A stretch of 64,000 nucleotides of DNA from Botryllus schlosseri. Lineage: Eukaryota. Location of the stretch: positions 28,894,001 through 28,958,000 of the forward strand of contig CM119372.1 of the NCBI GenBank assembly GCA_051294905.1. The letters are read 5' to 3'. This document shows positions 1-64,000 of the stretch, piece by piece; positions within the stretch are counted from its first letter, which is position 1; the number at the start of each line of letters is the position of its first letter. The notes under the pieces were generated by a model. It was not told the DNA's origin, did not search any database, and was given only the letters and a program-made list of their open reading frames with translations. Both the position numbers and the translations under genes were made by a program.

Positions 1-26
1 GGTGTCAATAAATTTCTGGAAAACTC

Positions 27-190
27 ATACTTACCTGACGAGGCAGTGAACCATGATCAAAAAGGCGGTTCTGCCCGGGCGAGGCCTAGCCATTGCACTT
101 CGGCTTGGTTGACCTCGGCGATTACCCCAAATGTGGGTAACTCGGTCGTGTAATTTCTGGTAGTGGGGTCTGCGTTCGCGCTAACCCTTT
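27..190 (+). ncRNA. U1: U1 snRNA, copy 1
   Basis: Starts ATACTTACCTG (splice-site-binding end). Has loop I GATCAAAAAG, U1A loop ATTGCAC, SL3 loop CAAATGT, Sm site AATTTCTGG and SL4 CTGCG-TTCG-CGC. Colinear with metazoan U1 over ~164 nt; 3' end +/-2 nt. Confidence 0.97.
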
Positions 191-455
191 CCATCCAACC
201 AACCATACTAATTAAATAGCTCACAGTGCACGGAAAAGAATTCGTGGCCAGCGGCTCTCGTAACGACACTCACTTACATGCATTCTCGCAAAGCCGCTGA
301 TTATTATAAATAAACCAAATACTTGGTTTGTTGATTTATTTTCCCCCTCGGAACGAACGTGGCCATATAACACGTTTTGAGTTGGCCTACACCTCGATTT
401 GTTCTCGTGGACCTGCGATATAGCAATGGCGTCTGACCTTTACATCGTTATAGTG

Positions 456-1337
456 CAGGGGCTGGCAGCTTCTCCAGTCGGCGGGCCGGATAGAGGAAAA
501 TTAGGTACTTGGCGGGCCGGATTGCTGAATCGACACATTATTTGCCCATTTATCCACATATACAAGGAATAAATCGTATTTAATAAATGTATTTTAACGA
601 CAGCAATGTCGCTTCAAAGCCATTTCTCCGATAATGGCGAGGACAGTGTGGATTTGAGAATAACATTGTCATACAGGCGCCGCCATGTCTGCTTCACTCT
701 GATCAATCAACACACGGTGCAATCCCTAGTTAAGATTTCAAGTCGTTCGATGATCCCGGTAACCCTAATTTACCAAGATATCAATTCATTAGGGTTGAGT
801 AGATGCCGTGATAGCGTCGTTGTTCAACTGTGTGGCGTAAATAATCTCGAATATTGAATTCATACGGCCCGCGTTTTCTACAAAATTTGAAAACTGGCCT
901 GTGACCCGTTTTGAGATGGCGACCCCTGGAATATGCGGTGCCTTACAAAAGCCTAGAAGTGTGGCGTGCTACAAGTCGGCGGTTGCAGAATCGAAAATAA
1001 GAAATATATCAGTCTGGTGTAAATGACCATTGTAGTCGACAAAAATCATGATTACCACAGACGACATTAGGGTTGAGTGCATATCGCAAATGCCGATAAT
1101 GCAAGTCTTCTCGCTTCGACGAACTTACGCGTATGCTCCACTCTCGCAACGATGCGCACACACGTATATAATAATATACAGTCACTTAAATTTGACGTAG
1201 TATGCAAGTAGTGGGGGATCTCGACAGACTGGGGTCGCGGGCCACATTATGATGTAAGACGGAAAACCGTCCGCGGGCCGGACAAAATCCCTTCGCGGGC
1301 CGGATCCGGCCCGTGGGCCGTGTGTTGCCCACCCCTG
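456..1337. mobile_element. Non-autonomous hAT element (882 bp) in the U1 spacer
   Basis: TIRs CAGGGGCTGGCAGC / GTTGCCCACCCCTG; 8-bp TSD TTATAGTG/TTACAGTG. The sister units show the empty site. Confidence 0.93.
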
Positions 1338-1850
1338 TTACAGTGTCTGTTTCTGGGTAAGATTTAACGATTAGCGGTTAGTAGGCCTTTTCCGTATAGT
1401 GCGAGCCTAATTTCTTTTTCACCTAGCTCTCCTGAACTGATCATATACACTTCATGTATTTCGATAAGCGCCTGGATTGTGGCGAGAATTGATGACAGTC
1501 GGCAGATCAGAAATTAATCTACAATAGGCTTTCCCTATATTCCTCGCTTTTGTAGCTGTGAAAACTTTGCATTGCTATGTCACGCTTCTGTAATCCTATA
1601 CCGGCTCTTTATTGGCAAAGCGAATATCAGAGCACCATGGAGATGACCATAAACCGCAAGATAATGATTATCGCACTTTTAAGCAAGGAATGGACGGTGG
1701 AATTCGCAATTGGACGCCGCAGTCAGTCCAATATCATCGATGACGTCCCAATCATATTTGGCGTTCGCGTCTAGTAGAAACTATTTCATTTTGCTTCGGC
1801 TATTCAAAGCGCACTTGGTGAATGCATTTATGCATATGTGGAGAGCGTGC

Positions 1851-1866
1851 TCACCACAATATTTAT
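1851..1866 (+). promoter_or_regulatory. Candidate snRNA proximal sequence element (PSE) for U1 copy 2; same motif at 2844 for copy 3
   Basis: TCACCACAATATTTA starts 59 nt upstream of the U1 start in both units. Vertebrate PSEs begin TCACC at about -50 to -65. Confidence 0.55.
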
Positions 1867-1909
1867 TTTGTTGTATGAAATTGGGTGTCAATAAATTTCT
1901 GGAAAACTC

Positions 1910-2073
1910 ATACTTACCTGACGAGGCAGTGAACCATGATCAAAAAGGCGGTTCTGCCCGGGCGAGGCCTAGCCATTGCACTTCGGCTTGGTTGACCTCG
2001 GCGATTACCCCAAATGTGGGTAGCTCGGTCGTGTTATTTCTGGTAGTGGGGTCTGCGTTCGCGCTAACCCTTT
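1910..2073 (+). ncRNA. U1: U1 snRNA, copy 2 (Sm-site variant TATTTCTGG)
   Basis: Same as copy 1 except A>G in SL3 and A>T at 2035, the first base of the Sm site. Confidence 0.95.
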
Positions 2074-2902
2074 CCATCCAACCAACCATACTAATTAAAT
2101 AGCTCACAGTGCACGGAAAAGAATTCGCGGCCGGCGGCTCTCGTAACGACCCTCACTTACATGCATTCTCGCAAAGCCGCTGATTATAATAAATATACCA
2201 AATACTTGGTTTGTTGATTTATTTTCCCCCTCGGAACGAACGTGGCCATATAACACGTTTTGAGTTGGCCTACACCTCGATTTGTTCTCGTGGACCTGCG
2301 ATATAGCAATGGCGTCTGACCTTTACATCGTTATAGTGTCTGTTTCTGGGTAAGATTTCACGATTAGCGGTTAGTAGGCCTTTTCCGTATAGTGCGAGCC
2401 TAATTTCTTTTTCACCTAGCTCTCCTGAACTGATCATATACACTTCATGTATTTCGATAAGCGCCTGGATTGTGGCGAGAATTGATGATAGTCGGCAGAT
2501 CAGAAATTAATCTACAATAGGCTTTCCCTATATGCCTTGCTTTTGTAGCTGTGAAAACTTTGCATTGCTATGTCACGCTTCTGTAATCCTATACCGGCTC
2601 TTTATTGGCAAAGCGAATATCAGAGCACCATGGAGATGACCATAAAACACAAGATAATAATTATCGCACTTTTAAGCAAGGAATGGACGGTGGAATTCGC
2701 AATTGGACGCCGCAGTCAGTCCAATATCATCGATGACGTCCCAATCATATTTGGCGTTCGCGTCTAGTAGAAACTATTTCATTTTGCTTCGGCGATTCAA
2801 AGCGCACTTGGTGAATGCATTTATGCATATGTGGAGAGCGTGCTCACCACAATATTTATTTTTTTGTATGAAATTGGGTGTCAATAAATTTCTGGAAAAC
2901 TC

Positions 2903-3066
2903 ATACTTACCTGACGAGGCAGTGAACCATGATCAAAAAGGCGGTTCTGCCCGGGCGAGGCCTAGTCATTGCACTTCGGCTTGGTTGACCTCGGCGATTA
3001 CCCCAAATGTGGGTAACTCGGTCGTGTAATTTCTGGTAGTGGGGTCTGCGTTCGCGCTAACCCTTT
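2903..3066 (+). ncRNA. U1: U1 snRNA, copy 3
   Basis: Same as copy 1 except C>T in the SL2 stem (G-U wobble). Confidence 0.96.
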
Positions 3067-3483
3067 CCATCCAACCATACTAATTAAATAGCTCACAGTG
3101 CATGGAAAAGAATTCGTGGCCAGCGGCTCTCGTAACGACACTCACTTACATGCATTCTCGCAAAGCCGCTGATTATTATAAATATATCAAATACTTGGTT
3201 TGTTGATTTATTTTCCCCCTTTGGAACGAACGTGGCCACTGGCCATATAACACGTTTTGAGTTGGCCTACACCTCGATTTGTGTTCGTAGACCTGCGATA
3301 TAGCAATGGCGTCTGACCTTTACATCGTTATAGTGTCTGTTTCTGGGTAAGATTTCACGATTAGCGGTTAGTAGGCCTTTTCCGTAGCTCTCCTGAACTG
3401 ATCCTACACACTTCATGTATTTTGGTAAGCACCTGAATTGCGCCGAGAATTGCTGACAGTCAGTTATGAAAGTAATCTAGACG

Positions 3484-4888
3484 TAGGTTTGCATTTAAAA
3501 CAAACTTCTTTAAAACCAGGCCCTTGTTTAAAACATGTTTTTTACTGTTTTTTTAATCCGTCACGGCTAAAATATTCAATTCTGATGTCATAGTGGATTC
3601 ACATTGACATTTGAAAACATTGGGTATATATAGCTCGTGTGACGAAATATCTACGTACTATAGCTGTTGAACCGACTATTTTGTGGGTTCCAACCATCCC
3701 ATATCTTGTACGTCGGCAATGTCGGGTGGGATTTGTCTGTAGGCTCATACAACGTGTTTTTTAGAAATTATTTACAGAATTATGGCATAATTTAGCAACT
3801 CATTAAAAAAACGATTTTTTTTAAAGGCGTTTGTTTAAAACACTGTTTATCTCAATCCAACACGCGGCCCGCGAGGTCATATTTTGCGGCCCGGAACTTG
3901 ATTTGAGATTTCGGAAGAAAGCTGAAAAACCATATTGAAATGCTGAAATATACTAATTTCATCATATTGTTGTTGTTCTTTAAAATTAAGCTATTTTTTT
4001 GCCCAACATCACTGTTCGTCACTAGCTAAAACGGTTTTGGCGATGGCAACAGCATTCCATCGAGTAAGAATCAGCCGATATGAATGGCTATATATAGCCT
4101 GGACGTGCAATGGCCCAAACACTGCCAAGTCCGAGACGCTTAGGAAACGGCTTATAGGGCAGTGTTTCTCAAACTGGGGATTGAGAGCATATGAAGGGGA
4201 CGCGAAGCTGCTGTCTACTGAAGTTTTTTTCGCGCATTGCGCGATATCCCTCAGATTCATGAATTTTGCTCTGTGTCTAGTCCGGAATTCATATTATGTA
4301 TAATTCTCTCATCTACAGTCATAACCTTACATGCCATCAAACTATATCCATTGGGATCACTAGCATTCGGGTTGTATTTTGTGATATGACGATAAGGGGG
4401 GCGCGAAATTCAGTGTCATAACGGGGAGCGTGCCTAAAAGAGTTTGGGAATTTCTGACTTAAGGCTTCCTCACAAGATCAAGCTTTATACGTGGAGATGG
4501 TCTTTCAGTAGGTAACGTGTCTAGCTAGCCCCAATATCGATTCCTTAGTTTCTGAAAAGCTTTTCCAGGTATTGTGTGGAGCACAGAGTTGAAATTAAAT
4601 GAAATTGATAATAATGATTTTCTGTGGTATTTGTATCTCTTTAATAAAATATTACTTCTTTTGTGTTATCACTATGCCAATCGCTTGTGTTAGGTAGCAC
4701 AGCGTTGTACTGACGTAGAGTTTTAAAACGTGGTTACCTATTTTATATTGACGTTGAATTCATGCGGCCCGCGGCTGCTACGACATTTGAAAAATGGCCC
4801 ACGACCACTTTTGAGTTGGCGACCCCTAGTTTAAAACATGTTTTGAGCAAAGTCTTTTAAACAGCTATTTTTTTTAAATGCAACCCTA
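3484..4888. mobile_element. Non-autonomous DNA element (TAGGGTTGCATTTAAAA family) containing nested hAT pieces (~3850-4828, ~4160-4456)
   Basis: TIRs TAGGTTTGCATTTAAAA / TTTTAAATGCAACCCTA; TSD degenerate. Same family at ~28856-31557 and starting at ~61893. Confidence 0.75.
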
Positions 4889-5118
4889 TCTACAACTTGT
4901 CGTAGGCTATAGCCTTAGGCCTTCTCTATATATGCTCGTTGCTCGTGCATGCAAAAGGAGACGGGCAAGAACACGAACCACAAGCAGAAGAAATTATGGG
5001 CAACATACAGAAAGACACAAGCAAGAATCACCTACAAACTCAGCGCAGGTGGAATAAGCAAAAACTAAAGAAGGATAGAACTACAACAGCGATGTGACAC
5101 AGGGAAACCGAAAATGTT

Positions 5119-5220
5119 GGGTCTGCGTTCGCGCTAACCCCTTTCATCCATGTATACTTATTATCAAATCAGCCACAGTACATGAAAAAGAATTATTGGC
5201 CAGTGCAGCTGTCGTAACTG
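5119..5220 (+). pseudogene. Decayed U1 unit fragment (SL4 plus diverged 3' flank)
   Basis: gggtctgcgttcgcgctaacccc followed by a diverged match to the unit's 3' flank (gaaaaagaatt..tggccag). The 5' part of U1 is absent. Confidence 0.8.
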
Positions 5221-5343
5221 TACTATAACCTAGGCCAGGGGCGGGCAACTTCTACGGTCGGCGGGCCTGATTGGGGAAAATGAAGTACTTGGCGAGCCAG
5301 AATACAAAATCGATACAATAATCGCGTAATTATCCACCTATAC

Positions 5344-7034
5344 CAGGGGCGGGCAACTTCTCCAGTCGGCGGGCCGGATATAGGAAAATTGAGTACTTGG
5401 CGGGCCGGATCGCTGAATCGATACATTATTCGCCCATTTATCCAAATATACAAGGAATAAATCGTATATAATGAATGTATTTTAACGACAACCATGTAAC
5501 TTCAAAGCGATTTCTCGCCAATAATGACGAAGACAATGTGGATTTGAGAACAGCATTGTCATACAGGCACCACCATGTCTGCTTATCTCTGACCAATCAA
5601 CACACGGTGCAATCCTTAATTAGGATTTCAAGGCGTTCGATAAGCCCAGTACCCCAAATTTACCGAGACATCAATTCATTAGGGTTTAGTACAGTGGTTC
5701 TCAACCTTTTTGTCTTTGCGGACTCGTTCTGGACCGCCACGGACCCCCGCAAGTTTTCGTTCAAAATTAGATCAATTATCGCGCAACCGTTATCTGTCTC
5801 CTGTCTTGTGTCTATAGTGATAAACATCCACACAATGACTTTTCTTGAAAATAACATCATACTATATGTAGAAATTGGGTAGACTTTTATTTTCAGCTGT
5901 ATTCATTGTCTTGAAAATCCGCGTTTTCGATTAGATATGAGCAAGCGCCGAAAATCCATTTTCGCAAATATATATTGGTGGCGAATATAATATTAACGCG
6001 TAACGCTTCCGACGACAGCTTTTGGTATGAGTTTTTGCTGTACATATCACGTCCAGTCTGGTCATTTCTATCTTGCATCTCATATTGAAGTTATTTAGTG
6101 GTTATATCTCAGGACACAATGGATTTCGTGATGAGGTTCCAATTCCTTCATTGGGACAGATTGGGAAAAAATTTCAGGATTTTCTATTTCAAACGACTGT
6201 TTACTAATATGCTGAGACTGGCAACTCCACTAATTTGCTGAGACTGATAACTCCAAATCCAAAATGCCATCTCCAACATTTTATTTTTCCACAAACCCCA
6301 CCAAAACATCTCTAAACAGCAATATGTTTGCGTCGGCAGGCTATTGGTAATTTGAGAATAAAATGAGTAATCACTGCCGGATATTTGATCTCGGACGAAC
6401 ATTTTAAGGATGTGGGTCCTAAAGTTTGAGCAATTTTGAAACGAAACTGTCTCATGCTTTTCCTATTTAAAAATAAGAATCAGGTTTGCAATCACTTTAC
6501 AAATTTAGAGGTTTCGCGGACCCCGGAGGTCCGCGAACCCCCGGTTGAGAACCACTGGTCTAGTAGGTGACGAGATAGCGTGGTTGTTCAACTGTGTGGC
6601 CTATTTTATCCCGCCCACGGCCTTTACGGAATTTGACAGTGGCCCGCGACCCGTTTTGAGTTGGCAACCCCTGGTATAAGCGGTGTGTTACAAAAGCCAG
6701 GAAGTGTTCCGTGCTACAAGTCGACGTTACGGAATCCAAAATAAGAAATATCGGCCTGGTGTAAATGACCATTATAGTTGACAAACACCATGATTACCAC
6801 AAATGACATTAGGGTTGAGTACATCGTAAATGCCGATAATGCAAGTCTTCCCGCTTCGACGAACTTACGCGTAAGCTCCACCTTCGCTCGCTGCGCATAC
6901 ATGTGCATAGTAACACACAGTCACTAAAATTTGATGTAGTAAGCAAGTAGTGGGGAATGTCAGAAGACTGGGGCCGCGGGCCATTATCATGTAAGACGGA
7001 AAACTGTCCGCGGGCCGTATGTTGCCCGCCCCTG
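5344..7034. mobile_element. hAT element of the 456-1337 family, inserted into a related element that starts at ~5236
   Basis: TIRs CAGGGGCGGGCAAC / GTTGCCCGCCCCTG; perfect TSD ACCTATAC (5336-5343, 7035-7042). Confidence 0.92.
5692..6557. mobile_element. hAT MITE (CAGTGGTTCTCAACC family) nested in 5344-7034
   Basis: Matching TIRs; TSD GTTTAGTA/GTCTAGTA. The 456-1337 copy shows the empty site. Confidence 0.9.
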
Positions 7035-7129
7035 ACCTATACAATGAATAAATCGTGTTGAAGCATAGGGGCCATAAACAGTATTTATTGAATTTTTCTA
7101 ACCTAAATGTGCTCCAATAGTTGTTGAAG

Positions 7130-7565
7130 TCAATCAGACGTCTTTGGTCGATCAAAGTTGTCATACAGTTTCTTGAACTTTGCTGAATGCCAGATGCAGA
7201 AACCATTAGTAAATACTGCACGCGAGCATCAGTTATATTGGAACGTAGCCTTGTCTTATTGATGATCATGGTCAAAAATGTTTGATCGCAAACAATGTTC
7301 CCCCCAAGCTGCGCAGTGCTGACACGGTCTCTCTGCGCACAGAAAATCTAGGCCGCGCAAAAAAAAAACCGAAATGATGACCTCATTTTATCGTTACGCA
7401 GTGTTGTCCAAGGGACCGCGCAGTGAGTTGGTGAGTGCGCGCGGACTCGTCAAAAACTAGAGGGAACATTGCTCGCAAATGTATGTAGACCAGAACAGAT
7501 AGTTTCATGACCATCTTTCTCATGTTGGAAAACTTGATTCATTCTGTAACGCACAAAATTTGTCT
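7130..7565 (-). pseudogene. hAT transposase C-terminal (dimerisation domain) relic, SPIN/Buster-like; second relic at ~9125-9370
   Basis: With the 7293-7471 MITE removed it reads LFWSTYICDQTFLTMIINKTRLRSNITD. The second copy reads FYASQNESKFANLRKMDMKLLALFGPTYIC. Both match the hAT FGSTYxCEQxFS..K...RS..TD motif. Confidence 0.75.
7293..7471. mobile_element. 179-bp hAT-type MITE
   Basis: TIR CAATGTTCCC; TSD ATCGCAAA/CTCGCAAA. Confidence 0.8.
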
Positions 7566-8270
7566 TACTTCTCACCTATCCCTGACTTTCAGATTAGAAT
7601 TGAATATTATCTGTATTTAAAATAGCATAACTGGCAATGCGTATAGAGAGCAAGATTTTCTGATCCTTGCTGCACTGGCATTTGAACAATGATTTTACCT
7701 AAACTCTCACACAGACCAGTCCCCCGCATACCAGCAAGGCTTCAATATTGTGCAGACGTATTTAATTAAATTTCAAGCCACGCCCACAATTGTGCAAGGT
7801 TAAGAAGTATCAATGAAGACTGGAGAGCCTCAAGATCCATGGTACAAAACAGTAAGGCCTAGTTGCAACGCAGAGAATTCTTTGGCAGAAAAATATCACA
7901 TCTTCACACACGAGTTTCACAATGTTACATATGTTGAGGCAATGACTACCCTTCTACTTTCAAATCATAGTCGAGTTCAATCTCGTTGTACGGATACGCG
8001 AACAGAATGCGATTGGAGGCTATGGAAGCAATCAAGCCGACTTTCATTGTGACGATGCGACAAATACAAACGGCAAAACACTATGCACGAACACATTAAT
8101 AAACAACAAACGCGAATCTATATGATTTCAGAAGAGGACAATTGAGATTTTGTATAAATAACAAGATGAAGAAAAATTTAGTAGATCACGACAGAGCATC
8201 CGGAATCGTACTCTCAACCACGACGACAAAAAAAAAAAAAAAAGTTGAAGCGACAAGTCAGCATGCCGCG

Positions 8271-11200
8271 TTAATTTGCGTCGTGCAGCGGTGAGCTGAA
8301 ATAAAACGGCTTATATTCCCCATTTCCCGCCGTGGTTCGTTCTGATTTCTCCAGCAGTGTACGGGGGATGATGTCGCGATGGTTTTCTTTGTTTGTTGGG
8401 CTGAAGTAATCTGGCTTTGTTGACAACTTCGACTCGTCACAGAGATTCACGACTGTTTTAACGTCGAACGTAGTGTTCGCTTCGTCTGAAAACACGGAAA
8501 TGAAATCGGTTTGAAACACAATATCCCGTGATCGTGATCGCAGTTACTGACGAAGAAATAAAGTCAAAATGCGATTGAACTACATTTGAACACTTTGGCA
8601 AAACGACATGCGAGACTGTGCAATGTGCATGAAGACACACATGTATGCTTGACAGACAGAAGTAACACCGTAAACTTCTATTCAATGAGAAGTAGAAATT
8701 TCGAAGACATGCAAACTACTTTACCTATAGGAAAATAAAAGGTCCAAGTACTACTCAAGTTACAAAAAGTAGTAAGTAGATATGGCCGAGAGGTGGCATA
8801 GTTTTACCAGGTAATCCAACGTTGCTGTTATCGAAATTGCAAAGTGTTTTTTCCAAAACAAACACAAAAAGCTGTTCAAGCTATGCAATCTTCGATAATG
8901 TATTCAGCTTACAGCAGAGACGGGCAACTTCTCCGGTCGGCGGGACGGATATGGAAAAATGAAGTACTTGGCGGGCCGGATTACAGAATATATAGGCCTA
9001 CATTACTCGCGTAGGCTATTTCTCACCCTATACAAGCAATAAATTGTATTTAATGTAAACTTAAGTTTAAAGCATAGAATACAAAAACAGTTTTTAATGA
9101 ATTCATTAACAATAGCTGGTAAAGTCAATCAGACATCTGTGGTCGGTCAAAGTTGTCAACAAGTTATTTGAATTCTGGCTGCATGTCGTATGTAGCAACC
9201 CTTATTAAATACTGCCCACGAACATCAGTTATATTGGAACACAGCCTTGTCTCGTTAATGTTCATGGTCGCAAATGTATGTAGGCCCGAACAGAGCAAGT
9301 AGTTTCATGTCCATCTTTCTCAGGTTGGCAAACTTGGATTCATTCTGTGACGCATAAAATTTGCTTACAGGATACAGGAGTTACTTCACGCAATTCTGTG
9401 AGTAGTTTTGCCTCAAACACTGTTCAAGTAGAATTACTATAAAAGAATATCCATCTGAGCAAGTAGTGCGCGTAAGTAGGCAAATCTACTCCAAAAAAGT
9501 AGAGGTACTTCATTACAAGCAATCTATGGTGATTTTAATTAATGGTACAGGCATGCGGTGCAGACAAGTGGTAGTTTGGTACTCCATCAAAACTGATTTG
9601 TGAAGCTACTAGAGCAGCGGTTCTCAACCGGGGATCCGCGAAGCATTTTCAGGGGGTCCGCGAAGCCTCTAAATGTACAAAATAGTTGATAACCTAATTT
9701 GTATTTTTTTTCAATTAGGAAGATCATGAGGCAATTTCGCTTCATTACTAGTAAAACTCCGGAACTCACATCAACAGAATGGCCAGCTGAGATGAAATAC
9801 CCTACTTTACAGACTCATTTAAATTGCTCAATTGCCAATAGCCTACTGATATACAAACATTTTGCTGTTTAGAGATGTTTTGCTGGGGATCATGGAAAAA
9901 ATGAAATGTTGGACTAGCAAGGTCAATCACGGTGACTTCGAAATGTTTACAAATATCCATTTTCTCCTGTGATATACATAAACATTTTTCCACAATAACT
10001 TAGAAGAGCTGCTAGCTAGGAATGACCAGGCTTGACGTTGTATGTTCATGAAAAAATTTGTTTGTCAATTTTGGTGCCATACTGTTGCGATCATACCCAA
10101 ATGTGTCTTCGGAAGCGTTATATTTACATTCGCCACCAACTATCTTTGTGGAAATGGATTTTCGGCATTCGTTCATATCAAATCGAAGGCGCGGAATTTC
10201 AAGACACGAAAACATATTTCAAGAAATTCAGTTGCAGAATTCGCTTTGAAATAATAAAAGTCAACTCAATTTCTACTAAAATATTATCATGTTATTTTCA
10301 AGAAAAGTCATTTTGTCGCTGTTTATCACTAGCCTACAGTTATCATTTGCACAACACAGATGACGATTGCACGATAATTGAGCTAAAACTTCGGGGGGTC
10401 CATGACTGTCCAAAAGCGGTCCGCGAAGACAAAAAGGTTGAGAACCCCTGTACCAGAGTAATTCATAACACAGATTTTACCTGCCCAGGTAGCAGCAACT
10501 TCTACTTAGAGGATTACTTCAACTACATCGTCATCTGTGAATATAGGGAGCACGACATTCTTTCGTGGCCACACACCGTATTTAAGCTGTTTTTAGTGCC
10601 TACAGCTTGGGACCACTTCTTTCGAAACTGTGATACCACATTATCAGTGATGCAACTTTGAGATGGGCATAGATTCTGACAGGAAATAACTTTGACGAAT
10701 TTGGTCAGATTTGGATTCAAAATTCTAGGCTAACTGAATTGGACATGGAATTTACATTCAACCTTTGAATAATTTTGACTTAGCTCGATGGCCGTGATAC
10801 AGAATAAATACAAACACATTTTGGTCCAATGAGGACATAGAATTGCAGGAGTTTAAATGTAAATTCACTCGATGAATCTGAGCCAACATCAGATATAGAT
10901 TTGGGAAAGATAAGGATATAAAATGAATGCGGTGGGATTTAGGCGCATTGACTGCGAATTTAGCAAGTCAATTATCAGATATGGTTCGTTCTCACATGGA
11001 TTTCTGCGAATCAAATGAATTCAGAATTCGGATTGAAACTTGAACTTGTGTATATTACTCACAATCGACGTCGACGTTCATGGCGGAACTCTCTTCGCCC
11101 TTGTCGTCTTTAAAGTTTTCACGGTTAGTACAAAAGTCAGCAGCACATCCGCAGCGAGGGCCACACTTTCGATTTCTCTTCACGCAACCGCAATATGCGT

Positions 11201-14200
11201 CTGAATAGTTACAATTGACAGCTCGAACCGTCATAAAACAATCAGAATTCACATACAAGTATAAATACACCATTGGCATTTGTGAAAGAGAAAATAAATT
11301 TTGAGCATTTGGAAGTTTGTCAACAAATCTGATTGAAATTGCCAAGAAAGGAATGACTTTGGTCTTATACACATGAGTGCCGGACAGGCCATTATGTAGT
11401 TAAGGGCATGGCGAAACCGTTTTGTCTGTCATGGTGGAACTGACATGTATTGAAAAGATGAACGGAATCCAGTAAATGAAAGATAAATATTGATCACGTG
11501 ACTTTACAAAGTAGAATATTTGATGAATTAAAAATTGACTAAAACTGTATGAGAGTCTCTCTCGATTTTTTGATACGCCGAGTGCCGAGTCACCCCAACA
11601 CTGATGTCAAGTGGCAGGCCGCAGTCACGGCACGTGGCAGCATGAGACCGCAAGTCAAAGTCGCAAAGAAGTCATTCCCTAGTAGGAGATCCGGAGTGTG
11701 AGTCACTTACATTTACAAGTATTATTCAAGCTCCTACAGGAGCAACCGCTACCGCTAGTTCTCTTGGGCCTTTTCCGGGGTGTGGGGTCACAATCGTCCT
11801 CTTCCTCGTCTTCATCCAAGACGTATTCCTATACAACGGATAGAATTATATAATATGCCAGTGGCCAGCGCCTAATAACTGCGGCATTAAGGGTAGGGGA
11901 AATGTGTGTATTTATGCAGCCATTAGATAGCGCTTTATGATCATGTTGCAAAGGTCAATCGCTACCTGACACTAAACATTATTCCACGAATGTTCACAGC
12001 GTCGAGCCATATGTTTTTCGGTGCTGAGATATGACTAACCGGCACCACCGGTAGTTCTAGTTGGCGATTATGAAAAGCGACTAGCGAGTACTAGTCCTAG
12101 TTGCGCATTAAAAAAAATCTGCCTAGCTGCTGAGCAACCAGAAAACACGCATCGTTTGGCGTGAATCGTCATGTGAGATGTTATTGCAGCCATTGGTCGC
12201 TCAGTGACCACATCGATAACATTGGCATAGCCAGAATGTAGGTTTTGACGGTTCAAACCGCCAAAACCAATCTAATAAAATCAAATCTAATGAGCTGGTT
12301 CGGAATAGAATCTGCTTAGAAAAGGATCTTTAAAGGTCGTTAGTTCCAGTTCTACTTTCGCATTTGGAGTTAAGTAGTTTGTACAATCCAGCAGTTTGTA
12401 CAAGTCTGCAGTCATATTGACGAGCAAACGCACACATATCTACTCACATCGTCCATTTCAGCGCCGCTCTCCAAGCAAAACGACCCCGCATTTTCAACCG
12501 GGTTGAAAAACATCGGCTTCTTCAATGGCGTCGCGATCTCCTTCCGCAACAGCCTCCTATGCAGTATCTTGTTCTCCTCTTGCAAAGTGCGCACCAATTC
12601 CTGCTGCTCTGCGATCCTGCCGCGTAACGCGGCCACCGTCTCATCCTCTGCGTCCACGCTTTGCGAACCAAACTTGTTCACGTAGTATGATATCTCGTCC
12701 TGGTGGCTTTTCTGCATGCACGTTTTCTCCTCGTCAAACTTGCCGGCCATCTCCTGCACTTGTTTCCGAGCGCCGCGCAACGCCTTGTCGCTTTCCGCCT
12801 TTTCTCTTTCGATCTCGCTTAATTTTTCTGTCATTTTCAACAACTTTGCTTTTTCATCTACCACCCGCTGCAGTGTGTTTTTCAACGCGCACTTTGCATC
12901 AGCGAAAGTAGATATGGTCGACCACCGTAAGCTGCTGCCGTGTCGTTCTTTGGCCTCAGTCAGCTTGGCCTGTATCGCTTGAATCTGCGCATTTTTCAGC
13001 TTGATCTCCTGGTGCAGTTCGGTGCGTTTTTCATTCACAGTTCTCTTATCGTCACAGTCGAAAGTGCGTCTGCGTTTTCCGGGCGAATCCGTGCTGCGTT
13101 GTAACTCCTGCGTCAACAGCTTCCTGTCATCGATGAGCATGGCGAGATGGTGCTCAGCCTCCCAGATGCTGGTAGCCAGCTCGATTTCTTCCTCGAGCCA
13201 GTTGCTGATTTTCTGACCGCCCCTTTCGTTATGACGACGTTCGTTCAGACGGCGTTTGCTGGCCGCTGCCGTCTGTCTGTTCAAAGTCTCGCGCAGACGC
13301 TTGTTGGCGGCCGCGGCCTCTTCCGTTTTCCTGCGAAGTATTGTCTTTTGTTTGTCATAAGTGCGTTCGAGACGCACATACTCAACGTTGCGCTTCCTGT
13401 TTTTCTCCTGCAGTTGTTTAAGCTCTTTTGCTTTTTCCCGTTTGAGATTGTTGAACTTCTCGCTCTCAGCACGTATCTGCTTCATCAGACTCACCCTGCT
13501 GCGTTTCATGTCCCTGATTTCGGTGTTCAACCGGTCGATCGACCTGTCCTTTTCTGCCTTGATCCTCAGCAGTTTTTCCTTCTCCAACTTCTCCTTGCGC
13601 AACTCTTGAATCTGCGCCTCCAGCTCTTTCACTCGCTGACGCCGTTTCTCGCTGAGCTTCTTGCTCTCGTTAGTTTTCCTCGCGTTCTGCAAGGCTTCTT
13701 CCAAATTCGCTTTTTCCTGCGCCAGATTCTGTATGTCCTTGTCGAGCTGCTGCATTTTCTTTTCGTATTCCTCCTTGATCGCGACCATCTGCGTGTCGCT
13801 CGAAGCCAGTTTTTTAGCAATCTCCTCTTTCAAAGCGAGAGTTTTCGTTAGACTCTGTAACTGTTTGCCCAAGTCTGCGTTTTTCATGGCATGGTTCGAC
13901 TCGATGGTTTTATCGGAAAGCTTCAGGTTACCTTCTGTGACATCAGCGCTATGCCCGATTTCTGTTGCGTCGACGTGCTTATCTAGAATCGCTTCTGAAG
14001 TCTGGTTTGGGTCGTCAATTTCAATTCCGGTCGCATTTTCGCAAAAACGCACAAGTTCAGAGAAAAGGTTCCTGTCCAATTCGTTAGCGAGATTCTCCTT
14101 AAACGAGCCTGCGTGTTGAAATTTTTCTGCCACGCTTTTCGCAGCGTCCGTCAAATCGATCAGCTTTTCTTTGTACTGATCACGGCTGATCTCAGTGACG

Positions 14201-15477
14201 ATCACCTTTTCGCACATGTCGGCTTGGTACTGTAGCGCCTCTTGCAGATGCTCGCTTAAAGTCACATTTTCAGATTTGACCTTTTCCAATTCCTCCGAAA
14301 TACGGTCGTAGCTTTCCGAAGAATGTCGTCGCGAAGTGGTCGGCACGGCTGAATCCCCCCTTTCGAGCAATCGCAAATTCAACTCTGTAATTTCTTTACG
14401 CAGGGACGCAATTAGCATTGCTTGAGGATCGCGGTTTACGACAGGCGCGTTTTTAATCTTACGCACCCTATCCGCGTAACGTAGAGTGTTTAAAGTCTCT
14501 TCGTAATTGGAATCAGCGGGAGACACGCATGCAATCATCAATGTATGGCTGTTGCCTCCAAGAGAGCCTTGTAATATGCGTGTAAGTTTGGAATCGCGGT
14601 ACCTGATATGGCCCGTGCGAGTGTTTTCATCTGCCAAAGCGCTGATTACATTACCCAAGGCCAGCAGTCCTTCGTTGATTTTGATACCTTCTTGAAGGCG
14701 CTCGCCTTCTGCCTTTGTGCGTTTGGCGCGTTCTGACCCTGCTAAATCGACTAAATGAAATTTTGAGGCAATTTTATCGTTAGCGTCGTGCGCTGCGACC
14801 GATTCCAGTATGATCGTGAAAATTGCGTGTGATCGGGACGATACCAAATTCATCGCGGTAGCAGCCGTCGTGCGGTTAGAATTGCCCTGTTCCATTAAAC
14901 GCAACGTTGATTGCAAATCACCGACTGTGACCTCCGACAGGCCGCTCACCACGGTACCCCCATCTGGGGCATCGCGAATAGTCAATTGCGTCGGGTCTGA
15001 ACTGGGATTGAGCAGATCATGCAAATCTTTTTTGTATAGTTCGAGATACGATACCTTAACGGTATATTCACGGTCTTTATTTTCGCTTATGAATTTGAAG
15101 ATATCAGAAATGACACGGGGTATGACGCCAGTCATTTCGCCCTCGCATTCGCTAGACGAATGTGCGGAGCCCATCGAATAAGTCTTTCCGCTACCTGTCT
15201 GTCCGTATGCAATAACAGCGGCGTGATACCCTTTGAAGATATCTTTCGTCAACTTCTTGACGGCTGTGTTGTAGACTTCTTCTTGTCCAACGTCGCCGCC
15301 GAACACGTGGTCGAAAGTGAAGGGTCTGCTTTCGCGTAACACAATTTGGTTTGCGTTTGGTATGAATTCCAGGCACGTTTGGCATCCTTCGTTGATTTCT
15401 TTTTGAATAAGAGGCCGTCCTCGGACGACGGCCTTCACAGGGATGGAAATGGGGCGATTCGAGAAGTCGCCGGCCAT
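8271..15477 (-). CDS. KIF4: Kinesin-4 / chromokinesin KIF4, ~1166 aa. Coding exons 15477-12448, 11828-11711, 11200-11063, 8485-8271
   Basis: Motor motifs GQTGSGKT, SSRSHA, LVDLAGSE and RDSKLTRIL, then the KIF4 stalk (LRRKTEEAAAANKRL). Splicing rebuilds the C-terminal Cys-rich CXC domain (GCSCRSLNNTCK-Y-AYCGCVKRNRKCGPRCGC..CTNR). All GT-AG with compatible phases (0,1,1). The last exon is the least certain. Confidence 0.93.
9615..10450. mobile_element. hAT MITE (5692 family, inverted) in KIF4 intron 3
   Basis: TIRs CAGCGGTTCTCAACC / GGTTGAGAACCCCTG; TSD TACTAGAG/TACCAGAG. Confidence 0.88.
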
Positions 15478-17126
15478 GATACCTTTAATAGGACTTGTCA
15501 AAATTATTTTTGCTCGAGTGATTCAACTATCAAACTCAGATATGGTAAAAATAACCTGGAAATTGAAGAAAAATCATTTGATTGCAGTATTTCATAGGCT
15601 TAGTGCGTGCCAGGACTTTAGAAAGGGTTCAAGGAGCGATGACGTGTGATCTCTATACAAAGAGATGTATATCGAAAGTGAAATGGTACTATTTGCACGA
15701 AAATCTTTTAGCTGCAGTCGGAATATAGTGGATTTCTGAAGAAATGGCTATACCTATAGGATAGCGGGCCTATAGCCGCCGCCAAAATCATTTCAACAGA
15801 TTAGACTTCAATTTGAGCGCAGAGCGTAGTTCCAAAACACGTGAAAACGTATAGGCCTATATATATATCGACTTTTCAATTGGAGTAAAATGAAAAGGGC
15901 AAAAGAAAACAGGAAACAAAACGTGTAATAGATTGTAATGAAATTATTATAAATCCGAGACTGTTCAGCATTATTTTTTTAGGTTCAAATAATAGGCAGA
16001 GTGGAATATTGGTGGCAATGTCACGCAGAACTTTCTGTTTCATTACTCAATCATTCTATGCAGAAAAGCTCTCATCACGCTGGATTTATTTCAAAACATG
16101 AAACGAGATTTCATAGAGGAAAACAGCAATCAGCTCAACATGGCTCATCTCAGAGGAGTCCTCTCACTCCTCTGTAAAATCCAAATGCGGATCAGAATTG
16201 GTATGTACGTTACTGGTATAAACCGAGCCGGATGTTAGATTGAGAGATCGCACTTGGTGTATACTGTATACTGCATGCTTCAAGTTCATTACGTCGCTGA
16301 GCTGAACTTAGTTAGTTAGGCCCTAACTAACAAATGGCCTATACCCCTACGTTATAACGTTACCGTCGTTACCCTGCGTTAACGGCATATCGGACCTGTC
16401 CACTGTCGTACGGTACTGCAAAATTTCACAAAATATTACACGACTTTGTTAACTATTCGCTTGTCACATCATGGTTGTATTCCTTCGCTCGGCTCGCTCC
16501 CTTCCGCAGCAATCCAAGAATATTATCGAGAAATACGAAAACTCACACATTATCACAGGTCGGCTGACTCTGATCGGTTTCGGTCTGCCGCGCTTGTTTC
16601 AAACAGGGGACAATATTTTTTGTCGTTAGAGCTATTTCGAACACTATTCATCAAAAGGTGGTTAAGCCAATTTTACAAACTTTATTACTTCTGTGGGTGG
16701 ATAAATATTCTAATATGATTATTAAAATATGAATATCACACATAATGATACGCCACACATACCACGTCACTAAATTTCATGCAGTCTTCGAAATACCAGA
16801 TGTCTTTCCAGATGGCCAAATATTGGTTTTGTATTTTTTCAAAATACTTTTATAGCCATTTATTTCGCCTAGTTTTTCCATGAAATTTCAATCCCCTGCA
16901 GTAATAGCTATTTTCCTGTATAAATCAGCACACGGTATAGTCTCGTAGCAGCAACCATCGCTATAGGGCGGTAGTCAGCTATTCCGGTTCTGCGTTTCGT
17001 CTCCGCCTTTTCCCCATTTAGGGTGTAAGATTTTCTATTCGGTTTACCTGCTATTTGTGTGCGAAGATTGGACAGTTTGACTAACGAACGCATATTTTAT
17101 ACAGTATATAACCAATAACAATCATC
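15478..17126. promoter_or_regulatory. Divergent KIF4/ARPC2 intergenic region (candidate bidirectional promoter and 5' UTRs)
   Basis: Only 1.65 kb separates the two head-to-head start codons. TSSs cannot be identified from sequence. Confidence 0.5.
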
Positions 17127-20100
17127 ATGATTCTGTTGGAAACACAGAACCGCATAATCTTAGATACGCTAAATTACAAATTCGACTGTGCAGTACAAGG
17201 GTAAGAGCGATGTGCGTCAAGAATCAGTAGTGTTGCAAGTGGTTATATGCTTCTCTCATTTTCAGCGCAAAGCCAGAATCCATAGACTCTACAATTGCGG
17301 ATTTCGACGGCGTCTTGTATCACATTTCCAACCCAAATGGCGATAAAACCAAAGTCTCGGTCAGTATTTCTCTGAAGTTTTACAAAGACCTGGAAACGCA
17401 TGGCTCCACTGGAGTAAGTACGATGCAGTATGCATGCATGATGTCGTTAGTAATTTTGCGTATAGAATGGAAAGACCTCCCGAAATTCTTCATCACAGTA
17501 TCGATTTATTATTGCTGCATGATTGCTATCTTGACATAATTATGACCATGAGAATTTTAGAAGTCTACCCACTCATCCACTCATAGTCAAAATAATGTCT
17601 GCCTTATTATTATTCTAATCCCCCAAATAAGTTTGTAAGAAAAACATACAACTTTGTGCTGGGGCGAACCATGAGTTTTGATTCATTTTTTTAACTACCG
17701 GCCTGGTTGGAATTGGTGGCAACGTCACGCAGGATTTTCTGTTTAATTCCTTAATTATTCTTTATAGAAAAGCTCTCATCACGCCTAATTTATTTCAAAA
17801 AATGGACAGAGATTCCATATAGGACTACCGGTATCCATGAGTCTGGGGCCAGACTAATCTTTGGTTGTTTTACGGCTATATGACTTGGGTGTGACAAACC
17901 AGAGTGGAATTGGTGAAAACGTCATGAGCAACTTTCTGTTTACCTACTTGATTATTCTATACAAGAAACCCTTGAAACTGTCACGCGCAACTTATTGCCG
18001 AAAAGAACCACTGTCTCTAGTCTGGGTGACAGACAGGGAGATGGGTTTCTTGGCAAGAAATTTCTGCATAGAATAATTAGTCGCTAAACGGTAGATTGCA
18101 AGTGACGGCTGACGCTGCCACAAATTCCACCCCTTTATGTAATCAGTGTCCGCTGCTCACGCAATTCTACGTGAGCGCTTTACTTCACCTGGACAATCGT
18201 TACTGCTCGCCTGATAAATTGTGCAAAATGTACCGAGATTCCACCCAGAGTCTATTCTGTCTATATGAAACCATGCAGGCTGTCAGTTGTTTGCACAATG
18301 ACTCGGTTGGTCTTAAATTCATGGCTGCAATTGCCAATTGGAATCACTGTAGAACCTGTTTGGAATCGGTGTCCTGTGCTCACACTATATTTTATTTTCT
18401 AATTATTTTTTATTAAATTACTTCAACTTGGAAAATCATCGCTGCTCACCTGATATATCCGGCAAAAAGGCCAGCGATTCCAATCAGGCTGTAGAATTGT
18501 CGCTAACCAGTAGGTTGCGTATGTCAATTGCCATCCATTATTGTCGCTAACCAGTAGGTCGCGTATGGCTATTGCCATCCATTATGGATACTGTCATATT
18601 AAATCAAGAATTGATGGTATGCAACTCATGATAATGCACAATATGATCATTTGTCAAATTTAACATGGATATCAAATAGCCCGGGTAATACATGTAGTAG
18701 CCTAATGTAGTAATACTGGCAAGCATTCACAAATATTGAGCTAAACAGACTTGACATTTATGCTGAGGTTCAGTTATGTTTCACTTAACTTCAGTGAATA
18801 CTACTGCATGTGAAATATTCATAGCTAGTACACTGATTCGTTAACCTGTATTTTATTTTGAATGTAGGCTACGGAATGCCAAGTGATAAAAGCTTCGGCT
18901 ATCTTGCGATACTATTGACAGGTTCATAAGTTTCTCATCTTATCTTGCAGCTCCTAGAAAAAATCTACGGACAGCATCTAGCTCCTACTGAGTCCGGCTA
19001 CAGTGTGACGCTGATCTACGATTTGACGAGCATTCCGAAGGATTACTCAAAGTTATCATCCGATGTACGATACTGACCACATGCCGGATTTATTCTTTCA
19101 TCCGGTAACTCTCCAAATCGTGTTCCAGGCCGCCAGACTGAAGAGGAATTGCTTCGCATCTGTTTTTGAGAAGTATTTCGAAGCCCAGGAAAGCGGAGAG
19201 AGCATCAAACGTGCTGTGATCAATTACAGAGACGATGAAACAATGTAAGTTTCATTGCTCACTTAATCTAAACCTGTTTACATACTACTCGAGTCTCAAA
19301 TTTTTACTTAGTCACAAGTGCATGCAATACGAGACATGATCAAAGAAATGTCAAAACTTCTTCTGAATGTTTAAAATCAAATATCTGAAAAGCACCCAAA
19401 TAGTTTCCTAAAGTAGAATTGGGTTGGTGTGTCTCACACTTTGGCCGGAGATAGCTTCTTTTGAAATTGCAAGATGTAGGGGAGAGGATGCCAGGATGAG
19501 ACCCTTTTCTGATATTTCAATGCCACTCAAAGAGTAATGCCATCTGAGGATTAATTTTGGTATCAATGGAAAGTCTATGATCTGTACTATTTTTGACTAT
19601 GTCTTGAGTTATATTGAACAATATACTTATGGATTTCCTGGCCCTCGAAAATCCTTGCTCAAATGTCTCAACTTACCTCCCAGGTGAAGGTAAGATGAGA
19701 CAGTGCCAAAGCGTGATCAGTAGTTTCAGTAGTTTCACACTAGATCAGTGTTTGCACTAAAATACAGTAGTGATAGTGAATATAATATTTCCATGTCCTG
19801 TGCTGGGTTAAATTTCACATTGGAGTCGAAATCGTACAATCATTTCCGATCATTCCTATCAAATCCTGTGATTGCTCGTATTGGATGAAAACCCGCATGC
19901 AACTTGGAAAATTAGCATTAATTCTGAACCCTCCATTCCTCATCTGATATGCAGCACTGTTGCCTGTAAAAACTGCTTGAGTAGGCCCAACCAGTGCAAG
20001 TTCCATTGATCTATTTGAGTGTCCTTCGAGTAATCTTGTTATTGGTTCACTACGGCATATTGAAAATTCATGGGATAACACGGTTTGAGAAATGTACAGT

Positions 20101-23100
20101 AGGGGTCTTCAAAAATGACTTTTTGTCTCAAATCGTACTGGCTACTTGATAAAATTGTTTGGTTGCCTAATTTATGCCTACACACCAAATTTGGTTCAAT
20201 TCTAACCAGTAGCCGCATTGCTACAGGAGAAGAAAGTTTCTATTTGTTATATAAAAATAAATAACAAAAAATCTGAAAATTTCTGTTCGCCCCATGAAAG
20301 TGTTAGGTTGTCTATAGAAACGATGTTCACCTAATTTGGTTCAATTCCAACCAGTGCAAGCGAAGTTATTGCCATCGAAAAATTTGGATTTTAATAAAAT
20401 AGTATTTACGGTGGGCACCACTATAATAAATAACTAAAGAATTGGTCACCGTCAATACTATTTTATTCATAATCCAAATTTTTCGACGGCAATAACTCCG
20501 CTTCCACTGGTTGGAATTGAACCAAATTTGGTGAGCATCGTTTCTATAGACAACCTAACACTTTCATGCCGAATGAACAGAAAATTTTCAAACTTTTTGT
20601 TACCGTATTTATTTTTATATAATAATTAGAAACTTCCTTCTCCTGTAGCAATGCGGCTACTGGTGCGGCTACTGGTTGGAATTGAACCAAATTTGGTGTG
20701 AATGCTTAAATTAGGTAACCTAATAATTTTATCAAGTAGCCAACGGTACGATTTGAGGAAAAAAGTCATTTTTGAAGACCCCTAATGTACCGTGCTTCAA
20801 TAAGTGATACGATCTGTGTTTTCATTTTTTTTGTTTTTCCAATTGGTGTAGTGTTTAGAATGTCTCTTTGAGTTTGTTGAGTTTGTAGCCATCTCAACCG
20901 ATTAGGGATCAACAGACCGTTTTTCGTGTGTGAATTCTCTCTGTTTTTGAAGGTATGTTGAGGCAAAGAAGGACCGCGTGACAGTCATATTCAGCACTGT
21001 CTTCAAAGATGACTCGGACGTCATTATTGGCAAAGTCTTCATGCAGGTAACATCAACAAGTTTCCATGGATTTTGTGTCTGTATGTCCATTTTTGGGTGG
21101 ATCACTTCAGTGTCTTCAAGACGTACGGATCTCTCAATTATCATGATACCTCCTGGTCCAAGTTGATATGCAGTTTCATACTCCTTGTCTTGTTGCATAC
21201 TCAAAAGCTTTTCACAAAGAACTTTCCTTATTTTGGATGTGAACCTGCTTTATATTGAGTTTTATGAATAGGTTACTCTTCAGATGTTCCATTTTCTGCT
21301 ACTTGGAGATGTCGATACACCGACTTGCTAATCTGTATTTTGCCTACATTAAAGTAGATTACCATTTCTCATGGCTTGTCAGAGCTAGTGATATTTTGTA
21401 ATGCTGTTATGGTCGAAGGAGTGGAGGAAAGCATTATTGTGTAGACCAGTGGTTCCCAACCTTTTTCGACTCATCGCCCCCTTTTCAAACTCCACACCGA
21501 TCATCGCCCCCCAAATATTGGGAACACAAAAATGGGCATACATACTGAAATCACCGGCGAGTTGACTAAGAAAAAAGGTAAACTTTTCGGCTCGACCTCG
21601 AAATTACACCTTTCCAGCTAAATTTTGGTGAGTTGACTAACAAAAAAGGTGATTTCTCCGACTTGATTCCAAAAGGACCGTAACAGCACTTCTTCAGCCC
21701 CCCCAATACGTTGGTCCTCACCCCCTCCATAGGGCGATAAAGCAAACTTCTGCACCCCTCAGACCCAACTCCCCCGATACCTCTTTACTGCTACTTCTCA
21801 GCACAAATTGATGGACTCTTTAGTTTAATTCGCGCGAAGTGCGAAAAATTTCTATCATTCATGATTGAATCAGTCAATATGATCGGGAATTGCATATATA
21901 TTGCTGTTAATTTTTTATCCTCTCTCTGCTCATGTATTCAGATTTACCAGTAAAGCTGAGTGAGGTGTCTTGGAAAATGTAGGGCCCGTATATAATAATT
22001 GAACATATTCAGGCGGACCCGTGGGTATAATGACTTCGTTACGTAATGACATTTCGTGGCCTGTCTGCTATGTCAAAAGATATTCAAATCGCCAATACGT
22101 ACTAACTAAACTAAATGACGCATACGATTTCAAATTGGTATTTTTGCACTGGCAATTAATTTTTTTACTGCGAGATGGCATTTTTCATGGGGTTCTGATT
22201 GGACAGGACAGGAACATTTGGCGCCAGCCATTTAGGCGCCTGCGGACAATTAGATATATATGTATATCGTATATATATCGAAGTCAGTCAGCATAAAGGC
22301 AGTCCTTTTCCGCAAAGGTTTTCTCGTTCTGGCACACTTCTCGGAGTCGCATGTTACATGGCCTGAAACTTCATATGTCTTGGTGCGTCATGGTGTGATA
22401 ATGGCTGACGCCGAGATGCCCATTTCTATACCTCATGCGTATTATTTTTTTGAGGAAGGGTATGCAATGAGCAAGAAATATGTGACCACGAAATGGCGCG
22501 CAGCGCGAAAATATTTTGAAAAGGTTGCCTAGATTTCCAAAATAATACTCTATAATTATTGTTAATTCAGGAAAAAATGTGGGCCCCCTTCGAGCTCGGG
22601 CCCCCCATCTCAATTCGGGGCTTGGGTGTGGCAGTTACGGTCATGGACGCCAATATAGCCATTTCAACGCGCCATCGCCCCCTTCGTCCGTTTTCGCCCC
22701 CCTGTCGCCCACGTTGGGAACCACTGGTGTAGACCCAAGAACCATGTATGCAAAAAACAGACTAATTTGATGTCAATAACATGAGTGCTTCGAGGCTTGC
22801 CCTTCACAGCTCGCAGCCTTTGTAATAATATGGATGTAAGTTGTGACCCGAGTCACTATCATCACACTGTCTTTTTCACTAAAGGAATTCAAAGAAGGCA
22901 GGAGGGCGAGCACGTCCGCCCCGCAGGTTCTGTTCAGCCACAAGGAACCTCCTTTGGAATTACGAGGGCAAGATGCTGCCACTGGAGATAACATTGGATA
23001 CATTACCTTTGGTGAATATACGCTAGACCTAACTTTTGTTGTTGGTATGGTGGAATAAGGCACGGTTTCGGCGCAAATATTTTGCATTAAACTATAGTGT

Positions 23101-24905
23101 AAGTGATAAACCGGTACCGAAAGTTGTGTCTACTGCTACAACTCTATTACTTTTAAAGCCGTTCAACTATAGACGTATCCTGATTTTGGTTCAAATTTCT
23201 TGGTGTTGAAATTGGGCATTAGGCCTACATCCCATTTAAGAATTGTATTCAGGTTTTTAATCCTGATTCTCACTGATTGCTCACTGGTATCATTGAATAA
23301 CATGATTTTTTTTTAGTTCTTCCCTAACTGTGAATAGGAATAGCAGAGCTCTGATAGATCCCGAATATATGCATTTAAATATTGCAACGGATCCGAATAA
23401 CCATTCAAGATGCTGCAAAGCTGCGTGTTGATCATTACTTTCAGAAATGTTGTTTCGATGAATAGTCTTGTGCAACAAGTTTTGTTTTGTGTGTATTAAT
23501 CAATCCATGTTTCAAGGCTTCCAGAGTGGGACGGCATTTTCGAAACGACGTATGTTGTTGATGAAATAACTCTCTCGGTATCACGGCTATATAATTTCGA
23601 TTCACCTTGACTCGAATCATTGCAATTGATACTTGACTTGGAGTCCGAGTACTGGAATCGCTGTGCCCCAGTCTTCGTCAATTTGTGTCGAAGTTGAAAA
23701 CCTCTTATTTCGTATTGTTGCAGTTCTGACGCCGCGTCATACCAACCCGAGTAACCGGGACAACACCATTGATCTGATCCACACCTTCCGCAACTACTTG
23801 CATTATCACATCAAGTGCAGCAAGGCCTACATTCACACGAGGATGCGTGCCAAGACCACCGACTTCCTCAAAGTACTGAACCGGGCACGGCCGGAGCAGG
23901 CGACCAAGGAGAAAAAAACGATTTCGTGAGTGCGAAATGTCACGGCCCGGCTGCTCTCTGCCTGTTGCATGGACAGTATGCCGGATTATTTGCAAGTTCT
24001 GCCATAGATTTTGACTGAATTACAAGTAGAATTAGCGCAATCCGAGATATCTCAAAACTACAAGTGGAAGTAGAAAATGGAAGGTCTATAAGTGTATTTT
24101 GTCGAGGAGCCGCTTACTGCAGGTAATATCGCTAGCAAGTATGGAAACCAGTTTTACACTCTGCTCAATATGAAAGCAGCAATAGTCAGTCACCGAATAT
24201 ATTTTCCGGTCTGACCTAGACCGTTTTATCTTGCAAGTCCTTGTCAACATTCTTGGCAAAGCAACGGAAGATATTGATTTTATGATATTATTATATCATT
24301 TTGTAGTTCTAGTTGAGACATTTGTTGATGTTTTAAAAGCCAGCATGTACTTCAGCAGTCTGGCACAGTATCGTGCACATTAGTAGGCCATAGTACTTCA
24401 CTGAAATGTGGGGTTGGGATTAGCAATATGACTTCATAGGTTCGACTTCACGTAGAACAAGGGTCACCAACTCAAAATTGGTCAATTTTCCAAGGGGGGC
24501 AATATTCCAACTTGGTAGGCAACGCTGGCCAGAACATAGCAATATCGAAAGGCAATTGGTCTACGATACTGCTGCGTCACTCAATATACCGTTTCATAAG
24601 CTGTTTTTTGTGTTCACGCGAACCGGAACCTTTGTGGGTTTCGCACCATCCCTGACGGTTGAGTGAAAAAAATCAGTATATTATGAATCGGTGGCCTACG
24701 ATATCACCCAAGAGTTTCACAGATGTGAGTTGAACCGAGATTAAACTCGATTTTGGACAGTAAACACTATAACTTGGATTCCACCTGATGGTGAATTAAA
24801 TATGACTAGATAAGACTTGAGACCTTGTGACTTGGCTATAACCCTGAATGACAGTAGCATTGATTCAATCGTCCATATTTCAGGGGCAGATCGTTCGGCC
24901 ACTGA
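17127..24905 (+). CDS. ARPC2: Arp2/3 complex subunit 2 (p34-Arc), 298 aa. Exons 17127-17200, 17266-17413, 18951-19064, 19129-19244, 20953-21046, 22885-23011, 23724-23925, 24884-24905
   Basis: [11 protein letters not shown]...[19 protein letters not shown]...[14 protein letters not shown]...YRDDETMYVE.KKDRVTV...[21 protein letters not shown] is colinear with human ARPC2. All introns GT-AG; 897 nt in frame. Confidence 0.97.
17901..18131. mobile_element. Small MITE-like element in ARPC2 intron 2; related partial copies at ~16000-16120 and ~17705-17825
   Basis: Imperfect TIR (gtggaattggtg..aacgtc / gacgctgccacaaattccac) and dispersed copies. Confidence 0.55.
20100..20784. mobile_element. Fold-back (near-palindromic) DNA element in ARPC2 intron 4
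   Basis: TAGGGGTCTTCAAAAATGACTTTTT...AAAAAGTCATTTTTGAAGACCCCTA, with ~320-bp imperfect arms and a ~25-nt spacer. Flanking duplication ATGTACAG/ATGTACCG. Confidence 0.85.
21447..22726. mobile_element. Non-autonomous hAT element in ARPC2 intron 5
   Basis: TIR CAGTGGTTCCCAAC; perfect TSD GTGTAGAC. Confidence 0.92.
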
Positions 24906-25230
24906 GATTCCGCCAGGATGAGAGGATCGCTATATTCCAGATTCACGTGACACCGTCACGAGAGACTCTTATCTAATAATCAAGTTCTGACCTTACCCAA
25001 TTACTTCTATCATCGCTATATCTGCAATACGAAGGTCGTCTGACGCCGTCGGAATGAAACCGGGTTGCTTACGGTTCCGTGCCTTTTAATTGCGACGGGA
25101 GTGAATTTTCTAGCCGCTTTTTTTCCGGGGCGCTGCTTTTCACTTTGTATCAACGTGTATTTTATGATATCAGTCAAATAACAATGAATGGAATTAATAG
25201 ATGCTATTCCGGCAGGGTTGTGCTGACCAA

Positions 25231-26674
25231 TCATTCCCGGTCGATAGCTTGTCCGCCAGCCACAAGTTCCTCTATCAGCTTCTGTACTTCAGCCTTCTCC
25301 GATGCCTGCACGTCCAGCTCCTGTGAAAATCGAACCTTGTAGTTGTGATTGAACCAACCAAAATTGTAACAGGATTTCGGCAGTGTGATCCGTAGGAAAT
25401 GTGTGGGTTTCCGGGTTCGAGGAGGTTTTTTTTGAGAAATGGAGCTAAATCGAGTCTTTCTGTGAAATTGGCAGAACTACTGGTAGGTAGGTAGGTAGGT
25501 ATAGTGACGGTCTATTGAGCACAGATTTTATAATGTGCATGAACAGAGCATCTCGAGCCATCCTGCGTCATGACACAAAGAGTTCCAGGAATTTATCACT
25601 CCAACAGCACCTGGTCAAACCAAACTACTTGGTAAAGAGTGCTGGAAATTGCGCATTTTGCACTTTGGAGCTGGTTTGACTTGCACTTCTTGGGATCACC
25701 AAAGCTAAAGCAGTCGGCTTAATCTGGATTTTGTGTCGTTATGTAGGCTATGGCTGGAGTGGTCTCGCGCACAAGTCGCACACCAAAATTTCATGTGGGA
25801 AGTGCTGAAACTGCTGATTGAGCTCTATCATATTATTATTCTCCTGTGAAATTGCATAGTTGTGTCGAATTGTGTAGCCGAGCAAGGTATCGTTCATGAA
25901 TAGATTGAGCATCTCTGATGTAATAAACTGTTATAGCCAACGCTATGCAATGCATATCATTAAACCACAGCCTTCCATTCATGCAGAAAAAAATGGCTGA
26001 ACAGCTGGGTGGATATTTTAGGTAAGTCAGCGACCTGAATACAGTACTAATTCATAGGTTCATTGAAATAATAATTTTGTGTAGTATATGAAAGCACCAG
26101 CCTTATATATAGCGTCGATTTAATATAATGGTAAAAAATGGCCCTTCAAGTCACCATTGACAAAAATGTTGTGGTTTGCAATATTTTAACAGACAAGATG
26201 AAACTCACGTTCCGTATCTGGCAGATAAGGCACCAAGGGTAACAACAACCAAGGCAGTTGTCGTCAGACGTTAGGCCAGGAATGGCATTCCTCTTCCTGT
26301 ATTCTCCCTTCGTCTTTCCAACCGATGCAGTCGCGCCTATAACCAGAGGTGCTAGAAGGCACAGCCACGCATGTCTTTTTCTCGTTCCTAGGCCTATATT
26401 TGACAAATGTATCGGTTACCCCAATAGCTATTCATTTTAACGTAATTGTTGTACCGAGTTCTTTCGCATTATCACCGTTCACCAAACACGGGACGAAGGC
26501 AGTCTTGAAGAACACTCTCGGGTTATACAGGCAATCCACGGCGCGAAATGTGAAGGATCCTTCTCTCTGTATCACAAGGAGCTTTTCGGTATCAGATTCA
26601 ATAAGGGCCCGTCTCTGCGCAATTATCTCGGTTTGATGAACCCTTGCCTGACGAGGAGCCCGTTGCATAGCCAT
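25231..26674 (-). CDS. PLAC8/cornifelin-like Cys-rich protein, ~164 aa. Exons 26674-26455, 26393-26209, 25320-25231
   Basis: PLAC8 motifs DCL..FVPCLVNGDNA and YRKRNAIPG...DNCLGCCYPWCLICQIRN|EL. GT-AG introns are phase compatible; 495 nt in frame. Confidence 0.82.
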
Positions 26675-27173
26675 GTTGAACTTGTCAGGATACCGGCTCT
26701 TTTTGGCCGAAGAGCGAATCAAAACACTGGACTGTCAATCCAGTTCTTTTATCGGTGACGTCATAAACAACTATAATTCAGCAGTTTCAGATATAGCATA
26801 TAGTGAGTAGTGACTATACTGAAGCTGGAGTTTTGACGCGGACACTCACTGGACAGTAGCTAGAGAGCTTTTGTCAGTTTCCAGTGCTTTCCAGGCACGT
26901 CCCGATTTTACAGGACCGTCACGTTCTCATCGTGGTTTCGACCTGTCGAATCCTGTAACATAGAGCGTACGTTTAGCTACTATTACAACAAAGCAATAGC
27001 ACTGGTGTACGGTACGCATATGTATGTACGAAGAGCTATCACTACGATATAGCCTACATCTTACGTTGTAGTAATGATATGCATTTACCAAACTCCGCAT
27101 ATCAATGTTAAAACAATAGATATACAGAGATGTGCATTGTGCAAGGTGCATTGTGCATACTTTTGAGTTAGCT

Positions 27174-28488
27174 CAGTGGATCCAAACTGCGCGCCAGCGC
27201 CTCCTGGGGGCGTTCGCGAGCGTGAATTAAGGGGTCGCTGGCCATGAAATGAGCGATTGGGGGGGCGCTGGATATAATGGGGCGGTGGGGGGTGATGAGA
27301 GCAAACGGGGCGGTGTAGGTTTAGAAGGAAACTGCTGCGTAGTGTTGAAACGATTGATAAATAAGCAGCTAAATTCACAGTAAAAATGCAGAATCGATTC
27401 AGTCAGGGCAATTTATGGTCGTCCGTCTATTTATTCAGCTGTACAGGAAAAGTCCATTGGTACTTGACAATGTTGATCCTGCACATCAATGGACTAATTT
27501 AGCAGTCGGCAGTATCCCTGAAAAGCGTGGTTCATTGTGTGCTGTGAGAACTACGAAGTATTCGAGCAGTTATTGCTGAATGCAAGGTGTGATGACTGTT
27601 AACAGAGAAACTGCCTTGCGTGATTTTACTTTCTATTCAAACGATCGTAGATTTTCCACATTGACACACGAGCGGGGCCTTCGACACGGCGTTTCTGTTT
27701 GCGAGAAACGATGTCGCTTCTACTTGACGGACATATGAGCAGAATAGGCCTATATATCCGTTCTTAGTAATGATGAAACCTGATATAGTTGAAAATGGCA
27801 CTGTCCGGATTCAATGATAAGCCTGTGATGTTTCACAGAAATTTTACGACACGTGAACTGTTCCAACTCTCAAGCTTGCATGAGCTACCGGTCGAGCTCG
27901 AATGACCCGATTTTGATGGAGAAACATAAATCAATCATCTCAGAAAATTGCACGATGGTGATTTGATTCCAGGGTATATTCCAATTAGAAATTCCTCATC
28001 GGATAATCAATCCATTCTGTTGAGAGCATGAATTTATTGAGGAGCTGATTATATTGTAGTGTAGAACAATTTTGAGTTCAACCCAAAGTTCAATATCTCC
28101 AATCAATCGTTCTGGATGCACAATTGAATCAAATAGAGATAGGCACAGCAGGGTCGGGTTGAGTTTTTCGTTGTTCTCCTTCTCCGCTCATATTTATTAG
28201 AACGTGTTTTCCGTGCCGTGACAAGGTTTCTGACTCACAACAGAAACCGACTTGACAGTACGGGACGTGGACACTGTAGATTTTAGATTAAGATTGTTCT
28301 TATCGAAACTCAAACCCACTATGTTGAGGATGATGATAATATGATACCCCAGCTTCATCGGTCTCATTATTAGCTGTATTAAATGCAGAACAACTTTCGT
28401 TTTATGATTTAGGCGTGATGAGGGGTGTCGGTGGCGCTTTATTCGTTGTCCTGGGGGACGGTAGCTCAAAAAAGTATGAGAAACACTG
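27174..28488. mobile_element. Non-autonomous hAT element
   Basis: Degenerate TIRs (CAGTGG.. / ..GAAACACTG); perfect TSD AGTTAGCT. Confidence 0.8.
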
Positions 28489-29110
28489 AGTTAGCTGGAT
28501 GGGGATATCCCGAGATTCCTGATCCTCTAAATATGATACGGTCTCAAATTAAAGACAAAATCATTAAATAATTTTTGCAACTGCCATTTCTCCAGAAATT
28601 CACCGTCTTCTAACTGCAGCTAAAATATTCATTGAATAATCCACATTTCACTCCAGCTGCATAAATAGATCTATTTGGTATGTCAGGAATGTGCGTGTAC
28701 GCGCTTCAACCCTTTTGGATATTTCTGGCACGATTTCTTCACTTCTGCACTTACTGCTCGACACGACCTGCATACAGTCCTATTTCATTGGTTATTTGGA
28801 AACATATCATGAGTAACTCACTCTGCTTCCACATGATGTAACAGTATGGACTCTCGAGGGTTGCGTTTAAAACAAAAATCAATCTAAAACAAACATGTTC
28901 AAAACAAGGCCCTTACTGTTTAAAACATGTTTTTTAAGCTATGACGTCACGGATATAGGATTGTGACGTCATAGTGAATTGACATTGACAATTGAAAATA
29001 TAGGGTAAATATAGCTCGCCTTTGACGAAATATCTGTACTATCGCTGTTGAACCGACTATTTTGAGGATTCCAACCATCCCATATCGATATACGTCGGGT
29101 ATATATCGAG

Positions 29111-30098
29111 TAGTGTTAGGATCAAGTCACTACCTTCGAGTCACGAGTCATCTTGAGTCATTGCACATTTTGACTCGAGTCAAGTCAAGTCAAGTAAATC
29201 GATTTTCAAATGTGACTCGAGTCAAGTCAAGTCACCCGATTTTCGGAGGTGACTCGAGTCAAGTCGAGTCAAGTCAAGTCACGAGTCAAGTCACGATTCA
29301 AGTCAAATTGAATTTTCGAAGTATGAGTGATGATGCAAAGTCATTACATTTTGCTAACTGGGTGAAGGACAGATTAATTGGCCATTGATCTTGAAACAAA
29401 TAACGAATATAAAGTTAAATATACATGCAAAAAGGTGCTGTATGGCTCACGAACACGTAGAGCTGTTAATAAAATACGTGAGTAACTGTATACATAGCTA
29501 AATAACTACAGTCCGGTATTATCAACCAATATAGAGGATCGAATACGAAGCCTCGAAGTTGTACAAATTGATGCAGTACATACACTATCCATCTACGCAT
29601 CCGTGAGAATATAAACGCATAAGCTATATTCTTTCGATTTAAATCGTACAAGAGTGTTGGTAAAGGTGAGCACTGCGCAATGTAAGCACTGAGCCGTCTA
29701 GGAAACAGAGATACGTTGATATTACATTAATCTACTGCTACTACGACAACGTAAGCTGTGATCGTTTCGTTTGCGGTCAATTTATTTATAATGTAACAAT
29801 GGAGGATCAGTGAAACTTATACACTCAGTGAATGACTGGTTGCTCACACAAGTGACACTTGCGTATCGGGAACAAACCGAACAATCAAGATATATAAGAT
29901 AGGGTGATCTAATCGACACTGTTTATGACTTGATGACTTGAAATTGACTCGTAAATTTTGCTCCGAGTCACTAGTCATTCCCTATTTCTGAAGCAACTCG
30001 TCAAGTCAAGTCAAGACGTTTTTGCAAAGTGACTCGAGTCAAGTCAACTCATACGAAAAAGTTGACTCGAGTCCCAGACTCTAGTCATCCCAACACTG
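29111..30098. mobile_element. hAT-type element with GACTCGAGTC/AAGTC subterminal repeats; truncated copy at ~56590-57340
   Basis: TIRs TAGTGTTAGGA / TCCCAACACTG; TSD ATATCGAG/ATATCGGG. Confidence 0.88.
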
Positions 30099-30234
30099 AT
30101 ATCGGGTGGTAATTGTCCGTAGGCTCATTCAACATGTTTTATGGAAAGTATTTATACAATTATGGAATAATTTTACAAACTTATAAAAAACACAATTTTT
30201 TTAATGGCCTTCGTTTAAAACAAAGTGTTTTAAA

Positions 30235-31522
30235 CAGAGGTGGTCAAAGTAGTCAAGAAAACTACTCAAGTAGAAGTAGAAGTAGCGACGGAAAAATCTA
30301 CTCAAGTACGACTGGCAGTACTTTTTCCATAAGCAACCTAAAACTACTTGAAGTAGAAGCAGAATTGACTGACTTCAAATCTACTCAAGTAAGTAAGTAG
30401 TTGTGAAAACGATCGTAATTCGTTCGCATAGATTGTCAAAGGGTGCAAAGTGAGCTATGCGAAAGGTGCCGAGCTTGATTCATATTGATGCATCCAATTT
30501 TCGACAGCATGAGCATTCGTGCGCATCATGGGGTGAAAATGCTAGTATCGATATGGAAATGCGATGCTAATCCTCTGTATACTCGAACAACACGTTTTTG
30601 AAAATATCGTGGTATCGCCCCCTCCTCCATATTATAAGGCCCGCTGTTTAGTCAAAGAGCAATACGGAGATATTGTGTAGGATACAGTGTAAACAGCTTG
30701 CGCGATAAGTAAACGTTCATAAAAAATATGATGGATCGTAAAAATCCCATATTGTGTAGCTTTATTTCCGGAAACTAAAGGCATTACTACACTTGCTTTT
30801 ATACATCAACTTCAACATGTATGTTATCCAGACAAAAGAACTGAAATTAATTAGAACTAAAAGTATATAATACTGGAGATTGAAAGTGAAACATAAATAC
30901 TACTTCTAAAAGCGGCAAATGTATTTCATGTCTTTAGTCCAGAAAGTTTCAAAGGTGGTATGCTAAAACAGCTCTAAAACTAAAAAAATTCAGAGTCCAC
31001 TTTTCCAGATTAGGACACGCCATGGACTGCTAGAGTACGATATGATAAGTAAATGCTAGATTGCGAAACATCAGTTTCAGGCGTTATGATGAGTCATATA
31101 TACTGTTATGAAATATTTCATATGGGTGAAGGGCGACAATGCGGTGTGGACGGAGCCACGCCAACCCGCTACCTAAATTATATTCACCGATACTTTCGTG
31201 AAATCATACTGGTTAGACCGTATCCACTGCGCGCGAAGCGCGACGAAAATTCTGGGCTTTACTCAACTTTTGTAAAAATTATATGTTGATACTCCGTGAA
31301 AACAGCCCCGAAATTCCTCGGGCAATCTTCCTGATTGGAGGATCAAACTACTTCTACTTGACAAACTGAAAATAGCGAAAAGTAAGTAGGTAGATCACAA
31401 AATATTACGAAGTAGAAGTAGAAGTAGTGAAAATCAGATCCACTTCAGTAAGTACCAGAAATAGAGGGAAACTACTTGAGTACTTCGAAAAAGTAGAAAT
31501 ACTTCGTTACTGACCACCTCTG
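30235..31522. mobile_element. hAT-type element with AGTAG/TACTCAAGTA subterminal repeats
   Basis: TIR CAGAGGTGGTCA; perfect TSD GTTTTAAA. Confidence 0.9.
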
Positions 31523-31643
31523 GTTTTAAAACACCGTTTGTTTTAAATGCAACCCTAATAATCACCGTCCATATATATATACTGGTCGAGGTTCGGTTGT
31601 ACGCTTTACCGGTATTGTACAAATGATTAATCCTCCTATTAAT

Positions 31644-32003
31644 TAGGGTTACCATACGTCCACTTTTAAGGGATTTGTCATCTTTTTCACTAAATCGAAA
31701 GTGTACGCGGATGACGCCTAAATGTCCTCTTTCTGAGAATTTGTCCTCTTTTCTAAAAACAATTTTAAAATTCGACCACAAAACTGTACAGTGTACAGTG
31801 TACACCGACACAACGAACGTCAGAGTTTCGTAAAAAATGGGGTAAAACGAAAGTCGAGTCAATGTGATGACCTGTTTTTTTAGTCAAGACACCACTCTCC
31901 ATCGAGAAATTTTCAAAATTACCAGTTTTCTTTACTGGTGATGGTGCTTTCAAAAATTTTGAAAAGTGTCCTCTTTTTCGTATCTCAACACATGGTAACC
32001 CTA
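31644..32003. mobile_element. 360-bp hAT MITE
   Basis: TIR TAGGGTTACCAT; TSD CTATTAAT/CTATTGAT. Confidence 0.85.
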
Positions 32004-32391
32004 CTATTGATGGTATTATGTTTAGAGCTGGATTGGGAAACGGTAAACGCAAGACTTCTCTTACTATGCGCACCGAAATAGCAGACTAGTGCACAATGTG
32101 CATTCACTATCTGTCCGCGCAAAGTGCGAAAATATCTCAGTTAACCAATGAATTCGGTCAATAATATCGGTACATATAATAATACATGTATAGGCTATTG
32201 CGGATCACTTATGTACCGCGAAGATCAGATTGCAATGACAGGAGTAGTCTATACGAGGTGCCTAAACAGGTTTTGGCCAACACGCGTCGTTCATTTTGGG
32301 GCAAAATTTCATCGCCGACGAGCCTTCTGAGAGCTCACTCGCGAAGTCGCATGTTCACCAGCATTTCATATATCTTTGTGTACCACTAAAG

Positions 32392-33166
32392 CAGTGGTTC
32401 TCAACCTTTTTGTCTTCGGGGCCCCCTTTTGGACCGTCACGGACCCCGCGGACCCTCTCGCCTTTTAGTTCAAATTTTGCTCAATTATCGCGCAATTGTC
32501 ATCTGCCTTGTAAAAATATTAACTGTAAGCTCAGCAACAAAATGACTTCTCTTAAAATTAATATCATAATATATGTATGTAGAAATTGTGACTTTTAATA
32601 TTTCAAAATGAATCCTGAAACTGCATTTCTTTAAATGCGTCGACGTGTCTTGAAAATTCGCGCCTTCGATTTGATGTGAACGGTCATTGCCATAAATCCA
32701 TTTCCACAAATATGGTGGTGAATGTGATAATAACACGTAACGCTGCCGACGACATATTTGAGTATGATCGCAACAATTATGGCACCAAAGTTGAGAAACA
32801 GATTTTTTAATGAACATAAAATAAAGTCCAGCCTGGTCATTTTTATCTAGGCAGCCCATCTTGAATTTATTATAAAATAGTGGTTATGGATATCACAGGA
32901 GAAAATGCATTTCGCAAACATTTCGAAGTCATCGTGATTGATTTGTATAGGTTATCGGCAATTTAGCAATAAAATGAGTTTGCACAGTAGGATATTTCAT
33001 CTCAGACGGCCATTCTGTTGATGTGAGTCCTGGAGTTTTATCAGTAATGAAGCGAAACTGCGTCGTGATTTCCCACATTAAAAACATACAAATTAGGTTA
33101 CCAACCATTCTGAGGTTTCGCCGGACCCACTAAAAACGCTTCACGGATACCGGTTGTAAACCACTG
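32392..33166. mobile_element. hAT MITE (5692 family)
   Basis: TIR CAGTGGTT; TSD CACTAAAG/CACGAGAG. Internal homology to 5692-6557 and 9615-10450. Confidence 0.82.
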
Positions 33167-34964
33167 CACGAGAGACTGAAGACGATCCCAATCGGCCTCA
33201 ATTTATATGTGATAGAGCCTACTGGGAGTCCAGCACTATCATGTTTTCTAATTTTTGCGAATACAGCTCGACTCAGTTTTGTATATTACGAATATCTTTT
33301 ACATTTTTAGAAGGGTCACTGAATTCAAGAAATCTAGGGGCACATAATTGCGCGAAGCTGAATCAATCTGCAGCAAAATATTCTAATTTATGATATATTT
33401 TATAAAATACGAAAATATGAGATGGGCATGGTCCCTGACTACGCCAATGAGTCGAAACTGCTGCTTTTTAAGTCATAACATCCAAAACTTCGCGGTCAAG
33501 CTGATCCAAGTCTGGGTTGACCTTGCAAGTTCACAATAAGTTATTACAGTTATTTTTTGATAATATAACTAAATTCCGAAATGACCGAGCCATTCAAAAC
33601 CTCCTCGTGGCCTAGTGTTGCCCTCGTGCCACGGTTTGGCCACCCCGGATCTACACTTTATAGCAGGGGTCTCAAACACGCGGCCACGGGCCGCATGCGA
33701 CACGCGAGACCATTTTGTGCGGCCCGCGACGGCATTTTGGATTTTGGATTTTGGACTTATTGGACGTATTACAGGAGTGGGCAAACTGCGGCCCGTGAGG
33801 ACATTTTGTGCGGCCCGCAAAGGCATCGAGAAATGTAGTAGATATTGATAAAATGCGCAGTACAAATCTACTTACTAGAACTAGAGGGAATTCGCTAAAA
33901 TTTTTCCTAAGATATTTCATCATGATATTGATTACGTATAATATTAATAATGTATATTTTGGTTTTATTGTTGGCGCATGAGCCCGGCCCATGGTCGGGA
34001 GCCACGCATTTTGAAATGTTTCGGTTGCTAAACATCCAAGGAAACCAAAACGGAAATGAATTAGTTTGGATAAAAAATGTGATTTTGGGTTAGAACTTAG
34101 AACTCCAACTTTCTGTGGTGTATCTGAACAAACCCTTTCGTGCGTGTGCTGGGTAGTGTCATCCTATGCACAGTTAGGTGCAAATTGTTCATAACTTCGG
34201 CCTCAATTAATTCATAACGAGTTGTCCAAATCAATACAAAAAGCGAAAAGTTGAAGATGAATGCTTTGCAATCAATAAAGTATCAACTGATAGGTACTTC
34301 TGTTTCGTCATCGGAGGTAACGCAATATGTATTACTTTTCATAATATGTCATTATTGTAATAAATTCGATGCTGTAATTCGAAACATCACTTGAATCCGA
34401 ACATTCTAATTTTAGACCAAATGTATCAAATTACGGGGTGCCAAATAAATCAACCGAATTAATCAAATGTTTAGGGCACCAGTAAATTATGTTGATCTCG
34501 TCCTCATAAAAGAACGTGAAGAAGGCAAGTTCAACACTGTAAGCCTTTTCCAAAAAGTTATTTAAATGTAACAGGCTGGTTATGATGATGTAAGCTTAAC
34601 CCAAAGCAGAATCAGCATATCTATGAGCCGATCGCTTCTCACATATTCAAATTTCCATCCTGTCATAAGAATCGGCACAGCCTACTTCCATCCCAAATTT
34701 TGACGACTTGATTGAAGATGGCAAGCTTGTAAAATATCATCAATGTTTCTGACCCATTTGTATTATCATCAAACCAATGTTAAAATTGTTTAATCCATAT
34801 CTATGTGTGCATGTTTACTACAATAATCAAATAAAAGTATGCGTCTTGGCTTATAATTTCGATTATACTATAATGTGGCCCGCGAATGGATTCATATGTT
34901 CAATGCGGCCCGCGAAGTAGTAAGGGAAAGCAATTTATACGCCGGCCAATCCCAGAAGGCCACG

Positions 34965-35335
34965 TCGCCTTAATTGCCACGCCTACATTGCCACATCATC
35001 CGCCCATTGCCGCACCTATGGGACACCCCTTGCCACATCATCCACCCATTGCCACATCATCTGCTACGTCATCAGCCGCGGCCATTGCCACATCATCCGC
35101 CTGTCGCCTTAATTGCCACGCCTACATTGCCACATCATCCGCCCATTGCCGCACCTATGGGACGCCCCCTGCCACATCATCCACCCATTGCCGCACCTAT
35201 AGCACACCCATTGCCACATCATCAGCCACACCCATTGCCACATCATCTGCTACGTCATCAGCCACGCCCATTGTTACATCATCCATCCATATAACGCCCA
35301 TTGCTACATCAACGCCCATTGCTACATCATCATGA
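34965..35335 (+). repeat. Subterminal tandem repeats (CCCATTGCCACATCATC-like); mirrored at ~52885-53157 and ~54488-54590
   Basis: Many degenerate ~20-nt units start ~50 bp inside each terminus. Confidence 0.9.
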
Positions 35336-38290
35336 TTATGCGTACTGAGCTGTTTTTTGACTTTTTTGCGTCAAATCTTACCTTAGCTAGAATCGACAGA
35401 TTTTCTATTATGTGTATTTAGGACTATGTATTTAAATTCCTATTCAGATTATACATAAATGCGAAAACTATGATGTCTATGCAAGGCTATATTCTCCGGA
35501 TAATATTATTAATATCAAAATTCTACACATCATCACTAATTACTTAATATAAAATCCGATTTTGAGCGCTGCGACTTGATAATATGAATCCCTACGCTTC
35601 TGATGCATGATTTTTGCGATAAGGACCCAGGTAACATTCAGAGTCTGCAACGATTGTTTGGATATACATTATAGCAATACCCCACTAAACTATAGGCGGT
35701 TATATTACTCTATTGGTCAGAGATAACTCATCCTTCCATATTTTTAAACTTGATTTTACGTATACAAGTTACGCTCTCTGCAGCCCCACATTTTACGAAT
35801 TATTTTCATTAGACGCAGGCAAGCGATTCTCCAGTTCGGAGGTACGGAAACAAATCACTCGCATGTGCGCGTTCCGAATAGTCTTGTAGAATTTTCTAAA
35901 GTCGTAACAGCTTAGTAGCATATACGCGAATCCCAAGGTGAAAATAATCGAACGAACTATAGCCGCAGGCGTGCGATTCGCAGGGCTTTATTTATACAAA
36001 CACTTTCGATGCCTGTACGCGAACCCCAGCGTTATAACGATTAGGTCTAATTAGCACGTTCTGAAGCCGTAAATTTAGTCAACATCATTGAGATGTCCAT
36101 GATTTAAATATGGTGATCGAGTGTGACAATAGCACTCGTCAAGGTTAGACAAACATAACCTTAAACTACTCTCTACTTCACAAAATATAAAGAACGAACA
36201 CCTTCGCCGCAGGTACGCGATCCCCGACGTTATAATGATAGTGCCAAATTAGCCGCATGAAAGCGAGTCTAATGAATATAACGACAGACACCAAGTTAGT
36301 TGAAAAGTAAAACTAATCGTGACCGATGCAAGACGGATTGAAACAGCGCTTTCGCTCGATTCTTGTAGTGACCACATTTCATACGGTTCAGTCCTTTTCA
36401 TGTCACTAGAATAAGGGTGAATAAACCGACAGTGAAACGCCACCGACGACTTATAACGTAATAATGTAAGCTGCGTCGGGTGCTGCTTTAATGTTAGGAG
36501 CGAATATAGTAGAAAGTCCACGTCTGGACACCTGTAAGCAGCTGCGCATACTACCGTAGTAAAACGCATAGCAGAATTCACGCAAAAGTCGATATTGCTT
36601 TGTGATGATTTTGATGTTGTTCCATACCGATTGGGAATATAGGACTCCTAATTCCTTAACTAACTACATAATCCCTAGTAACGTAGTCAGACGCATAACG
36701 GAATTTACGCAAATCGGTATTGCTCTGCGATAATTTTGACCACTATGTTTTGATAATAACTTGCTTCCGAGAAATAGATAACATTCATTATACGTTAGAT
36801 GATACTTTTCCTTTATATTCTATTATGTGTATTTAGGGCTAATGCGACATCACTATGTTGGCGACAGGCCTGATTTGAACACGCTAATTTTGCAAATTAA
36901 ACTTATCACCCACCACGAACACTCAATGAAGAGCACCCTGGAGCACCCACATAAATGCTCCACAATTTGTGACGTATAATATACTGAGCATATAATAAGC
37001 TGACAAAACTGATACTTGAGTACTCCGAAATGAACAAGTATTTTACCTTTACACGACGTTTTTGTAAAATGAATACTAATGGTACGCGAATGATCATAGA
37101 CTAAGCTTGCTTTCAGAGTTGGAAACTAAATGCATATGAAAATTTAACTATGTTTTCCCCTCACGCATCAGATGTAGGCCTACTCAAGTGTTTATGAGGC
37201 GGCGAATAGTTCGAAGGTTGTTGGTATGCAAGGACGTCACATAGAATTGTGGAGTTTTCTGTAAACTATAATCCAGTGATCTATTTTCAATCACTATACT
37301 TTTATTAATCTAAACTAAGTACTGTTAGTAGGCAAATCCTAGAAAAGTATCCTCTGATAAAAGCAGGAGTAATTCGTTATCTGTGAAATAAATAGATAGC
37401 GCGCAATATGAGCGGTGTTACGATGACTGACAAATACTTTGAATTAATGCATAGAAGTAGCGATTTCGAACTACGTAAAAAGTTAGTCGAGCTCACGCAT
37501 TTTCCATTTTCAAAAGTCGACGTTTTTTGTAAAATGAATAATAATTTTAATGAAAAATAAAAAAGAGCGAAAAATTACATTTTATCTCGGAACGCAACAA
37601 GAAAAATCGTATGAACTTGTAAACTACTTATTTATGACATAATAATAATTCTACTTGTACACTTATTCACATTTTATACCACTTTTAGTAATACTTAACG
37701 GTTTCAGTTTTAAATAAAACTCGGAATATAAAGTAATCGAAAAATTCGGTAACCAATTTCGCGTAGGCTATGCATACATATGAGGGAAGTTACATCAACG
37801 CGTGTTAACTAGTTGTATTATGTAGCTTGTAATTCATGCAAGTTTCGAAACTTCTACACCGAGTCTTTTTAAAGTAGATAGAAACGAAAAACAATTACGC
37901 CTAGGCTATGCATACAAATGAGGAAAGTTCCATCAACGCGTGTTAACTAGTTGTATCGAGTTATCGAATGAGTTTTTTCCTTACATCAAAACAACTAGAA
38001 TGTGTAACTACATTAAAAAAACGTTCCTAACCCTTAACGCACCCGCGATAAATCGTACAAGCAACAAGTTTCGAGTAATCGAAATCGCGCCCCCTGAATT
38101 CAAAGCTTATTTCGAGATCTAAGCTACTTTGAAAATGAGGATCCTAGGATTTGCTTGAGTTTCATCCAGTGGCGGCTCGTGACAATATCGGGTGGTGGGG
38201 CAAGGGCTGCAAGCGACTTTTTATCAAGATGACGTCACAATGGCGTTTTCCAACGTAAACAAGTAACTTGGTGGTACGGACTACGTACGG

Positions 38291-39857
38291 CAGGGGTTCT
38301 CAACCCGCGGCCCACGGGCCGCATGCGGCCCGCAGACGATTGTTTTGCGGCCCGCGACATCTTTCATCATAAACACAATTATTGCTGACACGGTATTGTA
38401 ACAAATTAATTTAGATACTTGGCTCTTTTATCGCACCGTCCTTGTTTCGTTTGATAATAATTTTTGAACGCAGGGGTTCTCAAACTGGGAGGCGCGCCCC
38501 TTTGGAGCGTGAAAGCATCTGAAAGGGGTGCGACGCTGCGGTCAACTGAAAAAAATTTTCGCGCTGCGCGCAATTTGTCTTCAGTTCATAGTTATTTCTC
38601 TGTGTATAGTCCGAATTCCATATTTGAGAATTCTCTCATCAACAGTCATAACCTTCCATGCCATCAAACTAGCCGTTTGTAGCATTCTGGTTGCATTTTG
38701 TTATATGACGATAAGAGAGCACGAAATTATTCTCTATAAAAAAAGGGGGTATGTCTGAAAAAGTTTGAGAACCACTGCTTTAATGTGCTCTCGTTTCTTG
38801 ATATATGCTCGACTTCAGATTGTTACTGTTTTGAATCGGTATTCTGCTGGACTCTGGTTCAAGTGAATCCCGCTACGTAGTTAGCCTGCAATTTTAAAGA
38901 ATGTGTGACTCACTGCGAACGGTTGTTGAGATTGCCGACAACGTTACAGACGCATCGTTCAAAATTACTTGGAATATCGCTAAATCCTAGAAATCTGCTA
39001 CGGAAGGTGCGATTTCAATAAGACCTTCACATACTGTGCGAATATCAGCTGTTTCCGGAACTTAGCAGCAAAGACAATATCACCAGACAAATTTCGAAGA
39101 TACAGTCGTCTGATTCAATCGTGTCCAGACGAGTTACGTCAATGTCAGTCGGTCGCATGTTCTTAAACACGTTGCCTAGTAGGTACTGCTTTAACCCAAC
39201 CTTGGACAAATCCACCGACATTGCATAACTAATTATCTGGTTGAATTTTATCGGAGTGGACATATATGCAGAGGAAATGCTGGCTGGGCAAACGTGGTGA
39301 GGGGGCCTGCGAAAAATATCAGCTTGACAAAGCTAACTCTGTAACTGTTGATGTAGGGCTCCAGGCATGGAAGGAATGGAGAATGGTTGATTGGTTTGCT
39401 CAGAAATGGTCCCGAACGCCAGACTTCCTCTCATATCACTCAGAGCTCACTCAATGTGATAATGGCCTCTGTAACGCAAAATTTACCATCATTTTATAAT
39501 TGCTCACTCAAGCATTGAAACAGAGAGTTCGGTTCTCTGGTGGAAGGGTTTTAAGTTGCATATACCGACCTGGCAATGAATGCAATGCACGCTCCATGAA
39601 GGGATTTAATTGCGCCGCTAGAAGATACATATTCTCAGAATAAGCAGCAGCTGCAAACGTATGAACGCTGTCCATTGATGCTTTATAAATTATAATGCAT
39701 AAAAATGTACTAAATGCCCGTATACGAGTGGTAAATAGGCTGCAGTAGCCTAAATTTAATTGCAGCGCACAAATACACGGTAATATTGCTATGCGGCCCG
39801 CAGCGTATTTTGCTGTTAAAATGCGGCCCGTTACACAAGAGAAGTTGAGAACCCCTG
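38291..39857. mobile_element. hAT element nested in 38167-41592
   Basis: TIR CAGGGGTTCTCAAC; perfect TSD ACGTACGG. Confidence 0.92.
38471..38777. mobile_element. 307-bp hAT MITE nested in 38291-39857 (relative at ~4160-4456)
   Basis: TIRs CAGGGGTTCTCAAACT / AGTTTGAGAACCACTG; TSD degenerate. Confidence 0.8.
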
Positions 39858-42033
39858 ACGTACGGTAACACGAACTTCCCGACAACAGTGATTTTAACGT
39901 ATGTGCCGCGAGAGGTCTGCCGGTGAGCTGTGACTTGAAGTGTGGTAACTGCGTAAACGGCGTACGGAACAAAGATTCGACACGGTTCATGTTCGCACTA
40001 TACCTGACTAATTATCTGCAGCAATGGAAATGACTATAACTCGAGAGATTGCGTAAGCCTAACTGGCTGGAGACTGTCACACGACACATACGGCTTACGG
40101 TCTATAGTGTCTATATGTCTGCTGCAAAATCGCCTTGGGAAAATATATTACCGAATAAATACGTGGATGAAAGCCGAAAACTTGGTACACTGTTACATGA
40201 AATCATCGAGAAATAGCCTCATGACCGTTTTCGGTATGGTACACTGTCAAAATTAATACGAACACACCAACACCGAATTTTGCGTAAGATTTACTGAGGA
40301 ATAGGCTAATCAAGCGATCAGCTCTTAGCCGCCATCGAAAACGAAACAGCTATCACGCTTGACAGGGGTTGTAATTGTAAGCAAATGGCCTGAAGGCCAC
40401 AATTTCACGGTGAAATTGACATTGGAGAATATAAAATAAAAGTAAATATTTGAATGCAAACCGAGGATGTTAGTAAACTGTTTCATGATATCATCATCTC
40501 ATCACCTATCTCAGTATGGAACACAGTTAGCGTTAACACAGATACACCGGCTTTTGCGTGAAATCCGCAATGCGTTAGGTGGGCTAAGTGTCAGATCAGC
40601 GCACATCTCTACCATACTCGACCTTAATAACGAAATTGCTGCCCTAATCATTGAGTGCCAACCTTGAGACTAGGCACAGCGTTCGATACTAAAATCAAGA
40701 CATACCATGCAAAAGCTCCTGACGGATCTAGGTAAGGAGCATCGTTAAAATCAATGGAGACCAATACCGGCTTTGCGTAAAATATGTTTGCGATAAATGA
40801 CGAGTCAGCTCTCACTCGACTTAGGAAACGAAATTACCACAAACACAGTACAGTGACAAACTTGAAACTTGGTACAGCGTTCGATACTAACATTAAGACT
40901 TACCGTACCAAATGTCATGACCGATCTCGGTATGGAACATCGTCAAAATCAATGGATACCAATACCGGCTCTTGAGTAAAATCTGTTTGCGATACATGAC
41001 GGTCAGCACACACTCAACTTCGGAAACGGAATTACTACCCTAAACTTTAAGTAGAAACCCTGTAACTAGGGACAGTGTTAAATACTACCATCACGACATG
41101 ACATACCAAGTTTCAAGAATTATCATGGTGTGAAACACCATCAAAATCGACCTAGACCAGCAAAGGTCGACTAAACGCATATGACGGTAACCGAGTTCAG
41201 ATATAGATACGATTGTTACATCACACCTTAAGGGCGACTAGGCTATGTTGCCCCGGTTGCTCGGTAATTTTATGAATAGGAGAGAGTAAATCACTGTTTC
41301 TTTATTGTGCGCGACTTTGAGAGAATAGACAGTGAAAGCTTGTTATGAGCGCTACCGGGGCATGCCCCGGCTAGGCATTCGCAAAGCGAAAACACGGAAG
41401 AGAATTCGATTTTCGCAGACTTCGCTATATATGGGCGGGCATTTACAAGCGAAAGGACAAGAAGAATACGATTTTCGCTGTGATTTCGGTATATATAGAT
41501 TGCTGTGCGTCTCTAAATGGTAAAGAACTGTTATTGAACAGAATTTTAGGCGGGGCAATGCCCCAGTTGCCCTATAGGACGAGCCGCCACTGGTTTCATC
41601 TATATTTTACAATGCGTTTTCGCGTTCCAGAATGACTTATGTCAATGAAAAATAGCCATTGATCATGGTTTTGTTTTTGAAAGATGTCGCGATGCCGGTG
41701 AATTTTATAGTTCTTGTAAAAAGTTGTTTGTACACAATATATGTTTAAAGTAAGTCCTACGCATTCATGATTTCGTCCGAGTTCGTATTTTAGTAATATA
41801 TACTAATTTACGATAGCGCGTTTGTAACTTGTGCAAGTACAGGAATATCATAGTTCTTGAACCGTGCTCAATGCTTAATAGAGCATTTTTGCTATTTTTC
41901 ATCGCCATAAGTCATTCTGGACCGCGTAAACGCATCGTACGATATAGATGAAAGTTATGCAAATCCTAGGATCCTCATTTTCAAAGTAGCTAAGATCTCG
42001 AAATAAGCTCTGACTTGCTATTCTCCTCAAAGC

Positions 42034-42291
42034 ATGGAATTATCAAGAGTATCACCTTCGATCACTGAAGAAACGGATGAAATTATATTCGAAGCATATT
42101 CCTTGACCAGGAATTTTATCATGTACGAACTCGACGGCTCATGCGTTAAGGTAAATACGAAAGCAGAGAGAACCTTACGTCGAGTTGGGGATGAAATATT
42201 CGAGCGACATCGAACTGTCCTAAACGCAGTCTCCAAACGTCTCCGCTATTTGCACTTTTTCACATTTTATAACACCTTAAGTAGTACTTAA
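42034..42291 (+). pseudogene. Truncated Bcl-2-family (Mcl-1-like) ORF with BH4-like and BH3 regions, left arm
   Basis: TLRRVGDEIFERHRTVLNAVSKRL resembles the Mcl-1 BH3 region TLRRVGDGVQRNHETAFQGMLRKL. It is preceded by a BH4-like helix EAYSLTRNFIMYEL. No BH1, BH2 or TM. Confidence 0.7.
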
Positions 42292-42882
42292 CAGTTTTAG
42301 TTTTAAATAAAATACGGAATATAAACTAATCGAAAAATTCGGTTTTTGCGTGCATCTGTTTTGCGGGAGCGTATAGCACGTACCTATACATAGTCAACTT
42401 TAATAACTGAATTACCATGCTTAACATTGAATCCCAACTCTAAACTTGATACGTAGATGTAGGACATTATGGCAATGCACCATGCTAAATTTCATCACAC
42501 ATCTAATGATGGAACACCTTTAAAACTAACGCAGTCGAATACCGACTTTTACGCGTATATCTGTTTTGCGTGAACTTAGCATATACCTATACATAGTCAA
42601 TTTTAATAGCAGAATTACCGTGTTAAACATTGAATTCCCACCTTGAAAGTTGGTACGCGGTTATAGGACATTATAAAAATGCACCATACCAAATCCCATC
42701 AGACATTTCATGATGGAACAACTTTAAAACTAACGCGGCTCTACATCAACTTTTTGCGTACATCTGTTTTGCGGGAGCGTATAGCACGTACCCATACATA
42801 GCCAACTTTAATAACGGAATTACCATGCATTGAATCCCAACTCTAAACTTGATACGTAGTTGTAGGGCATTATGGCTATGCA

Positions 42883-45194
42883 CAGGGGTCTTTAAATGGT
42901 ACTGAAGTACAATTTAGCAAAAATAGCTTATTTTATACTCAACCAGAATTTTAAATTATACTAAAATATACTTTTATGAAAAAATGGCTTTCCTGGCGTA
43001 GGAGGGTACAATACTGAGACTTTTATGTGAAAACAAGCTCGTGTTTTGCATTACTCCACCTGCTGATGTTTCAAGTTTATTGATCTAACCAAAAATCACA
43101 CAAGTTTCTGCAGCTCTTGAAACTGTTTTGCATGAAGGCAGCCTTCGAGCAAGAAATCGGTCAGGCTCTCCCGGTAGTCATTCTTTACAATTCCGATGGC
43201 GGAAAAATCCGCCTCCACTGGTGCCGTCGTTGGAAACACGGTCGAAAGCGTTCCGCAGAAGTCCTTTAGGGTGGGCAGGTGGATGTTCATACCCTCGAGG
43301 ACACCCCGAGCGTCCTTGAAGTTGCTGTCAGGGCCCTCCTCCTCCAACGAAATGCGGAAATTGTCATGGTCTCTGTAATAGTCCCGCAGTTGAGCGTGCT
43401 CCGTCTCGACATCCTCGAGTTTTTCTTCGGCCCACCTAGCTGCTCGAAGCCGTCCTGACTGTTCGCGAAGCAAGTCAGAGACACCTGAACGACGTAACTT
43501 GACCAGTTCCTTCAGAAGCGTCGGTGGTATCTTGTTGTTTTTGATGTCCGCGTTGTTTGCCAGGAGATCACAGACGCCATGAAGTAGGGTGCAAACCAGA
43601 AGGCCGACTCCCCTTTGAACAGTTTTCCTTGTAGCAGCTGAGATTTCATTAAGTTTGGCCTGCACAAAAAGTCCCAAGTCGAGCATGAACTCCTGAACAT
43701 TTGTCATGGAAACAGAAACTGATTCCACTCTGACGTATTCTAATTCACCCTGGAAGCCATCCTCCTCACGAAGCTCTGTAGTTGCTGAACACAAGTCCTT
43801 CAGGTTGTCACGCAACTTCATCAGCTTGGCGTGCTGCTCGGTGACCAGAGTTTTCTTGCCTTGCGGGGACTTGACCACTTTCAGGACCTCTCCGGCGACA
43901 ACGTCAAGAGCGACAACGTATCCACCACTCTGGCGATGGGCGTGCAGGAGGATTTTTTTCATCGAGATACTGCAGCACGCGTATCTTGTTCGCAACAAAC
44001 CATCCAGTCACTCACTTCATTGAAGCCCACCGAGTGTCGACAAAGCGTGGGCATGTTGTTTGCATTTCAGTCTGGAGCTTCTGCTGTCGGCGCAGAAATC
44101 CGATCAAGCTGTTCATTTGAGTAATGAAAGTTTCATTGGCAAGCTTCGAGTAGGCCTTTTGCACAACCAAGTCGAGTTGGTGCAGTCCGCACCAGAAGTG
44201 GAAAATCTCTTGTGAAGCTTCCTTTTGAAGCAGGGTTCCAACACCACCGACGTGGCCTGTCATTGTCGGTTCACCGTCGCTAGTAAACCCTAACAACTTG
44301 CTCCTCAAATCCGAACACAAAATCTCAAGAACAGAGGTCAACAACAGAGGTCAACATTTGACAAATTTTTTTGGCAGTTTTCGCTTCAAACACAGGAACA
44401 GCAATCACGTGAAAGTTGTGAATATCACCATCCATGGTTGTACTCCGCTTGTTACCACAATCGACGGCAACAGAAAATGCCCAGGACTGTTCCAACAAAT
44501 CTTTGAGACCCTGCAAGTTCACAGCCACGATCATTCGAACGACTTTCGCACAATACCCTTCACTGCAGCCCGTATAGAATGCCAGACCCGTCTCTTCCTT
44601 GACTGAAGCAACGAATTTGCAAGCCTGTTGAAACGACGCACCGTCACGAATGAATTTCCTCACCAATTGGAACATTCGCCCCGACTTGAATTCAGAAAGA
44701 AACACAGAATCGTCTTCATCACATCGTTTGAAAATACTCAGAGCACGTTTTTGAGTGGTCTCTTCATGATCGTTGGGGTGGAAAAGCAGCTCCCAGATTA
44801 TCTGCCCCACTATTTCTTTGCAAATCTTGAACTTCAGACTGCCTTCTCCTTCGAAATGAGCATTCAGAGTACTCCTAGTGTCCTGTTTGTTGTCGAAGTA
44901 AGTCAGCTTCAGTTCCTTTGAAAGTGTACTGTACTCGTTCCATCGTGCCTTATGCTGGCATCTGCACCCCCGCCGCTGTCGGTCTCCCCACCCAACCGCC
45001 AGACAGCACCTGTGGGAGCCAGCAGGGTCCGAACGGAAACGATAAACCCGCCAATGAGTTTCTTAGAGACTCCTGTGAACTGACAAACACCGAAAAACGG
45101 TATACAAAAAAATCCTTATTTTATACTCGACAGAAATTTTATTTTATACTAAATTGTACTTTTGAGACCAAAAAGTACAATTTAAAGTGGCCTG
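42883..45194 (-). mobile_element. hAT-superfamily transposon (2312 bp) with a frameshifted transposase, left arm only
   Basis: TIRs CAGGGGTCTTTAAATGGTACT and (rc) CAGGCCACTTTAAATTGTACT; perfect TSD GCTATGCA. Empty site in the right arm at ~48773-48780. Confidence 0.92.
43096..44943 (-). pseudogene. hAT-type DDE transposase in at least three reading frames
   Basis: Motifs in order: WAFSVAVD (D1), GFTSDGE (D2), WCGLHQLDL (CxxH), TRWAS, and VFPTTAPVEADFS (E). Frameshifts near 44340 and 44010. Confidence 0.88.
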
Positions 45195-45234
45195 GCTATG
45201 CACCATGCTAAATTTCATCACACATCTAATGATG

Positions 45235-45526
45235 GAAATTGCTTACTAAGAGAAGTATATTGTTGTATACACAATAGTGGAGAGAATATTTAAAATGTAG
45301 TAAGCAGGCCGATGGGTATTCGTTTAGTTGTATAGGCATAAAAAACATTCCCGCGCGCTCTTAAACAAAACACTTCCTAACCCTACCACCTAATACTAAG
45401 ACGCGCGCGGGAATGTTTTTTATACCTATACAACTAAACGAATACCCATCGGCCTGCTTACTACATTTTAAATATTCTCTCCACTATTGTGTATACAACA
45501 ATATACTTCTCTTAGTAAGCAATTTC
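45235..45526. repeat. Central hairpin: ~128-bp near-perfect inverted repeat with a ~33-nt loop
   Basis: gaaattgcttactaagag...cattcccgcgcgctctta pairs with taagacgcgcgcgggaatg...ctcttagtaagcaatttc. Confidence 0.95.
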
Positions 45527-46789
45527 TCGTGAATTCCGAAACACATTGACGCGTGTTAACTTCTATATTCGGTGATAGTATCATTTTCATGTCTGATAAT
45601 GTTACTTGTCAAGGTGATACAAACGTAAGCTCAAACTACTTTAAAATTTAAAGTCTTAGCAAATTTTATCTAACACTGAAACTGTCGAGTACCGATAAAG
45701 TACTCTAAAACCTAGTCACTTTTTACGTGGAAGGAGAACATAGCGAAGTACTTGTACATTTGCAGTACTTAAGTATAGGTTTGGCCTGCTTGCGCTATAC
45801 TTAATGAAGTGATTACCTATTTACACTGCATCTACTTCTATTTCAGAGTTTTTCGCTTTTTCGACCAAACTATACCTCAATACTTACTTTTTAACTAACT
45901 GGCAAATCATTACTTCTTGTACTTTAGTGGGACTTTACTGCTACAATTTACTTTTTTCAGTGGATCACTGGTCTTGGTGAGTGTTGTCAGTTTCATCCAT
46001 ATCCTACGAAAAGCAACTTGAGTACTTCACGGGTTCGTATCATCGCAAATAATATATTCTAAACATGTTTAGATAGCGAGGAGTTGTAATTATAGGTGAA
46101 AGGGACAAATTTTATCTAAAACTGTAACTGTAAAGTACCGATAAAGTAGTCTAGAGTATTTTTTATGTTTATTCAGCTCAACGAATATCTTCATTTGGCC
46201 TGCTTACTACATTTTAAAGATTTTCTACGCTAGAAAAATCGCTGTAACATGATAAGTATATTATAATTAATCTTATCAGCGCGGCATAGTACATTCGAGT
46301 AAATTCATTAAATTAGCTTATGTTTATGAAATTATTTGGTTTCCGAATTCTATCTAAAACTGAAACCGACGAGTATCGGTAAAAGCAGTCTTAAACCGTA
46401 GACACTTATTACGTGGAGGGAGGCGATAGCGAAGTACTCGTGCATTTTGTACTACTCAAGTATAGGTTTTATCTGCTTGCACTAAACTTAATCAAGTGAT
46501 TAACTATTTACACTGCATCTACTTCTATTTCAGAGTATTCGGTTTTCAGGTAAACTATACCTGCAATACTTACTTTTTAACTCACTCGGAAATCATCACG
46601 TCTTGTACTTTACTAGAAATTTACTGCTACTAAATGTTGAAATGTACTGTTTTCAGCGGTCTTGATGAGTTGTGCTAGTTTCATCTATATCCTACGACGC
46701 ATTTTCTCGAGTGGGATGTTATAGGAAGCAAGACGAATCATTGTAAAAGTGTTGAAACTTAATTACATATGTAATTCCATCACTAAAGT

Positions 46790-49310
46790 TGATCACGCAT
46801 AGGTACGTGCTACACTCCTGCAAACAGATTCACGCGAAGTTGGTATAGAACTGCGTTAGTTTTAAAGGTGTTACATCATGAAATGTCTGACGAAATTTGG
46901 TATGGTGCATTGTTATTATGTCCTACAACCGCGTATCAACGTTCAAGGTGAGAATTTAATGTTTAGCATGCTAATTCTGTTATTAAAATTGACTATGTAT
47001 GGGTATATGCTATGTTCACGAAAAACAGATATGCATAAAAGTTGGTATTCGACCGCGATAGTTTCAAAGGTGTTCCATCATTAGATGTGTGATGAAATTT
47101 AGCATGGTGAATTGCCATAATGTCCTATAACTACGTATCAAGTTTCGAGTTGGGATTCAATGTTAAGCATGGTAATTCCGTTATTAAAGTTGGCTATGTA
47201 TGGGTAGGCTACGTGCTATACGCTCCCACAAAACAGATGTACGCAAAAAGTCGATGTAGAGCCGCGTTAGTTTTAAAGTTGTTCCATCATGAAATGTGTG
47301 ATGGGATTTGGTATGGTGCATTGTTATAATCTCCTATAACCGCGTACCAACTTTCAAGGTGGGAATTCAATGTTTAACACGGTAATTCTGCTATTAAAAT
47401 TGACTATGTATAGGTATATGCTATGTTCACGCAAAACAGATATGCGTAAAAGTCGGTATTCGACTGCGTTAGTTTTAAAGGTGTTCCATCATTAGATGTG
47501 TGATGAAATTTAGCATGGTGCATTGCCATAATGTTCTACAACTACGTATCAAGTTTCGAGTTGGGATTCAATGTTAAGCATGGTAATTCCGTTGTTAAAG
47601 TTAACTATGTATAGGTACGTGCTATACGCCCCCACGCAAAACAGATGTACGCAAAAAGTCGATGTAGAACCGCGTTAGTTTTAAAGTTGTTCCATCATGA
47701 AATGCGTGAGGAAATTTGGTATGCTGCATAATCACAATGTCCTATACCTACGTACCAAGTTTCAAGGTGAGGAGTCACATATTAGCATGATAATTCTGTT
47801 ATTAAATCTGACTATGTATATGTACACGCTACCGAAAACAGATTTAGGCAAAAGTTGCTATAGAACTGCGTTAGTTTTAAAGTTGTTCCATCATGAAATG
47901 TGTGATGAAATTTGGTATGCAGCATAATCACAATGCCCTGGAGCTCATTTAGATACGTTTTTTAATTTAGTTATACATTCTAGTTGTTTTGATGTAAGGA
48001 GAAAATCATTCGATAACTCGATACAGCTACTTTAACACGCGTTGATGTAACTTTCCTCATTTGTATGCATGCATAGCCTACGCGAAATTGGTTACCGAAT
48101 TTTTCGATTAGTTTATATTCCGTCTTTTATTTAAAACTGAAACTGTTAAGTATTACTTAAAGTGTTATAAAATGTGACAAAGTGTACAAGTAGAATTATT
48201 ATTATGTCATGAACAAGTAGTTTACAAATTCATACGATTTTTCTTGTTGCGTTCCGGGATATAATGTAATTTTTCGCTCTTTTTTATTTTTTATTTTTTC
48301 AATAAAATTAGTATTCATTTTACAAAAAACGTCGTGTAAAGATAAAGTACTTGCAAAATTTGACATGGTGCATTGTCATAATGTCTTACAACTGCGTACC
48401 GAGTTTCAAGGTAGGGAGTCGAATATTAACATGGTAATTCCGTTAATAAAATTGACTATGTTTAGGTACGTGCTACGCTACGGAAAAACAGATTTAGCCA
48501 AAAGTCTGTATAGAACTGCGTTGGTTTTGAAGGTGTTACATCATGAAATGTCTGACGAAATTTGGTATGGTGCATTGTTATTATGTCCTACAACTGCGTA
48601 CCAACGTTCAAGGTGAGAATTTAATGTTTAGCATGCTAATTCTGTTATTAAAATTGACTATGTATGGGTATATGCTATGTTCACGAAAAACAGATATGCG
48701 TAAAAGTCGGTATTCGACTGCGATAGTTTCAAAGGTGTTCCATCATTAGATGTGTGATGAAATTTAGCATGGTGCATAGCCATAATGCCCTACAACTACG
48801 TATCAAGTTTAGAGTTGGGATTCAATGCATGGTAATTCCGTTATTAAAGTTGGCTATGTATGGGTACGTGCTATACGCTCCCGCAAAACAGATGTACGCA
48901 AAAAGTTGATGTAGAGCCGCGTTAGTTTTAAAGTTGTTCCATCATGAAATGTCTGATGGGATTTGGTATGGTGCATTTTTATAATGTCCTATAACCGCGT
49001 ACCAACTTTCAAGGTGGGAATTCAATGTTTAACACGGTAATTCTGCTATTAAAATTGACTATGTATAGGTATATGCTAAGTTCACGCAAAACAGATATAC
49101 GCGTAAAAGTCGGTATTCGACTGCGTTAGTTTTAAAGGTGTTCCATCATTAGATGTGTGATGAAATTTAGCATGGTGCATTGCCATAATGTCCTACATCT
49201 ACGTATCAAGTTTAGAGTTGGGATTCAATGTTAAGCATGGTAATTCCGTTGTTAAAGTTGACTATGTATAGGTACGTGCTATACGCTCCCGCAAAACAGA
49301 TGCACGCAAA
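46790..49310. repeat. ~205-bp degenerate tandem array with alternating variants, interrupted at ~47940-48350; mirrored at ~42350-42882
   Basis: aaaacagat recurs at ~47022, 47230, 47433, 47638 and 47836, and continues from ~48365. Confidence 0.9.
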
Positions 49311-49363
49311 AACCGAATTTTTCGATTAGTTTATATTCCGTATTTTATTTAAAACTAAAACTG

Positions 49364-49621
49364 TTAAGTACTACTTAAGGTGTTATAAAATGTGAAAAAG
49401 TGCAAATAGCGGAGACGTTTGGAGACTGCGTTTAGGACAGTTCGATGTCGCTCGAATATTTCATCCCCAACTCGACGTAAGGTTCTCTCTGCTTTCGTAT
49501 TTACCTTAACGCATGAGCCGTCGAGTTCGTACATGATAAAATTCCTGGTCAAGGAATATGCTTCGAATATAATTTCATCCGTTTCTTCAGTGATCGAAGG
49601 TGATACTCTTGATAATCCCAT
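49364..49621 (-). pseudogene. Mirror copy of the truncated Bcl-2-family ORF, right arm
   Basis: Identical to 42034-42291 except E2G. Confidence 0.7.
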
Positions 49622-52600
49622 GCTTTGAGGAGAATAGCAAGTCAGAGCTTATTTCGAGATCTTAGCTACTTTGAAAATGAGGATCCTAGGATTTGCATAA
49701 CTTTCATCTATATCGTACGATGCGTTTACGCGGTCCGGAATGACTTATGGCGATGAAAAATAGCAAAAATGCTCTATTAAGCATTGAGCACGGTTCAAGA
49801 ACTATGATATTCCTGTACTTGCACAAGTTACAAACGCGCTATCGTAAATTAGTATATATTACTAAAATACGAACTCGGACGAAATCATGAATGCGTAGGA
49901 CTTACTTTAAACATATATTGTGTACAAACAACTTTTTACAAGAACTATAAAATTCACCGGCATCGCGACATCTTTCAAAAACAAAACCATGATCAATGGC
50001 TATTTTTCATTGACATAAGTCATTCTGGAACGCGAAAACGCATTGTAAAATATAGATGAAACTCAAGCAAATCCTAGGATCCTCATTTTCAAAGTAGCTT
50101 AGATCTCGAAATAAGCTTTGAATTCAGGGGGCGCGATTTCGATTACTCGAAACTTGTTGCTTGTACGATTTATCGCGGGTGCGTTAAGGGTTAGGAACGT
50201 TTTTTTAATGTAGTTACACATTCTAGTTGTTTTGATGTAAGGAAAAAACTCATTCGATAACTCGATACAACTAGTTAACACGCGTTGATGGAACTTTCCT
50301 CATTTGTATGCATAGCCTAGGCGTAATTGTTTTTCGTTTCTATCTACTTTAAAAAGACTCGGTGTAGAAGTTTCGAAACTTGCATGAATTACAAGCTACA
50401 TAATACAACTAGTTAACACGCGTTGATGTAACTTCCCTCATATGTATGCATAGCCTACGCGAAATTGGTTACCGAATTTTTCGATTACTTTATATTCCGA
50501 GTTTTATTTAAAACTGAAACCGTTAAGTATTACTAAAAGTGGTATAAAATGTGAATAAGTGTACAAGTAGAATTATTATTATGTCATAAATAAGTAGTTT
50601 ACAAGTTCATACGATTTTTCTTGTTGCGTTCCGAGATAAAATGTAATTTTTCGCTCTTTTTTATTTTTTATTAAAATTATTATTCATTTTACAAAAACGT
50701 CGACTTTTGAAAATGGAAAATGCGTGAGCTCGACTAACTTTTTACGTAGTTCGAAATCGCTACTTCTATGCATTAATTCAAAGTATTTGTCAGTCATCGT
50801 AACACCGCTCATATTGCGCGCTATCTATTTATTTCACAGATAACGAATTACTCCTGCTTTTATCAGAGGATACTTTTCTAGGATTTGCCTACTAACAGTA
50901 CTTAGTTTAGATTAATAAAAGTATAGTGATTGAAAATAGATCACTGGATTATAGTTTACAGAAAACTCCACAATTCTATGTGACGTCCTTGCATACCAAC
51001 AACCTTCGAACTATTCGCCGCCTCATAAACACTTGAGTAGGCCTACATCTGATGCGTGAGGGGAAAACATAGTTAAATTTTCATATGCATTTAGTTTCCA
51101 ACTCTGAAAGCAAGCTTAGTCTATGATCATTCGCGTACCATTAGTATTCATTTTACAAAAACGTCGTGTAAAGGTAAAATACTTGTTCATTTCGGAGTAC
51201 TCAAGTATCAGTTTTGTCAGCTTATTATATGCTCAGTATATTATACGTCACAAATTGTGGAGCATTTATGTGGGTGCTCCAGGGTGCTCTTCATTGAGTG
51301 TTCGTGGTGGGTGATAAGTTTAATTTGCAAAATTAGCGTGTTCAAATCAGGCCTGTCGCCAACATAGTGATGTCGCATTAGCCCTAAATACACATAATAG
51401 AATATAAAGGAAAAGTATCATCTAACGTATAATGAATGTTATCTATTTCTCGGAAGCAAGTTATTATCAAAACATAGTGGTCAAAATTATCGCAGAGCAA
51501 TACCGATTTGCGTAAATTCCGTTATGCGTCTGACTACGTTACTAGGGATTATGTAGTTAGTTAAGGAATTAGGAGTCCTATATTCCCAATCGGTATGGAA
51601 CAACATCAAAATCATCACAAAGCAATATCGACTTTTGCGTGAATTCTGCTATGCGTTTTACTACGGTAGTATGCGCAGCTGCTTACAGGTGTCCAGACGT
51701 GGACTTTCTACTATATTCGCTCCTAACATTAAAGCAGCACCCGACGCAGCTTACATTATTACGTTATAAGTCGTCGGTGGCGTTTCACTGTCGGTTTATT
51801 CACCCTTATTCTAGTGACATGAAAAGGACTGAACCGTATGAAATGTGGTCACTACAAGAATCGAGCGAAAGCGCTGTTTCAATCCGTCTTGCATCGGTCA
51901 CGATTAGTTTTACTTTTCAACTAACTTGGTGTCTGTCGTTATATTCATTAGACTCGCTTTCATGCGGCTAATTTGGCACTATCATTATAACGTCGGGGAT
52001 CGCGTACCTGCGGCGAAGGTGTTCGTTCTTTATATTTTGTGAAGTAGAGAGTAGTTTAAGGTTATGTTTGTCTAACCTTGACGAGTGCTATTGTCACACT
52101 CGATCACCATATTTAAATCATGGACATCTCAATGATGTTGACTAAATTTACGGCTTCAGAACGTGCTAATTAGACCTAATCGTTATAACGCTGGGGTTCG
52201 CGTACAGGCATCGAAAGTGTTTGTATAAATAAAGCCCTGCGAATCGCACGCCTGCGGCTATAGTTCGTTCGATTATTTTCACCTTGGGATTCGCGTATAT
52301 GCTACTAAGCTGTTACGACTTTAGAAAATTCTACAAGACTATTCGGAACGCGCACATGCGAGTGATTTGTTTCCGTACCTCCGAACTGGAGAATCGCTTG
52401 CCTGCGTCTAATGAAAATAATTCGTAAAATGTGGGGCTGCAGAGAGCGTAACTTGTATACGTAAAATCAAGTTTAAAAATATGGAAGGATGAGTTATCTC
52501 TGACCAATAGAGTAATATAACCGCCTATAGTTTAGTGGGGTATTGCTATAATGTATATCCAAACAATCGTTGCAGACTCTGAATGTTACCTGGGTCCTTA

Positions 52601-53157
52601 TCGCAAAAAATCATGCATCAGAAGCGTAGGGATTCATATTATCAAGTCGCAGCGCTCAAAATCGGATTTTATATTAAGTAATTAGTGATGATATGTAGAA
52701 TTTTGATATTAATAATATTATCCGGAGAATATAGCCTTGCATAGACATCATAGTTTTCGCATTTATGTATAATCTGAATAGGAATTTAAATACATAGTCC
52801 TAAATACACATAATAGAAAATCTGTCGATTCTAGCTAAGGTAAGATTTGACGCAAAAAAGTCAAAAAACAGCTCAGTACGCATAATCATGATGATGTAGC
52901 AATGGGCGTTGATGTAGCAATGGGCGTTATATGGATGGATGATGTAACAATGGGCGTGGCTGATGACGTAGCAGATGATGTGGCAATGGGTGTGGCTGAT
53001 GATGTGGCAATGGGTGTGCTATAGGTGCGGCAATGGGTGGATGATGTGGCAGGGGGCGTCCCATAGGTGCGGCAATGGGCGGATGATGTGGCAATGTAGG
53101 CGTGGCAATTAAGGCGACAGGCGGATGATGTGGCAATGGCCGCGGCTGATGACGTAG

Positions 53158-54487
53158 TGTAACGGGGCGCCATCTATGGCTAGTGATGACGTCATGCATA
53201 TTGACGAAGCGTGTTGTTATTGATGCGTTCACTCTCTTGGATGTACGCCGTGCGAGGTGCACGTGCTGTATTTACTGGTCCTGTTTCCATGCGCCTGTGC
53301 TGCGATCTGATAGCTTGAAGAATAAAGAACTTACAACAACACTGTTACAAATGGCGAGCACTCCAGTCTTCAAGCCTTTCAAGAGTCAGTGAGCACCTGA
53401 GCGGTAACAAAGTGTCATGGATTTGTTGCGTAAGGATCATGAATATATTCGTACAGAGATCAAGCGGGCTCATCGCCGGATTGACGACATGGTTGAGGCC
53501 CAGAAGAGTATTCTCGATCAAGTATTGAGTATTGTGCAAAGTTTTGGAGCCACGCCTGCGCATCCATTGCGGGTTGTTAAACCCTATAATGAGGTTGAAT
53601 CGTCGCGAATTGTTCCGAGAAAGCATGAAAATGTTGGTGCACTTGTTTTGCCTGGTCTGGCTGATCCTGTTTTGTCCGAGGTGTCTGCTAAGTTGGATGG
53701 TTCCTTAGCACATCTTGAAGATTGTGGATCTGTGATGGTGTCTGCTAAGTTGGATGATTCCTTAGCGCATCATGATGACTGTAGGCATGTGATGGAGCCT
53801 GATGTGTCAGCTAAGAGGGATGATTCCTTAGCGCAACTTGAGAATTGCGGGTCTGTTGTGACATGTCATAACATTGAAGTTGACCCGAGCTTGGACTTGA
53901 AAGAGTTGACCGTTTTCGAGAAAATCTGGAATAAGTATAATGCTCCGTATGTTCTGTTGCCGACGGAAGACAAAACGTACTGCGTCCGTACTGATGTCAG
54001 CAAGTTGAATTCCATTACTGTACAAGACGTTATCAAATGGTGCGGTGAAGAAATTGAGGACCTTGCTTCGCATAACTGGGTGGATGGATCGACAGACCTG
54101 ATGATGATCGACAAGATTGTTTGGAATTTCATGTTTTTATATATTGTTTTGTCTCGATATCAGCTATTTGTTTGGCCTAGTCTTCACGATGTTGTATGTG
54201 TCTTTTTGCCTTTGATTCGGTTTACCATTTGATGTGTTATTGGTTTAGAGATAAATGTTCCTCATGTTACCTCTAAAAAATTGGAGGGGGGTATATGTAA
54301 CGGGGCGCCATCTATGGCTAGTGATGACGTCATGCATATTGACGAAGCGTGTTGTTATTGATGCGCTCACTCTCTTGGATGTACGCCGTGCGAGGTGCAC
54401 GTGCTGTATTTACTGGTCCTGTTTCCATGCGCCTGTGCTGCGATCTGATAGCTTGAAGAATAAAGAACTTACAACAACACTGTTACA
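53158..54487 (+). mobile_element. Small non-autonomous LTR retroelement (TRIM-like, 1330 bp), right arm only
   Basis: 192-bp LTRs TGTAAC...GTTACA (53158-53349, 54296-54487) with one visible mismatch; 4-bp TSD GTAG. PBS-like TGGCGAGC follows the 5' LTR and PPT GGAGGGGGG precedes the 3' LTR. Empty site in the left arm at ~35064. Confidence 0.93.
53417..54232 (+). CDS. 271-aa orphan ORF filling the LTR element interior
   Basis: Uninterrupted ORF spanning most of the interior. N-terminal coiled-coil-like segment, three VSAK(L/R)D(G/D)SLA repeats and a hydrophobic C-terminus. No RT, IN or zinc-knuckle motifs. Confidence 0.55.
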   Translation: MDLLRKDHEYIRTEIKRAHRRIDDMVEAQKSILDQVLSIVQSFGATPAHPLRVVKPYNEVESSRIVPRKHENVGALVLPGLADPVLSEVSAKLDGSLAHLEDCGSVMVSAKLDDSLAHHDDCRHVMEPDVSAKRDDSLAQLENCGSVVTCHNIEVDPSLDLKELTVFEKIWNKYNAPYVLLPTEDKTYCVRTDVSKLNSITVQDVIKWCGEEIEDLASHNWVDGSTDLMMIDKIVWNFMFLYIVLSRYQLFVWPSLHDVVCVFLPLIRFTI

Positions 54488-56214
54488 GTAGCAGATGATG
54501 TGGCAATGGGTGGATGATGTGGCAAGGGGTGTCCCATAGGTGCGGCAATGGGCGGATGATGTGGCAATGTAGGCGTGGCAATTAAGGCGACGTGGCCTTC
54601 TGGGATTGGCCGGCGTATAAATTGCTTTCCCTTACTACTCCGCGAGCTCAAAAGTTTGCCCAGCCCTGACTTATTGTGACTCCGAACGCCGTGACTTGAT
54701 ACAACAACGGGCGAAACAAACCATGAAACTGTTATGGGGAATAGTAATATATCAAAAGGTCGTAACTTCCGTTGTGTATTTAGATATATAAGCAGGTCGG
54801 TATGGCAACCATTGGAATTATGTTGCCCTCTTGATGTATAGTTAGTTACATCATCTGTCATCTTGGGTCTCTTTATCCATGATATTATCGCCAATTGAAG
54901 TCGCCGAGTAAACTAGTGGTACGCCCCACAGCTATAACACCAACGGATTATTCGGTGATGGACATTTCTATTGCTATGGCACATTGAACATTATATTCAA
55001 GTTGTTATTGATCTGTTTCAATATATTCGAAGGTAAATCTAACGCTGATTTAATTTGACTTTGGTAATTACATGATAAATAGCCTAATTATCAGGGGTAT
55101 ATGGCTGAAACCCAGATTAGGCTGCTCTGATATCAGATCAATCTCGGTAAATTCTAAAATATTCCACCTATAATTGTGGCACGTCAAATGTCCGATAGCT
55201 GCAAAATTATAACGCGACAGCTTTCACGATGTCATAATGCATTTGTACTATCGCATGCTGATTATAACTAATTATTTTGACCAACTATGCCAAGTACAAC
55301 AACTATTTTATTCAAATATTTAAAAATATGATTTATTTCGTGCCAGGCGTGAATTCACAATAGTAGCCTAAATCACATTTTCACGATGTGTGAGGAATAT
55401 CAGTCTGCAAGGTCCCGTCAAATAAGGCCTACTTGGAAATACATTGAATACCCATATTGTTGGTGGTGCGGCCCGCGGCGCCATCAAAAAGTAAGGAAGT
55501 GTCCTGCGAGCACATTTGAGTTTGAGACCCTGCTCTGCAGCAATGAATCTAACTTCATGCCCAATTGCAGAAGATTGGTATAGCCTACTCCTCGTATCAT
55601 TTAACGCTGCCTGAGACAGTTGGGATGCGGTGTGCAGCGGGCGGTTGTGCTACGTACTAATCGACGCAGCTATTTCGGAGCCAACCCTCTCCTCGCCGGG
55701 ACACATGACGCTGGGGTGGCGAAAATGTTACTGGGCAAAGTGCGCTGATACAAAGACCGGCGGCAATAAAATCTAAGCACAAAATGACCGTCATGGATTG
55801 GACAGAACCTTCTATATCAGTGCTTCCCAACCGGTGGGTCGGGAAGCTATATTTCAGACGGGTCGCGAATAAATTCTAAATGCTACAGTTTTCTATAAAA
55901 TTTGCCAAAAATGGCAAACACCTTCTTTTCTCACGATTAGACGGGCAAATATCCCATCTCCTCTAAATTAAATTGTTTTTCTCCGTGCCGTAAGTCACGT
56001 TATCGCGCTCACAATCAAACAGATGACAAAGATTTTCGTGAGAGTCATATTCATTGGAGTGTAATTGAAATTGGATAGTGTATTTTATGTATGCCTTAAA
56101 ATTGGAAACCAATCATTCTTTCCTCCATGAACTTTGCGAAATTTGATTGGAAAATACAATCCAGCCCGATAAGAATCAGCTAACCATTGCCTCGACGCAA
56201 GCTATACGCGGGGC

Positions 56215-58978
56215 TAGGGATGGCGTGAACGTGACGTTCACATTCTCGTTCTGTGTGTGAACTTCGGAAATTTAGGGTTCATGTTCACGAACGAACCTTG
56301 GTACGTTCTACACTGTGCTGTGAAGATTTTTCAGATCATTTCAACATATTTCGTTGAAATTTTTTGCATTTCAACTTCGAACCACTCTATGCATGGCGCT
56401 AGCAGCATAAAAAATAAAATCAATACTAAACGAGCATACACCTTGTCAAACTTAAAACTTTCAGTTGCTTTGTTAAAAAAATTTCTCGAAATATTCAGCT
56501 TTCCGTTTGTGAATATTTAGTGACTCTCTGCCGTGAGCTTGACCCGAAATGACACAACATCAAGAACGAAATACGTTACATGTCGGTAGCAGTGTTGGGA
56601 TCAAGTTACTACCTTCGAGTCACGAGTCATCTCGAGTCATTGCACATTTTGACTCTGGTCAAGTCAAGTCAAGTCAATCATATTTCGAAGGTGACTGGTG
56701 CCAAGTCAAGTCACTCGTTTTTTGGAGGTGACTCGAATCAAGTCACATCAAGTCAAGCCAAGACACGAGTCAAAGTCACAATTCAGGTCAAATGGAATTT
56801 TCGAAGTATGAGTTTATGATTCAAAGTCAATACATTTTGCTCGCTGCACGAAAGACAGATTAATTGGCCATTTATCTTGAATCTAATAACGAATAAAGTT
56901 AACTACGTGCCAAAAGGCGCTGTATCGCACACGCGCACGTAGAATTGCTAATAAAATACGTGAGTAACTGTATAGCTACATGCTACAGTCTATTATTATC
57001 CTCCAAAATTGAGGATCGAATACGATAGGTTGAAACAATTAAATTGTTTTGGTACAATACACTACTCACCCATCTACACATCCGTGAGAATAGAAACGCA
57101 GAAACTATATTCGTTCGATTTAAATTTTACAAGAGGGTTGGCAAAGGTGAGCGCTGCGCAAAGTAAGCACTGAGTCTTCTAAGAAACATAGATACGTTGC
57201 TATTAGATTATTCTACTACAACTACGATAACGTAAGCTGCGATCATTTCGTCTGCGGTCAATTTATTTGTGATGTTATAATGGAATATTAGTGAAACATA
57301 CAATCGGTGAATGACTGGTTGCTCTCACAACTGACACTGCGCGACATTTGGATCCATTCGCGGGCCGCACTATGTAAAATTGGGATACTAAGCCAGAAAT
57401 CAATATTGTTATTGATTAATAGTGACCGACGACATGGAAATTGATATATGAATTTGTATATTTAAAGCAAATCAAACTTTGATTTGATGATAACGTACAC
57501 GCGTCAGAAACATTGACGAGAATTTACAAGCTGGTCGTCCTCATAGTCAAAATTAGGGAGGAAAGTCGGTTTTCTCGATTCTTAGATCTGGATGTAAATT
57601 CAGATATGTATATGAGGTGTATGATCAGCGATCTGTTCATAGATTTGCTGATTGTTATTTTGGTTTAACTCCAAGACACACAATGCAAACAACGTTGCTT
57701 TTAAATACGCTTCTACAGTATATAAATAATGTAAATATAATTGGTTGGTTTATTAGCAATGTTATCAGTTTAATACACCACAAAAATGCGATACAATGAA
57801 AAGATAGGAAGGTGTCGAAGCGACTTGGAGTAGTCGTTGGAATCAGACACCCACTTTGGCATTGGCGATATGAAGAGGAGGCATGCACACTGAATGAAAA
57901 GTAAATAAGATAGTATAGAAAAAAGCAAGCAACAAAAATGGAGTGGCTTGTCATGGAAGGCGAGATCGATAGGTCAGGTCGTGGTCTGGTAATCAGGAGG
58001 ATGGACTAGTTTTTATTTAGTAGTAATTGATTGTATGAAGACTTGAATGTGGACATGCTCGTCGACTGTCTGATGGCCGGCGGGATACTGTTCCACACGC
58101 CAGTTCCCGCATATTTGATAGAGCGATGATCTTTTCGGTCGATCATATAATATTTGGAGGACTTGGACGCGCGGGTGTTGTACTTGTACTTCTATCTATA
58201 CAAACAACGAATCTATCTAACACAATAGCGAATCGGTTTTTCCAATTACAGCACTAAAAGTAAACTAATGCCAATCTAAAACCATATTCGGGTTCCAAGT
58301 GATGTCATATACGTTTCACGTTCAGTGGTGTTTAACAATTGAAACTTTTCAAAATGCATTGGCCTCAAGGTCGGGCTATGGCGCCATCAATGAAATAAAA
58401 TAAATAGCATGGTAAGAACATAACTTACCATTATCATGTTGAAATACGCGAAGAAAAAGTTTAATCAAATACCCACAGCAATATGATTTTAATATCAATT
58501 TTATCAATATGTTTTCGTTTCTTGAGGCTTCCGCGGGCCGCACATAACGGTGTTGCGGTCCGCATGTGGCTCGCGGGCCGTATTTTGCCCACCTTATGCG
58601 CTATAGGAACGCGATTTTACACTCTGCTCAATATCACTGTAGCAATAGTCAGACGCCGAATTGATTGTCCAGCCTGGCCTCGACCGTTAAGGCATCGGCT
58701 TCTATTTCCTTGCAAGTCCGCGTCGAAATTGTTGGCAAAGCGACGGAATATATTGATTTTATGGGAGTATTATAGCATTTGATTGCTTCAGGTGATACAT
58801 TTGGTGACGTTTCAAAAGTAAGCTTGTACTTCAGTATTGTGGCATAATGTGATGTACATTAATATATCACTTAACTGAAATGTAGGATTGGGATGAGCAA
58901 TATGATGTCACGTGACGCCATAGGTTCACTTTCACGCGAACCTGAACCTTTCATGGGTTCGCGCTAGCGCCATCCCTA
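56215..58978. mobile_element. TAGGGATGGCG-type hAT element with nested fragments; right-half relative at ~24150-24655
   Basis: TIRs TAGGGATGGCG / CGCCATCCCTA; TSD CGCGGGGC/CTCGGGAC. Confidence 0.75.
57650..58191 (-). mobile_element. 5'-truncated LINE (CR1/L2/Crack-like) ORF2 C-terminus and 3' UTR
   Basis: Minus strand reads KYNTRASKSSKYYMIDRKDHRSIKYAGTGVWNSIPPAIRQSTSMSTFKSSYNQLLLN*, matching the YNTR...G..WN.LP..I....S...FK tail. 3' boundary approximate. Confidence 0.72.
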
Positions 58979-60242
58979 CTCGGGACCCCTTTGTGTTCGG
59001 CGTAAAAGACGACACTGTTTGATTACGAGCTTTGTCGTCAGCAATCAGTTGTTACATGAATTCTTGTCCGCTTGATACACTCGTATTCTTCAATTGTCGC
59101 GCAATTTCACTTGTGGGTAACTAATTTAAATCATCGTTACTCACACGAATCGTGTCATTGTGCGTCGATATATTATCTCATTCGTTCCGTCTTATCTCTT
59201 AGTGGGTCGGAGAATGCAACGTTGGATTGGCAGTGAAAGTACTGGAATTGCCAAAAAGTACGATTATTTTCCGATTTAATACAGTTATAAACGGCTATAA
59301 CAGTGGCTTAGAGTATGTAAAGAGATTTAAATGTAAAGTAGGAATTTTTTAATGTGTTTCATTATTATTGAATCACTGGATTTTCTGGAGGCCCGAGACC
59401 TTTTTGAGTCAGAAGTTATGAATCAGTGCAACGACAGATATTTGAACTGTGCTCTTTTTGTAACCATTATATTATCCGTGCGTGTTATCTGCGTATATAA
59501 ACGGTTTCACATTGGCGTTTTTGCCTCCATGAAGAAATGTTTATGATAGAGTTACCATATTTTAGGATACGGAAAGGAGGACGATTTTTACAAATTACAA
59601 ACGTTATATTACCGGACTACAATTTTTATGGTAAATCATGTTGTGGGGACTAAATAAAGGTCATTTTCCCATTCCTATCCTTGATAGACCCGCCCGAACA
59701 TCAGCATTGCAGATTTCGCGTCATATAATGGCGTTCATTTAGTTGTTCCTGTCAATTATCCTGACTGTCAGAGCTATGGAGGAGGACGGATTCTCAAAAG
59801 GAGGACATAGCCTATAGCAGGGGTCACCAACCTTTTTGCAACCAAGAGCTATTTCTTGGTTACTGATAGAAGCGACGGGCTACCATTTAATCCCGCCATC
59901 TACCCATGCCAGACTGAATTTCCGCTGTAATATTCATAGCACTGGGCAGGAATCACATTGCGGTAAGATTTCTAAAAGAGTCTTTTGAATCAAAACATCT
60001 CATTCCAACTAGCTAGCCACTAAGATTTCTAAGGAATCATGATACACTTCGCACCATGTTAGTATAAATTATGCAACAACAGTCAAATCAAATTTTAAAA
60101 TAAATCTTGTCACACTTTAGACGGGACATCATGTTATCTGTTTCGATATCAGTCAGTGGGAAGCCTGGCATTGCATGCTATCAACTAGTGCGCTGTACTC
60201 TGGTATGTCACCGGGGCTGTGGAGTCGGTAAATTTTACCACC

Positions 60243-60375
60243 GACTCCAACTCCGACTCCGACTCAAGACATTTTCAATAAACTGACTCCGACTCCTGAG
60301 TCTTCAAACGTACCGACTCCGGCGCCCGCTCCGATTCTGACTATTTTCCTCACAGAACTCCGAATCCGGCTCCAA
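60243..60375 (+). repeat. (GACTCC)n subterminal repeats of a truncated hAT-like element starting at ~60211
   Basis: CGGGGCTGTGGAGTCGG followed by ACTCCGACTCCGACTC repeats. Confidence 0.6.
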
Positions 60376-60756
60376 TAGTATTACAAATTTACTTAGAAAA
60401 TTATATGCCACAGTGACGGCGAAATGACTTTCACATAACCATTCAACATATGCAAACATATTATTCACGATGACATGCAAAATTATTTCATCGTGGTACA
60501 CATCTCGAAATATTCACTGTGAAATTAACATGGAAGTATTTATTTCAAAATATCTTTCTTTTTATTCATATGTTGCAAGTGTCTATAACATGGACAACCC
60601 ACGGATACTCTAATATGTATGAATCATTCAAACATGATATATATCCCATCCCGGAAATTTAGAATGTGGATATAAACAATAGCAGTGTAGCTTTTGTGTA
60701 TGACTCAGCAACTATAATACCGAGATCTACAAATTTTATCACTAAACACTATGAGC

Positions 60757-61720
60757 TAGGGGAGATGTGGTACCGATGGATCAAAAATTGGAAAATGATC
60801 GCTGGCCCCGAAATGTTCAGCCGAAAACAGCAGATCTTTTGCTGGCTCAGCACTTTGATACAATCTCTACCTATCGCTCACAAATACATGAATATCCGTC
60901 TTTTCAAAAAATATTTATGGACGTTCAAAATTTGTTGCTCGAACGTGTCATTGGTCCCCACCCGGTGGGTCCAATGGCACACGACCCCGGGACCTATGAC
61001 ACAGACACCCTAAAAATTCAAATGTGACTAATTTTCTTGCTCAGTATTATAATCTAAGCTACAGCAAGCCAAAGCAGAATGTTTGGTCGCAACTGTCCAA
61101 AAATAGAATAAATATTAACTCAAATATTGTCATAAAATCACGTTTCGATTTAGGCTCGGACTTATAAATTTGAGGGTACATACATATTGCCCGAAAATCG
61201 ACAGTGTGACTTCCAAATACCTCGTTATGGCGATAAAACATCATATGCAATTATTACATAAAGATTTTCTGTACGTAGGCATGTTTCATTTGTTTCATAA
61301 TTAGTATGCTTGATTATTTTGCTTGATTTGGCTATTGTATCATCGGTCCCCACCCTACGAATTTTATACATGAATCGAAAAAAGTCTACTCAAGGAAAGT
61401 ACCGAAAAAAAATAATAGGTGCCATTATATAGCCTGATACGAGCCCTACACTTCACAATAAAATGATTGCTGGTTTGTTCGTGTTGAAGGTTACAAATAA
61501 AAATGTCTATGTCGATCTAAATTTAGTTTACACCCCCCAAAACAAAAATCATCTGTGAGAGACCCCATAGCTCGCGCACGTCGAATTTTTTTGTATGTGA
61601 GGAAAGATTTTGCCAGCATGCAATTGTAGACAAGTTCAGGGAGTGTAATCATGGAATTATCATAGAGAATTTTTAAAGTATTTTCGGTCCCAGTGATCCA
61701 TCGGTACCACATCTCCCCTA
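60757..61720. mobile_element. Non-autonomous TIR element (possibly Tc1/mariner-pogo type if the terminal TA is the TSD)
   Basis: Perfect 27-bp inverted repeat TAGGGGAGATGTGGTACCGATGGATCA. Confidence 0.8.
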
Positions 61721-63526
61721 CTTATGACAAGTACACACTCTCTCACTACTAATATACGATGGTCAGAAACGAAATCTAGGGAGTAGTCAAATACCATATG
61801 TCTACATCAGTGGTTCCCAACCTTTTTGGATGTCGGAGCCGCATTTCAAACATCAGAGTATGTATGGGGCCGCATGAAAACACGTTATAGGTAGGGCTGC
61901 ATTTAAAACAAATGGCTGTTTAAAACACTTCGTTTAAAACATGTTTTAAACAGTGTTTTAAACAAAGGCCTTTGAAAAAAATTGCTTTTTTCAAGTTGTA
62001 AAATTATGCCATAATTGTGTACATTAGAGATGTCCATAATTTGGAAAATCTCAAAATTGATGCGTATCCATGTCTCATTATATGGATTATTCATAAAAAG
62101 CGTCAATGACCCTGCAGTAAGCTCACAGGAAAGTCGTTAGGATCTGTCTAAATGCGTTTGAAAGTAGCTGCTGTAGAGAGGGCGTGCCAGCAACCATAGA
62201 ACGCGCCCTGCAAATTTTAATGGTTCACGGTCACTTGGAAAATCAACACAAAGCAACGCGCTATAGTTTTTACTAGATCATAGTTCCCAGCAGCCGGGGT
62301 GATTTTGAGTAAAAAGGGGGCGAAAATATCAAGGGCGGCGACGGGGGGGGGGGGGGGCGATAGGGGGTGAAAATATTAAAACGTTTAGTCATATATACTT
62401 AATTAACACGGTCAAAAATCAACGTGAAGATGATCTATTCTGCATCTGACGCCGAAAGGTCCGAAAGTAAACGCGGAAACCGGTTTTCTGAGCACCTAAC
62501 ACATTTTCGGTACAGTAAATTCACCAGCGATGAGAGTTAAGTGAATACATTTTCAGAATATATGTCATTTTCGGATCCATAAATACGTGGGGCGAAAATT
62601 TGTGTCGAGCAATGCGTCGAAAAAGGTTGGGAAACACTATTCTGGATCAATATGACTGGTGTATCTGCGACTTTGCGATGACCTGTTTGGTTACGTTTTG
62701 GACATCGCATTCAGCACAATAAACAATAGGATATACCCACCAAAACACGACAGGAAAGTAGCGATGCAAAGTTACGCGAGTCAACAAAACTAAGAACTCG
62801 TAATTTTCTCACAAAGACGCCGACCCAGGCGAAAATAAACAACGTCAGGATTACGAATGATATGATACTATACTAAATCATAGGGATGTTTATTATTTAT
62901 CGCGCGCGCGGGCTTCTAAAATATTCACGATGTAACATTCTGCCCCTGTATCCAATGTTCCCCACCTCAAATGTCGGACAACTAGATTTAATTGAGTAAG
63001 TACAGCAAGTGGAGGTAAAGTACTTGAGTATTTCGAAAAAGTAGAAGTACTTGGTCACTGACAACCTCTGAACAAAACCAAACTCAACCCTGGACTTTTT
63101 TTGTTAATGGCAATTATTAACATGCTAATTTGCCTGTTATGTCGTTCGATCGGTATGAAGTAACTTCCTCAATTTACGTCGCTTCTCATTTTGCAAATTG
63201 ATTCAAACAACTTAGTGAACGAGTTCCATGGCATTTTGATTTATTCACAGAGTAACACATATCGATCAGATGTACCGCAGATTAAAGGATAATATACTCA
63301 ATTACATTTCACATCGTGCACTTTCGCGTTGAGAAGTCGCGTATCTGCAACATGATTCATCCCATTGTCTTGTCTCCTTTCATTTTTCGGGATGAACTGA
63401 AATGAATTAAAAAGGTGATTTCGATCAAGAATAAAACCACTGGATAAATATGAAGAATCGATGGTATCTTCAATTGGAAAAGTCGAAATACATTTGAAAC
63501 TTTCTGTCTCAACGATGTGCTTTGAC

Positions 63527-63616
63527 ATGAGAGAGAGTCAACCGGCTTCTCTCGTGAGTGGGGTTGAGGAACCCCATCCCGCCGCACATAGTTTCCCTCG
63601 CCAGACATGGAATCAG
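63527..63616 (+). CDS. Possible first coding exon of a downstream gene
   Basis: ATG-initiated open frame MRESQPASLVSGVEEPHPAAHSFPRQTWNQ ends at a strong donor CAG|GTAAGA. No recognisable homology. Confidence 0.2.
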
Positions 63617-64000
63617 GTAAGACAGCCGTAGAAAATTGAAGGGACGGCTGCGAGGCCAGACGCGTATTGCCGAGGCGACTGTCGGTTTGCTTTGGTTTAC
63701 ATTCGTTTTTCTCTAGACGAACATTGATAATGCCTTATCCGAATATTGGGCTATAACAGCTGAAGGACCGCTAAGCTTCGAAATCCACTTTAGTCACAAC
63801 GAAATACCGTTATGATAATTGGTTATATAGGGCTAGGCTACATCGTTTCGTACAGGATCGGTCTTCTCATCTCGTGGGCCACTGCTATTCTGTGACGCAA
63901 TTTGGTATCTTGCAAATTTATGTCGACCGAGAAAACTTATCCGCATTATTTACATCAAAGTAATGAAAGAATATCAAGAGCCTTGGTGATATATAGATTT

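What the first reader, a model, noticed from the sequence alone, without database searches (positions are those of the whole stretch)
34916..54639. Gene-less, giant-palindrome Polinton/Maverick derivative, possibly an integrated snap-back (defective-interfering-like) genome
Seen: AGTAGT...ACTACT termini, a perfect 6-bp TSD CCGCGA, and insertion into a hAT MITE whose end is restored when the element is removed. After subtracting nested insertions both inverted arms are ~4.57 kb, with only a handful of differences by eye. No ORF resembling pPolB, integrase, ATPase, protease or capsid is visible. Established: Polintons have AG..CT termini (often short AGT-type repeats), 6-bp TSDs, lengths of ~15-20 kb, and TIRs usually under ~1 kb. 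Inference: this is one end of a Polinton copied onto itself, keeping both termini so a helper element could replicate and integrate it in trans.
Basis: partly seen in the sequence, partly recalled or inferred. Interest (0 to 1): 0.92.

Follow-up and report, generated by a model that had tools for sequence, protein, structure and literature searches.

The report
Giant palindromic Maverick satellite, damaged copy
This is a real, young insertion of a very abundant mirror-image mobile element with the end signature of virus-like Maverick/Polinton transposons but none of their recognisable genes; it likely depends on a helper Maverick, likely began as a roughly 16-kb near-perfect hairpin that later lost 3.2 kb of one arm, and carries half of a cell-death (Bcl-2-type) gene in each arm.

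Summary
Confirmed: AGTAGT/ACTACT ends, 6-bp target duplication, two 4,568-bp arms differing at 8 positions, three nested insertions each in one arm only. Ends and duplication match Mavericks (PMC8097293); no core Maverick gene was found. Two corrections. It is not gene-less: each arm has an 85-codon frame matching the front half (helix 1, BH3) of ascidian Bcl-2-like proteins, without BH1/BH2. And the 3.5-kb asymmetric centre is probably secondary: a 124-bp stem with a 44-nt loop sits at its left edge, joined to the left arm by a 3-bp microhomology, which implies a 15.85-kb whole-length palindrome that lost 3.2 kb. Public runs show the arm at very high depth in two samples, and both arms share bases that are rare in the family, so symmetry is renewed. 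The helper was not seen: no genome is held. The scan found this family before on other DNA of the same genome (unchecked notes: hundreds of copies, helper Mavericks, Bcl-2 carriers). Not found in print in my searches. New variant of a known kind.

The parts
34910..34915 (+). Left copy of the 6-bp target-site duplication CCGCGA
34916..35335 (+). Left terminus: (AGT)2 end motif and GC-rich (54%) block with a degenerate minisatellite (35045-35283); likely the origin-bearing end
   Evidence: origin role inferred from PMC8097293
34916..38166 (+). Left long arm, first segment (AT-rich beyond 35335, no family hit in its frames)
38167..41592 (.). Nested non-autonomous hAT-type element in the left arm only (perfect 14-bp ends, 8-bp TSD; contains further MITEs and a 198-bp tandem repeat)
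41601..42882 (+). Left long arm, second segment: older internal inverted repeat (41891-42016 against 38097-38166 and 41601-41656, about 89%), Bcl-2-like frame, start of the 202-bp repeat array
42034..42291 (+). 85-codon frame; codons 1-72 match helix 1 and BH3 of Bcl-2-family proteins; truncated, no BH1, BH2 or membrane anchor
42883..45194 (-). Nested hAT-type transposon in the left arm only, 8-bp TSD, transposase remains in three frames (43096-45062)
45203..45237 (+). Last 35 bp of the left long arm; its final 3 bases (GAA) are also the first 3 of the central stem (microhomology at the inferred deletion joint)
45235..45526 (.). Central hairpin: 124-bp stem (45235-45358 with 45403-45526, 1 mismatch), 44-nt loop (45359-45402), no flanking duplication at its ends; inferred true centre of symmetry
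45527..48737 (-). 3,211 bp with no mirror partner: internally duplicated AT-rich block, 202-bp repeat array (46771-47939), diverged copy (88-94%) of arm modules (47949-48353), start of the second array; all arm-like modules lie in the right arm's orientation
48738..53157 (-). Right long arm, inner segment, including the 202-bp array to 49312
49364..49621 (-). Mirror copy of the truncated Bcl-2-like frame (one amino-acid difference from the left copy)
53158..54487 (+). Nested 1,330-bp LTR element in the right arm only (192-bp LTRs, 1 difference, 4-bp TSD, one 274-codon frame without a Pfam hit)
54492..54639 (-). Right terminus, identical over 148 bp to the left one, ending in (ACT)2
54640..54645 (+). 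Right copy of the target-site duplication, followed by the end of the interrupted hAT-type MITE (to 54668)

Best explanation
This is one young, chromosomally integrated copy of a very abundant palindromic element with Maverick/Polinton ends and no recognisable core gene, which likely relies on a helper Maverick and likely descends from a 15.85-kb whole-length hairpin that lost 3.2 kb of its left arm. Inferred working: the helper's protein-primed polymerase starts at either (AGT)2 end and displaces one strand; because that strand is self-complementary around the 44-nt loop it folds back, so one arm is copied from (or corrected against) the other and both arms leave each round identical; the helper's retrovirus-like integrase inserts the product with a 6-bp duplication. 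After that the two arms drift apart like LTRs: 8 differences, three arm-specific insertions. The 3,214-bp loss next to the central hairpin (3-bp microhomology) happened either during such replication or after insertion. The Bcl-2-like frame is cargo, here a truncated and probably non-functional remnant. Shown: anatomy, end motif, TSD, arm identity, high abundance, shared rare bases, Bcl-2 homology. Inferred: helper, replication route, parent length, order of events.
For: End motif and TSD equal the commonest type among vertebrate Mavericks (PMC8097293 section 7; passage on 6-bp TSDs). No core gene at the sensitivity used: 0 of 54 frames of 35 codons or more from the right arm and centre reach a Pfam cut-off, 1 weak PHROG hit of unknown function among 58. 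Right-arm depth 31,902-145,311 in run X1 and 15,836-87,155 in run X7 over all 19 arm bins, against 204-270 and 672-787 in the 4 bins wholly inside the nested LTR element. Of the 31 arm sites listed, the window base is the minority in X1 at 29; both arms carry it at 28 of these 29, including bases held by 0.5-2% of the depth; the one exception is private to the right arm at depth 10.5, close to the 10.7-21.6 of 7 of the 8 long X1 pieces listed. Central stem has 1 mismatch in 124 bp (0.2 expected at the arms' divergence, P of at least one 0.19), no flanking duplication at its ends, and every arm-like module in the unpaired stretch lies in the right arm's orientation. Implied parent 15,850 bp lies inside the 12.7-24.6 kb (mean 16.9) of intact vertebrate Mavericks. 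Adintoviruses carry Bcl2 and IAP homologues (PMC8502044 passage); polB-less polintons with cargo seem to stay mobile (10.1101/2025.02.07.637071 section 13).
Against: No helper was seen: no genome is held, and scans of viral, metagenome and genome contigs found nothing relevant. No second insertion with its own TSD was read here. The centre was not covered by the one read-laying run, so the parent structure rests on this copy's anatomy and on unchecked notes. The 40 variant rows shown are the best supported of 479, chosen for strong other-letter support, so they give no unbiased fraction. Summed contig depth is not a copy number. Part of the small stem has an 80% look-alike at 46159-46232, as a MITE family could. 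No Polinton-specific protein profiles were available, and frames under 35 codons, the terminal block and most of the repeat arrays were not scanned.
Confidence: 0.66

Rival explanations
1. Copy-back (panhandle) element with unusually long terminal repeats: the 4.57-kb arms plus a 3.5-kb unique centre are the replicating form, and the 292-bp hairpin is an unrelated MITE or an old fold-back scar.
For: The arms as they stand cover only 72% of the core; about 2-kb gene-bearing TIRs are reported in butterfly polintons; outer-arm bins are about twice as deep as inner-arm bins in both DNA runs, a weak hint of shorter repeats in many copies.
Against: The hairpin is as young as the long arms (1 mismatch in 124 bp), has no duplication at its ends, begins exactly where the left arm stops and overlaps it by 3 bases; site depths vary twentyfold, so the twofold step is within noise.
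Confidence: 0.14
2. Same element, but the symmetry is kept by arm-to-arm gene conversion in the chromosome, as in Y-chromosome palindromes (recalled), not by the replication route; the insertion may then be older than 0.18% arm divergence suggests.
For: Three large nested insertions and a large deletion in a copy whose arms differ at only 8 positions is a lot for a very young insertion.
Against: Perfect TSD and identical termini; nested elements are themselves young (LTRs 1 difference in 192, perfect 14-bp hAT ends and intact TSDs); differences are spread along the arm with no fall towards the centre.
Confidence: 0.11
3. A foldback-type cut-and-paste transposon moved by an unrelated transposase, with Maverick-like ends by convergence.
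For: Long, internally repetitive inverted arms without a transposase; no helper shown.
Against: Both the (AGT)2//(ACT)2 motif and the 6-bp TSD match Mavericks; foldback families I recall make 7-9-bp duplications (recalled, not checked; one search found no paper).
Confidence: 0.06
4. Assembly fold-back artefact.
For: No single read or contig spanning the element was seen (no listed piece spans the stretch).
Against: Arm-specific insertions with their own TSDs, 8 arm differences, a TSD at the outer ends, and a right-arm-only base present in run X1 at about single-copy depth.
Confidence: 0.01

Closest known systems
Maverick/Polinton elements of vertebrates (Barreat and Katzourakis 2021, PMC8097293; section 7 and passages read)
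   Same: (AGT)2//(ACT)2 end motif, 6-bp TSD, overall size class
   Different: No pPolB, integrase, ATPase, protease or capsid frame found; inverted arms 4,568 bp (implied 7,903) against 46-1,447 bp; copy number far above the median of 8 reported there
Butterfly polintons with about 2-kb gene-bearing TIRs and polB-less, cargo-carrying polintons (Pannagram preprint, 10.1101/2025.02.07.637071; sections 12 and 13 read)
   Same: Long TIRs that duplicate genes; derivatives that lack a core gene yet seem mobile; other transposons as cargo
   Different: Those keep most core genes and a large unique middle; this one keeps none that I could recognise and is inferred to be palindromic to a 44-nt loop
Snap-back defective genomes of adeno-associated virus (PMC8235507; passages read)
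   Same: Self-complementary genome made of one end copied onto itself, symmetric and asymmetric forms, helper-dependent
   Different: Transient virion DNA of a parvovirus, not a germline-integrated high-copy family; packaging and interference are untested here
Adintovirus accessory Bcl2/IAP genes (Starrett et al. 2021, PMC8502044; passage read, supplement not seen)
   Same: Anti-apoptotic gene family carried on a Polinton-type element
   Different: Here only the helix 1-BH3 half remains, in two mirror copies, on an element without viral genes; nearest named relative is a Styela clava cellular protein (53% over 59 query residues)

Membership tests
Maverick/Polinton (autonomous) | Conserved 6-bp end motif, e.g. 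(AGT)2//(ACT)2 | tested here: met
   definition
Maverick/Polinton (autonomous) | 6-bp target-site duplication | tested here: met
   CCGCGA on both sides
Maverick/Polinton (autonomous) | Terminal inverted repeats of about 50-1,500 bp | tested here: not met
   arms are 4,568 bp; published ranges
Maverick/Polinton (autonomous) | Protein-primed polymerase B and retrovirus-like integrase | tested here: not met
   longest ATG frame between 45238 and 53157 is 106 codons; no Pfam hit at cut-off in 54 frames
Maverick/Polinton (autonomous) | Packaging ATPase, protease, major and minor capsid genes | tested here: not met
   no Polinton-specific profiles were available, so short decayed remnants could be missed
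Non-autonomous Maverick derivative | Shares termini with an autonomous Maverick of the same genome | not testable with these tools
   no genome held; reported only in unchecked earlier notes
Non-autonomous Maverick derivative | Many dispersed copies | tested here: met
   arm depth 20 to over 100 times that of the nested LTR element's interior in two samples; dispersal and other TSDs not read here
Snap-back defective genome | One end copied onto itself, self-complementary up to a small loop | tested here: inconclusive
   72% paired in the long arms as it stands; complete symmetry only for the inferred parent
Snap-back defective genome | Replicated and packaged by the helper; interferes with it | not testable with these tools
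   no data on extrachromosomal forms or particles
Foldback-type cut-and-paste transposons | 7-9-bp target duplication and transposase-specific ends (recalled) | tested here: not met
   TSD is 6 bp and ends match Mavericks
Multi-motif Bcl-2 family (Pfam PF00452) | Helix 1 and BH3 region | tested here: met
   profile of 84 Bcl-2 relatives, not including this frame, matches at E 1.2e-9 among 2,869 window pieces, profile positions 16-77 of 194; phmmer E 1.8e-8 to XP_039252627
Multi-motif Bcl-2 family (Pfam PF00452) | BH1, BH2 and C-terminal membrane anchor | tested here: not met
   no PF00452 hit; no further piece anywhere in the window

The most novel reading that the evidence does not exclude
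An animal genome holds a heritable population of snap-back defective genomes of its own Maverick virus: whole-length hairpins sized like the helper so that they are packaged, far outnumbering it, resymmetrised at each round, and acting as vehicles for apoptosis-control genes; in this subfamily the BH3-retaining half gene, or hairpin RNA read across its two mirror copies, would act against full-length Bcl-2 relatives of host or helper.
Probability: 0.22. Interest if true: 0.88.

Novelty: new variant of a known kind. Interest (0 to 1): 0.7.

Why it matters
How Mavericks copy and insert their DNA has never been shown directly in animals; the model of a folded-back single strand copied by a protein-primed polymerase is a proposal (described in 10.64898/2026.07.28.741278 passage; original paper not held). 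A high-copy family of palindromes whose two arms share rare bases is a natural record of that step, and arm divergence dates each insertion as LTRs do. This copy adds how such palindromes decay: loss of part of one arm beside the central hairpin, which leaves a spacer, plus arm-specific insertions. It also shows these elements multiplying a truncated Bcl-2-family gene to high copy number. Such gene-poor 12-16-kb palindromes would be missed by Maverick surveys that start from integrase and polymerase hits.

Tried and rejected
Whole genome: not held, so no census of copies or helper search. Exact terminal pattern in viral contigs and metagenome contigs: 0 matches. Bcl-2-like frame against metagenome contigs: 1 locus, which reads as an ATP-synthase operon and was rejected as chance (scan stopped at 36 of 64 parts); genome contigs and viral contigs: none. 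Word-index search for a longer parent protein: none of 35 candidates, weak evidence because the same search also missed the Styela relative. PDB sequence search gave only weak MCL-1 matches on BH3 (E 0.36-1.2); the protein atlas gave PAS-domain clusters for the 74-residue piece, rejected against the alignment evidence. P0123 (bacterial repeat protein) is a chance hit. Rfam: 0 matches. No RNA holder was listed with certainty. The one raw RNA run laid (about 6 in 100 of it) gave 264 reads, depth 0-7 on both strands, 96% running on into unlike sequence: no defined transcript can be claimed or excluded. All 5 listed variants in the Bcl-2-like frame fall at second codon positions or change the residue (compared with P0121); too few and too selected to measure selection, but no sign of constraint. 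First reading of the 292-bp hairpin as an old 90%-identical MITE was dropped once the loop was excluded. My first counts of 9-10 arm differences came from mis-set insertion boundaries and were corrected to 8. Look-ups of earlier findings by sequence and by nearness gave nothing. No fold or complex prediction was run.
Full report
1. Observation. The element runs from 34916 to 54639 (19,724 bp), begins AGTAGT, ends ACTACT and is flanked by CCGCGA on both sides. Compared segment by segment, each long arm is 4,568 bp and the two differ at 6 substitutions and 2 single-base indels in 4,569 columns (99.82%; earlier counts of 9-10 came from mis-set insertion boundaries). Three insertions interrupt one arm each: a hAT-type element 38167-41592 (8-bp TSD, perfect 14-bp ends), a hAT-type transposon 42883-45194 (8-bp TSD; its longest frame scores 0.93 by features to clusters with the hAT dimerisation domain, a lead rather than an alignment) and an LTR element 53158-54487 (LTRs differ at 1 of 192, 4-bp TSD). 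Without them the element is 12,636 bp. The flanks read on as a GGCCCG...CCCTG MITE end like 8 others in the window; the MITE's other end was not found. Arm-specific insertions with their own TSDs, and a right-arm-only base present in run X1 at depth 10.5, make an assembly fold-back very unlikely, although no spanning read was seen.

2. Host. Probably an ascidian: the nearest named relative of the cargo frame is a Styela clava protein and a neighbouring kinesin is 44-47% identical to tunicate KIF4 proteins, only slightly above birds. The species was not determined. No genome is held.

3. Genes. No frame in arms or centre resembles a Maverick core gene: 0 of 54 stop-to-stop frames of 35 codons or more (right arm 49313-52900, centre outside the repeat arrays) reach a Pfam cut-off, and PHROGs gave 1 weak hit of unknown function among 58; the longest ATG frame between 45238 and 53157 is 106 codons. 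The terminal block, most array frames and pieces under 35 codons were not scanned, and no Polinton-specific profiles were at hand. But the element is not gene-less. An 85-codon frame at 42034-42291 (mirror 49364-49621) matches XP_039252627 (bcl-2-like protein 2, Styela clava) at E 1.8e-8, 53% over query residues 12-70; that protein and P0124 carry PF00452. A profile from 84 Bcl-2 relatives that excludes this frame finds the two mirror frames at E 1.2e-9 and 1.6e-9 among 2,869 window pieces, profile positions 16-77 of 194, next best E 0.39. Homology ends at codon 72, where a duplicated arm module and a 202-bp repeat array begin; BH1, BH2 and the anchor are absent from the window. P0121, 82 aa and 94% identical, from an unnamed assembly, continues differently at that point. 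The five variant sites listed in this frame all change a residue or fall at a second codon position: few and selected, but no sign of constraint. I read it as a cargo remnant.

4. The centre. Between the long arms lie 3,500 bp. At their left edge is a hairpin: stem 45235-45358 with 45403-45526, 124 bp, 1 mismatch, loop 44 nt. It has no duplication at its ends, its divergence fits that of the long arms (0.2 mismatches expected, P of at least one 0.19), and its first three bases are the last three of the left arm. The remaining 3,211 bp (45527-48737) hold an internally duplicated block, two 202-bp arrays and an 88-94% copy of arm modules, all in the right arm's orientation. The simplest reading: the right half is complete (7,903 bp from loop to end), the left half lost 3,214 bp at a 3-bp microhomology, and the parent was a 15,850-bp palindrome with a 44-nt loop (arithmetic only). 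I looked for this after earlier notes described siblings that are about 93% palindromic; a later note reports a family built around the same kind of small central hairpin with about 41 unpaired bases (e1-7804811), which I could not check.

5. Family. Laid on 49330-54900, two DNA runs of different samples and studies give summed depths of 31,902-145,311 (X1) and 15,836-87,155 (X7) in all 19 arm bins, against 204-270 and 672-787 in the 4 bins wholly inside the LTR element. The tool warns that this is no copy number; taking the private base (10.5) as one copy gives about 2,800 at that site as an upper bound, so hundreds to a few thousand arms is the fair range. A third run, of another organism label, has depth 15-60 over the arm (X6), unexplained: a relative or carry-over. 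Of 31 arm sites listed (from the 40 best-supported of 479 rows), the window base is the minority in X1 at 29, under 10% at 14; both arms share it at 28 of the 29, down to 0.5% of depth. A rare base present in both arms must have been copied from one arm to the other, so symmetry is renewed within the family's history. RNA: 264 reads from about 6 in 100 of one run, depth 0-7, both strands, 96% running on into unlike sequence; no defined transcript.

6. Mechanism. Shown: ends, TSD, arms, abundance, shared rare bases, cargo homology, hairpin and joint. Inferred: a helper Maverick's protein-primed polymerase starts at the repeated end motif (the role proposed in PMC8097293, passage), displaces a strand that folds about the central loop, and one arm templates or corrects the other; the helper's integrase makes the 6-bp duplication. 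The implied parent length lies within the 12.7-24.6 kb of intact vertebrate Mavericks, as expected if packaging sets the size, which is untested. Rivals: a long-TIR copy-back form with an unrelated hairpin (0.14), chromosomal arm-to-arm conversion (0.11), an unrelated foldback transposon (0.06), artefact (0.01). The helper was not seen here; scans of viral, metagenome and genome contigs found nothing relevant. Unchecked notes of this scan report several hundred such palindromes, about 60 gene-carrying Mavericks, and subfamilies with Bcl-2, IAP or other cargo in the same genome.

7. Comparison with what is known. It has the end motif and TSD of Mavericks but fails the gene and TIR-length tests for an autonomous member: TIRs 46-1,447 bp in vertebrates (PMC8097293, section 7 and passages), 100-1,500 bp in general (PMC10748475, passages). 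Closest reported forms: butterfly polintons with about 2-kb gene-bearing TIRs, and polB-less cargo carriers that seem mobile (10.1101/2025.02.07.637071, sections 12-13). It is built like the snap-back genomes of adeno-associated virus (PMC8235507, passages). Bcl2 and IAP homologues are known in adintoviruses (PMC8502044, passage; its supplementary maps were not seen and may bear on the cargo's origin). The anole survey notes an apparent absence of non-autonomous Polintons there (PMC3014272, passage). Terminal 52-nt palindromes in Halocafeteria virophages are a different thing, as are the gene-scale palindromes in a Botryllus assembly paper (PMC12448946, passages). Passages of PMC6431247, PMC11414722, PMC11296320 and PMC10680173 held nothing on whole-element palindromes. 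Kapitonov and Jurka 2006 is not held; that non-autonomous Polintons exist in Repbase is recalled, not checked.

8. Novelty and verdict. Searches (listings, plus the passages named above) showed no description of high-copy, whole-length palindromic Maverick satellites; the library lacks most subscription papers and Repbase. New variant of a known kind: a non-autonomous Maverick derivative with a snap-back build. This copy is a damaged member with a truncated cargo gene, useful for how such palindromes decay. Interest 0.70; the bolder reading (packaged, heritable defective genomes that carry apoptosis regulators) has probability about 0.22 and would merit 0.88.

Noticed in passing
window 12412-15522 (-): Uninterrupted 1,036-codon frame of a KIF4-type kinesin with no intron; best unnamed relatives 68% and 55%, named tunicate proteins 44-47%. 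Intronless gene or retrocopy.
   Followed up: partly
window 54609 (run X23): Seven RNA reads leave the window's sequence 30 bases inside the right terminus and run on with other letters that end in the same terminal hexamer: a second end type in the family, possibly another subfamily or the helper.
   Followed up: no
window 49406 (runs X7 and X6; protein P0121): Diverged contigs part from the window at the point where the Bcl-2 homology stops, and P0121 (82 aa, 94% identical) continues differently there: other copies carry a different, perhaps longer, version of the gene.
   Followed up: partly
window 50639-52991: Many joints that skip or repeat 60-1,500 bp of the arm in other copies: the family is structurally heterogeneous.
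   Followed up: no
window 50657 (run X23): Fourteen RNA reads with a T-rich loose end beside an A-rich stretch: polyadenylation of an inward transcript or internal priming.
   Followed up: no
window 38097-38166 with 41601-42016: Older internal inverted repeat (126 bp, about 89%) inside each arm, directly before the Bcl-2-like start codon; MITE or scar of an earlier fold-back centre.
   Followed up: no
window 53408-54232 (+): 274-codon frame in the 1.3-kb LTR element, no Pfam or PHROG hit; a small non-autonomous LTR element with a gag-like position.
   Followed up: partly
window 40654-41148: 198-bp tandem repeat inside the first hAT insertion, weakly similar (76% over 59 bp) to the arm at 51590-51648.
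   Followed up: no
window 20094-20790: A 697-bp palindromic element, 84% between halves.
   Followed up: no
window 1-3479: Near-identical tandem segments of about 1 kb (93-98%).
   Followed up: no

Follow-up and report, generated by a model that had tools for sequence, protein, structure and literature searches.

The window, i.e. the entire stretch of 64,000 nucleotides from Botryllus schlosseri analysed here, harbours an 85-residue open reading frame (ORF) that occurs twice, in mirror-image position, in the two arms of one mobile element (Table 1). The two copies differ at a single residue, residue 2; in both arms the frame is open to the stop and contains TLRRVGDE at residues 47-54, as an earlier note on this DNA had described. 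Searching all six frames of the whole window for the pattern L..[IV]GD[EDK] returned no matches beyond these two copies.

The ORF contains a BH3 motif, defined as Leu-x-x-x-[GAS]-Asp (PMC3847314), with its Asp present; of the four hydrophobic positions, HP2-HP4 fit, while HP1 is Ala and is followed by Glu. The BH4 motif given in the same source (aliphatic, aliphatic, x, x, aromatic, aliphatic) fits in part, with a Thr at the second of its four defined positions, and the stretch aligns with helix 1 of Bcl-xL via the ascidian relative P0004 described below. BH1 (NWGR) and BH2 are absent from the ORF and from the whole 64-kb window, and the ORF has no C-terminal TM anchor by its best hydrophobic 19-mer, which scores 0.39 vs 1.45 in P0004.

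Table 1. Positions of the ORF, its motifs, the junction and the carrier element in the window
Feature	Position	Strand	Remarks
85-aa ORF, left copy	42034-42291	+	open reading frame
85-aa ORF, mirror copy, right arm	49364-49621	-	open reading frame
Bcl-2-homologous part, residues 1-72 (helices 1-3: BH4, BH3, next helix)	42034-42249	+	sequence comparison
BH4-like motif, residues 24-29	42103-42120	+	3/4 positions fit motif of PMC3847314
BH3 core, residues 44-55 (HP1 Ala, HP2 Leu, HP3 Val, Gly-Asp, HP4 Ile)	42163-42198	+	
Truncation junction	42246-42252	+	3-nt gene/module overlap, then 1 mismatch and 2-nt gap
AT-rich module at junction	42253-42343	+	source of 13-residue non-homologous tail, stop codon and AATAAA at 42306
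AT-rich module, usual context	37660-37750	+	89% to junction module; mirror 50471-50561
Central copy of module region	47949-48334	-	closer match to junction module: 94.5% at 48094-48184
Non-autonomous Maverick/Polinton-ended element	34916-54639	.	19,724 bp; ~12.6 kb minus three nested insertions
Left arm, outer part	34916-38166	+	mirrors 50055-53157 and 54488-54639; 4 differences in 3103 nt
Left arm, inner part with ORF	41593-42882	+	mirrors 48772-50062; 4 differences in 1291 nt
Nested insertion, left arm only	38167-41592	.	8-bp TSD GTTTCATC, short TIRs
Nested insertion	42883-45194	-	8-bp TSD GCTATGCA, TIRs 14/18, broken transposase-like frames
Small LTR element, right arm	53158-54487	+	192-nt LTRs 99% alike, TG..CA, 4-bp TSD GTAG
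Inner arm of 126-bp inverted repeat	41891-42016	+	ends 17 nt 5' of ORF ATG
~202-bp tandem repeats	42343-42873	.	further arrays 46853-47919 and 48356-49301

The carrier element

The element that carries the ORF has the termini AGTAGT//ACTACT (34916/54639) and is flanked by a 6-bp TSD, CCGCGA, at 34910-34915 and 54640-54645. Mavericks are defined by (AGT)2//(ACT)2 ends, a 6-bp TSD and terminal inverted repeats, all of which the element shares with the vertebrate Mavericks (Barreat and Katzourakis 2021, PMC8097293); it differs from these in that the core genes are absent. Its arms are terminal inverted repeats of ~4.6 kb, far above the usual Maverick length, and make up 73% of the ~12.6-kb core, whereas the inverted repeats of an Anolis Maverick measure 584 bp (PMC3014272). 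The left arm extends ~43 nt further at 45195-45237.

Neither pPolB nor an integrase, ATPase, protease or capsid gene was recognised among the 81 stop-to-stop frames of at least 60 aa in the element, none of which reached a Pfam cut-off, with one sub-threshold GW match; this null is weak, as the Bcl-2 ORF itself has no Pfam match either. Judged by its sequence, the carrier is a non-autonomous Maverick derivative without another recognised gene. The earlier note had called the element Polinton-like and the ORF its only recognisable cargo, and the ends and the TSD bear out the former, the Pfam search, with the weakness just given, the latter. It had also described the ORF as carried twice: both copies exist, but the doubling follows from the location of the ORF in an arm, a consequence of the long inverted repeats and not of two acquisitions.

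The element is interrupted by three younger insertions, each flanked by a TSD of its own and each confined to one arm. We take the one at 38167-41592 to be hAT-like by the length of its TSD, and we infer that the one at 42883-45194, the frames of which match neither Pfam nor PDB entries, is a hAT element. The third (1.33 kb) contains a 271-aa ORF that includes an internal repeat of 57 nt and has no Pfam match; it appears to be a recent non-autonomous LTR element. The 126-bp inverted repeat upstream of the ORF is part of a 486-bp MITE-like unit, which is uninterrupted at 49639-50124 and shows no TSD. A 124-bp perfect foldback with a 44-nt spacer (45235-45526) is located exactly at the left arm end, again with no clear TSD, and the element centre holds diverged repeats (45660-46697, 79%) that include a word related to the AT-rich module.

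Bcl-2 relatives and origin of the gene

A search of 1.84 billion proteins with the ORF returned four matches, three of them Bcl-2 relatives; the fourth, P0005, was set aside as a spurious match to a bacterial repeat protein. The unnamed 82-aa protein P0003 is 94% identical to the ORF over residues 1-72. P0004, the Styela clava bcl-2-like protein 2 (XP_039252627; PF00452), shares 52% identity over ORF residues 12-73 (E 2.2e-9), the identical TLRRVGDE and the layout of helices 1-3, which the ORF fragment spans according to the alignment of P0004 to Bcl-xL; it differs in being a full-length protein of 241 aa with NWGR (BH1), BH2 and a hydrophobic C-terminus (TM), while the ORF ends after helix 3. 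The unnamed Bcl-2 protein P0006 (157 aa, 41% identity, E 2.2e-4) is unbroken from BH4 to BH2 and ends just past the BH2 GGW, a site at which Bcl-2 and Bcl-xL genes have an intron. Both P0004 (E 5e-23) and P0006 (E 3e-24) pass the Pfam Bcl-2 model and contain NWGR, i.e. longer homologues that extend into BH1 exist, the absence of which the earlier note had named as an argument against its proposal. Pfam assigned no family to the ORF or to P0003.

Is the similarity more than a short shared word? When aligned to two full-length Bcl-2 proteins, residues 1-72 attain scores of 156 and 113, values that none of 2000 shuffles reached in either case. The score of residues 1-40 alone, without BH3, was reached by 2/2000 and 12/2000 shuffles and that of residues 56-72 alone by 0/2000 and 0/2000, while the tail, residues 73-85, stayed at chance level (1307/2000 and 1691/2000). 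Thus, the similarity extends beyond the core word to the BH4 side and to the helix that follows BH3. In these controls and in the match to a full-length Bcl-2 protein at E 2e-9 in a library-wide search, the idea of a chance BH3-like word in non-coding DNA, or of a fragment of a PAS fold, finds its answer. It could draw on the missing Pfam match, on the weak matches of the ORF to solved structures (Mcl-1, E 0.5-1.4) and on the ESM Atlas, where the top matches are bacterial PAS clusters (0.95-0.96) sharing at most 130/256 features; P0003 had no usable match there. PAS is a mixed fold, whereas the ORF model is all-helical, with two helices (pTM 0.32, a weak model from a four-sequence alignment). 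Taken together, we regard this reading as ruled out, with a negligible probability left to it.

Sequence comparison thus shows the ORF to be the 5' third of an ascidian-type gene for a multi-domain protein of the Bcl-2 family. This agrees with the BH4 and BH3 fragment proposed in the earlier note as far as protein matches and shuffle controls go; for the weak structure model, Foldseek found nothing at E 0.001 in either PDB or BFVD. The further attribute 'Mcl-1-like' goes back to the word LRRVGD and is not supported, as the full-length relative P0004 matches Bcl-xL/Bcl-2 best. No Mcl-1 is found among its best 60 PDB matches, and profile A1 matches Bcl-2 at 7e-18 vs Mcl-1 at 4e-15, which places the ORF relatives nearer to Bcl-xL/Bcl-2 than to Mcl-1.

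The full-length relatives found consist only of the annotated ascidian gene of Styela clava and one unnamed protein. Neither the ORF nor alignment A2 detected a relative in viral contigs, nor did the 28-nt element terminus have a match there, a null that is weak since the collection was judged poor in animal Mavericks; metagenome contigs yielded no relative. These results lend no support to a 'viral-type' gene, as it had been termed, and the simplest reading of the sequences would be capture from a tunicate host lineage. The gene may nevertheless have passed through an autonomous Maverick, because adintoviruses carry homologues of Bcl2 and IAP (Starrett et al. 2021, PMC8502044). These share with the present case the combination of a Maverick-type element and a Bcl-2 homologue, but encode PolB, integrase, capsid and protease, whereas the element described here encodes none of these and holds a truncated gene in its arms. 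The part of the PMC8502044 supplement examined contains no tunicate name, and the literature outside Repbase and subscription papers yielded neither a truncated Bcl-2 on a non-autonomous Maverick nor a tunicate Polinton with Bcl-2.

The truncation junction across copies and sequencing runs

The Bcl-2 homology of the ORF ends at residue 72 (position 42249), and the AT-rich module starts at 42250-42253. Past residue 72, P0003 continues for 10 further residues, 0/10 of which are alike in the ORF tail of the window. At the same position, 42249, two contigs from run X12 diverge from the window sequence; their continuation matches P0003 at 9/10 residues, and nowhere in the window does it find a better match than 21/30 letters. 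Among the contigs compared, loose ends occur at 42253 as well. The 30 letters visible at these loose contig ends and P0003, which stops at residue 82, both end before BH1, and a link of the near-identical sister copies to BH1 would rest on P0004 and P0006. The proposed truncation at an AT-rich module is thus supported: homology stops at 42249, sister copies continue differently and the module recurs within the element.

Splicing of the ORF as a first exon to downstream BH1/BH2 exons, which the earlier note had asked to check, could draw on donor-like sites present at 42151 and 42284. The window, however, contains no such exons, the sister copies continue without interruption at 42249, and P0006 runs uninterrupted from BH4 to BH2. 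Neither an intron-like joint nor a loose end at 42151 or 42284 appears among the joints and ends listed. We consider a spliced first exon highly improbable.

Part of the stretch is present in 20/24 listed runs from nine studies, three of which were compared directly, together with one raw single-cell RNA run. At least 0.72 of the words (expected share 0.39) occur in 15 runs from seven studies, which suggests window-type sequence; this estimate is indicative, as words are not independent and 3/15 runs were compared directly, one of them possibly the source. In this possible source sample, the DNA run X3 (4786 records compared), the window letters account for at most 4-18% of the summed depth at four ORF sites and ~10% at two module sites, where summed depth is not equal to copy number. 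Frameshifting indels in the family make up 6% and 8% of the summed DNA depth. These values point to a many-copy family with the window form as a minority.

Run X1, from another study, contains a contig that covers 42076-42345 with 0 differences, including the junction and reaching past the AATAAA at 42306; among its seven records the ORF is covered by exact window-type contigs only, the kind of run not being recorded. In X12, for which RNA is a guess, a contig matches 42220-42343 with 0 differences, having 30 letters on the gene side, one below our rule for bridging. The exact junction, present in at least one independent study, is thus neither an assembly error nor a private event, and the truncated form is a subfamily, not a private break. 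The X12 contig runs on into the module's usual downstream sequence, with no tandem repeat at 42343, and thus the gene break is older than the second rearrangement at 42343. X3 DNA contigs also jump from 42078-42083 to 42276-42277, with 21-22 letters on the short side; these weakly supported jumps are possibly separate, shorter deletions to the AT-rich module.

Fate of the truncated gene

We think it likely that the ORF is a truncated, probably inactive Bcl-2 cargo in a long-armed, non-autonomous Maverick subfamily. The intact gene was probably taken from a tunicate host lineage and, following the precedent of the adintoviruses, probably kept because it protects cells that support replication of the element or its helper. 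Where sister copies read on past residue 72, the gene in the window form passes into the AT-rich module of the element; the join presumably arose through a microhomology-mediated deletion or through a template switch while the element replicated. The overlap of three nucleotides, the mismatch and the 2-nt gap fit microhomology-mediated joining. The same junction is found in both arms, and we infer that the break came first and was then copied to the other arm by an arm-homogenising process. The truncated element would have kept spreading via the integrase and polymerase of autonomous Mavericks, helper enzymes that would act on the element ends and not require the cargo. A product lacking helices 4-8 and the TM anchor would form no BH3-binding groove and the presumed anti-apoptotic role of the intact gene would be lost; any 85-aa product would probably be unstable and have no effect. 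BH1-BH3 are required for the groove, and the TM region seems to be necessary for pro-survival activity (PMC3847314); with BH1, BH2 and TM lost, the ORF lacks what pro-survival Bcl-2 activity appears to require.

The frameshifting indels and the deletions to the module amount to a decay of the family, and three later insertions have entered the element, in support of a broken passenger gene. Against it stand the open frame, the stop and the AATAAA in both arms, and the coverage of the ORF in X1 by window-type contigs only, vs a minority of 4-18% for this type in the DNA run, a pattern to be expected from preferential transcription, should X1 be RNA; an exact junction contig is also present in X12, for which RNA is a guess. 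A comparison to a 90%-alike X12 contig favours the broken passenger, as 5/17 listed differences (of 21) are synonymous, in line with neutrality (P 0.43). On the other side, codons 43-72 show amino-acid changes less often (2/30) than codons 2-42 do (10/41; P 0.06), a hint of past constraint on BH3.

Could the short form itself be active? In such a case the truncated form would be expressed and its exposed BH3 helix would neutralise pro-survival Bcl-2 proteins, as in Bcl-xS or Mcl-1S, turning a survival gene into a death trigger within an element subfamily, perhaps as a poison neutralised by intact copies. We consider this unlikely. The core Leu-x-x-x-Gly-Asp, HP3 and HP4 are intact by the motif definition (PMC3847314), and BCLXS, MCL1S and MCL1ES, pro-apoptotic short isoforms of host genes, provide precedents in that a multi-domain Bcl-2 gene is cut to a BH3-bearing product (PMC9171138). 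These arise by splicing, however, whereas the ORF arose by DNA rearrangement in a mobile element and has no TM anchor; moreover, Ala at HP1 disrupts the binding of BAK-BH3 to BCLXL, and BH3 motifs alone have little predictive value (PMC9171138). The junction shared across studies, its place in the sole ORF form of X1, the AATAAA 3' of the stop and the seemingly more constrained BH3 half could all be read in favour of activity, although the constraint may stem from the intact gene. A TM anchor is kept in Bcl-xS and Mcl-1S, and BH3-only ligands have a small residue right after HP1, where the ORF has Glu. Ascidians are reported to lack caspase-9 (bioRxiv 10.1101/2021.12.21.473695), and thus mammalian rules of BH3 killing may not carry over.

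Expression of the ORF, raised by the earlier note, was not seen in the single-cell RNA run X23: among 28 reads (~3% of the run covered), 0 were at least 99% alike, 13 were 95-99% alike, 12 were 90-95% alike and three were below, and 0/28 bridged the junction. The reads differ from the window letter in 6/6 cases at 42089 and in 3/4 at 42046. In this ~3% of the run, relatives of the ORF are present at a low level and in both orientations, and the window form was not seen. Distinctly unlikely, in our view, is the stronger proposal that an expressed BH4-BH3 mini-protein kills or sensitises cells lacking an intact element-borne Bcl-2, a poison with its antidote in many copies in a tunicate genome.

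The two orientations of the reads, along with arms that are 99.7-99.9% complementary, would also be expected from an effect at the RNA level: read-through or two-way transcription of the near-identical arms could yield double-stranded RNA, and small RNAs derived from it could silence the intact Bcl-2 copies and the element family. The ORF copies, however, lie 7 kb apart with nested insertions between them, and the reads, small in number, derive from other copies, so that we hold such silencing to be very unlikely.

On present evidence, the ORF is chiefly a broken member of an interesting family. The range of Maverick-type elements with Bcl-2 cargo now reaches from autonomous adintoviruses to a gene-poor, long-armed tunicate satellite, which can lose its working gene yet recurs across samples; this recurrence is an argument that spread does not depend on the cargo. 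The junction common to both arms offers a marker for how the arms stay alike. Should the short form prove to be expressed and to promote apoptosis, it would represent a counterpart of Bcl-xS on a mobile element, a selfish killer in an animal.

Outside the element, direct repeats at 29086-29859 and 56567-57338, 82% alike and built of GAGTCAAGTCAA-type units, flank it on both sides, and positions 1-3400 form a tandem duplication with a period of ~1 kb (98% alike). An uninterrupted 1021-aa ORF at 12412-15477 on the minus strand contains Kinesin (E 4e-108) and KIF21A-like domains and is either an unusually long exon or a retrocopied gene of the kinesin-4 type.

Follow-up and report, generated by a model that had tools for sequence, protein, structure and literature searches.

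A decayed gene-less element with Polinton-type ends in Botryllus schlosseri, likely a former whole-element palindrome that has lost 3.2 kb from one arm

Polinton/Maverick elements (polintoviruses) were reportedly introduced by Kapitonov and Jurka in 2006. The view that animal Polintons replicate by protein-primed strand displacement derives from their gene content, and direct support for it is scant. Palindromic or hairpin forms exist for phi29, the yeast pGKL plasmids, adenovirus 12 (SYREC) and AAV (snap-back genomes). What the subgenomic molecules of protein-primed replicons share with the element proposed here is a terminus duplicated by a polymerase U-turn, which would yield a helper-dependent inverted molecule. 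They are by-products of the laboratory or of infection and are extrachromosomal. The element described here, by contrast, sits in the germ line of an animal, inserted with a target duplication, and its interior shows that duplication has been going on inside it for a long time. Foldback transposons (Drosophila FB, Galileo) have other end motifs, 7-11 bp duplications and a cut-and-paste transposase; they share with the present element long inverted arms containing tandem repeats.

The hallmarks of Mavericks are given in PMC8097293 as inverted ends in (AG)3 or (AGT)2 and a 6-bp target duplication, and the size range of Polintons is stated in PMC6431247 as 15-25 kb. Their life cycle, according to PMC5499653, still awaits experimental characterisation. 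The element described here has the same ends, (AGT)2...(ACT)2, and the same duplication, and its inferred length of 15.9 kb lies within this range. It differs in being without the polymerase, integrase, capsid, ATPase and protease genes that Polintons carry. Its arms are 4.6 kb at present and 7.9 kb as inferred, whereas the repeats reported for a butterfly Polinton are about 2 kb (bioRxiv 10.1101/2025.02.07.637071). Transpovirons, which are Polinton relatives, are likewise linear and helper-dependent with inverted ends; they are, however, molecules of about 7 kb that carry a helicase gene, ride on mimiviruses and are not palindromic over their whole length (PMC5499653).

The window analysed is a single stretch of 64 kb (64,000 nucleotides) of the B. 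schlosseri genome. The geometry was obtained by comparing the window with itself and then by exact alignment of the arms. The whole inserted element occupies positions 34916-54639 (19,724 bp, of which 12,636 bp are native; no strand is assigned to this or to the features below unless one is given). It begins with AGTAGT from 34916, ends with ACTACT up to 54639 and is present in one copy in the window. An exact alignment identifies the target duplication as CCGCGA, on the + strand, with its left copy at 34910-34915 and its right copy at 54640-54645; it is exactly 6 bp long, and the chance for a given 6-mer is about 1e-4. No paralog of the target repeat with an empty site turned up in the window; the single paralog of the left flank departs from it ahead of the insertion point.

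Most of the native DNA is arranged as two mirror-image arms. The outer part of the left arm (34916-38166) mirrors 54488-54639 and 50055-53157 with four differences, in two inverted blocks: 34916-35067/54488-54639, of 152 bp without a difference, and 35064-38166/50055-53157, of 3,103 bp with two substitutions and two one-base indels. The inner part (41593-42882) mirrors about 48773-50062 with four substitutions, within an inverted block of 1,291 bp (41593-42883/48772-50062). A further stub of 43 bp (45195-45237) mirrors the array unit starting at 48738 and belongs to a block of 45 bp without a difference (45193-45237/48738-48782). The right arm (48738-54639, by exact alignment) comprises the outer 4.57 kb of native DNA with the Polinton-type terminus at its end. 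With three insertions set aside, the arms show eight differences (six substitutions and two one-base indels) in 4,571 matched bp, an identity of 99.8%. The flanks of the element have no mirror symmetry.

Two of the insertions, of 3.4 and 2.3 kb, interrupt the left arm and one, of 1.3 kb, interrupts the right. The first (38167-41592) is a DNA transposon with 14-bp inverted ends and an 8-bp duplication (GTTTCATC), in which another element, with an 8-bp duplication of its own, is nested at 38291-39857. The second (42883-45194, - strand) has CAGG ends, an 8-bp duplication (GCTATGCA) and a coding region split over three frames; a Pfam search of it was blank and, from its hallmarks, we take it to be a hAT-like transposon. 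The third (53158-54487, + strand) is a small LTR element with a 4-bp duplication, GTAG, and LTRs of 192 bp (TG...CA) that have one difference; its one frame of 274 codons has no Pfam match. Each insertion is specific to one arm and each has its own target duplication. This bears on whether the inverted structure is an artefact of assembly or of fold-back during amplification. Strand-displacement amplification does yield inverted chimeras, as reported in PMC9484634, and arms so nearly identical are what it might produce. Nevertheless, an artefact is scarcely credible here, given that the mirror is bounded precisely by a terminal motif next to a target duplication, that the flanks are unmirrored and that the arm-specific insertions each carry a duplication.

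Between the arms lies a hairpin whose axis is at 45380. A reading of the letters and of their open reading frames, made before this analysis and referred to here as the sequence-only reading, had placed a hairpin at this axis, beginning where the long left arm ends. Alignment bears this out: the stem pairs 45235-45358 with 45403-45526 over 124 bp with one mismatch, followed by a 1-nt bulge and five further pairs. The fold has an energy of -153.7 kcal/mol over 361 nt, and none of 100 shuffles folds equally well. By alignment and fold, the left stem (45235-45363) is a remnant of the inner left arm and the right stem (45397-45526) is the start of the intact right half. The apex loop (45364-45396) consists of 33 single-copy nt, free of G on the + strand, so that the - strand is G-rich and includes TTAGG; it is closed by a stem of alternating C and G that carries the 1-nt bulge. 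The right stem opens a 600-bp unit with a second copy at 46154-46697; the two best blocks of this match reach about 80%, and the part between them is gap-rich. Within the stem, 45411-45486 has an 80% paralog at 46154-46232. Rfam gives no match at the gathering score for 45200-46800. A likeness between the loop and 50178-50208 is marginal (9 of 300 shuffles are as good) and is left out of the argument.

The hairpin is likely to be the surviving centre of a palindrome. It could instead be an independent MITE of 292 bp, a contrary case that the sequence-only reading had itself set out, and it does fold strongly on its own. We regard this as very unlikely, and it fails every test made in the window: the hairpin has no target duplication of its own, no flanking duplication of at least 4 bp being present at its ends (shifts within the stem excepted), and there is no second copy in the 64 kb, the one partial paralog lying inside the element.

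The age of the hairpin also bears on whether a large palindrome ever existed. A single copy-back event might have acted on a non-palindromic parent with a local 124-bp hairpin, the stalled polymerase having jumped to 48740 and copied the outer 4.6 kb; the palindrome of 15.9 kb would then never have been formed. Short inverted repeats are known to seed fold-back: the T7 replisome produces hairpin chimeras at them, as described in PMC9484634, and in yeast foldback inversions mediated by hairpins are reported in PMC7467729. When the bulge is counted, the hairpin has two differences in 129 pairs, slightly above the arm rate of 8 in 4,571 (P about 0.02), which is what such an older hairpin would give. 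We take this excess rather for the mark left by a seed repeat that was short and imperfect, although an older hairpin fits too. When the bulge is excluded, stem and arms are equally young (1 difference in 124 against 6 substitutions in 4,571, P 0.15). The jump would, moreover, have to fall exactly at the base of the hairpin. We consider the single copy-back improbable, and continue with a palindrome centred on the hairpin.

If the palindrome was whole, part of its left arm is missing. The sequence-only reading had described the left side as the mirror of 45397-45526 joined directly to the mirror of 48738-54639. The geometry stands, although the insertions leave just 45 bp of uninterrupted arm touching the hairpin. 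That the hairpin starts where the arm ends is automatic under a deletion and is no second coincidence. At the junction (45235-45237, + strand), GAA pairs with both TTC sites, at 45524-45526 and 48738-48740, and no longer match is present. This 3-bp overlap, also part of the earlier description, is real by alignment but is weak evidence, with a microhomology of at least 3 bp expected at about 6% of random junctions (chance about 0.06). Taken alone, it would be compatible both with loss from the left arm and with an insertion that entered the right arm and duplicated 3 bp.

The direction of the change is decided by the right half. The segment found only there (45527-48737, 3,211 bp) contains old direct duplications and tandem arrays of about 200 bp. 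Position 48737/48738 lies inside an intact 200-bp array unit of the right arm, and the 40 bases preceding 48738 are near-identical in all three sister units compared. The right arm is thus unbroken across this position, and the derived state belongs to the left junction. The inner left arm adjoining that junction scores 200 of 200 against the array unit at 48738 and at most 172 against the seven other units tested, so the junction maps to this one unit. Of the 3,335 bases at 45403-48737, 2,048 have paralogs in the right arm in the same direction and 50 have inverted ones, which indicates that the spacer is native to the right half and that polarity flips at the hairpin. An insertion of the 3.2-kb spacer into the right arm would account for the TTC that flanks it as a direct repeat, but this, like the MITE, is very unlikely: inverted ends were absent from the spacer in every register tried, and on the right it stops midway through an array unit that is intact. 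The left arm has lost the mirror of 45527-48737, as the sequence-only reading had proposed; the read-through right arm, the same-direction paralogs and the paralog of the hairpin within the spacer all support this.

Restoring the lost segment gives a computed ancestral length of 15,850 bp, inside the Polinton range, in place of the 12,636 native bp of today. The earlier claim of a perfect palindrome of about 15.8 kb is supported as regards a palindrome of Polinton type with its axis at the hairpin, with the qualification that this length is a computed one.

The deletion itself is ordinary decay. As to its route, a chromosomal deletion closed by microhomology-mediated repair has, in our estimate, a little better than an even chance. 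The slight preference comes from the position of insertion 2, 43 bp away from the junction (a post hoc chance of about 0.02), and from the damage that the copy has clearly suffered in place. Loss during the element's own replication is a reasonable but lesser prospect, and some other timing or route has a small chance. In one form of the replicative route, the asymmetric molecule arose by a template jump before insertion and was itself mobile, as a 4.6-kb panhandle with a 3.5-kb loop. A 3-bp microhomology suits slippage as much as repair and, with both ends intact, an asymmetric form could still be copied. The proximity of insertion 2, however, hints at a local chromosomal event, and the three insertions imply a copy resident long enough to be damaged; we hold such a mobile variant possible but doubtful. 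That no insertion fell in the 3.5-kb centre carries no statistical weight (P 0.38).

The sequence-only reading had added that the deletion would stabilise the palindrome. This part of it is weak, because the apex survived the deletion with its 33-nt loop intact, while the stabilising deletions covered in PMC8701086 broke the central symmetry. The nearest parallel is a mouse transgene palindrome of 15.4 kb, similar in size and also subject to asymmetric loss (PMC8701086, PMC7999016); its deletions, as recounted in PMC8701086, were mostly small and broke the symmetry at the centre, whereas here 3.2 kb were removed from one arm and the apex was spared. Spacers of 35-52 bp already lower the breakage of palindromes, according to review statements in PMC7999016 and PMC8701086. 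By setting the long arms 3.5 kb apart, the deletion may make snap-back less frequent, and there is no sign of selection for this.

The native DNA offers little that could be coding. Its longest stop-free stretch is 139 codons, ATG frames are no commoner than in shuffles and those listed in two right-half segments have 45-106 codons. None of the eight native frames searched has a Pfam family at the cut-off; in particular, this search found neither the genes for a protein-primed DNA polymerase B and a retroviral-like integrase nor those for capsid, packaging ATPase and protease. The element is not an autonomous Polinton, as the genes by which one is recognised were not found in it. Judged solely from its 6-base end motif and its 6-bp duplication, it is probably copied and inserted with the help of an autonomous Polinton.

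The lack of Polinton genes, together with long inverted arms that contain tandem repeats, is also what a cut-and-paste foldback transposon (FB, Galileo or Mutator-like) unrelated to Polintons would show. We give this reading little credence: the known foldback duplications are longer than the one found here, and a transposase is absent from the centre. The 6-bp duplication and the (AGT)2 ends fit the description of Mavericks in PMC8097293.

Related DNA was sought in sequencing runs and contig collections. Part of 45100-54800 is held by 21 of the 24 runs listed, four of which come from one sample that is possibly the source of the assembly. Two runs with a word share below 0.2, and three with none, were disregarded. 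In six runs of the same species from four other studies, 0.38-0.43 of the words of 45100-54800 are present; the non-native inserts and the flanks could supply at most 0.16, so related DNA exists beyond the assembled sample. A 22-mer from the hairpin arm has no match in viral contigs or in metagenome contigs, and a 22-mer from the end motif has none in viral contigs. An 18-mer from the end motif gave 12 matches in metagenome contigs, but none of the 12 extends past 25 bases and they were rejected as chance. As a separate observation, the three best matches of the kinesin are unnamed, and the best named ones are vertebrate KIF4 (36-40%).

We conclude that the locus is likely a decayed copy of an apparently undescribed palindromic Polinton derivative that is likely helper-dependent. 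The full account, namely that a gene-less element with Polinton ends, likely once a whole palindrome of 15.9 kb and probably dependent on a helper, lost 3.2 kb from its left arm, is one in which we have good though not complete confidence. Palindromic Polinton derivatives apparently have no description in the literature searched, a body that stands apart from the founding Polinton papers, Repbase and supplements, which possibly cover non-autonomous Polintons.

A cycle can be proposed that would account for these features. The protein-primed polymerase of the helper would start at either AGTAGT end and displace one strand. Being self-complementary, the displaced strand would fold back on itself as a giant hairpin with the 33-nt loop at its tip; a copy made round this loop would restore the palindromic duplex and keep the arms alike. 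The integrase of the putative helper would then insert the palindrome with the 6-bp duplication that is observed. The lineage itself may have begun at an inverted repeat, short and imperfect, where the polymerase made a U-turn; the bulged CG stem at the apex would be what is left of it. Template switching by strand-displacing polymerases has precedents in the subgenomic molecules of phi29, which are attributed to it (PMC4974454, citing Murthy 1998), and in the T7 hairpin chimeras. After insertion three transposons landed in the arms and, presumably at this stage, the mirror of 45527-48737 was removed and the ends were rejoined at the 3-bp microhomology.

A more far-reaching and distinctly tentative idea is that an animal Polinton has a lineage of hairpin satellites, long-lived and without genes. 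These would take by turns the form of a hairpin of 7.9 kb and that of a palindromic duplex of 15.9 kb, with a conserved G-rich apex acting as a functional turn-around signal, would have a size fitted to the helper capsid and would exit in particles.

A deletion in one arm that spares the apex is rare and marks the axis of symmetry. Protein-primed strand-displacement replication would be expected to yield just such a whole-element palindrome bearing Polinton ends, whose hairpin or protein-capped forms could be sought with simple assays. If the idea of a hairpin-satellite lineage is correct, such satellites would represent a natural DNA copy-back genome that has become a heritable transposon, and would provide direct evidence for protein-primed strand displacement in animal Polintons.

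Outside the element, the window holds gene-like sequences and other repeats. A KIF4-like kinesin (12412-15522, - strand) occupies a single uninterrupted frame of 1,036 codons and could be either a retrocopy or an intron-poor gene. The exon in frame 17231-17539 (+) presumably resembles ARPC2, a subunit of Arp2/3; a Pfam search of this frame returned no match. Self-comparison of the window also reveals a tandem duplication of approximately 993 bp at 1-3479, with copies that are 93-98% alike. A second feature, at 20094-20790, is a MITE-like element of 700 bp that is self-inverted.

Within the arm of the palindrome, a 126-bp inverted repeat (49639-49764 and 49999-50124, 89% alike, with a 234-bp spacer) is older and is possibly the relic of an earlier fold-back. 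The 198-bp array (40654-41148) carried by the insertion at 38167-41592 is approximately 70% similar over 70-90 bp to the 202-bp tandem arrays of the palindrome (46771-49312) and is, judged by its sequence, their distant relative.

Sequence words of 45100-54800 were sought in other sequencing runs. A fraction of 0.24-0.32 is present in nine runs, exceeding the 0.16 that non-native inserts and flanks could give; the labels of these runs are seawater, marine, hot-spring or plain metagenome, or name other organisms. The simple reading is host DNA shed from a high-copy family; particles could also be the source.

The end of the hAT-like insertion (42883-45194) lies 43 bp from the deletion junction at 45237 (post hoc chance approximately 0.02), and the two events may be linked. 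The 1.3-kb LTR element (53158-54487), whose 192-bp LTRs are nearly identical and whose 274-codon frame matches no Pfam family, is a young non-autonomous retroelement. Overall, the element (34916-54639) has received three independent insertions, one nested, against six substitutions between its arms, implying either very high local transposon traffic or homogenisation of the arms after insertion.
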